DNA of 64,000 nt from Eledone cirrhosa (Eukaryota): contig OZ024740.1 of NCBI GenBank assembly GCA_964016885.1, positions 190,154,001 through 190,218,000 of the forward strand, given 5' to 3'. The notes beneath the pieces are model-generated. The model worked only from the letters and a program-made list of their open reading frames with translations, was not told the DNA's origin and did no database searches. A program made the position numbers and the translations under genes. This document shows positions 1 through 64,000 of this stretch, piece by piece (position 1 is the first letter of the stretch; every line of letters starts with the position of its first letter).

Positions 1-2651
1 GTAACAGACATATCAATTAGCAGGCATACCCTCCTTTGAAAGTCCTTCAATATTATATCAGGTCTATTTGCATCTATTTTTCGGTCTGTTTGGATGCTAA
101 AGTTCCACAAGATTGAGATGTGATATTTTTCAAGTATGGGAGGTGGTGGATGCTCCCACCAATTCTTTTGATGGGGCAGGTCAAAATGCTTACACATTAT
201 CCAATGTATGTATTGTGCAGCTCTGTCATGCCTGTTTAGGTATTCGGTTGGACCTATAGGACTGCACATTGAAATTATATGGTCAATGGTCTCTGGTTGT
301 TTTTTGCATACACGGCATAATGGGCTGCACCCATTTTTTATTATGTTGGCTTGGTAATTTTTTGTTGGCAGACACTGATCTTGTGCGGATATAATCAGTC
401 CTTCAGTCTCCGATTTCAGTCCAGAGGATGCCAACCACTGATGGGTTAATGTTTTGTCAACATCAGGATTGTTAGCTCGCTCTGGGTATTTTCCATACAG
501 AGGCTTTTCTTGCCATTTCTTAGCCAGTTTCTGTAGCAGTTCTTTCTTTGCAGTTACTTTTACCTGCTTTGCTTTTTCTGTGTTTTCCATTTCAGCAGTA
601 AATGGGACTTCTGAAATTTGTAGTCCATTACTGTATCTTTGTGCATCTTTTGTAATGGAATATGATCTTTTGGTGCTTTCGTGTTTCAAAACGAGTTTGA
701 TCATCCAATCATGTGATTCCCTTAGATATGTGGATAATCCAATTGTTGCAGTTTTCAACGCAATGTCTAACTGGATTAACCCACGTCCTCCTTCTTTCCT
801 AGGGAGATATATTCTATCTATGTCTGCCTTAGGGTGATGCATTCTGTGCATGGTTAAGAATTTTCGGATTTTTGTATCGAGCCTACGGATCTCTGTGCTT
901 GACCAGTTGATGACATTGTAACTGTAGGTTACTACTGGTATGGCAAGCGTGTTTATGGCATCGATCCTATTCCTTACATTCAATTCCGTTCTTAAGATAG
1001 TTCTGACTCTGCGGTAACATTCCTTCCTTTTCCTTTCCCTCATTGTCGAGTGCTTGATTCCGTCTCCTTCACAAACACCTAGATATTTGTAAGTTTGTTC
1101 TTGATCAAGCTCTCTTATCACGTTCCCCCGATCAAGATTAATGTCTGAACTCTTCAGCAGCTTTCCTCTGGTGAACGTTGCTTTGGCGCATTTATCCAGT
1201 CCAAACTCCATTTTAATGTCATCACTGAACTGCTTCACAGTGGATAATAGCCCTTGCAATTGTTCATCATTTTTTGCGAATAGTTTCAGGTCATCCATGT
1301 AGAACAGGTGATTAATGGTTTTGTCATAGACTCTATATCCATGTTTTGTTTCATTGAGAATTTTACTTAATGGTATAAGTGCGATGCAGAATAAAAGCGG
1401 TGATAAAGAGTCACCCTGAAAAATTCCACAATTAATGTTAACTTCTCCAGCTTCCAGTGATTTTGTTTCACTATTCAAAAGGAGTGTCGTTCTCCATGTC
1501 CTCATACTGAATGACAAAAACCTCCTGACAACGGGGGATATTTTGAAAATCTCTAAACATTTTTCAATCCAACTGTGTGGCAAACTATCAAATGCTTTTT
1601 TATAATCTATCCAAGCAATCGATAGATTTTTGTGTCTATTATGACAATCTTCCAGTATCATTTTGTTAACCAGAAGCTGATCCTTACAGCCATATGAGCC
1701 TCGTTTACACCATTTCTGCTCAATGGGAAATAGGTAAATTGTTATCAGGTGGTCATATGTGTATTCAGTTAGGACTGATGTTAAAATTTTATACATTGTG
1801 GTCAAGCAGGTTATCGGTCTGTAATTTTGGGGATTGTTTGTCTCATCATTCTTCGGTAGCAGGAATGTAATGCCGTTAACTAGCCATGATGGTATCTTTT
1901 CTGGCTCCTTAACTATTTCATTGTAAAGTTGGGCTAACAGCTCATGAGACTCGGTGAAGGCATTTATCCAAAAGTTTTGTATTTTGTCTTTTCCTGGGGA
2001 TTTCCATTTGCTGGTTTTTCTTAGAGCCAAGCGCAGCTGTTCAACTGTTATATTTTCCCATGTTTGTTCTTCAAGGTGAGCTGTTTCTTTCATTTGTCTT
2101 TCTATCCATGGGGCATGTATGTTATGAACTTTTTCTTCGTCCAGATCTTTTCCCATAATTCTTGCACTTCCTCCTTGGGTGGTATTGATTTAGCAGTTAT
2201 TGTTGACTTACCAATTTTTCTGTAGAAGTTTATTTGGTTGTTTTTGAACATATTATTGTCCTTATAGAATCTAGATCGTTTTTCAAAGCGCCTTATACGA
2301 GCAGCTTTGGCCGACACTTTTTGCTTGATTGTTTCTATCAGCATGTCTATGTCACATGTTGATCTTATACTGTACTTTTTTTTCAATTTTCTAAGTTTAG
2401 TTTGTTTAACATGTTCACCTACTTTATAGTTTGTTAAAATTTCTATGTCAGATCGGAGAAGGTTTATTTGGCGATTGATGTTATCTTGCCAAGTAGATTT
2501 CTTGTGGGAATTCCTTTGTTTTTTCATCTTCACTCCACATAAGTGAGTGGTGACTTTAGCCGATGCATAATAGAGATGATTTAAGTCAGTAATATTTATT
2601 TTGTTTGTGATGATAATGTTTTTGAGAATTATGTTAGTCTTGTGTATTATC

Positions 2652-2655
<4 letters not shown>
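1..2655 (-). mobile_element. R4/Dong-like RLE non-LTR retrotransposon, family A, copy 1 (5'-truncated, runs off the left edge, disrupted ORF)
   Basis: Minus strand encodes RT motifs ([25 protein letters not shown]), the CCHC knuckle CRVCKKQPETIDHIISMC, RHD and NRPD. Positions 1-1510 are near-identical to 13904-15410. Abuts (TTA)n at 2656. Confidence 0.9.

Positions 2656-2719
<64 letters not shown>
2656..2719. repeat. (TTA)n microsatellite joining Dong-A and the Tx1 5' end
   Basis: Direct sequence ttattatta... Confidence 0.95.
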
Positions 2720-4590
2720 GGCGACCTACGTAAGAAATCGTATTATCGTGAGCTCCGCAAAGGTTTGTTGTATTCAGTTGTTTCAAATTGCAGGTTATGG
2801 AAAGTTTTTGTTGTTAAGTATTTATAAGTTCACATATATTGCTTTCTGAAAAGGACACTCAAAAAGATTGGGGTCTTGAGCCCAAAATTTAAACTTTTAT
2901 AATTATCAAACAAAAAATTGATTTGGAAATATCATGGAGGACTCACAGCCACAACAATCTGACAGCCTTCCTCACAAACTAACACCTCACAACAACACCA
3001 CCATTGTAAATATTACTACGTTTGAGAACACTAAAAATATAAGCAGTAGCAATAATTTAAATTTGTCTCATGCTAACATGTATTTCCCGCCAATAACTGC
3101 AGGTGTTAAATTACCAATAACTGCAGGTGTTAAACCGCCACCCCCACCACCAGAAACAACAGAAACAAAATAAAAAAATAAATTATTATCTCGTGACATC
3201 GAAATGGATTCACCCAGAATCGACTCTACCACACCGAACACAACTGACGCCACCACCACCACAACTGAAAATAAAAATATCAATAACAAAAATAACAATA
3301 ACAACAACAGCAACAACAACAATGTGATTAACAACAAAAACATCAACACCAACGCAAATGTGTTGTTTGCTACAGCAGCCAAGAAATGCGAAACAATCGA
3401 GGTAATTCAGGAGTAATTAAATGAAGCCAAGAGAATGGTAAGGAAAGATGGGTACATGGTCAGTCTCCCACCTCCCCCACCCCACGCCCCGCACCTAATA
3501 AAATGGAGCGTCGACGCCTATGCACCGTGTCTTATCGGACGATTAACACAAAATCGCGCCGAGTGGAACGGGCATCCGAGTCCCAAATCAAAAATGCTTT
3601 GGGAATTGTTTGGGCGAAAAAAAACCTCATTAGACGTGGGCAGAAATATGGAACCGTGGACGTGTTCTTTGGAACACCACTAGAGGCCAGTGAGCACGCC
3701 ATGGCCCCATTATGTAGCGATGACTTTACACTCGTCCCAAGCTATTGTGGCCAGAGACTCGTGAAGATCAGTGTGACCCACGTTCCATCGGCAATCGAAA
3801 TTCCCTGGCTAATGGCTGCCGTCATTGCCGGCATCGAATCCAACATCTAAATAATTGAAATATCAAAAGAAAAGCAGGAGAACTGGTCCGGATCTGGGAT
3901 GGAGCTCCTGATCCAAGCGGACTAAAAACACCTTGAGGAAATCCCAGAGGTAAAAGACCACACTGACGGCAGCCACCTCACCGTAATCGTCGATGTTAGA
4001 AGGCATAGGTGTGTCGTTTGTGGTGAAGGAACCCACCTAAAGACTTTCTGCCCTCAGGCTAAAAAAAGATGAGGCCACCTCTCTTACCCACACCAGTGAC
4101 TCAACCATCAACACCACCAGCAGCAGAAATGGCAGCAACAACTGTAGCAACAACAACAGAAGCAACTGTAGCAGCAACAACCCCAGCAACAGTAGCAAAA
4201 CCAACACCACCACCACCCACCACACCAGAACACCAACACCTGTGGAGGATTTTCATATCGCCGACCTATCGCGACTGGAGACATATTGTGACGACTATGA
4301 GTGGGAAACTGTATCAGGAAAAAAGAAAAAAAAAGAAATAGAAGCCGAAAAAGAAAAAAATCATTTTCCTACCCCCTCCAAAATCAAAATACAGAGGGAA
4401 ACAAATAAACTATTAAACAAAAATGTTAAGACAGCTATGCCACTATCCACACCAGCATCACCAACATTAACCCGAACACCACCATCACCAACACCACAAA
4501 AGTCACCAAAAGGCGAAACTGAAACAAACGCAAACAAAACAAAACGACCAAAACGACACCCAGTACACAGCATTAAATTCGAACAACAAA

Positions 4591-4772
4591 CGGTAGATTG
4601 GCAGTATCGGTGGAGGGTCGGACGCCATGCTTTCCAGCATAGTTACGTCCCTTTACGATCTGAGTTCAAATCCCGCCGAGGTTGACTTTGCCTTTCATCC
4701 TTACGGGGTCGATAAAATAAAGTACCAGTTATTCACTGGGTAATTGCTGGCCTTGTGCCTAAAGTAGAAACA
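4591..4772 (+). mobile_element. SINE inserted in Tx1 copy 1, with about 20-bp target-site duplication
   Basis: B-box-like GAGTTCAAATCC and body GACTTTGCCTTTCATCCTTACGGGGTCGATAAAATAAAGTACCAGT. Flanked by attaaatt(c/t)gaacaacaaac on both sides. The empty site is seen in Tx1 copy 2 at about 21788. Confidence 0.85.
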
Positions 4773-5089
4773 ATTAAATTTGAACAACAAACAATTATTA
4801 CACTACATCTAACACAACACCAGCATCACAGAAAAAGACTACACAACAACCCAAAAGTTCACACCTCCTCCACACATACAAATCACTCACATCACACAGA
4901 AAACGTACACGACACTAAAACAAAAATTCCTCAAAGACATCGGAGACTTCTGACAAACACTCTCCAGTAGGATTTATAAGGACATCCTTCCTGAGGAGGC
5001 CACAGGTAGTGAAAAGGATGGAGAAACCATCCTTCCTCTACGAGAATTAAGGTAAGTAGTCTTTCCCATCTTTTCCACTCCATTTCAAC

Positions 5090-8000
5090 ATGACCTCACT
5101 CAGAATAGGCAGCATAAATGCGCGTGACTTGGGGTCATCATGAAAGCAAGGCCACCTGCTCAACGACCTCAGGTCACTAAACATAAATGTAGTGGCCATC
5201 AGCGAGACCAGAATCTCCGAAGCACGGGCCTTCGAACTGATCTTCCGCGGCTGTGATGTGTACGCATCTCCCAGCCGTGCTGCATCGGGGGGAGGAGTTG
5301 CTGTGCTTTTTCGGAGAGGTTTGGATCTCGCCATACGGGCCATCTTCCTGGACCCAGAATGTAAGTTGGTGAGGCTGGACGTGATCAGCGGAGACGGGCA
5401 AGATTTCAGGCTAGTGGCAGTCTATCCCGCAACAGGAGCAGGGCGGCCTGATTTCTTCCGGCGTCTGGAGACCTTACTTGGTACATCCCGCTCTTTAGTG
5501 TCAGTGGGCGATCGGAACGGGATCTTAGATGCACGCTGGGATAGTTTGGGATTAGCGGATAGAGGAGGAGGGTTCAAGAGCCTCACTAACCTGCTCAGGT
5601 GTTTTGAACTCTCTGAAAGGTACCGATTAGATTTCCTGAATGTGCCAATGTGGACTTGGACAAACCGTATCGGGTCATCCAGATCATATCTAGATAGAGT
5701 ATGTTGTAGGGAAATAGATAGGTGTAGCATAGGCTGTCCACAATCCAAGATAGTCAGCTACATGGACCACAAATTGGTGATCTGTGTGCTTGACTTAGAT
5801 AGGCGTCATAGACAAGGACCCGGCTAATGGAAACTAAACGCGTCCTTACCATCGCGCAAGGCCTACAGAGACTGGATTAGCGAACTAGTTAAGCGGGCTT
5901 TGACGGGGGCCATCGTCAACAACAGGTGGTGGTTTTCTCTGAAAAGAGCGATTAGAATAGAAATCATTAGGTTTAGTAGGGCTTTAGGTATAGAGAAAAA
6001 TAAAGCAGACGGAAAACTTTTATAGAATTAGACGAGGCGCTTAGCGAAGGCTTCGCGACCGACGTACTTGCGGCGAAATAGGCCCTTGACCAATTCTTCA
6101 ATGCAAAGCCCGAAGGCTTCGTTGTCAGAGCTAGGGTGCGTGTTAACAGACACGAGGGGATGAAAGACGTTCAATGGGACTGAGTGTCGGTGGCGCGTCC
6201 TGGCAAGTCACGATATAGTCTTTGGTGGACCACGACGGGCACATGCTACTCGATGTCTGAAGCTTTTCAGCGCACTTCGCTCCGCTGTTTAGCAAAAGCG
6301 GCAGGCCGGATCGAGGGACGGACTTTAGTGTCTACCACGACGGACTGCCACGGCTCTCGGCCACTGGGGCAGAATGTTGCGAAAAGCCGATAACAGCCGC
6401 TGTAGTACGGGAGGCAATGACTGGCTGCAGAAGGGGTAAATCGCCTGGTTTGGAAGTCTGCCCTATGAACTTTACGTACAGAAGCCAGACTTGTTCGGAG
6501 ACCTCTTGGCGGATGTGTACTGCAACTGGAAACAGAAAGAATTCGCAGCTCTGGTGAGCCGTGAAGCTGTGGAGCTGCTGAGAAAGGATCCGAACAAGGG
6601 GGATACCATAGATAATTTCAGGCCCATAAATCTGCTAAACACAGAGTTCAAGATTTCGGCCAAGGTGCTAGCAAAGAGGTTGGCGCTTGTTGTTGGTGGT
6701 CTAGTGGGAGTGCCGCAGACATGCACCATTTCCGACAGATCCATCCACGATAACCTCCACCTCATGCGATACATCGTGGGGAGGGTAGATAGGGAACGTG
6801 GCACGGGTGGGTCTTGGTCAATTTAGATCAGTCGAAAGCTTTCGATAGGTTCGACCATCGTTACCTAGCGGCTGTGCTGAGAACGGTTGGCTTTGGGCCC
6901 GTCTTCAGAGATTAGATCGCTGCCATGCACAGCGACATCTGCTCTGTGGTGAGAGTGAACGTTCACCTCTCGGAACCGTTCAACAGTATCCGCTCGGTCC
7001 GCCAAGATGTCCTCTCTTTTCCCTCTTGTACGTATTTACTCTCCAGCCATTACTGCACAACTGGAGACGTTGAGGGTGGCCCCGCGCGAACTAGGATGCG
7101 GAAGATCCGTGCCAGCATATGCGGACGATGTCACCCTAGTGGTGTCGAACACCAAACACATCGAGGCGATCGGCACTACCCTATGAGAATACGAAGCGGT
7201 GACAGGAGCAATGATCAACCTGGAAAGGTCAGTGAGCCTGCAGCTCGACACCTGGAGAGGCAGGTCCATGCCGTCCAACAGCGTCGTCGGGCGTACCGGT
7301 TCAGTTGCTAAGGGTCTGGTTCTGTCCGGACCTCCAGACAGACAAAAACTGGGATGCGGTGACGATCAGGGTGGGTTCTCTCACCCAGAAATGGGCGGAG
7401 AGGAAGCTATCCCTGAAAGGTCGAATAGGAGGTGGCTAACGCGTACATCGCGTCCGTCATCTACTACCGCCTGACCGTCGTACCTCGTCCTAGGCCTCTC
7501 CTGACTGCGCTGGAACGTTTGCTCTTTCGCTTTTTGTGGAAGGGACGCGCTCCGATGGTCAGGCAGTCCATCTGCTGTCAACACCCGTTACGTGGAGGCC
7601 TGGGCAGCCCGTGGCTGATGATGCGCAGACACGCTCTCAGGCTACGACATCTCCACCTCTTCCTCGACGGTGATCAGGTGTGATCGCCGTTTGCTAGACG
7701 TGTCTTTCCCCAGCTTGTCTCCTTGACGGAGCTGCAGTCATGGGTCAAGCGAAGACGAGAGGGAGCGCTTGGAGACTAAAATGTCTTCAGGCGCTCACAG
7801 CCCTCGACCAATCGGGCAATGGAAGGTGGAAACTCCACCATGGCGTTCTATAGAGGATTAGTGGAGGGGAAGTGCGACGACGTACTTGGGGAATCTCTAG
7901 GCGTCGACGAAAATCAACTAGCCAATGTCTTCGGAAGAACTTTCGCGCCGCGCCCTATCGACAACTTCCAGAAATACCTGGCCTGGCTGTGCTACAGAGG

Positions 8001-8447
8001 AGCGTTGCCAGTTCGGGATTAATTCTACAGACATGGAGGTGCCGCAAGCCGAGCATGTCCGAGATGCGCACAGGGCGAAGAAACCGTCCTGCAGGCACTC
8101 GTCCAGTGTCCGAGCATTGCTGACTTGTGGGTTTATGGCCAACACCTGCTGTCGCGTGTAAGACGGATCCAGCTATCTGCTGAGTCCATCGTGAGGATTG
8201 CCCACCCTCTTCCTTTAGCCGGGAAGGGCAGGCAATTTTTATCTGTCTGGTGGCCATGACGAAAGAGATAGTATGGTGGACACGTTTGAAAGGGCTGAAG
8301 ACGAGCACTTACCTCTTCGATGATGCCCTGATTAACCTTTTCAAATTTCATTTGAAAAGGAAAATCAGGGTAGAGAGGGAAGTGCTCTCTTCCAAGCATT
8401 TCATTGAAAGACAGGTGAGAGAGGCCAGAATGGCCCGAGTAGATTAA
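5090..8447 (+). pseudogene. Tx1 ORF2 (APE endonuclease plus reverse transcriptase), broken by stops and frameshifts
   Basis: ORF fragments 5192-5827, 6491-6826, 7432-7683, 7819-8022 and 8250-8447 are collinear L1/Tx1 ORF2 pieces. Confidence 0.85.
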
Positions 8448-8719
8448 ATTAAAGGTGGAAACATGCGAGAGAGCACTTGCCCTGGGGGTCAGGGTCACTG
8501 TGGCTTTTTAATGGGCATTCTTCACGAATGTCCCTTGGAAGTCTGCCCAGTATTGGGGAATTTTTCAGTGTTTTTTTTTTTTTGTTACATCCTCTGTGGT
8601 TGCTTTTTACACGCAGCAATGCCCATTTGTAACATACTGCATTGTCCTGTGCTGTCCTTAATGTCTACTTTATGTAAACCCTTGCGGTTAATAAAGAAAG
8701 CATTATTATTATTATTATT

Positions 8720-11700
8720 GTTCTTTGAGTCTCAGTCATTGATGTTAGTTAACTAGAAAGTTTGTTGAAATGAATATCAAGCCACTACCTGCAGCCTCAG
8801 ATATTCAGGACGTCGCGGAGGGTTCTTGCTGTTCCCAGCGAGCATGCCTTTTGAAGTGTTCCAAAATGTGGGGCGGGCCCAATTTTCTTTAACCATCCCT
8901 TGAAACATTTTGAGATAGTACCTATTGCGCCTATGACAATCGGGACCACTTTGACTTCATGGCAGTTCCAAATCCTTTTTACCTCCCACTTTAAGTCCTG
9001 GTACCGGTTAATTTTCTCCCTCTCCTTCTATTGCACTCTCGTCTCGAATGAGCAGGCCACATACACAATCAGGCCCGATCTTTTTTCCTTGTCCAAAACC
9101 AACAGGTTAGGTCTATTGTGTTCCAGTTTCTTGTCCGTCTGTATCCTAAAATCCCACAGCACCTTCACCTGATCGTTTTCTATCACCGACTCTGGCTTAT
9201 GCTCATACCACTTCTCAGCATGTGGTAAATTGTTTACTTTGAATAGGTGCCAGTGGATCACCCTGCCCATCACATCATGTCTCCAGCCTTTATAGTGAGT
9301 CTGGGCTAGGTGTTTACACTCGGATACAATGTGAGCCACAGACACATCTCTCTCTCCAGATATCCTGCACAGTAGGCTAGCCTCCTCCTTGTAAATATTG
9401 TGTTTCAACCACTTCGTTTTGAGGGCCTGCTCTTGCGCAGCCATTAGCATTCATTCTGTAGCCTTTTTAATGTCTCCTCTTTTCAACCAGTTCCATGTCT
9501 GAGGATCTCTGAATTCAGTTTTCTCAAAGAAGGTACTACGAAGGGATTTTTCATGAAGGCTGCTCTTTCTCTTTGTTATTTTTTTACTCCACGGACATCC
9601 CCTGGTATATTGTCCTCTCCTTCAGAACAATTCTGAGCATTGGCTCCTTACTATCAGTCACGTATTTGTGTAGGTTGTTTTTCTCCATATGAACACAGTC
9701 CTCTATTCTGATAAGACCTCTTCCACCTTCAGATCTCCTTAAGTAGAGTCTATCGACATCACTCCTCTTGTGGAACATGTTGTAGATAGTCAATAGCTTC
9801 CTAGTCTTCCAATCCATTTCTTTTTGTTCAGCAAAATTCCATCTCAGAATTCCCGCACTGTACCTAATAATATACACAGTTCGGGAATTTACTACACTTA
9901 TGGCATTCCTACTGTTCAGGTGTGACTTTAATTCGCTCCTTACTCTCCGTATATATTCAGATATTATCAAGTCCTTCATTTTTTTGTCCTTGATGTCATC
10001 TGCCCCCATAACACCCAAATGCTTGTATTCTTATTCAATGTCAATTTCCTTTATCATCTCATCTGTTGGTAACTGGATTCCATGGCTCCTGCTCAATTTA
10101 CCCTTCTTCATCACAAGGACTCCACACTTACTTATACTAAATTGCATACATATATCATTGCTGAAAATACGGACAGTGTCAACAAGCACAGCCAACTCAC
10201 TCTTCCCGAAGAGCTTAAGATCGTCCATGAAGAGGAGGTGATTGATGGTAAGGTCTCCCTTTCCCAACTTGTATCCTGCTCTCACTTTTCGCAGTATAAG
10301 GGTCAGGGGCATCAGGGCAAGGACAAACAACAGAGGGGACAGGCTATCTCCCTGGAAGATACCTCTCTTGATCTTCACGCCTCCCAAGGATTCTCCAGCT
10401 CATGTTAACTCTGTTTTCCAGGACTTCATACTTTTCCCCAACAACTGTATGATGTTATCTGCCACCTTGAAGATATCTAGGCTTTTATTGATCCAAGTAT
10501 GAGGAACCATGTCAAATGCCTTTTTGTAGTCTATCCATCCCATTGCAAGACCAGTGTGTCTCCTCTTGTTTGTGTGGAGGTGATGGGAGATTTCCTCAGA
10601 CACAATGCTTGTCAACACTTTCCACATTACGGACAGAGATGTGATAGGTCTAAAGTTGGTAACATTATTACCCTTGATTCGGTATTTTATTACCAGAACT
10701 GTTGTACCTTTTGTCAACCACTCTGGTACCTCACCTGATATCAAGCAGTCATTGAACATGGGTGTCAGTTTCAGGTGGAGGGAAGTTATATTTTTAATCC
10801 AATACCCTTGCACACTATCTGGCCCTGGTGATTTCCAGTTAGTTAGTATATTGGCCTGCCACTTAAGAGTTTCAACTGTGATACTCAAATCAGTTTGTTG
10901 GTGTGTCTGTTCACTAATCTCCTTTTGTACTGTCTCAATCCATACTGACTGGTCATTATGTTTAACATCCTGCTCCCATATTCTTCTCCAGAATGTCTTA
11001 GTTTGTTCCGCCTCAGGGATCAAGTTGTTGCCTCTTTCTTTCCGTTCAAGCTGTACAAACAACATCTACTGGTCGTGGTCAAACATGCGGTTGTATCTAT
11101 ACTGACTGACTCTGCTCTCGAATCGCCTAATTTTTTAACTCTTTGCTACAATGCGTTGCTTCCGTTCCTCTATGATAATATTTAGCTTTTTCCTCCTAGT
11201 TTTGTACTTTATTTCCAGTCTATTTTTAGTGTCTATGTTTTTTAGTGTCCCATTCAGTAGAGCCTCAAGCTTTCCAATGTCATTTCTCATTTCCCTGATT
11301 TGACCATTCAGTCGTTTCTTCCACCAATGTTCTGATCTTTCTTGTTTGTTGTTTCCTCTCGCTTTTATGCCAAGTAATTTCCTCACCGCATTTGCTGTTG
11401 CTTTGAGGATATTATTGCACTTGTGAAGGCTCCTCGCCTCAAAGTATGGCATGACTTTGTTTACCTTAGCTGTTGTTTCTTTAACTCTTTCCTGTCTACA
11501 AATCTTAGGTTCATAGGATTCCCACTATCATTGTTCAATTCATCTAGCACTAAGTTTAGGTTATCAACCAAATATTGTCCTAGCCCCTCTCCATCTCCAA
11601 GCTAATCTCTCTGTTCAGTTCCTCCAGTTCCAGCTCGCTTATCCACCCATTAGTTCTTATTACACGTGCCTGCCTGGCCAATGTTTATTCATCTAATTTA

Positions 11701-12077
11701 AATAGACCAATCTCTTTCCAGATGTTATGCATCCGTTTCCTATAGCCTTTCGCCTTGGGGTTACTCTTCAGGTAACATTGCATAACAGTTCTATCCAATT
11801 CTTTCGTCCAGTTGGTTCTGGTCCCTTTCCTTCTTCTCCCTCCGACACCAGCAGTATTTATTTGACAGCCAGGTCCCTGCTGCTGAGCCAAGGATCACAT
11901 GCTGGATGAGAGTCTGTCACATGATATCCCAGTCTCCACTTCACCGTTATTCGAACTGTTTAGGTTCGACATCTAAACACTCTTATCGATGATTGGTGAA
12001 TGTATGGTTACATAACCAACGGTGATTTCATCACCCCCGGTGATGTTAGTGTGGCACTATCATGCTGTAGACGAACA
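8720..12077 (-). mobile_element. R4/Dong-like RLE retrotransposon, family B, copy 1 (both ends present, internal deletions, decayed)
   Basis: N-terminal Myb-like RTNWTKELDRTVMQCY...[21 protein letters not shown] / [13 protein letters not shown]-terminal RHD/NRP motifs. 5' end ...ctgtagacgaac is shared with 19097. Confidence 0.9.
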
Positions 12078-12095
12078 TAAATTAATTATTACAAT

Positions 12096-12209
12096 ATGAG
12101 TTCAAATCACGCCGAGATTTACTTTGCTTTTCATCCTTACGGGGTCGATAAAATAAAGTACCAGTAATTCACTGGATAATTGCTGGCCGTGTGCCTAAAG
12201 TAGAAAGAA
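12096..12209 (+). mobile_element. SINE fragment (same family as 4591) ending in (TTA)n
   Basis: tgagttcaaatcacgccgag...ggggtcgataaaataaagtaccagt...cctaaagtagaaag. Confidence 0.85.
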
Positions 12210-12235
12210 TTATTATTATTATTATTATTGTTGTT

Positions 12236-13476
12236 ATTCCTTGAATCTCAGTCATTGATGTTGGTTAACTGGAAAGTCCGTTGGATTGAATATCAAGCCA
12301 CTACCTGCAGCCTCAGATATTCAGGACGTATCGGAGGGTTCTTGCTGTTCCAAGCAAGCATGCCTTTTGAAGCGTTCCAAAAAGCGTGAAGGGTCGATTT
12401 TCTTTAACCATCCCTGGAAACTTTTGGAGATAGTCCCCAGTGCACCTATGACAATCGGGATCACTTTGACTTCATGGCAGTTCCAAATCCTTTTCACCTC
12501 CCACTTTAGGTCCTGGTATCGGTTAATTTTCTCCCTCTCCTTCTCTTGCACTCTCGTGTCGAACGGGCAGGCTACATCCAAAATCAGACACGATCTTTTT
12601 TCTTTGTCCACAACCACCAGGTCAATTGTGTTCCAGTTTTTTGTCCGTCTGTATCCTAAAATCCCACAGCACCTTCACCTGATTGTTCTCCATCACCGCC
12701 TCTGGCCTATGCTCATACCATTTCTCAGAATGTGGTAAATTGTTTACTTTGCACAGGTGCCAGTGGATCACCCTGCCCATCACATCGTGTCTCCAGCCCT
12801 TATAGTGGGTCTGGGCTAGGTGTTTACACTCGGACACAATGTGAGCCACAGTCTCCTCTCTCTCTCCACAGATCCTGCACAGTGGGCTAGCCTCCTCCTT
12901 GTAGATATGGTGCTTCAACCACTTCGTTTTGAGGGCCTGCTCCTGCGCAGCCATTATCATTCCTTCTGTAGCCTTTTTGAGGTCTCCTCTTCTCAACCAG
13001 TTCCATGTCTGTGGATCTCTAAATTCAGTTTTCTCAAAGAAGGTACTATGAAGGGATTTTCCCTTAAGGCTGCTCTTCCTCCTTGATGTTATTTCCTCCT
13101 TGGACATCCCCTGGCCTACTGTCCCCTCCTTCAGTACAGTTCTGAGCATTGGCTCCTTACTATAGGTCACGTATTTGTATAGGTTGTTTTTCTCCATCTG
13201 AACACAGTCCTCTATGCTGATAAGACCTCTTCCACCCTCAGATCTCCTTAGGTAGAATCTATCGACATCACTCCTCTTGTGGAACATGTTGTAGATAGTC
13301 AATAGCTTCCTAGTCTTCCTATCCATTTCTTTTTGTTCAGCAACATTCCATCTCAGAATTCCCGCACTGTACCTAATAATAGACACAGCTCGGGAATTTA
13401 CTGCACTTATGGCCTTTCTGCTGTTCAGATGTGACTTCAATACGCTCCTTACTCTCCGAATGTATTCAGTTCTTAA
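12236..13476 (-). mobile_element. R4/Dong-like family B, copy 2 (5'-truncated)
   Basis: ORF 12622-13440 with CRICGEREETVAHIVSEC and RHD; ORF 12321-12617 with DVACPFD..EK..RY. (TTA)n on both sides. Confidence 0.9.
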
Positions 13477-13512
<36 letters not shown>

Positions 13513-13513
<1 letters not shown>

Positions 13514-15410
13514 TGCGTTTATCTTGCTTTATGTTCATACGAGTTATCACCAAGTCACAACCAGTGACCTCAAGAGACAACAAGGTCCGCCATGTTCAAG
13601 AAAGAACATACATATTCACACATGCATCCTTAGTGTTTAGACTTGTGATGTACTTATATTGACAGGATCTTCCTTAGTATATGGGCAGTTCCCATTAGTA
13701 CTATCGTTTGTATTTCTCCTATACGCGGGTTTCCTGGGATTTGCGATAAGTAGTCGTTAGACCCCTTAGGTATCATTCCAAGAGCGCCTACAACCACTGG
13801 TATTGTTTTCGTTCTCAATTTCCACATGTTTCCAATTTCTATCTCCAGGTCCTTATACTTGCTCAATTTTTCAAATGTTTTTATAGATACATTCTTGTCT
13901 ATTGGAACAGACATATCAATTAGCAGGCATACCCTCCTTTGAAAGTCCTTCAATATTATATCAGGTCTATTTGCATCTATTTTTCGGTCTGTTTGGATGC
14001 TAAAGTTCTACAGGACTGAGATGAGATCTTTTTCAAGTATGGGAGGTGGTTGATGCTCCCACCAATTCTTTTGATGGGGCAGGTCAAAATGCTTACACAT
14101 TATCCAATGTATGTATTGTGCAGCTCTGTCATGCCTGTTTAGGTATTCAGTTGGACCTATAGGACTGCACGTTGAAATTATATGGTCAATGGTCTCTGGT
14201 TGTTTTTTGCATACACGGCATAATGGGCTGCACCCATTTTTTATTATGTTGGCTTGGTAATTTTTTGTTGGCAGACACTGATCTTGTACCGATATAATCA
14301 GTCCTTCAGTCTCCGATTTCAGTCCAGAGGATGCCAACCACTGATGGGTTAAAGTTTTGTCAACATCAGGATTGTTAGCTCGTTCTGGGTATTTTCCATA
14401 CAGAGGCTTTTCTTGCCATTTCTTAGCCAGTTTCTGTAGCAGTTCTTTCTTTGCAGTTACTTTTACCTGCTTTGCTTTTTCTGTGTTTTCCATTTCAGCA
14501 GTAAATGGGACTTCAGAAATTTGTAGTCCATTACTGTATCTTTGTGCATCTTTTGTAATGGAATATGATCTATTGGTGCTTTCGTGTTTCAAAACGAGTT
14601 TGATCATCCAATCATATGATTCCCTTAGATATGTGGATAATCCAATTGTTGCAGTTTTCAACGCAATGTCTAACTGGATTAACCCACGTCCTCCTTCTTT
14701 CCTAGGGAGATATATTCTATCTATGTCTGCCTTAGGGTGATGCATTCTGTGCATGGTTAAGAATTTTCGGATTTTTGTATCGAGCCTACGGATCTCTGTG
14801 CTTGACCAGTTGATGACATTGTAACTGTAGGTTACTACTGGTATGGCAAGCGTGTTTATGGCATCGATCCTATTCCTTGCATTCAATTCCGTTCTTAAGA
14901 TAGCTCTGACTCTGCGGTAACATTCCTTCCTTTTCCTTTCCCTCATTGTCGAGTGCTTGATTCCGTCTCCTTCACAAACACCTAGATATTTGTAAGTTTT
15001 TTCTTGATCAAGCTCTCTTATCACGTTCCCCCGATCAAGATTAATGTCTGAACTCTTCAGCAGCTTTCCTCTGGTGAACGTTGCTTTGGCGCATTTATCC
15101 AGTCCAAACTCCATTTTAATGTCATCACTGAACTGCTTCACAGTGGATAATAGCCCTTGCAATTGTTCATCATGTTTTGCAAATAGTTTCAGGTCATCCA
15201 TGTAGAACAGGTGATTAATGGTTTTGTCATAGACTTTATATCCATGTTTTGTTTCATTGAACATTTTACTTAATGGTATAAGTGCGATGCAGTATAAAAG
15301 CGGTGATAAAGAGTCACCCTGAAAAATTCCACGATTAATATTAACTTCTCCAGCTTCCAGTGATTTTGTTTCACTATTCAAAAGGAGTGTCGTTTTCCAT
15401 GTCTTCATAC
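13513..15410 (-). mobile_element. R4/Dong-like family A, copy 2 (3' end present, 5'-truncated)
   Basis: 466-aa ORF 14008-15408 (RT, CCHC) and RLE tail 13654-13953 (IDMSVP.D..EKLSKYKDL). (TTA)n on both sides. Confidence 0.9.
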
Positions 15411-15447
15411 TATTATTATTCTGTCTTCATATTATTATTATTATTAA

Positions 15448-15486
<39 letters not shown>

Positions 15487-15488
<2 letters not shown>

Positions 15489-18400
15489 CTTGAATCTCAG
15501 TCATTGATGTTAGTTAACTGGAAAGTCCGTTGGAATGAATATGAAGCCACTGCCTGCAGCCTCAGATATTCAGGACGTATCGGAGGGTTCTTGCTGTTCC
15601 CAGCAAGCATGCCTTTTGAAGCGTTCCAAAAAGCTCGAAGGGGCCGATTTTCTTTAACCATCCCTGGAAACTTTTGGAGATAGTCCCCAGTGCGCCTATG
15701 ACAATCGGGATCACTTTGACTTCATGGCAGTTCCAAATCCTTTTTACCTCCCACTTTAAGTCCTGGTATCGGTTAATTTTCTCCCTCTCCTTCTCTTGCA
15801 CTCTCGTGTCGAATGGGCAGGCCACATCCACAATCAGACACGATCTTTTTTCTTTGTCCACAACCACCAGGTCAGGTCTATTGTGTTCCAGTTTCTTGTC
15901 CGTCTGTATCCTAAAATCCCACAGCACCTTCACCTGATCGTTCTCCATCACCGCTTCTGGCTTATGCTCATACCACTTCTCAGAATGTGGTAAATTGTTT
16001 ACTATGCACAGGTGCCAGTGGATCACCCTGCCCATCACATCATGTTACCAGCCCTTATAGTGGGTCTGGGCTAGGTGTTTACACTCGGATACAATGTGAG
16101 CCACAGTCTCCTCTCTCTCTCTCCACAGATCCTGCACAGTGGGCTAGCCTCCTCCTTGTAAATATGGTCTTTCAACCACTTCGTTTTGAGGGCCAGCTCC
16201 TGTGCAGCCATTAACATTCCTTCTGTAGCCTTTTTAAGGTCTCCTCTTCTCAACCAGTTCCATGTCTGTGGATCTCTAAATTCAGTTTTCTCAAAGAAGG
16301 TACTATGAAGGGATTTTTCCTGGAGGCTGCTCTTTCTCCTTGATGTTATTTCCTCCTTGGACATCCCCTGGTCTATTGTCCCCTCCGTCAGTACAGTTCT
16401 GAGCATTGGCTCCTTACTATCAGTCACGTATTTGTGTAGGTTGTTTTTCTCCATCTGAACACAGTCCTCTATGCTGATAAGACCTCTTCCACATTCAGAT
16501 CTCCTTAGGTAGAGTCTATCGACATCACTCCTGTTTTGGAACATGTTGTAGATAGTCAATAGCTTCCTAGTCTTCCTATCCATTTATTTTTGTTCAGCAA
16601 CATTCCATCTCAGAATTCCTGCACTGTACCTAATAATAGACACAGCTCGGGAATTTACTGCGCTTATGGCACTTCTGCTGTTCAGATGTGACTTCAATAC
16701 GCTCCCTACTCTCCGAATGTATTCAGTTCTTAACAATTCCTTCATTTTTTGTTCTTTATGCCATCAGCCTCCAGAACGCACAAATATGTGTATCCTTCCT
16801 CGGAGTCAATTTCCTTTATCATCTCACCTGTTGGTGTCTGGATTCCGTTACTTCTGCTCAACCTACCCCTCCTCATCACAATAACTCCACACTTACTAAT
16901 ACCAAACTGCATACATATATCACTGCTGAAAATACGGACAGTGTCAACAAGCACAGCCAACTCACTTTTCCCGAAGAGCTTAAGATCGTCCATGAAGAGG
17001 AGATGATTGATGGTAAGCCCTCCCTTTCCCAACCTGTATCCTGCTCCCACTTTTCGCAGTACACTGGTCAGGGGCATCAGCGCAAGGACAAACAACAGAG
17101 GGGACAGACTATCTCCCTGGAAGATACCTCTCTTGATCTTCACGCTTCCCAAGGATTCTCCAGTTGATGTCAACTATGTATCCCAGGACCTCATACTCTT
17201 GCCCAACAACTGTCTGATGTTATCTGCCACCTTGAAGATCTCCAGGCTTTTGGTGATCCAAGAATGAGGCACCATGTCAAATGCCTTTCTGTAGTCTATC
17301 AATCCCATGGCAAGATCAGTGTGTCTCCTCTTGCAATTCCCCATTACCATCTTATCAATAAGTAACTGGTCCTTTGTACCACGTGACTTCTTTCGGCATC
17401 CTTTCTGTTCGTCCGGTAACAAGTTGTTTGTGTGGAGGTGATGGTAGATTTCCTCAGACACAATGCTCGTCAACAGTTTCCACATTATGGACAGACATGT
17501 GATAGGTCTATAGTTGGTAACATCATTACCCTTGATTCGGTCTTTCATTATCAGAACTGTGGTACCTTTTGTCAACCACTCTGGTACCTCACCTGACATC
17601 AAGCAGTCATTGAACATGGTTGTCAGTTTCGGGTGGAGGGATGTTATATTTTTAGTCCAATACCCCTGCACAACATCTGAGCCTGGTGATTTCCAGCTGG
17701 CTAGTTTTTTTGGCCTGCCCCTTAAGAGTTTCAACTGTGATACTCAAATCAGTTTGTTGGTGTGCCTGCTCACAGATCTCCCTCTGTACTGTCTCAATCC
17801 ACACTGCCTGGTCATCATGTATAACATCATGCTCCCATATTCCTCTCCAGAATGTCTTAGTTTGTTCCGCCTCAGGGATCAAGTCGTTGCCTCTTTCTTT
17901 CCCCTCAAGCTGTCCAAACAGCATCTTCTGGTTGTTGTCGAACATGCGGTTCTGTTTATACTGACTGACTCTGTTCTCGTATCGCCTGATTTTTGCACTC
18001 TTTGCTACAATGCGTTGCTTCAGTTCCTCTATGATAATATTTAGCTTTTTCCTCCTAGTTTTGTATTTTATTTCCAGTCTATTTTTAGTGTCTATGTTTT
18101 TTAGTGTCCCATTCAGTAGTGACTCAAGCTTTCCAATGTCATTTCTCATTTCCCTGATTTGACCACTTAGTCGTTTCTTCCACCAAGGCTCTGCTCTTTC
18201 TTGTCTGTTGTTTCCTCTCGCTTTTATACCAAGTAGTTTCCTCACCGTATTTGCTGTTGCTTTGAGGATATTGTTGCACTGGTGAAGGCACCTCGTCTCA
18301 AGGTATGGGATGACTTTATTTACCTTAGCTGTTGTTTCTTTTAACTTTTTCCTGTCTACAAATCTTAGGTTCATAGGTCTCCACTATCATTATTCAATTC

Positions 18401-19097
18401 ATCTACCACTAAATTTAGGATGTCAACCGAACCTTGTCCTAGCCCGTCAGCATTCATCTCCTCAGTGGCCGTATCTCTGTTCCAGGTATTATTTATCTCA
18501 GTATTCAGATCATTGTCTGCTTCGGGTGGTTCCTCCGTTCTCTCGACCTCTTCACATTCATTTCCCACTGGCTCGTTTGCCTGGCATACTCCACCCTCCA
18601 TCTCCAAGCTAATCTCTCTGCTCAGTTCCTCCAGTTCCAGCTCGCTTATCCACCCATTAGTTCTTACTACCCGAGCCTGCCCGGCCAAATTTTGTTCATC
18701 TAATTTAAATAGACCAATCTCGTTCCAGATGTTATGCATCCGTCTCCTATAGCCCCTCTCATTGGGGTTACTTTGCATAACAGTTCTATTCAATTATTTC
18801 GTCCAGTTGGTTCTGGTCCCTTTCCTTCTTCTTCTTCCTCCAACACCAGCAGTATTTGGTTGACAGCCAGGTCCCTGTTGCTGAGCCAGGGAGCCCCTGT
18901 TGGGTGAGAGTCTATCACATGACGTTCTAGTCTCCATTTCGCCGTTATTCGAACTGTTTAGCTTCGATATTTAAACACTCTTATCGAGGATTGGCGAACG
19001 TATGGTTACATAACCATCTGTGGATTCACCGTCTCCGGTGGTTGCGCCGCTCCACTTGCCTCTTGTGTGGCATTATCACCACGCTGTAGACGAACAC
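15487..19097 (-). mobile_element. R4/Dong-like family B, copy 3 (apparently full length, about 3.6 kb, frameshifted)
   Basis: Collinear ORF pieces 18371-18793, 17652-18374, 17174-17734, 16742-17173, 16071-16583 and 15562-16038 cover the Myb-like N-terminus, RT, CCHC and PD..D RLE. Confidence 0.92.
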
Positions 19098-19779
19098 AAA
19101 TAAACAAACAAACAAACAGGCAGAAAAAACCACCAAAATGAATAAGCATAAGTTTCATTGTAATGTAGTGTTCGAATGTCTGACTTAGTTTTTCCCTTCT
19201 CTTCTCTGTCCGTCCGCTTGTTTCTCTCTTCATTCTTATTTTCTTTACGTTTTTTTTGTTTTTGTTTTTCTCTGTTTGTTTTTTGTTGTTGTTGTTGCTG
19301 TGCTGCTTTGGTTTTGATTTTTGTTTTTTCTTTTGAGTCTATCTATATATTTTGATGCCTTCCTCTTTTTTAGTAGGAATTCTATAATGAGGTGGCAGTG
19401 CTGTGCTAGCAGCAACTAGCAGGAAGCAATGGGAGAGAATAGCGGCGGTAGCGATACTGAGGCAGTGATGGTGGTGATGTCGATACTGAGGCAGTGGTGG
19501 TGGTGATGTGATCGTATTACTGTAGTGATGGTGTTGTAGCGGTGGTAGCAATGAAGGAGTGGTAGCGGCGGTGATGGGATAGTGGTGTATCTAGTGGTGT
19601 ATCTAGTTTCTGGTGTTGGTGAGATTGGTGTTGTTTGGCTGTTCTATATAGTGTAGACAGAGGAGGGGGGGGGGTTCTTCTTCTTCTTCCATTTATAGCC
19701 ATTTTCTTTTTTGAATATACAATGTACAATACAAAGTTGAATATTTGAATAATTGAGCCTTATAACAATATATTTTGGG

Positions 19780-22700
19780 TCCGAATGTTTTGGGGGCTCA
19801 AGCCGGATGCTTTACGTAACATTTGTACTAAGAGTTGTTATTTCACAAATGAGTTCAAATCCCGCCGAGGTTGACTTTGCCTTTCATTTTTACGGGGTCG
19901 ATAAAATAAAGTACCAGTAATGCACAGGGTAATTGCTGGCCTTGTGCCAAAAGTAGAAACAGTTATTTCACAAATGATTTAAATATGTTAAAATGTTTTA
20001 TTGTTAACTCTATATAAGTGCACATACATTGATTTCTGAAAAGGACACTCAAAAATACTGGGGCCTTGAGCCCAAAATTTAAACTTTTTATAATTATCAA
20101 AGAAAACTTTTCTTTGAAAAAATAATGGATGACTCAGAGTCACTCCTGCCTCACAATCTAACACCTCACACCGACACCACCATTGTAAATATTGCTACGT
20201 TTGCCAACACTAGAAATTTAGCAGTAGCAATATTTTTAATTTGTCTCAGGCAGACGTTCATTTCCCGCCATTACCAATGACTGCAGGTGTTAAAGCCGCC
20301 ACTACCACGACCACCACCGCCACAACTACTGCCCCCACCACCACCACAGCGACAACAGAAACAAAAGAAAAAAATAAATTAACTCGTGATATCGAAATGA
20401 ATTCACCCAAAATGAACTCTTCCACACCGAACACCACTGACGCCACCACCACCACAACTGAAACTAAAATTAACAAAAGCAAAAATAACGATAACAACAA
20501 CACCAAAATTGAAATTAAGAAAACTACCCTGAGTTTTGCCAGAGTAGCAAAAACGTGCGAAGCGATCCAGTTAACTCAGGAGGAATTAGAAGAAGCCAAA
20601 GGAATGGCAAAGAAAGATAGGTACAGGGTGAGCCCCCCCCCCCCCCCCCACACACACCTAATAAAATGGAGCAACGTCGCCTATGCACCGTGTCTTATCG
20701 GACAATTAACATAAAATCGCGCCGAGTGGAACGGGCATCCGAGTCCCAAATCAAAAAAGCTTTGGGACACGTGTGGGCAAAAAAAACCCCACATCAGACG
20801 TGGGCAGAAGTATGGAACCGTGGACGTGTTCTTTGAAACACGACAGAAAGCCAGAGAACACTCCAATGCCCCATTAAGAAGTGACGACTTCACACTCACC
20901 CCAAGTTATTGTGGCCAGACACTTGTGAAGATCAGGGTGACACACGTTCCACCGGCCATCGAAATTCCCTGGCTAATGGCTGCCGTCCTCACCGGCATCG
21001 AGGCCAACACCAAGATAATTGAAATAGCGAAAGAAAAGCAGGAGTACTGGTACGGATCTGGGATGGAGCTCCTGATCCAAGCGGACCATAAAAGCATTGA
21101 GGAGATCCCAGAGGTAATACACCTCACTGACGGAAGCCACCTCACCGTAATCGACGAGGGCAGACGACCTAGGTGTGTCGTTTGTAGTGAAGGAACCCAC
21201 CTAAGGGTTTCTGCCCTCAGGCTAAAAGGTTGAGGCCACTTCTCTTACCCACCCCAGTCACTCAACCATCAATACCACCAGCAGCAGAAATGGCAGCAAC
21301 AACTGTAGCAACAACAACAGAAGCAACTGTAACTGCAACAACCCCAGCAACAGTAGCAAAACCAACACCACCAACACCCAACGCGCCATAACTAAAAGCA
21401 GCGCCTACACCATCCAGCACGCCACAAGCAAAACCAACGCCTGTGCAGTATTTTCCACTCCCCGGCTTATCGCAACTGGAGACAGATTGTGACGACGTGG
21501 AGTGGAAAACGGTATCAGGAAAAAGAAAAAAAGAAACCAAAAAATAAAATATTATCTTCCCTCCCCCTCCAAAAACAAAATACATACGAAGACAAATAAA
21601 TCATCAGATATGCCACCATCCATACCAGCATCACCAACCCCATCACCACAAATACGAACACCATCACCATCATTAACCCCAACACCACCATCATCAACAC
21701 CATAAAAGTCACCAAAAAAGCGTAAAAGAAACAAACACAACAAACGCAAACAAAACAAAACCACCAAAACGATACACACTACACAGCATTAAATTTGAAC
21801 AACCAATTATTACACTACATGCAACACAACACCAGCATCACAGAAAAAGACTACACAACAACCCAAAAGTTCACACCTCCTCCACACATACAAATCACTC
21901 GCATCACACAGAAAACGTACACGACACTAAAACAAAAATTCCCCAATGACATCGGAGACTTCCGACAAACACTCCCCAGGAGGATTTATAGGGACATCCT
22001 TTCAGAGAAGGCGACAAGCAGTGAAAAGGATGGATAAACCATCCTTCCTCTACGAGAAGTAAGGTAAGTGGTCTTTCCCATCTGTCCACTCCATTTCAAC
22101 ATGACCTCACTCAGAATAGGCAGCATAAATACGTGTGGCTTGGGGTCGTCATGGATACAGTGCCACCTGCTCAACGACCTCAGGTCACTAAACATAGATG
22201 TAGTGGACATCAGCGAGACCAGAATCTCCGAAGCACGGGCCTTCGCATCGATCTTCGGCGGCTACAATGTGTACGCATCTTCCAGCCGTCCGGGATCGGG
22301 TGGAGGATTTGCTGTGCTTTTTCGGAGAGGTTTGGATCTTGCCATACGGGCCATCTTCCTGGACTCAGAAGGTAAGTTGGTGGTGCTGGACGTGACCAGC
22401 GAAGACGGGCAAGCTTTCAGGCTAGTGGCCGTCTATGCCCTGACAGGAGCAGGGTGGCCTGATTTCTTCCGGCGTCTGGAGACCTTTCTTGGAACGTCCC
22501 GCTCTTTAGTGTTAGTGGGCGACTGGAACGGGATCTTAGATGCACGCTCGCACTGTGTGGGAATGGTGGATAGGGGAGTAGGGTGCAATAGTCTCACCAA
22601 CCTGCTCAGGCATTTTGAACTGTATGACAGGTACCGATTGGATTTCCCGAATGTGCCAATGTGGACTTGGACAAATCGCATAGAGTCATCCAGATCTATC

Positions 22701-25661
22701 TAGATAGAGTAATTTGTACGGAAATAGATAGGTGTAGCACAGGCTGTCCACAATTCAAGATAGTCAGCTACACAGACCACAAATTCGTGATCTGTGTGCT
22801 TGACTTAGATAGGCTTCATAGACGAGGATCCGGCCACTGGAATCTAAACGCGTCCTTACAAGCGCGCAAGTCCTACAGAGACCGGATTAGCGAACTAGTT
22901 AAGCGGGCGTTGACGGGGGCCGTCGTCAACAACAAGTGGTGGTTTGCTCTGAAAAGAGCAATTAGAATAGAGTCCATTAGGTTTAGTAAGGCTTTAGCAA
23001 TGGAGAAAAATAGAGCAGAGAGAGAATTAGTTAGCTAATTAGACGAGGCGCTTAGCAAAGGCATCGCGTGCGACGTACTTGCGGCGAAATTGGCCCTTGA
23101 CCAATTCTTCAATGCAAAGCAAAAGGCTGCGTTGTCAGAGCTAGGGTGCGTGCTCTCAGAAACGAGGGGAGCAAAGCTGTTCAATGGGCCCGAGTGGCGG
23201 AGGCGCGTCGTGGCAACAAATACACGATCCGGTCTTTGGTGGACCACGACGGGCGCATGCAACTCGATCCCGGGCAAATGTGTGAAGCTTTTCAGCGATA
23301 CTTCGATCAGCTGCTGGGGGGCAGCGGCGGGCCGGATCGAGGGATGGACATTAGTGTCTCCCTCGACGGACTGCCGCGGCTCTCCGCCACTGAGGCGGAG
23401 TGTTGCGAAAAGCCGATAACAGCCGCTGAAGTAAGGGAGGCAATGACTGGCTGCACAAGGGGTAAATCGCCTTGTTTGGATGGTCTGCCCTATGAACTTT
23501 ACGTACAAATGCCAGACTTGTGCGGAGGCCTCTTGGCGGACGTCTACGGCAACTGGCAACAGAACGGAGAATACCCAGCTCTGTGAGCAGAGGAGCGGTG
23601 GCGCTGCTGAGAAAGGATCCGAACAAGGGGGATAACATAGATAATTTCAGGCCCATAACTCTGCTAAACACAGAGTTCAAGATTTTGGCCAAGGTGCTAG
23701 CAAAGATGTTGGCGCTTGTCGTTGGTGGTCTAGTGGGAGTGCCGCAGACATGCACCATTCCCGACAGATCCATCCACGACAACCTCCACCTCATGCGATA
23801 CATCGTAGAAAGGGTAGCTACGTAACCTGGCACGGGTGGGTCTTTGATCAATTTAAATCAGTCGAAAGCATTCGATAGGGTCGACCATCGTTACCAAGCG
23901 GCAGTCCTGAGGGCGACTGGCTTTGGGCCCGTCTTCAGAGGCTGGATCGCTGCGATGCACAGCGACATCTGCTCTGTAGTGAGAGTGAACGGTCACCTTT
24001 CGGAACCGTTCAACATCATGCGTCCGGTCCGCCAAGGATGTCCTCTCTCGTACTGCCTCTCGAACCATTACTGCACAAACTGGAGACGTTGAGGGGGGTC
24101 CCGCGCGAAATAGGATGCGGAAGATCCGTGTCAGCATATTCGGACGATGTCACCGTAGTGGTGTCGAACGCCAAACACATCGAGGCAATCGGCACTACAC
24201 TAAGAGAATACGAAGCGGTGACAGGAGCAATGATCAACCAGGAAAAGTCAGTGGGCCTGCAGCTCGGCACCTGGAGAGACAGGTCCATGCCGCCCAACAG
24301 CGTCGTCGGGCTCTGGACAGACGGACCGGTTAAATTGCTAGGGGTCTGGTTCGGTCCAGACCTCCAGACGGACAAACATGGGACGAGTTGACGAGCAGCG
24401 TGGCTTCTCTCAACCAGAAATGGGCCGAGAGGAAGCTATCCCTGAAAGGTCGAGCGGAGGTGGCTAACGCGTACATCGCGTCCGTCATCTACTACCGCCT
24501 GACCGTCGTACCTTGTCCTAAGCCCCGCCTGACTGCGCTCCGATGGTCAGGCGGTCCATCTGCTGTCAACACCCGCTACGTGGAGCGCTGGGCTTGCCGG
24601 GGCTGGTGATGCGCAGACACACGCTCAGGCTACGACATCTCCATCTCTTCCTCGACGGTGATTAGGTGTGGTCGCCGTTTGCTAGACACGTCTTTCCCCA
24701 GCTCGTCTCGTTGACGGAGCTGCAGTCCTGGGTCAAGCGAAGACCGAGATAGAGCGCTTGGAGACTGGAATGTCTTCAGGCGCTCAAAGCCCTCGACCAA
24801 TCGGTCAATGTGATCGGCGGAAACTCCACCTTGGCGTTCTAAAGAGGATTAGTGGAAGGGAAGAGCCACGACGTACTTGGGGAAACTCTAGGCATCGACG
24901 AAAATCAACAAACCAATGTCTTCGGAAGGACTTTCGGGCCGGGGCCTATGGACAACTTCCAGAAATCCATGGCCTGGCAGTGCTACCGGGGAGCTTTGCC
25001 AGTTCGGGATAAACTCTACAGGCATGGAGGTGCCGTCAGCCGGGCATGTCCTAGATGCGCACAGGGCGACGAAACCGTCCTGCACGCACTCGTCCAGTGT
25101 CCGAGCATTGCTGACTTCTGGGTTTATGTCGAACACCTGCGGTCACGTGTAGGACGGATCCAGCTATCAGCTGAGTCCATCGTGAGGATTGCGCCGCCCC
25201 CTTCCTTTAGCCGAGAAGGGCAGGCAGCTTTTATCTGTCTGGTGGACATGGCGAAATAGATAGTATGGTGGGCACGTTTGAAAGGGCTGAAGACGAGCAC
25301 TTAGCTCTTCGGTGATGCCCTGATTAACTTTTTCAAATTTCATTTGAAAGATGGGTGAGAGAAGCAATTATGGCCCGAATAAATGGGCGTTCTCTTAGTA
25401 TGTGTCTGTAAATTAAATGTGGAAAACTGGGAGAGGGCACTTGCCTTGTTGGTCAGGTTCACTGTGGTCTTTTAATGGGCTTTCTCCACAAATGTCCCCC
25501 CGAAGTCTCCCCCCTATTGGGGAATTTTTCATTTTTATTTTTTGTTACATCCTCTGTTTTTGTTTTTTACACGCAGAAATGCCCATTTGTACCGTCCTGT
25601 ATTGTCCTGCACTGTCCTTAATGTCTACTTTATGTAAACTCTTGTGGTTAATAAAGAAATC
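19780..25661 (+). mobile_element. Tx1/L1-clade retrotransposon, copy 2 (near full length, decayed; 5' boundary approximate)
   Basis: Collinear with copy 1 from about 19990: ORF1 pieces 20241-21233, APE 22068-22703, RT 23146-24391, C-terminus 24852-25259. 3' end TTAATAAAGAAA is followed by (TTA)n. Confidence 0.9.
19849..19960 (+). mobile_element. 5'-truncated SINE with about 16-bp target-site duplication
   Basis: SINE body flanked by gttatttcacaaatga at 19836 and 19962. Confidence 0.85.
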
Positions 25662-25685
25662 ATTATTATTATTATTATTGTTGTT

Positions 25686-27716
25686 ATTCCTTGAATCTCA
25701 GTCATTGATGTTGGTTAACTGGAAAGTCCGTTGGATTGAATATCAAGCCACTACCTGCAGCCTCAGATATTCAGGACGTATCGGAGGGTTCTTGCTGTTC
25801 CAAGCAAGCATGCCTTTTGAAGCGTTCCAAAAAGCGTGAAGGGGCCGATTTTCTTTAACCATCCCTGGAAACTTTTGGAGATAGTCCCCAGTGCGCCTAT
25901 GACAATCGGGATCACTTTGACTTCATGGCAGTTCCAAATCCTTTTCACCTCCCACTTTAGGTCCTGGTATCGGTTAAATTTCTCCCTCTCCTTCTCTTGC
26001 ACTCTCGTGTCGAACGGGCAGGGCACATCCACAATCAGGCACGATCTTTTTTCTTTGTCCACAACCACCAGGTCAGGTCTATTGTGTTCCAGTTTTTGTC
26101 CGTCTGTATCCTAAAATCCCACAGCACCTTCACCTGATTGTTCTCCATCACCGCCTCTGGCCTATGCTCATACCATTTCTCAGAATGTGGTAAATTGTTT
26201 ACTTTGCACAGGTGCCAGTGGATCACCCTGCCCATCACATCGTGTCTCCAGCCCTTATAGTGGGTCTGGGCTAGGTGTTTACACTCGGACACAATGTGAG
26301 CCACAGTCTCCTCTCTCTCTCCACAGATCCTGCACAGTGGGCTAGCCTCCTCCTTGTAGATATGGTGCTTCAACCACTTAGTTTTGAGGGCCTGCTCCTG
26401 CGCAGCCATTAGCATTCCTTCTGTAGCCTTTTTGAGGTCTACTCTTCTCAACCAGTTCCATGTCTGTGGATCTCTAAATTCAGTTTTCTCAAAGAAGGTA
26501 CTATGAAGGGATGTTCCCCTAAGGCTGCTCTTCCTCCTTGATGTTATTTCCTCCTTGGACATCCCCTGGCCTACTGTCCCCTCCTTCAGTACAGTTCTGA
26601 GCATTGGCTCCTTACTATAGGTCACGTATTTGTATAGGTTGTTTTTCTCCATCTGAACACAGTCCTCTATGCTGATAAGACCTCTTCCACCCTCAGATCT
26701 CCTTAGGTAGAGTCTATCGACATCACTCCTCTTGTGGAACATGTTGTAGATAGTCAATAGCTTCCTAGTCTTCCTATCCATTTCTTTTTGTTCAGCAACA
26801 TTCCATCTCAGAATTCCCGCACTGTACCTACTAATAGACACAGCTCGGGAATTTACTGCGCTTATGGCATTTCTGCTGTTCAGATGTGACTTCAATACGC
26901 TCCTTACTCTCCGAATGTATTCAGTTCTTAACAATTCCTTCATTTTTTTGTTCTTTATGCCATCAGCCTCCAGAACGCCCAAATACTTGTATCCTTCCTC
27001 AGAGTCAATTTCCTTTATCATCTCACCTGTAGGTATCTGGATCCCTTTACTTCTGCTCAACCTACCCTCTCTTCATCACAATGACTCCACATTTACCAAT
27101 ACCAAACTGCATACATATATCACTGCTGAAAATACGGACAGTGTCAACAAGCACATCCAACTCCTTCTCACTTTTCCCGAAGAGCTTAAGATCGTCCATG
27201 AAGAGGAGGTGATTGATGGTAAGCTCTCCCCTTCCCAACTTGTATCCTGCTCTCACTTTTCGCAGCATAATGGTCAAGGGCATCAGGGCAAGGACAAACA
27301 ACAGAGGGGACAGGCTATCTCCCTGGAAGATACCTCTCTTGATCTTCACGCTTCCCAAGGATACTCCAGTTGATGTCAACTCTGTCTCCCAGGACCCCAT
27401 ACTCCTGCCTAGCAACTGTCTGATGTTATCTGCCACCCTGAAGATCTCCAGGCTTTTGGTGATCCAGGAATGAAGCACCATGTCAAATGCCTTTCTGTAG
27501 TCTATCCATCCCATGGCAAGATCAGTGTGTCTCCTCCTGCAATTCCCCATTACCATCTTATCAATAAGTAACTGGTCCTTTGTACCACGTGACTTCTTTC
27601 GGCATCCTTTCTGTTCGTCCGGTAACAAGTTGTTTGTGTGGAGGTGATGGTAGATTTCCTCAGACACAATGTTCGTCAACAGTTTCCACATTACGGACAG
27701 ACATGTGATAGGTCTA
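25686..27716 (-). mobile_element. R4/Dong-like family B, copy 4 (5'-truncated)
   Basis: ORFs 27062-27691, 26035-27060 and 25763-26068. (TTA)n at 25662-25685 and 27717-27740. Confidence 0.92.
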
Positions 27717-27747
27717 TTTATTATTATTATTATTATTATTAAGACCC

Positions 27748-27860
27748 ATTACGTTTTGAGATCAAATTACGCCAAAGTTAAATGTGACTGTCATCATTAC
27801 GAGGCCGATAACATAATATACTGATATAATATATGGCCTGGTGTCAAAAGTAGAAATAAG
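27748..27860 (+). mobile_element. Highly degenerate SINE fragment
   Basis: tgagatcaaattacgccaaag...gaggccgataacataat...ggcctggtgtcaaaagtagaaa aligns by eye to the 4591 SINE. Confidence 0.55.
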
Positions 27861-28175
27861 TTTCATTAATATTTAAATTTGCTAGCATATATCTTGGAAA
27901 TAAAGCGAAATTACAATGTATATCATCATATTAGAAATATTATGTTGGAGAATTATGAAGTTATTTAAAAATTAATACAATGTTATCAATCGAGTAACCC
28001 ATGGGAAAATTATTCTTACTATCATATCATAGTAACCCATGTAGAATGCCATCACGGAAACATAGTTTCAAATCTATTTAAGGAATTGTATTTAATGTGC
28101 TTATGATAATTCAGAATTGGAGATATGGAAGAATAACGTATCGTATCATTAATCACAGACTGGGGAACACCCCAC

Positions 28176-28271
<96 letters not shown>

Positions 28272-28453
28272 TAAATAATAAAAATGCTGCAGGCAAATCT
28301 TAATGTGAAAAAGAGATGAGAAGCATTTTAGATAAACTACATATGCCAATATATATTAGTAAACAAATCAACACAAACATATGAGAATTATATACATAAA
28401 TGTCTACACTTCCAGTATACAGAGACTAACACAGGCTGGCAGACAGACACACG

Positions 28454-28522
<69 letters not shown>

Positions 28523-28691
28523 ACACATACACACACACACACACACACAGGCACACATATTTATATACTATAAATATGTGCGTGTGTGTATGAGAGGATA
28601 GCTGTGTAGCTGTATATGTATATTCACACATGTGCATGAATAGACACTTCTTTGCACACATACAAACACACACACTTGAATATATATATAT

Positions 28692-28843
28692 ACCAGCTCT
28701 CTGGCTACCCATGTTCTCCCAAATTCCAAATACAAGCTGTTGGTCTGCGAAAGGATGTAGCAGTAGATATTTCCCTCTCGCGATATGACTGCCTCAGACA
28801 CGTAAAAAATGGTTGCGAATAAAATGTTTAACCACAACGCCAT
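28692..28843 (-). CDS. Possible first coding exon of a secreted or membrane protein (tentative)
   Basis: ATG in AGACATGG context, signal-peptide-like MALWLNILFATIFYVSEAVIS, frame open until a GT at the edge of a (TA) run. No homology recognised. Confidence 0.2.
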
Positions 28844-30118
28844 GTCTTCTTACTCACTATCGATGTATCTGACAGCTTAAGTAAAACATCATTAATTATC
28901 TGATATAATACAGTAAAACAGTAGAGTAACATCTACGTATGCTACTAATTTATTTTATCACTGAAACTGATAAGTACTAAATTTGGAAGCAGAATGACTT
29001 TCTAAATTGAGTCATGTCAGAAGCAATTTGTAACATATGATGTATAATTTCTCGACATTTACCAAATACTCTCGCAATTAAATTGTCCAATGTGTATGCA
29101 TGGCTTACAGAGTTTAAGATTTGCTGCAGGTCTATTATTGGATTTGATTATATTGAGAATTACGTAACAACAAAAATCACTAGAGTTTTAATGGTGATTG
29201 GCATTAAGAGAAATTATATGCCCACTTTCGTTTAGGGATTAAACCAGAAAGAGAGATAGTTATTTTGTTTAGTCAGCCACGGTCGTTGTTTCACTCGAAA
29301 CATTTAACGTAAATCCGAATGTATGTGCTTATCTTATATATGTAAATCACTATGTTGCCTTTCATCATTAATGGTGATATAGACTCCATAGATATTAAAT
29401 GATAACCTATAAGGTATATGATAAAATTCCCGAGGAGATTCTTTCTAATGGTAGATTAATTTGGATGTTATCTATTTCTAAAGTGACGTACTTCAGGAGA
29501 AGTTTTAGAACAAAGCATAAGCAAATTGCCTTTCACTTGTATTGATATATACGCTTACACTTACGGAAAGAGTGATAAAGACTTCAGGCAATTATAATTT
29601 GCATATCTACGAAAATAGCTAAAATGTGACAATATCATGAATGGATTGATTTTAAAGTAAGTAAACATTTCTAAATGAATTGAAGTTTGCAATTGAGTTC
29701 AGGAAAGAAATCTATAATCTATTAATAATATTTACTGAGCCCCTACCCTTCACAGAAATGGGGACACAGTTTCAGAATAAAGAACTAATTTTAGTGAGTT
29801 TGTAGATAGCACACTTACGGAAAGTAAATGGTCATTTTCAGCTAACAAAATAGGAATGTCTCTTCATAACTCAAATATGCTGTGGTTAGGGAAATTACAA
29901 ATGTTTCCTTTCTCTACGAACAAGTATTAGATGTTATTGTTTTTATATGCTAACACAAATTAGAGTTTATTGTCATGGTTAATTCAAGAAGAAGTCGATT
30001 AAAACGTATACTCCATCTCCCCATAATCCCCGAACTTTATATCTGTATGTAGTGCAACGCAGGGAGATTAATTAAAAGTATTTAAACAAAATGATTTTAC
30101 ATTAAGAAACGGTGTGTG

Positions 30119-30119
<1 letters not shown>

Positions 30120-30215
<96 letters not shown>

Positions 30216-30237
30216 GTATATATATATGTATATATAC

Positions 30238-30321
<84 letters not shown>

Positions 30322-30336
30322 GTATATATATGTATG

Positions 30337-30376
<40 letters not shown>
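30120..30376. repeat. (TA)n microsatellite flanked by a short inverted repeat
   Basis: aaaatgattttacattaagaaacggtgtgtgt (30088-30119) is the approximate reverse complement of acacacactatttctgaatgtaaaatctttt (about 30380-30410). Confidence 0.85.
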
Positions 30377-30392
<16 letters not shown>

Positions 30393-30429
30393 CTGAATGT
30401 AAAATCTTTTTTTTTTTTAATATATCTAT

Positions 30430-33001
30430 TGTTAAACTTGGGGAGGGTCATATTGGAGTAATAATATTGCCAGAAATAATAACAGTACACACTCACTGTT
30501 TGGTTGGTTTTCGCTTCTGCATATTTTATATCCCCATAGTTAATTCATTTGGCCATCAATGTTTATCATTGACTGACCAACGGTAAAAAATACAGATATG
30601 AATATATATAGTCTAACAAATTTCTTTCGTTGCGCATCTGCAACATCATCTGTGGTACTATTATGTTTCCTCCTGTTGTATTGTATGTCTCCGCCATTTT
30701 TATTTCATCTGTTTATTTATTTATTTATTTATTCATATTCTTCTTAAGTCAGTATTGTTTGTTTGAGTGTTGTTGTTATTCCATTCATTGTTTATGTTTA
30801 GCTTTGGCTTTCTAAGCTCTATTTCGCTTGCTTCTCTGATTTGCCTATCTGCTGGTTCATTTCTATGTTTAGATATATTTTAATTTCTATGTCGTCTATG
30901 TTACCGTCATGCTGTTGTCTGGCGTGTTCGTATAGTACTGGACCGATTTATTGTCCTTTTAATTCCCTCCAGTTTTGGTCTATTCTTTCTCCTATGCTTC
31001 GAGCTGTCTCCCCTATGTATGCCGTTGTCATGTTTCTGCAAGTATCCTCTTACATCTTATGCTATAGACTACGTTTCTAGTGTTACAGTTTATCAGGGTG
31101 TTTACGTTACATATAATACATTTCTTATTAGTACAGTGGGTTTTCGTAAAAGGGTATGTTTTGCTGATCAGGGATTTTATGGTAGTTCCTGGCTTTTCTA
31201 CCACTTTAATCTTTAAGTGGGTCTTTCTCGGGGCCTTTCTACATTGGTTAGCTAATTTCCCTCCAGGAGTAGCGCCCACACACATGACACTCTGGTATCT
31301 CTGGTTGTCGTACCATGAAGTGGCTTTCTCTATCTTATGTTTAGTCCGATATAAGGTATTCCATGATTTGCTCCTTTCATTCCTTTCATGTCCAGTTCTG
31401 TGAGGGTATTATGCTTGTCTGTGGCTTATTTGTATACTCCGATTCTGTCTCTTTGTTTGTAGCCAGAGACCTGCATGCGGCTGATGAAGTGTTGGATGTA
31501 TCTTTCCATTTCTGTTGGGTTGCACATGCGGGACACGTTCTTCATCACTCGTTCCATGTCTGCGATCAGAATATTAAACTTAATACTACTGGACATTGCT
31601 GAATTTCTTAGTATCAGGTATTTGGAGACCACGAGTTTAGCTTAGTGTGAGTGGAGAATGTGCGCCCTCTCATCTATAGTGTTAATCCAGAATTCCGTCT
31701 CTAATACAAGTAGTCTATTGTAAGGGTGTTTGGAAGGGCGTCATTAATTTCAGTTATACTCTGGTGTATGGAGTCAGCTATCTGCTGGGTGCTTCCCATA
31801 TGCTATATTCTAAATCATGTTCGTTAGTACTCTTTTGTGGGGGTGTCCTTATTACTATATTAATATCGTCTACGTAACGAGAGTACATGATGAAGTCTAT
31901 GAAGCTCTCTTCAAGGAGATCTTTGAGTCTCCTTTCCCACCATAATATAGAAACGTTGGCAACATCACCAGCTATGCTGACGCCAATGGCTGCTCCCTCA
32001 TTTTGGGTGTAAATACTTTCGTTGAATTTGTATATATGGCCCTTTAGAGTAGTTTTAATACTAGCCCCTATTGCATGTGCGACCATTTTTCTCACCTGAT
32101 CATTGTTTTGGGGTGTCCGTATGACTTGGGCCAGCCAACCCACCTTCACATGGGAGTCCTTTTTGCCATTGAGGTTATGGTGGTGGTGTCTACCTCTTAT
32201 GCCTCTATTAGGGCAGAAACGGCTAAGGTCATGGCTGTCTAGGTAATCGGTGTCATAAGTAAGTCTAAGTAGGAGGCCCAGTTCATCTCTGTCGACGTCG
32301 CAGAAGTCCAACTCACTCTCACTGATTATTTCCACACATTTCTCCACAGGAAAATCATGGATGGGTACAGTGATACCACATCCATACTGCCTATTATGCA
32401 GTTAGATAGGTTTTGCTTTTTGTTGCACTCATTGATTCTGCTGAGGAGATCCTCTGTACTGTCACATACATATGGGGTCATCCCAAGTATAACAATATTT
32501 GTTTCGACACACGATTTCATATCAAAACCCTCTCAAAACAAAGTAATCGCCGTCATTGCATTAGCTTGCCCCAAGCTGAAATGTTATTGAAAGACAATGT
32601 TTTCTGTTATATAAAAAACTACAATAACAACAGAACAAATTCGCTTCTTAACACACTGTGTTTCCTTCAAAATGTACACGGCAAACATATCAAAATAAGT
32701 AAATAATTTATTATTAAACAAATCACAAGCTGAACTCCTAAAACACAGTTAACAGTCAATATGAAAAGAATAACATATACGAAAATTGACGAACTTTACA
32801 AACAGAAACGCGTTAACGTTAAGGAAATTCAAAATCTCACCGCACCAAACGAGATAAATAGACACACGAATATCATTCGACATAAAACAAAATATGCTCA
32901 AAACGAATGCAACAGATATTTCAATAAAAACTTAAGGTGGATGTTGAAGAAAAAACGAAGAAAAGAGAAAATATTATTTACACAACAAATTCATCGCCGT
33001 C
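30430..33001 (-). mobile_element. Penelope-like element (RT plus GIY-YIG), 5'-truncated, with an inverted terminal segment at about 32475-33001
   Basis: Minus strand: IGSMDVVSLYPS, TQNEGAAIGVSIAGDVAN, YSRYVDDIN; C-x4-C-xx-C linker, NVVYSIRCKR and YIGETARSI. The terminal sequence is shared with 49871-50185. Confidence 0.85.
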
Positions 33002-33013
33002 ATATATATATAT

Positions 33014-36000
33014 GGTAAATATGTTTAAGTCGTTTGGAAGCCTCGACAATGCAGATGGGTAAATCTCCGTGTAACAAGATCCGGTAGTGGAGAGAGAGAT
33101 GTAAGTGGGTGTACGTTGAGATGCGTGGCGTGTATAAGACTGTAACGTGTAGAGAATGAAGGAAAGAGCGTAAAGGATAAAAATAAAAATAACACGAGAA
33201 AGAGTTACCTTGGGAGAGATTTAATTGTCCCTATATATTTCGGATTCACATCCATCAACTGCGAACTGTTGCCTACGCACATACGTCGTGTATAAGATAT
33301 AATGTAACAAGTGCAACCAATACTACATAGGTAGCACAATCTGGCCGTTGCACATCCGGATCAAGGAACACACTAAAACCAGGGCCTCGTCTTTCCGGAA
33401 ACACATAGACAAATGCGGAAACAAAGACGGAAGGCCCAGTGTCACAATTCTAGCGACAGAAAGAAACGTCGGCACGCTACGTATCAAGGAAGCACTTTGG
33501 ATCAAACGCCTAGGGCTACAATTATACAACCAATCCGAGAGAAGCGAAATGAGGTGGTTGGTTTAAGTTAACAAACGATGCTGCAACACATGCACACACA
33601 CACACAAGCGAGACAGCAACACACGCACACACACACACATACACACACAGTAGCATTCCACCATACGAACATACTACACTGCCAATACAGAGGAACAAGG
33701 CAACATCACACACACACACACACTCAAGAGAGACAACAACACACGCACACACACACACACAGTAACATTCACCAAACAGACATAGAATGGACTGACAGCT
33801 AGCTCCACTCCCACAATTGAAAGAACTACTTTGACCGCTGACTTCTGCCTGACCGACCCCATTTGACGCGCACGCGCGCTCTGCTGATTACCTCAGATAT
33901 TCAAATCAACGACCAGCGGAGGACACGTTGCGCACCTTTCCGACAGACAACGTAATGGAAAATATCCCCCCTCCCCAGTTGATGGATGTGAAACCGAAAT
34001 ATATAGGGACAATTAAATATCTCCCGAGGTAACTCTTTCTCTTGTTGTTATTTTTATTGTTATCCTTTACGCTCTTTCCTTCATTCTCTACAGGTTACAG
34101 TCTTATACACGTCACGCATCTCAACGTACACCCACTTACATCTCTCTCTCCACCACCAGATCTTGTTACCCGGAGATTTACCAATCTGCATTGTCGAGGC
34201 TTCCAAACGATTGAAAGAAATTTACCTTATTATTGCACAATGTCAAGCAAACTTCAATACTCTCTTATCCTTACACCTGAGTCAGGAGTTGTTTGCACCA
34301 GTAAGGAAACTGTTTAGACTGTCGGAAAAATGGGCCAATGCTGGCTGTCAAATTATTTTCCTGAAACGCTGCCTAAAAAACGATGTCATCTCCAACACCA
34401 TCAGGAACATCCGCTTACCATTAAGCCTACATACACCAACTTTCCAAAACACCACTAACCGCATACATCGCACATGTATTAAACAGATGCTGAGACATCT
34501 CAACCGCCAATTACACGTCCATAAACGGACACTCTCAGAGCGGACACATCGACTGTCAATAACACCCGGCGACTTGCTCCTGAAAATCACTAAAGCAACT
34601 GACCAATGCTACCACTCCAGAGTCTAATACGAGAAAAAACGGCTCAAGCGGAAATATGAGTGGATTTTGTCTAAACTCCACAACGAGAACATCGACACTA
34701 ACGAACAGACGGACAAGAACCACGTGGAAAACAACAACTTAACAACCGTCACTGCCGCATCCACCAACACCGAGCCACACCGCAACGATGCGACGCACCT
34801 GGTCACCGACCTACCCGGCACTCTAACGAGCGACGAGCTGAAACTCCTACACCTCGGTTCCAAGTTCATCCTCTCACAACGTCTCGACGACAGATTAAAC
34901 TCAACATCGAGGCCAACTTTTGTCGAGCCGCTTACCAACTTAAATGGGTGACCGCCATCAACAGCGCCACAGAAAATAACAGCGCCCACGCAACCCACCC
35001 CAAGTTCCCCACTTACCACCCCAACAACCCACTCCACCCCCCGCCCACCAACCACGAACTCGACACTAAACTCATCAGGCTAAAACACTCTATATACTTC
35101 ACAAACACACACCAACGTACAGCACACAACCTCACCAACTCTCAACTCACCACTCTCTCCAACCTAAAATCGAAGAAACTCATCTACCTCCTCTCCGACA
35201 AGGGAAAATAATTCTGCGTCATGAGCAGAGAGGCCTACAACACCCTGGCCCTCCAACACCTTGACGATGACAACCTCTACTCCAAGGTCACGGGAATCAC
35301 TCCCGCGCAGATAGAAGAGCACATCAACGCCGCCTGGACCAACATCTACGACCGGTGGAAGCTTCCGAAGAAGCTGAGATACAACCTCCTCACGAGGAAC
35401 AGCAGGCTACCCGCCTTCTACCACCTCGTGAACACACACAAACAGGGACCCGACCTGAAGATCAGGCCCATTGTATCGAGCGTGGAAGGAGCACTCTACA
35501 ACATTTCATGGCTCCTATCCAGAATACTCAAACCCATCTTAGATACCTTGCCGGGACACATTAACAGCTCCGAGGAGGTGTTGAAGCGCCTGCATCAAAT
35601 GGAGCCCGACACCAGAAGGAATAACAGATAAGCCTTCAGCCTTGATGCAGTCGCTCTCTACACCTCGGTCCCGGCACTCCCGGCCGTCAATATACTGATG
35701 GAACGCTTCTAATCCACCGATCTACACTGATACGGGCTCACCACACTGACATCCAGCAACTCCTATCCATCGTCGTCGACAACACCTACTTCGGATTCCT
35801 TGACCAAACATACCAACAAACCTCGGGACTGCCCACGTGATCAAGCCTGTCGGGTGTGATAGCGATCTCTTACATGGACAGCCTCGTGCGCAAGGCACTC
35901 AACGCCTGCCACCCCAACGCCGTCGCATTTTTCTCAAGGTTCGTGGACGATATCCTCATCCTCACATCTTCCGAAGACATGGCGAACAGAATCTATTAGA

Positions 36001-37030
36001 CGTTCAACAACACGGACGAGAACATCGACTTCAGTGTTGAACACCCCAACGACGACGGGTCACTTGCCATCCTCGACTTCCGAATCAACATCACGGAACA
36101 GGGAGGAATCCACTGCAACTTCTACCGAAAGGCAGCATGCAGGGACCTGTTCGTCCACTACAAATCCGCCCTCCCTAACAGTGCCAAAGGAGGATACATC
36201 ACGAACGAAATCGCGCGAATCAAAAACAGATACAGCGATCCCGCGAGTGGTGTCACTCATACCAAGCAATTCCTCGAGGTGCTGGAGACGAAGGGGTTCC
36301 CTACCTCGCTCACAGACAGAGTAGGAGACACCAGACACAAGAGAGAGAGAGAGAGAGAGGCACCAAAGGCAAGTGCTTCCTTAAAATTCCACACCTGGGC
36401 GAGAATACCACCAACGCTATCCGCAAGGCTATACGGAGAGAGGGCCTCGACATCTACATGGCCCACTGGGGCCCCTCCCTGTGAAGATGAATCTCCAGGA
36501 AACCCTGGAAATCAACTGAGGCGTGCTCCCTCAAAGACTGCCCGATGCGCCATGCGAACTGTTGCCTACGCACATACGTCGTGTATAAGATAGAATGTAA
36601 CAAGTGCAACCAATACTATATAGGTAGCACGATCTGGCCGTTGCACATCCGGATCAAGGAACACACTAAAACCAGGACCTCGTCTTTCCGGAAACACAGC
36701 CAAATGAGGAAACAAAGACAGAAGGCCCATTGTCACAATTCTAGCAACAGAAAGAAACGTCGGCATGTTACGTATCAAGGAAGCACTTTGGACCAAACGC
36801 CTAGGGACACAATTAAACGACCGATCCGAGAGAAGCGAAATGAGGTGGTTGGTTTAAGTTAACAAACGATGCAGCAACACGCGCACACACACACAAGTGA
36901 GACAGCAACACACGCACACACACACACACATAGTAGCATTCCAACATACGAACATACTACACTGCCAATACAGAGGAACAAGGCAACAACACACGTACAC
37001 ACACACACTCAAGCGAGACAACAACACACG
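33014..37030 (+). mobile_element. Penelope-like element, near complete, with tandem pseudo-LTR and inverted 5' segment
   Basis: RT motifs FSLDAVALYTSVP and FSRFVDDILIL; GIY-YIG VVYKIECNKCNQYYIGST..LHIRIKEH. 33260-33730 duplicates 36554-37030. 33014-33261 is the reverse complement of 33977-34226. Confidence 0.9.
33973..34008 (+). ncRNA. Hammerhead-like motif with variant core in the Penelope pseudo-LTR
   Basis: ccc-CAGTTGA-tGGATgtgaA(A/T)CC-GAAA-TATA-TA-ggg. Palindromic stem III; the core deviates from CTGANGA. Inverted copy at 33227-33261. Confidence 0.45.
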
Positions 37031-37548
37031 CACACACTCAAGCGAGACAACTGCTGTTTCTAGTTGTCGATAACCCTATTCACGCCAATGGGACGAAGCT
37101 ACTATTCTGTGTGTATTTCTACAAAATACTATACTTGGTGATAGCCAGTAGCAGATTTGAACTTGAAGTGTAAGCACGGATAGCTGTAAATGTCTTCTTT
37201 GTTGAAAATCCAAATCTGCACTTCCGTGGTTTACCATCTGATTAATTGGTGAAATATATTTCTTTAATGGAATATATACAGGGAAGATTAATCATATTAT
37301 AAGGTATCTATTTTTGAAGTTCTAGTCAACTTTATTTAGTTACCTACCTAGCTATGTGTGGTTACACACTTGTAAAAATTATCTCCTGTGGTTATTCATG
37401 TTTATATATATGTTAATCAATTGCTAGTAATTATAAAATGCTCGGACCTACTCGTTAGAATCTTAGAGGTTATTTTCCGGGTGATATGGTGCATGTCTTT
37501 CTGGCATGACACCCATAATTTTGATTTAGATTAATTTATCTTAATTTT

Positions 37549-37630
<82 letters not shown>

Positions 37631-37699
37631 ATGTGTGTGTGTGTGTGTGTGTGTTTGTGTGTATGTGTGTGTGTGCGTGCGCGTATGTGTGTCTTTGTG

Positions 37700-37907
37700 T
37701 AAGGATAAAGGTGAGTTATTCGGAACTACTAAATCGCTTCCAAGGTAACTGAATCTCGTGTTTTTATTTTTACACTTTTTTTACGTTCCTTTACGCTCTC
37801 TACGTCTCTTTCTACGCTTTCTCTTACACCTCTCTCTCTCTCATTACCACCTTATTCTGTTATCCAGAGATTACCCATCTGCATTATTGAGGCTTCCAAA
37901 ACGACCT
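37700..37907 (+). mobile_element. Degenerate fragment of the pseudo-LTR of the 33.0-37.0 kb Penelope family
   Basis: aggtaact...cctttacgctct...gagattacccatctgcattattgaggcttccaaaacga matches 34027-34210. Confidence 0.7.
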
Positions 37908-37912
37908 TTTAT

Positions 37913-39247
37913 ATCCATCTATCTTTCTATCTAGCGCGGGTAAAATTGCCTAGATCCATGGAAGAGTTCTCTCCACCGGTCTCTGTCCCTCATTATCGCT
38001 GCCATGCTCTGCGTCAAGAGACCGGTGTCTCTTCTTAGGGTATCAACATATGTCAAGCTCGGTCTCCCTCTTCTAGTGTGTCCGTGCATGGTACCCCACA
38101 GGAGCACTGGGTGCAGTGTGAAATCTGGATGTCGGTTAGCATGTCCAGCTAACCTCAGTCTCCTCTGTGTTACTTTCGATCTGACGTTTTGGAGGCTCCC
38201 TTACAGATCAGTGTATACGGATTAATGTTGAGAGCCATTCTCAGCATTCTCGTGTATCATCCATCCACCATCTGAGTGAGTTTCTTGGTCAGTGCCCAAG
38301 TCTCAGACCCGTACAGCAGCACATACTCCACTGTAGTAACGAAGAGACGGATCTTCAGGTCTTTATGAGTGTCCGATTTCCACCCCGATCTCAAACAGTG
38401 GCACGCGGGCGAGGCTTTACTCTTCTTCTCAACCACAGCATCCTATGTGTTTCCAATATTTGCTCCCAGATACGGGAAGTCCTCAACCAATTCTAGCGGT
38501 TCCCGCCTACATTCATAATCTTCTCAGGCTTCTTATTATTCTCTACCAGATACTTCGTCTTAATCTCATTCGTTCTCAGCCCTACACACATGGACAAACT
38601 CCACCTCATGCATCAACACCTCTGCCTCCTTCACTGTGTTTATCTACTGAACTATGTCGTAGGCATATTCAGCATTTGATATCTTTTCGCATTAACTCTC
38701 CTGCTCTGAGCCATTGTTACAGTAAAGCCAAGCCCTGGTGTTTCTCCAGCTCAAGGCGCATACAATAGTCCACTGCGATGATAAAACTGTAGGGAGCCAA
38801 TGTATCTCCTGGAGCACTCCAGCCAGTATTCCAAAGAACTCTGTCATTCCATCGGGTGTAATGTCTTTGGCTTTGATGTTGGTGTAGAGCAGTGATATCA
38901 GGTCCACTATCCTCTTGGTAATTACATAAGCCTGTAAAATCTTCGTCAGGCAGTGGCGGTCCACAGAATCAAAGGCTTCCTAAAATCAATGAAAAACATG
39001 ACAGCAGAAAGGTTCTTTGCATCTAATATCCTCCTCAGGGACAGGATGTGACTGGTGGTTGATCTGCCCCCACCCCTATGATGTCGTTCTGGTTGTCCCT
39101 GAGCTTCTTCTCCATCTCGGTCTGTATCCTGTTAAGAATCATGCTGTTGAGGGTTTTTCCACAAGTGACGTCAATGAGATACCCCTCTAGTTGTTGGTGT
39201 TAGAGAGATCTCCCTTCTTTGGCACTTTGACGATGTTGTTACTGCGA
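37913..39247 (-). mobile_element. RTE-type LINE, 5'-truncated, decayed
   Basis: Minus strand: FIDF.KAFDSV-like, ITPDGMTEFFGILAGVLQG/DTLAP-like, VLLYGSETWALT, LAGH-like. The 3' end has a (GATA)-type tail also seen at 61399-61497. Confidence 0.8.
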
Positions 39248-39358
<111 letters not shown>

Positions 39359-39399
39359 CATATATTGAGTTGTGCCCAATAATTTTATTAGGTTTGGTT

Positions 39400-39880
39400 A
39401 ATATTGAACAAGGTACTATTATTAGATAAAAAAAATAGTATATCATTGCAAACATACACACAAAGCATTATGCTACAACTTGTCTATTCCAAATTAATAC
39501 TGTTTTTTATGACATTTAGCAGCAATCACTGTACCAAATCTGCGAGGCATTAATCCCACCAAGGAGGCAACAAATATTCAGGAGTAATGTGTTGTTTACA
39601 TACAATAAGAATTATGTGGAGTAAATCAGGAATTGAGCTGGTAATGTTGTTTTTCATCAATTCCAATCTGTTTTCAATTGGCTTTAACTCAGGACTTGAA
39701 CCTGCCTATGGTGCTAGCACTTCGGTATCATACTCTCGACAAAAATAGCTAATGATTTTGCCCTATGGGAAGGAGTACCATCTTATCGATATATTATATA
39801 ACCATGCTTCTTCATCCATAATGTGACCTTTTCTCGTATGATTTCCAAATACATGTTTACATTTACATTCGTTCCTATTG
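39400..39880 (-). mobile_element. Very degenerate Tc1/mariner transposase remnant (tentative)
   Basis: Minus-strand DGTPSHRAK (QDGAPxH-like) near 39760-39785 and a PDL motif near 39620-39640. Confidence 0.35.
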
Positions 39881-40514
39881 GAATTATGGTCAGTTTACCT
39901 CGTTCCTTTAATCTTATTGATCCCCAGTCCATCAATGATTGTCAATGTTTAACTGTTTTAACTGTTGGTTTGACATAACGAAAAATTATACGGTTTTTCA
40001 GGAAACGTATATAGTCACACACACAGTGTTTCGGAACTCGATTGCTCCTTACACTATATGGGAGCTAGATTCATTTATGACATTAGTCGCATCTGTCCTT
40101 CTGCTGTTTTTCCCCAGTTCCAGTGGTATGTAAACCAGACATCATCCGGCGATCGTCTCTCCTACTTGTGTGGCTTCGACTAATCTTTCACGAAGATCAC
40201 CAGGAGAAACTACACGTCGTATTTAAACCTTCCGAAGCGGTTTTCCCCATAAAAGTGGATAACTAGAGCTAAAGCTCGAGTTATCCACTTTTCTTTAATA
40301 TAACCATAAATTTATTCGTTTTTGAATGTGTTATCTGAAAACAGGTGTTTAAAGAGATATTATTATACTTAGGGACGGTCATGCTGCCAATAAAAACACG
40401 CGCACATTTGGTTTCTATAATGTGGTTATATACATATGCGTGTATGCATATATATATATATGCATATATATATATATATACATATGCGTATGTATGTACG
40501 TGTGCATACTTGCA

Positions 40515-40573
<59 letters not shown>

Positions 40574-40577
<4 letters not shown>

Positions 40578-40790
40578 GTGGAACACTGGAATGTAATATC
40601 CGTAGTGGTAGAGCACTCTATCCAAGGGACGAGTTAGGTAGAAGTGGTTACACAACATTTAGTTCATCACACCGAGAACAATTGTTTCACCACAGCGGAT
40701 CTTCAGCATGCCCATCCCAAGCTGAAGATCCGCTAAGGTGAAACAATTGTTCTCGGTATGGTGAACTAACTGTTGTGTAACCACTTCTAT
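40574..40790. mobile_element. Fold-back fragment of a hammerhead-bearing Penelope-type terminal repeat (family shared with 63522-63800)
   Basis: Arms 40638-40707 and 40721-40790 are reverse complements. Begins directly after (TA)n. Confidence 0.8.
40717..40756 (+). ncRNA. Type I hammerhead ribozyme motif
   Basis: ccaag-CTGAAGA-tCCgctaaGGt-GAAA-CAATTG-TT-ctcgg. The sister copy at 63619-63659 (minus) restores stem I CCGAG/CTCGG. Confidence 0.7.
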
Positions 40791-41092
40791 ATGTATGTTT
40801 TTTTTTTTGTTTTTTTTTCAACAGTTGTAAATTGAAAACTTGATTGTCACCACTGAATATGAACCTGAAGATGGCGAAAGCATGAAAGTACATTTCAATT
40901 AACATTTAACATTTAATATTCTACGATACTATTTCATTATAATATCGTTATAATTGTAAAGGATTCTAAATAAAACGAGTAAATCAGACAAAGTTGGAAT
41001 TCCTTTTATTAATATCATTTTCTATACGTAATCATACACACCCACGTATATTTATTTATTTATTCATATTAATAAATATATATATATATATA

Positions 41093-41449
41093 TTTCGTTT
41101 CTGAATTTGTTTAGCAAGATTCTTTATTTGAAAACGTGTGTTGAAACCGATAATGTTATAGTTTGGGATGGTCATGTTGCCAATAAGACACACACGAACC
41201 AGTTGCTTTCACTCCAATTTATTAGAAATTAAAAAATGTTTTAAAAAATTTATGAATTTCCGGTTTGTTGTTTGGTTCCTCAACCGGACAGTTGTTCATA
41301 TATTGTCAAGGTTCTTTCGTCACATATAATGTGACCTCTTCAGTGACTGCAGATTATTTTCTTTGTTTTGTGCCTCTCCTTTGTTCTGTCTTACGCCATC
41401 TTGTTTTTGTATGTGTTGTGTGCTTAGTTTGCGCATGTGTTACATCCGG

Positions 41450-41498
<49 letters not shown>

Positions 41499-42056
41499 TG
41501 TGTGTTTTTATTCGTTTATTTATTTATTTGTTTGTTTGTTTGTTCATTTACATGTTACTGGTTGGTTGTTTGTTCTATGTGTGTGTGTTTTCATTTTGTC
41601 CTTAATTATAAGTTGTGATGTTACTATTGCTTCATGTTTTCTATTTAATTTTGGTTGGAGTTCATTTATGTTTATTGACTCTGAGATTTCTCTAAACATT
41701 GCGCCTTTTCTGTGTGTAGATTTTATTTTTTTATTTCTATGTTCTCTAATTTGCCCTTATGTTCTATTTTAGCATGCTGGTGGAGTATTTATGATTCTTT
41801 TCTATCTTGAAGCTCTCAGCAGTCTTCATTTAACCGTTCTAATATACTACGAGCTGTCTCACCTATATGCACTATATTCTTATATTTACATTGTCCTTCA
41901 GTACATCTTATGCTATATACTATGTTTCTAGTTTTACAGTTAATATGGGGGCTTAGTTTATAGATTATGCATTTCTTATAATTTATAATAAATTGTAGTG
42001 AAAGTAACTGGTGCGTGTGTTTCTGATTGGCAACATGCCACTTCCAAGATATAACA

Positions 42057-42060
<4 letters not shown>
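41093..42060 (-). mobile_element. Penelope-like 3' fragment (GIY-YIG plus pseudo-LTR) with short inverted end, between (TA)n tracts
   Basis: NIVYSIRCTEGQCKYKNIVHIGETARSILERLNE at 41816-41945. 41990-42060 is the reverse complement of 41151-41220. Same family as 60820-61376. Confidence 0.85.
41305..41347 (-). ncRNA. Hammerhead motif (cleavage-site U apparently mutated)
   Basis: gtca-CTGAAGA-gGTCACattatatGTGAC-GAAA-GAAC-CT-tgac. Confidence 0.6.
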
Positions 42061-42143
<83 letters not shown>

Positions 42144-42173
42144 CATTTATATATTTATACATACACAAAGTAT

Positions 42174-42215
<42 letters not shown>

Positions 42216-42246
42216 ATATATATATATATGTATATATATATGCATA

Positions 42247-42308
<62 letters not shown>

Positions 42309-42396
42309 TATATACATATATGTATATATATATGTATATATATATATATAAATATATGTATATATATATGTATATATATATATATATGTGTGTGTG

Positions 42397-43011
42397 TCAC
42401 CAGTCAGGTCACCAGTTGGTGCTACTGGTAACATGTATCCCAGTACAACCTGTCTCATGGTCGGGTCGTTGGCGACTAAACTGTCAACCCCACCAAGGTT
42501 TCTTGGTGAGGAGGGTGACTTTGGACATCCTGCAGGACTAAAAACAAAACCTTTCAAAGGGAAAAGGAGCTCTTAAGAGCCAATGGCCATCCAAAATCAC
42601 CGGGAGAGATGACCCCTTAGCCTTTGTCAAAGCAGAATTCTAGGAGACGGAAAACTCTGATATAACACCTGCAACCCTGATGGTATCCAATGATGTTTTA
42701 CTTGTTCTTCTTTTTGGTAAATATCATCTTGGTTAAGAGAGTGGGACTGGCTTTGTGCAGTGCCTTTTCTCACTATAAAAGCTTCACGGCACAGGCATTG
42801 CTTTATATCTGGAGATCTTCCTGCACTTGTCAACACATGGTACCATGGGTCCAGCACTATGTGTCAATAATTGTCACAAGTGTAGTATTTGTACCAGAGT
42901 TTTCAAGTCGCTGGCTGGACTAAAAGGTCACGCTTGTTCAGCGCATCGGTAGGTCTCCTCCTACATGTATATAAAGTAGTGGCCGTACTCGAAAAGGAGT
43001 TGGCAGCCACC
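42397..43011. other. Unclassified moderately GC-rich insert between microsatellites, probably a retroelement UTR
   Basis: Composition differs sharply from the flanking (TA)n/(TG)n. No credible ORF. Confidence 0.3.
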
Positions 43012-43019
43012 ATGTATAT

Positions 43020-43144
<125 letters not shown>

Positions 43145-43268
43145 AAGATAAACACAGAATATTCGAAAATATTCCGTATGTTTATAATAAACATTTTGAA
43201 GACCTAATCGCTATAGAATAGAATACGTCACGTATTACAATTTGAGATTCTCGATAAAAGCAAGGGAA

Positions 43269-43311
43269 GTAACCTACGCGTTTCATTCTTATTAGAAATC
43301 TTCAGGATTAC
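43269..43311 (-). ncRNA. Type I hammerhead ribozyme (312-bp unit, inverted arm)
   Basis: Reverse complement reads GTAATC-CTGAAGA-tTTCTaataAGAAt-GAAA-CGCG-TA-GGTTAC. Confidence 0.85.
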
Positions 43312-43758
43312 ATATCCAATGCTTTTATCGAGAATGACACAGCTAGAGACTTATAGAATACTTAGCTGTGTACAGGAACTGGTTTGAAAGAGCGGTTGTC
43401 GGTCCGGCAGAAATTAGAATTTGGATTTAATGCTCTGAAATAGCGATATATATGTGAAGATAAACACAGAATATTCGAAAATATTCCGTATGTTTATAAT
43501 AAACATTTTGAAGACCTAATCGCTATAGAATAGAATACGTCACGTAGCGATTAGGTCTTCAAAATGTTTATTATAAACATACGGAATATTTTCGAATATT
43601 CTGTGTTTATCTTCACATATATATCGCTATTTCAGAGTATTAAATCCAAATTCTAATTTCTGCCGGACCGACAACCGCTCTTTCAAACCAGTTCCTGTAC
43701 ACAGCTAAGTATTCTATAAGTCTCTAGCTGTGTCATTCTCGATAAACGCATTGGATAT

Positions 43759-43801
43759 GTAATCCTGAAGATTTCTAATAAGAATGAAACGCGTAGGTTA
43801 C
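43759..43801 (+). ncRNA. Type I hammerhead ribozyme (312-bp unit 1)
   Basis: Stem I GTAATC/GGTTAC, core CTGAAGA and GAAA, palindromic stem III ACGCGT. Predicted cleavage after GUA at 43795. Confidence 0.88.
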
Positions 43802-44070
43802 TTCCCTTGCTTTTATCGAGAATCTCAAATTGTAATACGTGACGTATTCTATTCTATAGCGATTAGGTCTTCAAAATGTTTATTATAAACATACGGAATA
43901 TTTTCGAATATTCTGTGTTTATCTTCACATATATATCGCTATTTCAGAGCAGTAAATCCAAATTCTAATTCCTGGCGGACCGACAACCGCTCTTTCAAAC
44001 CAGTTCCTGTACACAGCTAAGTATTCTATAAGTCTCTAGCTGTGTCATTCTCGATAAAAGCATTGGATAT

Positions 44071-44113
44071 GTAATCCTGAAGATTTCTAATAAGAATGAA
44101 ACGGGTAGGTTAC
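44071..44113 (+). ncRNA. Type I hammerhead ribozyme (312-bp unit 2, stem III palindrome mutated)
   Basis: Same motif but GAAACGGGTA. Confidence 0.8.
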
Positions 44114-44382
44114 TTCCCTTGCTTTTATCGAGAAACTCAAATTGTAATACGTGACGTATTCTATTCTATAGCGATTAGGTCTTCAAAATGTTTATTATAA
44201 ACATACGGAACATTTTCGAATATACTGTGTTTATCTTCACATATATATCGCTATTTCAGAGCATTAAATCCAAATTCTAATTTCTGCCGGACCGACAACC
44301 GCTCTTTCAAACCAGTTCCTGTACACAGCTAAGTATTCTATAAGTCTCTAGCTGTGTCATTCTCGATAAAAGCATTGGATAT

Positions 44383-44425
44383 GTAATCCTGAAGATTTCT
44401 AATAAGAATGAAACGCGTAGGTTAC
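44383..44425 (+). ncRNA. Type I hammerhead ribozyme (312-bp unit 3)
   Basis: Same motif as 43759. Predicted cleavage after 44419. Confidence 0.88.
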
Positions 44426-44582
44426 TTCCCTTGCTTTTATCGAGAATCTCAAATTGTAATACGTGACGTATTCTATTCTATAGCGATTAGGTCTACAAAA
44501 TGTTTATTATAAACATGCGGAATATTTTCGAATATTCTGTGTTTATCTTCACATATATATCGCTATTTCAGAGCATTAAATC

Positions 44583-44664
<82 letters not shown>

Positions 44665-44682
44665 TCTGTGTGTGTGTGTGTA

Positions 44683-44714
<32 letters not shown>

Positions 44715-44789
44715 TGTGTCGGATGCAAGCTAAGATGCTTCCACAGGCGATATGCCGGTTGAGCACACTATGCCCTTACAGAGCAGTGT

Positions 44790-45738
44790 ATGATATAAAA
44801 TAAAACGAAAAATCAGTGATGCATCTGAACACAATTTATAATGTGTTACAATTGTTTCGCTGGCGGACAGCTCGAGACGCGATCATTGTGAGGATCTGTC
44901 TGTTTCTAGATCAGCAGGTTCGACAGACACGTCTAATGATTTCGGAGCATATTCTTCCAATGTGGTGTCTGACCCAGTGGGCTAGTACTGCAAAAAACTA
45001 CATCCTCTTCGCGCGTCCAGTTATTGGCCGCTGGTTGCCTAAGTCATCATACATAGTGACCACGGGTATTTTTTCTCTGTCGCATGTCTGCTACACTTCA
45101 ATGAGTAACTGCTGTTTTTGATAGTCCACACATCCACTCGCGCACTCACACCCACACACATACATACACACACACACACACGACGACATAGACACCGAAA
45201 GTCGTACGCATAGGCTCCCACTATACCCACACATTAAGGAGAACATATAAACATAAACATACGCATACATTCATCCAGGGCACGTACATACATAGACACA
45301 TGCCCACAGGGCTATATACATAAACACGCACACACACATGCTCATTCACATACATACACACAAACACGTACAGACATGTACGTAGGTCCCCCTCAACCCA
45401 CGCACACTCGTATGTATACACAGTTACCCATATATACACGCACAGATACACACTCGCCTGTAAATACGCATATATATATATGTATAAATACAAACAAGCC
45501 CTTTCCCTACAGGGGTGCTTGTACACACAGGCCCATATACACTCATACAAATATGCGCATATTCCCATACAAAACCACGCACGCATAAACAAATATATTT
45601 AAAAAATAATAATATTATACATATATATATACACTTAAACAGAATATACACACACATTCATATAAAGATACACAATGGGTCGTACATAAAAGGATCCATC
45701 ATCCTGTAAACATGTAACCACATAAAAAATATATACAT

Positions 45739-45772
<34 letters not shown>

Positions 45773-47976
45773 CAAATATATCAAAATATTTAAAATATTT
45801 ACAATATTAAAAATTATAAAAATATACATATGATGGCACATAGAGATACAGAGTGTGTTATACATGAAAGGGTGCACTCAGTTGTATGTGTCTACAGAGA
45901 TGTTGTTACGTTGCGAACATGGATCAATCCACGTATGGAATCTTCACGCAAGGCCACATAATGGGCGTTCAGTACATAGTACGCTCAGACCGTACAAAGA
46001 AAATGCGTACATAATATATATAAAACAACCAGAAGGAATGTGTATGCATATGAGGTAGTACACATTATAAGTATGAGATACACACGTGGATTTGCATACG
46101 GAAAATGCGTTAGGTGTTACAAAAAGGAATACGTGGAGGGTATGCACTCTATATTGAAAAGATACACCTGCAGTGGGGTGCGTGGACCGGCCGTACTGGA
46201 GTATGTCACTGTGGTTGAAGTATAGTGTCTTATTGGTGTAAGGCATTTGACCGAATATCAATTGAATCCGCGTCAACCTGTCCCGGCTGGGGTGATGTTC
46301 TTGCCTAGTGTGACGAGCAGAGTCGGGAGGGCATCCTGGGTTAACTCGGCTTACCCCACGAGGCATATATGGTCAACATTATATGGTGTCTTATCTCTTG
46401 ACCCGTTTCGTCACCTTGGTTGGCGTGCCCTCCGTCGCCTGCTTTTAGCTTGAGCTGCCCATGCGGAAAGTGTGAACCTTCTCTGGTGTCTGCACGTCAT
46501 GATTATTTCAGATTTCAGGTTGACCGCATCATCCTTCAGTCTGACTATCTCCATGGCCTTGGATAGACATACCCTCATCGTTTCTTTTTGTAACACCTAA
46601 CGCATTTTCCGTATGCAGACCCACGTGTGTATCTCATACTTATCTTTTGTACTACCTCATATGCATACACGTTCCTCCTGTCTTTATATATATTCTGTAC
46701 GCATTTTCTTTGTATTGTCTGAGCATACTATGTACTGTAATACGATGAACGCCCATTATGTGGCCTTGCGTGAAGATTCCATACGTGGATTGATCCATGG
46801 TCGCAACGTAACAACATCTTTGTAGGGTCATACAGCTGGTCACAGCCTTTCATATAAAGAACAGTGTGTATCTCTATGTGCCGTTATATGTATATTTTTT
46901 ATATTTTTAATATCGTTAATATTTTTAATATGTGTAATATTTTGTTATATTTTATATTTTATATATTTTTTATATATATGTATATGCGTATATGTATGTA
47001 TATGTATATATATATATGTGTGTATGCATGTATCTTTTATGTGTGTACATGTTTACAACAGCATGCATACATTTATGTACGACCCATTGTGTATCTTCAT
47101 ATGACTTTGTTTGTATATTCTCTTTATGTATATATATATGTATATGTATAGATATATATATATGTATACTATTATTATTTTTTGTATATATTTCTTAATG
47201 CGGGCGAGGGTGTGTATGGGAATATGCGCATATTTGTAGGAATGTATATGGGCTGTGTGTGTGTGTGTGTACATGCACCTCTGTAGGGAAATGGCTTGTT
47301 TCTATATATATATATATGATTCTTTACGAGCGAGTGTGTATCTGTGCGTGTATATATGGGTACGTGTGTATATATGTGTGTGTGCGTGAGTGAATGGGGG
47401 GGGGGGCGTACGTACATGTCTGGACGTGTTAGTGTGTACATGTATACACACGCGTATGTATGTGTATGAGCATGTGTGGGGATGTGTCTATGTATATACG
47501 TGCCTCTCCGGATGAATGTATGCGTGTTTATATGTTTATATGTTCTCCTTAACGTGTGGGTATAGCGGGTATCTATGCGTACGACTGTCGGTATGTATGT
47601 GGTTGTGTATGTGTGTATGTGTGTGTGTGAGTGCGCGAGTGGATGTGTGGACTACCAAACACAGCAGTAATTCATTGAAGCGTAGCAGACATGAGACAGA
47701 TAAATAATACCCGTGGTCAGTATTTATGATGACATAGGCAACCAACGGCCAATCACTGGAAGCGCGAAGAGCATGAGGTTTTTGGCAGCACTGGCCCACA
47801 GGGTCAGATACCCCAGTGGAAGAATATGATCCGAAATCATTAGACGTGTCTGTCGAACGTGCGGGTCCAGAATCAGACAGATCCTCACAATGATCGCGTC
47901 TCGAGCTGTCCGCCGGCGAAACAATTGTAACACACAATAAATTGAGTTCAGATGCATCACTGATTTTTCGTTTTAT
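44790..47976. mobile_element. Large fold-back (arms about 1.35 kb) around a Penelope-type C-terminal remnant
   Basis: 44800-46125 is the diverged reverse complement of 46582-47976. The spacer's minus strand reads VCLSKAMEIVRLKDDAVNLKSEIIMTCRHQRRFTL, resembling the PLE C-terminus (LNxRSE...CRH..KF.L). Confidence 0.8.
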
Positions 47977-48438
47977 AATATATTTATATCATTGAAAAAG
48001 TGAAGAATAACATGGTCAACAGCACAAAAAAAGGGGATTTATTTACAGTCTAACCAATGTTTCTCTGATTAAGTTGTCTAAAAATTGCTGAACACTAGAA
48101 GTTGTTCCACCTAATTTGAAATACGATGTTAGTCCATTCAGATCATCAGAAACTTCTACAAAAAATATATATAACCGGTAAAAATTCAAATTACATCATC
48201 AATAATAATATTAATAATAAAGATAGATAGAGAAAAAAAAGAAAGAAAGGGAAATAGATAAAGGAAAGAAATAAAGAAAATGAAAAAGAAAAAGAAAATA
48301 GAGAAACAAAAAGAAAAAAATGAGAAATGAATACAGAGAAAAAATATAGAGAAGAACAATATGGGTAAATCATGATAGAAAGAGGAGAGACACGCATAAG
48401 GAGAAATAACGTAGGTGAGAAAGAACAATAGAAGGAAA

Positions 48439-48573
48439 ATAATTGTTTCTACTTTAGGCACAAGTCCAGTACTACTGGTACTTTATTTTATCGACCCCGT
48501 AAGGATGGAAGGCAAAATAAACCTAGGCGGGATTTGAACTCAGACCGTAAAGGGTCGAAACTATGCTGGAAAG
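48439..48573 (-). mobile_element. SINE fragment (4591 family)
   Basis: gtttctactttaggcacaag...actggtactttattttatcgaccccgtaaggatg...ggcgggatttgaactcag. Confidence 0.85.
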
Positions 48574-49454
48574 TATAATGATCTCAAGAATAAATGAATA
48601 AACGTTAATACATGAATAAATGTAAATAAAATAAATAAATAAAAATTAAATAAATGCATTACATCTAATATGATACAAAATGGTATAAAACGTGAGAAGT
48701 AAAAAATGAAAATATGAAAATAAATAAGTAAAAAGTAAAAATGTGTGAAGAAAATGTAAACATATTAAGATTATTGAAAGTAGTTTTTGAGAGTGGCTAA
48801 AATATAGAGAGATACGAAGGTATAAATATGATAATGTTAAATAAATGTATGTGTGTATTTGTTATTTCAATAAATAAATAAATTAATTAGTTGTAAGTTA
48901 TATTATATTATAAAATAAAATGCCAGAGATGAAATAAATTTAGGGAGAGAAATATATAGATAGAGAGTGAAAGATAGAGATATATAAAATAAGAATGTAC
49001 ATATAAGAGGTGTTGATGGCGTTCATTGATAGATGATTACAATTATAATAATAATGATGATGATGATGATAATGAGATATTATAATAGATCTAAGTGGTA
49101 CAATTTGGGTTATGGAATAGATAAGATGAAATTAAGCTGGTCTAAAGTTCTGGAATTTGGTCACCGTGTTATGTCGACAGAAAATAGAACTTTCAATTTT
49201 ACTGTTAAGAAGCATTTTGTTGTAATTTAAATTTTGGAAAAGTTCCATATTACAGACACCGGAGTGGGACATACCAATGTGATAGGCCGTTGCTTTTGAT
49301 AGCTTCGTCCAGCTGATTTTATATTCCATGTTTGCATCCTTGAGTTGCCGGATTTTATTGGCGAGAGTCGTATTTTAGAGGTTCCTGTTAATCATAGAGT
49401 GTCTATGGACGTACCACGTTTTCTTAAACTCACCAGCTGTGGAGCCAATGTAAT

Positions 49455-49535
49455 GCCATGCTAAGATCATAGAGGGCCGTAATACTATTCAGCAAAACAT
49501 GGTGTCCGATCTACTACCGATCCTACCAATCATCC
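49455..49535 (-). mobile_element. Degenerate SINE head
   Basis: Reverse complement gattggtaggatcggtagtagatcggacaccatg resembles 4596-4630. Confidence 0.5.
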
Positions 49536-49787
49536 GCCCTTACATGCTATAAAGAAAATGATAATAAAATGTTAAAGAAAACATTTACTGCGAAAACAGG
49601 ATGGTATGCCATACAGTTGGTACAATTTCGGATTGTTTTTATGCTGCAAAAGAAAGAACACAGGAGAGGTCACAGAAATTCGAATTTCAAATAAAGACAA
49701 TATAAACGTGTGTTTAAAACTTAATATATTGTTATATTTTGTCAATAAAAACACACGGACCGGTTGATACTGCATGTTTCCTTATGG

Positions 49788-49870
<83 letters not shown>

Positions 49871-49872
<2 letters not shown>

Positions 49873-50185
49873 CGGCGATGAATTAGTTTTGCGAGGTTTT
49901 TTATATGAAATCGTGTGTCGAAACAGGTTTTGTTATATTTGGGGAGGGTCATATTTGCGTAATATTGCCAGAATTAATAACAGAACACACTCACTGTTTG
50001 GTTGGTTTTCGCTTCTCGCTGTCTTTTATATATATATATCTGCGATCTGAGGACCGAGTAAGTTAAATCGCAGATATATATATATAAAAGACAGCGAGAA
50101 GCGAAAACCAACCAAACAGTGAGTGTGTTCTGTTATTAATTCTGGCAATATTACGCAAATATGACCCTCCCCAAATATAACAATA
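49871..50185. mobile_element. Fold-back fragment of the 30.4-kb Penelope family terminal repeat, in (TA)n
   Basis: 49930-50046 and 50068-50183 are near-perfect reverse complements. gggagggtcatatt...cacactcactgtttggttggttttcgcttct matches 30441-30518. Confidence 0.85.
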
Positions 50186-50543
50186 TATATATATATCATG
50201 TAATACTGAATTTCAATACTGTAAAGCTAATGACAGTAACATGATAAAGGAAAAATGTACTCTTTAAATTCTGCCAAAAAGAAGATGTTTTTTATGCTGC
50301 AAAAGTAGGAACCGAATACACGAAAGAGCCCACATAAACACAGAAACGCGAATTTCAAACACAGACAACATATTTTTACTTAGTGAGACTGTTCCGAACT
50401 GTGTGGTAGGATCGTAAGTAGGACGTTCGTAAAGTGGGTATTGGCTATATATATATATATTAATAATAATAAAATTGAAGACTAAAATCCAAAGAGGGCT
50501 CGATAAGGAAAATATATATCAAATATATAAGAACCGTAGAGCA

Positions 50544-50899
50544 AATATTTATTAAAATAACAGATTAAAGTTTAAGCAAAGAATCGCTGCTTTCACCCTT
50601 AACGGGATCTTCTGAAACTAACAAGGTCAATCTGTAAACGCAGAACTGGATATTTCAAAAAACGTTGCAACCGGAGGAAGACAGAAGACAGGAAGACGAT
50701 ACTTTGGTTCGTGGTAACGTTCGCTTGCCAGCGAACGTTACCACGAACCAAAGTATCGTCTTCCTGTCTTCCTCCGGTTGCAACGTTTTTTGAAATATCC
50801 AGTTCTGCGTTTAGAGATTGATTTTGTTAGTTTCAGAAGATCCCTTTAAGCGTGAAAGCAGCGATTCTTTGCTTAAATTTTAATCTGTTATTTTAATAA

Positions 50900-50905
<6 letters not shown>
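50544..50905. repeat. Fold-back inverted repeat (arms about 180 bp, 6-nt loop)
   Basis: Centre ...ggtaacgttcgc-ttgcca-gcgaacgttacc... The right arm contains a degenerate hammerhead-like CAGAAGA..GAAA. Confidence 0.85.
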
Positions 50906-50933
<28 letters not shown>

Positions 50934-51147
50934 AAAAGGTAAACCTAAATAACAACACAATTGGTATTGTATATGGAAGGGATATATTAGGTTAACGCTT
51001 GATATAGCAGAAGAGGGTCTTACCGTTTCTGATGCTAGTCCTTTATTTGAAGAAAGAATGAAAAATAAGATAGATTGAGAGGATGGGCGGGATTGGAAAA
51101 ATATATTCAGATAAAAATAACAAGTGCATTCATGGTGACATCTCTTG

Positions 51148-51191
<44 letters not shown>

Positions 51192-51197
51192 AAATAT

Positions 51198-51834
51198 GAC
51201 TCGTATGACTCTAAAACCCGGTCCGCCTGTGTGGTTACATACAGACTAGCTGACACTCACTGTAAAGTGTCTAGTGAAAAGCTGAGTACATGTACATATG
51301 TATACATGTGTGTATTTATATGCATACTAATACTTCCGTATACATATGTAGATGTACACTTTAACTTAATTGTTTAAGCGTCAGTCATACAAAAGTGAGT
51401 TAGAAGCGAAACGAAATTTAATTTCGTTTCGTTATTTGTTTTTATCGTTTCCGCTGAACCGGTGCGTACAATGACTCACGTTCTATGCAAATTAGTCTAC
51501 CCACTACTAATTTTCATAGAAAAAGCATATAACGATATGTGTTTTTACAATTCTCCAGAGAAGCCGGAAGATGGGTAAATATTGCTGATGAGATGTAATA
51601 ACATCGAAACTAGTCCAATATTCCTGTCTGGCCCTCTGGAGAATAGAGGAAATGTGTTTCCTTGAAAACTCATATGACTCTAAAACCCGGTCCGCCTGTG
51701 TGGTTACATACAGACTAGCTGACACTCACTGTAAAGTGTCTAGTAAAAAGCTGAGTACATGTACATATGTATACATGTGTGTATTTATATGCATACTAAT
51801 ACTTCCGTATACATATGTAGATGTACACTTTAAC

Positions 51835-51840
<6 letters not shown>
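51198..51840 (+). mobile_element. Hammerhead-bearing non-coding element, about 1.4 tandem copies of a 469-bp unit, between (TA)n tracts
   Basis: gactctaaaacccgg...gtacactttaacttaatt repeated at 51207 and 51676. Confidence 0.85.
51578..51622 (+). ncRNA. Canonical type I hammerhead ribozyme
   Basis: AATATTG-CTGATGA-GATGTaataACATC-GAAA-CTAG-TC-CAATATT. Predicted cleavage after GUC at 51615. Confidence 0.93.
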
Positions 51841-51916
<76 letters not shown>

Positions 51917-51921
<5 letters not shown>

Positions 51922-52130
51922 GTTATTCCGGGTTGAATCGGAGGTAACCAGAGTAAGTAAGGTACTCAATACATTGCAGAGTATGAAAGTTTTAATATAC
52001 ATGAGATTCTACAGGACTAGAACTGTTTCATTCTTTAGAAATCATCAGGAATCTCATCAGAGATTCCTGATGATTTCTAAAGAATGAAACAGTTCTAGTC
52101 CTGTAGAATCTCATATATATTAAAACTATA
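51917..52130. mobile_element. Fold-back fragment with a hammerhead core at the inversion point, in (TA)n
   Basis: 51989-52055 and 52061-52127 are reverse complements. The right arm reads CTGATGA-tTTCTaaAGAAt-GAAACAGTT. Confidence 0.75.
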
Positions 52131-52156
52131 TATATATATATATGTATATAAATATG

Positions 52157-52187
<31 letters not shown>

Positions 52188-52193
52188 GCACAA

Positions 52194-52232
<39 letters not shown>

Positions 52233-52495
52233 GGAAAAATAAAACGAAATTTCATTTCTCACTCTTAGTACGGCTCTTACTTAATTATAAGTATGTATAC
52301 GTACATACATATATGTATACAGACGTACAGTAGTATGTATATATATATACATACATACACACATAGAGATATGTACGTATGGATTTACCGAACGTTTATT
52401 ATAATGCTCGGTTTGTTTGTAAACAAACATCCCGAATTAAGCCATACAGTGTTTAGCAACATCCGTTGACTTTTTGTTCAACATTGACAAAATAA

Positions 52496-52536
52496 CGAGG
52501 TACTAGTTTCAAGCTTATTAGCTATCGTCAGCACCG
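52496..52536 (-). ncRNA. Type I hammerhead motif
   Basis: Reverse complement: cggtg-CTGACGA-tAGCTaataAGCTt-GAAA-CTAG-TA-cctcg. Confidence 0.75.
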
Positions 52537-52985
52537 TATACCTTCCTGCCAGATGATATTAACGGCTGAGCAGCCTAATTTGCATATCGAGTGAGTTAAT
52601 TGGCCGACGTACTGTAGTATGTATATATATACATGCATGCACACATATAGATATGTACGTATGGATTTACCGAACATTTATTATAATGCTCGGTTTATTT
52701 GTCGGTAAATCCATACGTACATATCTAAATGTGTGCATGTATGTATATATATACATACTACTGTACGATTGTAGACATATATGTATGTACGTATACATAC
52801 TTATATTTAAGTAACAGCCGTACTAAGAGTGAGAAATGAAATTTCGTTTCGTTTTTTCCATTTATCGTTTTCGGTGCGCCCGGCCGTTTAACTCACTCGA
52901 TATGCAAATTAGGCTACTCAACCGTTAATATGCATAAGGAAATTATATATTTTCAGACGTTCAATCATCTGGCAAGAAGGTATAC

Positions 52986-53025
52986 AGTGCTGACGATAGC
53001 TAATAAATTTGAAACTAGTACATCG
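52986..53025 (+). ncRNA. Type I hammerhead motif (stem II partly decayed)
   Basis: agtg-CTGACGA-tagctaataaattt-GAAA-CTAG-TA-catcg. Confidence 0.7.
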
Positions 53026-53678
53026 TTCCTTTGTCAGTGTTGAACAAAAAGGCAACGATTGTTGCTAAACACTGTACGGCTTAATTCGGGATGTTTGTTT
53101 ACAAACAAACCGACAACTATAATAAATGTTCGGTAAATCCATACGTACATATCTATATGTGTGCATGTATATATATATATATACATACTACTGTACGTCT
53201 GTATACATATATGTATGTACGTATACATAATTATATTTATATATACATATATATACTACCAACATTTGATTAAAGTTTCTATATCTGAGAATATCAGAAG
53301 CATGCACCACATCACCCGTGGAATGAGCTCAAAGATTCCAGTTAATAAATCCGAGCATTTATTAACATTAAATTAAAAAGTCGAATGACATATATACATA
53401 GAATAAACAACTACAGGGAATATTTGTTAAAGAGTGTAAACTCACATATGTACGGAGGTAACACATTAAAAATTAACAAGTACCTTGTATATAGATTTCT
53501 TGCAATAATGGTTAATCTCCATGGAATATATTCCATGGAAGTATATTTCACGATTACTTTGTGAATCATCGATGTGAAATCTTGGATCGTTTGTTCACAC
53601 GCTTTACGAATTATGTTATACACAAGCTTTCCTTTATTGAAATATGTATAATAAAATAGAGATGATCTAAAGTAATTA

Positions 53679-53717
<39 letters not shown>

Positions 53718-56324
53718 GGAGACCTTCGTAGTAAATCGTATCATCGGGAGCTCCGAAAATGTTTGTTATTTTCAGTTGTTCAAAATTGCTATTCATGGAA
53801 AACTTTATTGTTAACTGTATATAAGTGCACATACATTGTTATCTGAAAAGGACACCCAAAAAGATTGGGGCCTTGAGCCCAAAATTTAAACTTTAATAAT
53901 TATGAAACAAAAAAAAATGTTCTTTGAAAAATCATGTCCTTTCTCACAAACTAACACCTCATACCGACACCACCATTATAAATATTACTACGTTTGCCAA
54001 AACTAAAAATATAAGCAGTAGCAATATTTTAAATTTGTCTCAGGGAGACATTCATTTCCCGCCATCGTACATATGCCAGACTTGTTCGGAGGCCTCTTGG
54101 CGGACGTCTACTGCAACTGGCAACAGAACGGGAGAATTTCCCAGCTGTGAGAGCCGCGTAGCGGTGCCGCTGCTGAGAAAGGATCCGAAAAAGAGGGATA
54201 ACATAGATAATTTTAGGCCCATAACTCTGCTAAACACAGAGTTCAAGATTTTGGCCAAGGTGCTAGCAAAGAGGTTGGCGCTTATCGTTGGTGGTCTGGT
54301 GGGAGAGGCGCAGACATGCGCCATTCCCGACAGATCCATCCACGACAACCTCCACCTCATGCGATACATCGTAGAGAGGGTAGCTAGGGAACCTGACACG
54401 GGTGGGTCTTTGATCAATTTAGATCAGTCGAAAGCTTTCGATAGGTTCGAGCATCGTTACCTAGCGGCAGTCCTGAGGGCGGCTGGCTTTGGGCCCGTCT
54501 TCAGAGGCTGCATCGCTGCCATGCACAGCGACATCTGCTCTGTAGTGAGAGTGAACGGTCACCTTTCGGAACGTTCAACATCATGCGCTCGGTCCGCCAA
54601 GGATGTCCCCTCTCGTCCCTCTTGTACGTATTGACTCCCGAGCCATTACTGCACAAACTGGAGACGTTGAGGGGGGCCCCGCGCGAACTAGGATGCGGAA
54701 GATCCGTGTCAGCATATGCGGACGATGTCACCGTAGTGGTATCGAACGCCAAACACATCGAGGCGATCGGCACTACACTAAGAGAATACGAAGCGGTGAC
54801 AGGAGCAATGATCAACCAGGAAAAGCCAGTGGGCCTGCAGCTCGGCACCTGGAGAGGCAGGTCCATGCCGTCCAACAGCGTCGTCGGGCGCTGGACGGAC
54901 GGACCAGTTAAATTGCTCGGGGTCTGGTTCGGTCCAGAACTCCAGACGAACAAAAACTGGGACTAGGTGACGAGCAGGGTGGCTTCTCTCACCCAGAAAT
55001 GGGCGGAGAGGAAGCTATCCTTGAAAGGTCGAGCGGAGGTGGCTGACGCGTACATCGCGTCCGTCATCTACTACCGCCTGACCGTCGTACCTTGTCCTAA
55101 GCCCCACCTGACTGCGCTGGACCGTTTGCTCTTTCGCTTTTTGTGGAAGGGACGCGCTCCTATGGTCAGGTGGTCCATCTGCTGTCAACACCCGTTACGT
55201 GGAGGGTTGGGCATGCCGTGGATGATGATGCGCAGACACGCGCTCAGGCTACGACATCTCCACCTCTTCCTCGACGGTGATCAGGTGTGGTCGCCGTTTG
55301 CTAGACACGCTTTCCCCAGCTCGTCTCCTTGACGGAGCTGCAGCCCTGGGTCAAGCGAAGACCGAGAGGGAGCACTTGGAGACTGGAATGTCTTCAGGGG
55401 CTCACAGCTCTCGACCAATCGGGCAATGTGATCGGTGGAAACTCCACCTTGGCGTTCTATAGATGATTAGTGGAGGGGAAGAGCGACGACGTACTAGGAG
55501 AAACTCTAGGCATCGAAGAAAATCAACTAGCCAATCTCTTCGGACGGACTATCGGGCCGGCGCCTATGGACAACTTCCAGAAATCCCTGGCCTGGCAGTG
55601 CTACGGGGGAGCTTTGCCAGTTCGGAATAAACTCTACAGGCATGGAGGTGCCGTCAGCCGGGCATGTCCGAGATGCGCGCAGGGAGACGAAACCGTCCTG
55701 CACGCACTCGTCCAGTGTCCGAGCATTGCTGACTTGTGGGTTTATGTCGAACACCTGCTGTCATGTGTAGGACGGATCCAGCTATCAGCTGAGTCCATCG
55801 GGAGGATTGCCCCGCCCTCTTCCTTTACCCGGGAAGGGCAGGCAGTTTTTATCTGTCTGGTGGCCATGGCGAAAGAGATAGTATGGTGGACACGTTTGAA
55901 AGAGCTAAAGACGAGCACTTACCTCTTCGGTGATACCCTGATTAAATTTTTCAAATTTCATTTGAAAAGGAAAATCAAGGTAGAGAGGGAAGTGCTCTCT
56001 TCCCAGCATTTTGTTGAAAGATGGGTGAGAGAAGCAAGTATGGCCCGAGTAAATGGGCCTACTCTGAGTATGTGTCTGTAAATTAAAGGTGGAATACTGG
56101 GAGAGAGCACTTGCTCTGGTGGTCAGGGTCACTGTGGTCTTTTAATGGGCTTTCTACACAAATGTCCCTCGGAAATCTCCCCCCTATCGGGGAATTTTTC
56201 CTTGATATTTTATTACATCCTCTTTTTTTTTTACACGCAGAAATGCCCATTTGTACCGTACTGAATTGTCCTGTACTGTCCTTAATGTCTACTTTATGTA
56301 AACCCCTGTGGTTAATAAAGAAAA

Positions 56325-56326
<2 letters not shown>
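53718..56326 (+). mobile_element. Tx1/L1-clade retrotransposon, copy 3, internally deleted, (TTA)n on both sides
   Basis: 5' end ggagaccttcgtagtaaatcg is homologous to 2720. Jumps at about 54065 from early ORF1 to RT. RT and C-terminal ORFs 53924-56081. 3' end TTAATAAAGAAA is followed by (TTA)n. Confidence 0.92.
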
Positions 56327-56357
<31 letters not shown>

Positions 56358-56774
56358 GTGTATGTATATATGTATATATGTATATATGTATATACATATA
56401 TATATACATGGGTGTGTGTGTATATGTGTGTGTATGTGTGTGTGTATGTGTACATTCTCAGCTGTAATTTTCTTCCGATTGGCTACTAATTGCCGTCGTT
56501 TGAAATTCTTTCGAAGTAACTACTGCTTTGCTGAAAAAAGGAATGTTATTATTCAATGCTTATACGATTTACGAGTGAATATTACTGGGGGGGAATTGAA
56601 AACACAGATATGTGAAACCACCCACGCTAACTGTCCCCTCCTTGATAATTATCTCCGCATCGTGAACAAAGCTGAGGAAAAAAAGCTATGTTGCCTCTTT
56701 TTATATTAACATCTACTTTAGTTGAATGATGTATGTAAGCTCAATTAGTGTCACAGCGTGCGATATGTTCTGTA

Positions 56775-56865
56775 GTAACTTTACTTTTTATGGGTCGATA
56801 AAATAAAGTACCAGTAATGCACTGGGTAATTGCTGGTATTGTGCCTAAAGTAGAAACAATTATTA
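56775..56865 (+). mobile_element. SINE 3' fragment
   Basis: gggtcgataaaataaagtaccagtaatgcactggg...gtgcctaaagtagaaacaattatt. Confidence 0.85.
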
Positions 56866-57569
56866 TAAATATATAGATTTCAGTTCAGGAAAATTATAAG
56901 AATTTGTTAAAACCAAATAGTTTTCCATAATTTTGTAGACCGTCTATAATTAATATTAATTAATGATAGGCTGTCACAATACTGCACGGTTCAATTACTA
57001 GATAAAATTTGAAAGACAAATTAAATATCTAATGTAATCTACTTTGAATCAAGTAAGTGATAAATGCGCCAGATTCTGTTGAGATTCTTCCGTTAAAAAT
57101 CAATATAACATAAATCCCAATAGATAATACCTTTTGTCACACGTTTAATATATATTATGACACGTAACAGAAACTGTACAATACTCTAATAAATTCGTAT
57201 AGTTATAATGCAATGAGCTATTACTTTGAAAGGTAATATGTTTTCTGTATAATTCACTTAAACCTGCCAAATCATTAACATTTCCAGATTTCTATTCGAT
57301 GCCCAGTTAAAACGCTCAACATGTTTAAAAGTAAAAAAACATTTATCTTTGTGTGTTGGTCTTCGTTCACATGTATTGCAATTATCCTATAAAATATTAT
57401 AATACTGTGCTAGAATGATCTCTCAGGCTATATATTTACAAGTGGTCACCACTTGAACGGAAAATACCGAGGCTCCTCAGTAGTCGGAGTGCAATGTTAA
57501 TTATCACCGTACGTCACAGGAAAAACCACACAGGTTTGACTGCTATTGGAATGATTGGCATAATAGAAA

Positions 57570-57700
57570 CTACCAAGATGGGCAAACATATGGGATGTCC
57601 AATTTCAGAGGCAACAGGTGGAATATGAGAGCAACTAATTGGCCACCAAGGCAGTCGAGAAGAACGAGAGCTGGTCAAACGCTAGATTGCACAACGATCT
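57570..57700 (+). mobile_element. Degenerate RTE C-terminal fragment
   Basis: NRWNMRATNWPPRQSRRTR resembles the RTE motif RWT....W.PR..KR.RGRP. Confidence 0.45.
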
Positions 57701-57789
57701 GTGTCTTTGTGTTCTTTTATACTCTCGACAACATTTCTCACAAAGCATTGTTTAGAGTCTCACTTTAACAACAGTTTCTGAAAATTGTT

Positions 57790-58075
57790 TAGCATGCATC
57801 ATGCTTGGGTAACATCATCGTCTCTATATGCGCAGCGTTCATTCCCGGTCAAATGTTATTTTAGGATGTGTAGATATGCTGAAAATGGGTGGAGGAGGAT
57901 AACTCTCTTGGCTTCTTCTCATAAAAGCTGCTATTGGCCTTTTCCGGAGCTGGGGATTGGTTAAAGTCGAACAGACATCTGAAACCACCGGCTGTTGGGT
58001 GCTCGATGTCAAACGTAATGGAATATATTTCCTCCACCTCATCCCTGGTATGAGTTAGCACTAGTACTTTATGTA
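57790..58075 (-). mobile_element. Degenerate Penelope-like RT thumb fragment
   Basis: ITFDIEHPTAGG...LFDF...FYEKKP...SSTHF resembles the region after the DD motif in the 33-37 kb element. Confidence 0.5.
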
Positions 58076-58189
58076 CATATCTCTAGTAGAATGTGATGTG
58101 TCGTCCGTAACGTACTGCCCCCCTTTCCAGGCTATCTGTACTTCCTCTAGGTGCACAGCATATGGCCTCAGCTGGTAATATGCTGGTTT

Positions 58190-59085
58190 ATATAGTATAA
58201 ATCAAGGCTGAATGCTTAATTGTTATTGGGGATTTGTGAAGGAGTTCTATGAGTTGCCGGATATTTCTTGGTGTGCTGGTAAGTGTAGATGAAGACACAT
58301 AGGAGAGGATGCCCTATCATATGCCACGGTGAAACGCTGGGTCAATTAATTCAAATGTGGTAAGTACGGTGACAACGTTGACCCCAGGTCTGGTAGGCTA
58401 TCAACGGTGACCTCACTAGAGAAAATTGACCTTGTCCTTGGGATGAAGATGGAGGATCAATGACTCTCATCCCGATAGATATAAAACATGTGAGGCATCT
58501 CCCAGGAGCGAGCTGAAAGATATTCTGAAGTATGAGCTTGGTTTGAGAAACGTGTCTGCATGCTGTGTCCCACGACCTTTGAGTGAGTAACAGCGCCCGC
58601 GTCGCACCATGTCTACCAGCAATTTCTAACATTTTGAAGCAGATGTATGAGACATGGTTCTATCCCTACCAACTTAAAAACATAGAATCGTCGAAAGAAT
58701 TGATGCATCTATGCTCACCCACCCCAGACAATACTATCACAGCCTGATTAAAACTATGCATGAGAACATCAAGAATAGTTCAGGTTTGTTCGTACACAAT
58801 CTCTTGTTCCATTATGATATTGTTCTAGCCCACACCTTGTTGGTGGCAATGATAAAATCCGTGATTGGGGGGTGCCACTCGTCCCTCATTTATCATACTC
58901 GCCCGCCCACGCAGCTTCCAACATCCATCTGTTCCCTAGAATATGGCCTGACAACACTATGCTACAGATGATAACGTCATAGATGCTGTGAACGCCTGTC
59001 TGGATGAAAAAATTAAGGAGTTCTACTTGAGCGGGTTCTAGGCTGTTTCATCATCAGTGGGACAGGTATGAGAATATGTTAAAAA
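58190..59085 (+). mobile_element. Decayed mariner (DD34D-type) transposase
   Basis: ATVKRWV..FKCG...DPRSGR, GLRNVSACCVPRPL (WVPxxL-like), ETWFY, HLSYSPAHAASNIHLFP (YSPDLAPSDxHLF-like), EFYLSG. Confidence 0.8.
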
Positions 59086-60392
59086 ATAAAATAAGGAAAT
59101 AATTGTATATGTTACTGTTTCTTGGCAACTTCAAACCTTTCAGTTGCACACGGACTGCGTCCTTTCAAATAATTTTACCACAACTACTTAAATAATTGTA
59201 TCAGAAAAAATGTGAATCGAGATTATGACTTTGTTCTGAATATTTTTTCAAATTTGTAATGTCAAAATTGTTGAAATAACGCATTTTAGATAAGAAGAAG
59301 TTGATGATTGTCACAATTTCAATTTAGGAGGAGAAAAATATCCCATAATGTAAATCAATGTTTTTTATAACCCCAACATAACAGCCTGTTGTAGATAAAA
59401 AATAATAATAATATTAAATTCCTCTTGTGTTTCAACATTGCAATACACCACGTTAAAATCAATATATTGCAAAGATTAAAAATGATAAGAAGGGTAAAAT
59501 AGAAGAATTTCATTTGATTAAAAGACGTAATCAATAGAGCTATGTTTAAACCATAACTTCAGAGCTAATATTTCTACAGATAATGAAACTGTAGACACGA
59601 ACATTTATAATATTCTTTTATAAAATAAAATTAAGCTCACAGTTTGACATTTAGGCTGGATATTAGGAGAAATAATAGAAAGTTATGAGATTAAACAGAA
59701 ATATAGATATTTTGATATTTCCTCTGTCAGTTATGCAATGTGTGTAAATAAAACAAATACGTATTTTCAGTTTCTATTTTCACCAAGAGGAAAGATCGGT
59801 GATTTGCAAAAAAATTGTTTCTGGTAAAGATCAGGATATAATATGCGCTGTTCTTCATAAACCTCTCGCACATGTTAATAATACAGCTAACAGTTTTTTT
59901 ATTAAGTAAAATAAATAATGCAAATGAACAAATAAGATGAAACTGTCGTAATATTATAATGGAACTTAAGATATGCATTTCAAAAATATTTGTTTAATGA
60001 AAATGACAAAAACATAAAAAAATAATGGCATGTATCAATATAGACAACGTACATTGCATTTATATAATATAAGAAACAAAAAAAAATATAAGAAATAAAA
60101 AATAAAGATTTAATTTGAATGAATATCCAGTAGATTAATGCCACTAGCAAATCATGTTACAACTATACATTTCTACACTATGCAGATATTTCTAAAGATA
60201 TCTCGAGAAACAGGTTGATGCGACGATAAAGAAATTATGAAATATTTTACTGCCTTATTATACCGCAGACATTTCCACGCACTCTCTCTCTATCTCTCCT
60301 CTCTCTTTATATAAATCGATCGACTTTCGTCAAATCGGAACGAGGAAACAATTTTTCGTCGATCTTTCCAGTTGCTAGTACTATCTATCGAT

Positions 60393-60523
60393 CGCAACTC
60401 CAGGTAGAAGGAGCAACGTGAAATAAAGAGTCTTGCTCAAAGACATAACGTATCGCCCGGTCCGGGATTCGAACTTACAACCTCGAGACTGTGAAATCCA
60501 ATTCTCTAACCACTCAGCCATAC

Positions 60524-60527
<4 letters not shown>
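60393..60527 (-). mobile_element. tRNA-derived SINE head (second SINE family)
   Basis: Reverse complement has A-box TGGCTGAGTGG and B-box GTTCGAATCC, followed by the non-tRNA SINE core gtctttgagcaagactct. Confidence 0.8.
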
Positions 60528-60566
<39 letters not shown>

Positions 60567-60571
60567 TATAC

Positions 60572-60627
<56 letters not shown>

Positions 60628-60639
60628 GTATATACATAA

Positions 60640-60701
<62 letters not shown>

Positions 60702-60708
60702 GTATATA

Positions 60709-60739
<31 letters not shown>

Positions 60740-60785
60740 GTAAATATATATATATGAATATATATATATATGTATATATATATGA

Positions 60786-60818
<33 letters not shown>

Positions 60819-60967
60819 TTGTTATACTTTGGGAGGGTCATGTTGCCAATAAGAAACACACGCACCAGGTGATCACTTCAATTTATTAAAATAAATTTAT
60901 AAATTTAGGAATTTATAAATTTCCGGTTGGTTGGTTGGTTCCACAACCAGATGGTTGTTTATATATT

Positions 60968-61010
60968 GTCAAAGTTCTTTCGTCACACATTATCTGACCT
61001 CTTCAGTGAC
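60968..61010 (-). ncRNA. Minimal type I hammerhead motif
   Basis: Reverse complement: GTCA-CTGAAGA-gGTCAgataatgtgTGAC-GAAA-GAAC-TT-TGAC. Confidence 0.78.
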
Positions 61011-61123
61011 TGGGGGTTCTTTTATTTGTTTTTTGTGCCTCTCCTTTGTTCTGTCCTAAGCCAAACCAAGATGGCGTAGGACAGATCAAAGTGAGGCACA
61101 AAAAACAAAGAAAAGAACCCCCA

Positions 61124-61166
61124 GTCTCTGAAGAGGTCAAATAATGTGTGACGAAAGAACTTTAAC
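61124..61166 (+). ncRNA. Minimal hammerhead motif (stem I decayed)
   Basis: gtct-CTGAAGA-gGTCAaataatgtgTGAC-GAAA-GAAC-TT-taac. Confidence 0.65.
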
Positions 61167-61398
61167 AATATATAAACAACCATATGCTTGTGGAACCAAT
61201 CAACCAACCGGAAATTTATAAATTCCTAAATTTATAAATTTATTATAATAAATTGAAGTGAAAGCATCTGCTGCGTGTGTTCTTATTGGCAACATGACAC
61301 TCCCAAAATATATCAATATCGGTTTCAACACACGTTTTCAGATAAAGAATCTTGCTAAACAAATTCAGAAACGAAATATATATATATATATATATATA

Positions 61399-61497
61399 TG
61401 GAGACGCATGACATGGTAGCGATAATGAGGGACAGAGACCGCTGGAGAGAACTTGTCCATGGATCTCGGGAATTTTACCCGCCTTAGATGGATAGAT
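61399..61497 (+). mobile_element. About 100-bp 3' tip of the RTE family, inserted in (TA)n
   Basis: Reverse complement of 37913-38025. Ends tagatggatagatata. Confidence 0.8.
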
Positions 61498-62759
<1,262 letters not shown>

Positions 62760-63489
62760 TACATATATACATGAAATAGTGTATATATACTATCAAATGA
62801 TTCTATGGACATACTTTATAGTATATTGCTCTGATTATTTAATTTATTTATTCATCATTGAGCCACATTGTGAATGGTTGCCAAAACATATATATCTGTG
62901 ACTTTGTCTAGTTTGTGTATATGTAAATCTTTATATTTAATAATCTCCCATAATGTTGAGATGCAATTTGGGCAATATTGGGCTGCGGTCTCTAGCAAGC
63001 AGCCCACTCGCCGTAAGCAACAATCACATTCTTTTCGACTTGACCACTGCCACGTCAGAATTCTTAGCCATTTTGAATTCGTTTCTGACGGGGAACACTT
63101 AAGAAAAGAATCTTTCCTAACGAGTTTGTTTCGAGATGAGTTCAAAGCTCAAGGTTTTATCCTTAATAGGATATTTCCAAATGCGAACGAAACCCGAGGG
63201 TAGAAACATAATCCTGGTATGTGTATATGCATTTCTTCTAACTTTAATTTTATACCTAATTGTGTATGGTTGACTGTATACTTAATCGATTTCCACGTGC
63301 TGTTGAAATGTTGGGTAAACATTCTATGCCGCGAAGAGATTGCTGTCATTTATGTATCTACTATTTCTTCATAGGTGCCTTTTAATCTTATAGCCTGGTC
63401 GAATTGAATTTGTGTGTGGTAAATTATGCTAATTGTGAGAAGAAATGGTGTATATATATTATCAAATGATTCTATGGATATACTTTATA

Positions 63490-63521
<32 letters not shown>

Positions 63522-63525
<4 letters not shown>

Positions 63526-63800
63526 GTGGAACACTGGAAGGCAATATCCGTAGCGGTAGAGCACTCAGTCAAGGGACGAGTTAGTTAGAATTGGTTACAC
63601 AACAGTTAGTTCACCACACCGAGAACAATTTTTTTCACCTTAGTGGATCTTCAGCTCGGAATGGGCATGGTTATAGGAACAGGAAGGACAACCGTGCGAA
63701 CGCGCATGCGCAGAAACCCGGCTACTTCATACAGGCAATACTAGACTGCGTTCGAGAGGTGTAAGGGAGATAACTGCGAACATCCGAAACGTTTTTAGGT
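63522..63800 (-). mobile_element. Terminal-repeat fragment of the 40574 family abutting (TA)n (right boundary uncertain)
   Basis: agtggtggaacactggaa...gatcttcagc matches 40574-40707 at the same (TA)n junction. Confidence 0.8.
63619..63659 (-). ncRNA. Hammerhead motif (stem III mutated)
   Basis: Reverse complement: CCGAG-CTGAAGA-tCCactaaGGt-GAAA-aaaattg-TT-CTCGG. Confidence 0.6.
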
Positions 63801-64000
63801 TGAAAATAAAATTGCAAAGAATCAGTCCGAAGCCTTGTAATTATGCATTAGTTGTTTGGCGACGTGTGGACAACTTGTGAAAAATTCACTTCTCGTGTTT
63901 AGGCAATCACTATTGCGTAATCTCTTTAGAATAGTTATTCGTTCGTCAATACATAAGCCACACGTCGGATTTCCACGTGCGTATGGCTTGGACTTAGTGA

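Follow-up and report, generated by a model that had tools for sequence, protein, structure and literature searches.

Oppositely oriented Dong-like and Tx1-like retrotransposons joined by (TTA)n tracts in the octopod Eledone cirrhosa

Results and discussion

In the genome of Eledone cirrhosa (assembly GCA_964016885.1, contig OZ024740.1), eight LINE copies lie nearly end to end over about 27 kb, with the six copies of one nuclease class on the minus strand, the two copies of another on the plus strand, and a (TTA)n tract at nearly every junction. The array probably grew as LINEs inserted repeatedly and independently into (TTA)n/(TAA)n by target priming, the APE and RLE lineages having converged on the repeat from opposite strands. 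We lean, with less assurance, toward the more specific reading that an octopod Tx1-like lineage possesses a (TTA)n-specific APE and shares the repeat with two Dong-like families, whose tails, together with those of the Tx1-like copies, would feed mixed arrays of tens of kilobases that SINE tails also seed.

Layout of the array and its (TTA)n tracts

All coordinates refer to the window, i.e., the whole stretch of 64,000 nucleotides that was analyzed (positions 190,154,001 to 190,218,000 of the contig), and the tracts are given as read on its plus strand. The left half of the array runs A1(-), (TTA)21, T1(+), (TTA)5, B1(-), a SINE, (TTA)6, B2(-), and (TTA)11; the right half continues with A2(-), an imperfect (TTA)n, B3(-), segment X, T2(+), (TTA)5, B4(-), (TTA)8, and an old SINE fragment. 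Families A and B are of the RLE type, and family T is of the APE type. A preliminary description, made from the sequence alone, had placed eight LINE copies and their (TTA)n tracts in this region, and repeat, domain, and alignment coordinates confirm both; domains and motifs likewise bear out its assignment of the six Dong-like copies to the minus strand and of both Tx1 copies to the plus strand. The term "nested" that it used is not appropriate for the LINE copies, which are tandem with none lying within another, since only SINEs are found inside other elements. Its statement that almost every junction is a (TTA)n tract holds for six of the seven LINE-LINE junctions and fails at B3|T2 (19091-19978, 890 bp), where the 5' ends of both B3 and T2 are consequently off any tract; at the 5' end of B1, at most two or three degenerate TTA units are present, and a SINE lies within that junction.

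The (TTA)21 tract (2655-2717, within 2655-2719) is in a head-to-head position between the 5' ends of A1 and T1. Two tracts are tail-to-tail, namely the (TTA)5 of the T1|B1 junction (8703-8717, within 8702-8719) and the (TTA)5 followed by TTG TTG of the T2|B4 junction (25663-25677, within 25662-25686). The (TTA)6, which is also followed by TTG TTG (12210-12227, within 12210-12236), is shared by the tails of the SINE S2 and B2, and the (TTA)11 (13479-13511, within 13478-13512) separates the 5' end of B2 from the 3' end of A2. Between the 5' end of A2 and the 3' end of B3, an imperfect tract beginning at about 15411 (15412-15487) holds perfect runs of 5 units (15432-15446) and 12 units (15450-15485). 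The (TTA)8 tract (27718-27741) is located at the truncated 5' end of B4, and neither of its sides has an element tail.

All ten matches to (TTA)n of at least four units in the 64-kb window are at LINE ends; nine are at most 3 nt away, and the tenth is 21 nt away within the same imperfect tract. The placement of the tracts is therefore beyond chance. The single (TAA)4 on the plus strand of the window is 3.2 kb from the nearest element end. Because a tract beside a 3' end may be the tail of that element, the informative tracts are those that touch 5' ends alone, of which there are three: at 2655 (the heads of A1 and T1), at 27718 (the head of B4), and at 53683 (the head of T3, a solo copy outside the array). 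Within the array, only the tracts at 2655 and 27718 are not explicable as the 3' tail of a neighbor.

Families A and B

The two RLE-type families have one ORF, in which the RT is followed by a CCHC knuckle (CxxC..H..C) and a PD..D..K nuclease motif (RPD..D..K), and they have no APE. Their solved-structure relatives are R2 proteins only, with E values from 1e-25 to 1e-19. A1 (1-2654, minus strand) is 5'-truncated within the ORF, its 3' end lies past the window start, and its frame of 729 aa contains RVT_1 (E value 3e-27) together with the CCHC and PD..D motifs. A2 (13513-15411, minus strand) is also 5'-truncated, with an intact 3' end and a short duplication at the 5' junction; it is 98.1% identical to A1 (1.9% different), and the truncation points of the two copies differ. 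In family B, all of whose copies are on the minus strand, B1 (8720-12087) is the oldest copy and has a 5' end, two internal deletions, and 79 private sites in approximately 1.2 kb. B2 (12237-13477) and B4 (25687-27717) are young and 5'-truncated, and the frameshifts of B2 are private, while B3 (15488-19090) is near full-length, and its 5' end adjoins an (AAAC)n-like stretch.

All five visible 3' ends of A and B copies are on sense-strand (TAA)n. Among the 5' ends, those of A1 and B4 are at a clear tract, those of B2 and A2 are against the tail of a neighbor, that of B1 is degenerate, and that of B3 has no tract. The earlier observation that 5'-truncated Dong copies abut (TTA)n is thus clear for A1 and B4, whereas the tracts at B2 and A2 may belong to the neighboring tail.

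In other assemblies, we collected 20 relatives of A and B with DNA (19 of 63 candidate stretches in one scan and 1 of 155 in another). They sit in records labeled as prokaryotic or viral, which we read as stray animal contigs. At least three TAA units were observed past the 3' end in 8 of the 16 relatives having at least 300 nt downstream, although not all of these are independent, as five loci, including four of the eight with 3' TAA, share one assembly, and L003 and L008 overlap. None of the five relatives placed outside the A+B clade has such a downstream repeat. Two copies truncated within the RT (L012 and L014) abut (TAA)11 and (TAA)21, respectively, on the 5' side, two others (L004 and L020) have (TAA)31 and (TAA)17 on the 5' side at full-length distance, and the tandem copies of L003/L008 and L009 have (TAA)n as the joint. 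These 5' tracts and tandem stacks agree with TAA targeting by the kin of Dong. In a quick tree built without named R4/Dong references, A and B fall inside the clade of TAA-flanked relatives (SH-aLRT, 91 to 94).

Dong, DongAg, and the snail element DongBg target TAA (PMC3812793). Dong is counted among APE elements in that review but is placed in the R4 lineage in PMC3774820, in which an HDV-like ribozyme at the 5' end is demonstrated for Dong of Bombyx mori and for R4. The Dong elements of the R4 clade resemble A and B in their single ORF, CCHC and PD..D..K motifs, and sense (TAA)n at both ends. They differ in that two families with only 30 to 49% protein identity, depending on the segment, share the array described here, and in that no canonical HDV-like ribozyme was recognized at the 5' end of B. 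A search against Rfam gave no ribozyme match at an E value of 1 or less and nothing at the gathering level in positions 1 to 30000 of the window; folding of two sequences of the B 5' end gave three compensatory pairs and no recognizable HDV core, and the A copies do not have a 5' end. The junctions in the window, the outside relatives, and the literature together support the earlier proposal that both RLE families target TAA. A and B behave like Dong, which is already known biology; the stacking of Dong-like copies is ordinary, and so is the Dong half of the array by itself.

Family T

T1 (2720-8701, plus strand) is a decayed copy that retains its 5' end and contains the SINE S1. The 5' end of T2 (19806-25661, plus strand) is diverged, and its position is approximate; once the SINE inserted there is set aside, a loose alignment to T1 extends up to about 19806. 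A third copy in the window, T3 (53718-56326, plus strand; 53683-56356 with its tracts), was absent from the preliminary description. It has an internal deletion of approximately 3.4 kb, is preceded by (TTA)11 and followed by (TTA)10, and has neither an A nor a B copy nearby.

The domains of T are, in order, Exo_endo_phos (PF03372), which is the APE and matches T1 with an E value of 1e-7, the RT (PF00078), and zf-RVT (PF13966). The region of approximately 2 kb upstream has a broken reading frame that matches no Pfam family. T thus has the two-ORF layout of the Tx1 type, in which ORF2 carries the APE, the RT, and a C-terminal zinc motif. Its nearest named protein, from Argonauta hians, is 73% identical over the RT piece and forms with T a clade of its own (SH-aLRT, 100; quick tree) outside the U2-associated clade, and in this tree, which is unrooted and contains no named references, T and the U2-associated (Keno-like) loci fall in a common set of 35 rows (SH-aLRT, 90). 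It is likely, short of proof, that T belongs to the Tx1 clade. Of 20 scanned T relatives, 6 carry U2 sequence, which in 3 cases is at the 3' flank, the arrangement known from Keno, and no tRNA genes were called in 12 of the distant T-relative loci. There is no U2 match in positions 1 to 30000 of the window; the flanks of T are TTA, and T is accordingly not a U2 inserter of the Keno kind. A search with the APE piece returned no longer relative, which is weak evidence, and the Atlas search gave zf-RVT clusters only.

The 3' ends of all three T copies are on (TTA)n, with an identical phase (..CA|TTA), and two of the three 5' ends are at a tract (21 units in T1 and 11 units in T3), again with an identical phase (..TTATT|GG); the 5' end of T2 has no TTA. 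Targeting of TTA by T is thus only partly supported, with T2 as the exception. From a metagenome scan, 80 of 282 loci were kept as T relatives, all of which are distant (25 to 44% identity), and a TTA or TAA tract of at least five units was found in none of the 80, so that targeting by T is without support from outside copies.

SINEs and segment X

The SINE S1 (4592-4776, plus strand) lies inside T1, is flanked by a target duplication of approximately 20 bp, and is not in TTA. A contig of sequence run X1 spans both of its sides without S1; no empty site was seen for the LINE insertions. S2 (12089-12212, plus strand) is 5'-truncated, is 92% identical to S1, and is located between the 5' end of B1 and the next tract. 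S3 (19850-19965, plus strand), with a target duplication of 16 bp, is inside the 5' end of T2 and likewise outside TTA. The old SINE fragment at the right edge of the array (27742-27859, plus strand; 69% identical to S1, E value 7e-11) abuts the last tract with its 5' side. At the loose 3' ends of the SINE in sequence run X6, the consensus of 2010 contigs is (TTA)n, with an agreement of 0.44. An abundant SINE with a (TTA)n-like tail is therefore an additional source of tracts, which the preliminary description had overlooked.

Segment X (19091-19836, minus strand), which is free of TTA, weakly resembles the 5' UTR of T over its first 120 nt or so. The local score against T3 is 46, compared with 28.4 ± 4.4 for shuffled sequences (0 of 200 shuffles), and the same 160 nt is not significant against T1 or T2. 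If segment X is a relic of T, the orientation rule is broken.

Target choice and orientation

In target-primed reverse transcription (TPRT), the nick is made in the DNA strand that pairs with the RNA tail, and this strand serves as the primer. The sense strand of A and B bears (TAA)n and that of T bears (TTA)n, so the two classes must face opposite ways on one tract. On the TPRT model, the RNAs of A and B would end in (UAA)n and would prime on the TTA strand, and the RNA of T would end in (UUA)n and would prime on the TAA strand. The T endonuclease would recognize the repeat. The repeat would remain on both sides of every insertion, to which a tail would be added, and fresh target would thus be available for either class; the tails of SINEs would supply more tracts.

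Tail-to-tail copies in opposite orientation are also expected if only Dong targets the tails of T, and the claim for T therefore rests on the tracts at the heads of T1 and T3. In this possible, if unlikely, alternative, targeting of the repeat is confined to the Dong-like families; T prefers at most a short TTATT-like site or has a terminal TTA of its own, site duplication and slippage have grown the tracts, and Dong has homed to the tails of T and the SINE. Such a history would fit the 5' end of T2, the young B4 in the tail of the older T2, the young B2 and A2 beside the tail of S2, and the (TTA)n consensus at the SINE 3' ends, and tail-to-tail geometry alone would force the opposite orientation. 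However, the 21 and 11 units of identical phase at the 5' ends of T1 and T3 and the absence of a Dong neighbor at T3 argue against it, and it still requires a TTA preference or a terminal TTA in T.

We prefer insertion into the repeat by both classes, against which the 5' ends of T2 and B3 without a tract, the degenerate 5' end of B1, and the total of three T copies have to be counted. The preliminary description had gone further and proposed a single microsatellite reused by RLE and APE elements. The opposite orientation of the APE family that it described stands. A tract that would fit targeting by T is present at two of three 5' ends, and since the TTA-free segment at 19091-19978 interrupts the chain, "one microsatellite" is too strong; the T2/B4 pair may have grown on the tail of T2 itself.

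Independence and relative ages of the copies

One alignment joins 4773-10568 with 21788-27539 across the T1|B1 and T2|B4 junctions at a flat 88 to 92% identity. As this is the pattern of a duplication, the possibility that most of the array stems from a T+B block duplicated in tandem or segmentally was put to the test, and the outcome makes it very improbable. B4 is 98.6% identical to B2, 95.8% to B3, and 90.5% to B1, and the tree of B is ((B2,B4),B3),B1, with 23 sites uniting B2 and B4, compared with a single site for each alternative split. There is no frameshift in common among the B copies, all of them being private. On the branch shared by B2 and B4, 13 changes are synonymous and 8 are replacements (neutral share, approximately 0.24; omega, approximately 0.19; p=0.0002), and this purifying selection indicates that the changes arose in a working source element rather than a dead copy. 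T2 is nearer to the distant T3 (93.0%) than to T1 (90.0%), the private changes over 2096 sites are unequal (131 in T1, 73 in T2, and 64 in T3; p=6e-5 for T1 versus T2), and S1 is present in T1 and absent from T2. Block duplication is rejected on the grounds of the differing 5' truncation points, the private disabling mutations, and the selection on the B2+B4 branch, and independent insertion, as first described, is upheld; the hallmarks of segmental duplication, i.e., common disabling mutations and mutual nearest-neighbor copies, were not found among the array copies.

Pairwise divergence, which had been suggested for ordering the insertions, together with the private changes gave T1 and B1 as the oldest copies, followed by T2 and T3, then B3, and finally A1, A2, B2, and B4 as the youngest. 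The private branches of B1 and T1 have omega values of 0.6 to 0.7 and so contain some source evolution, which makes the ages of these two copies upper bounds. The private branches of T are near neutral (omega, 0.72 to 0.98), and no stop interrupts the majority frame over 671 codons. In this order, the young A1 inserted in the tract that precedes the old T1, and the young B4 in the tract behind the older T2.

A passive pile-up in a gene-poor region, with tracts that are merely 3' tails, or an assembly artifact is hardly credible, because although the window is repeat-rich throughout and four of the seven array tracts touch at least one 3' end, three tracts adjoin 5' ends only, the copies are 1.4 to 10% apart with private changes, and six copies alike with three opposite would arise from random orientation in approximately 0.4% of cases (2/64 x 1/8). 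No long record spanning the whole array was seen in the sequence runs, and the layout is that given by the assembly.

Comparison with known systems

Tx1 families inserting in microsatellites include Kibi in (TC)n, Koshi in (TTC)n, and crocodilian families in (TTCC)n/(TTTC)n (PMC4494074). These are APE-type inserters into microsatellites, as T would be, and the (TTA)n of T is not among the targets given there. Keno (Tx1, APE) and Utopia (RLE) reached the U2 snRNA genes in parallel (PMC4640811) and, as is proposed for the array, combine an APE and an RLE element on one target; those two share one 3' flank within a gene, whereas here the target would be a microsatellite on which the classes face opposite ways. 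SART and TRAS are inserted in opposite orientation in the (TTAGG)n telomeric repeats and build arrays (PMC10088271). They too are two families opposed on one simple repeat, but they are telomeric and both belong to the R1 clade of APE elements, whereas the nucleases in the array are unrelated and the repeat is an ordinary microsatellite. In the literature searched, neither a Tx1 family that targets TTA nor such an APE/RLE combination is described; such a family may already be cataloged, for instance in Repbase. Precedents thus exist for each element, and what is new is most likely their combination and the TTA target of the Tx1-like family T.

If T is specific for TTA, a new target is added to the Tx1 repertoire, and the array represents a natural pair of unrelated nucleases acting on opposite strands of one three-base repeat, in which the gain of sequence specificity by an APE becomes testable side by side. 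The proposed mechanism, if true, would also provide a route to retrotransposon hotspots in octopods that is independent of selection or low recombination.

In Octopus vulgaris, Dong-R4 and L1-Tx1 elements were recently active, with 1129 and 421 insertions, respectively (PMC13282606; recent activity is also described in PMC8967140 and PMC10294476); the searched text and supplement of PMC13282606 mention neither a target preference nor shared Dong-R4/L1-Tx1 arrays. With segment 2691-12130 as the query and the repeat at 2691-2727 masked, T and B were high-copy in sequence run X6 and present in runs X1 and X9.

Junctions and 5′ ends of the LINE copies

Short microhomology to the (TTA)n tract is present at the 5′ junctions of A2 (15411-15450) and B2 (13474-13482), which are minus-strand copies of the two Dong-like families, and the variant TTA ATA TTA is found at both junctions. 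The 5′ junction of A2 also carries a re-primed duplication of 10-11 nt. The B 5′ ends at 11880-12090 and 18880-19093 (minus strand) have stems in common with three compensatory pairs, a comparison of two sequences only; an Rfam search of these ends gave no match.

In T3, the solo Tx1-like copy (53718-56326), the 5′ 348 nt are retained and fused to the RT region at 54065/54066, with a deletion of approximately 3.4 kb; T3 could belong to a non-autonomous family with this structure, or the deletion could be unique to this copy. Segment X (19091-19836), a low-complexity stretch without TTA, lies head-to-head with the Tx1-like copy T2, and its minus strand is weakly similar to the T 5′ UTR.

Other repeats

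One SINE is present in six copies in the window (4592-4776, 12089-12212, 19850-19965, 27739-27859, 48440-48576, and 56792-56862). By eye, its head looks tRNA-derived, and the element presumably resembles published octopus SINEs. Many contigs of sequencing run X6 contain head-to-tail dimers of this SINE, and many carry a (TTA)n-like tail on it.

The decayed reading frames at about 31000-32400 and 34000-37040 look, on visual inspection of the sequence, like Penelope-type RT and GIY-YIG elements. Near-identical repeats (96-100%), both tandem and inverted, occupy 43042-44654 and 44793-47983, a region that also includes a 1.4-kb inverted pair with 80% identity.

Relatives in other assemblies

The contigs with Dong-like LINEs related to A and B (L001-L019) belong to records titled as bacterial genomes, and are probably animal DNA binned among microbes. 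Among the distant Tx1-like relatives of T, U2-like sequence is located upstream of the ORFs in L021, L022, L023, and L029, and U2 is at the 3′ flank of L023, L025, and L030.
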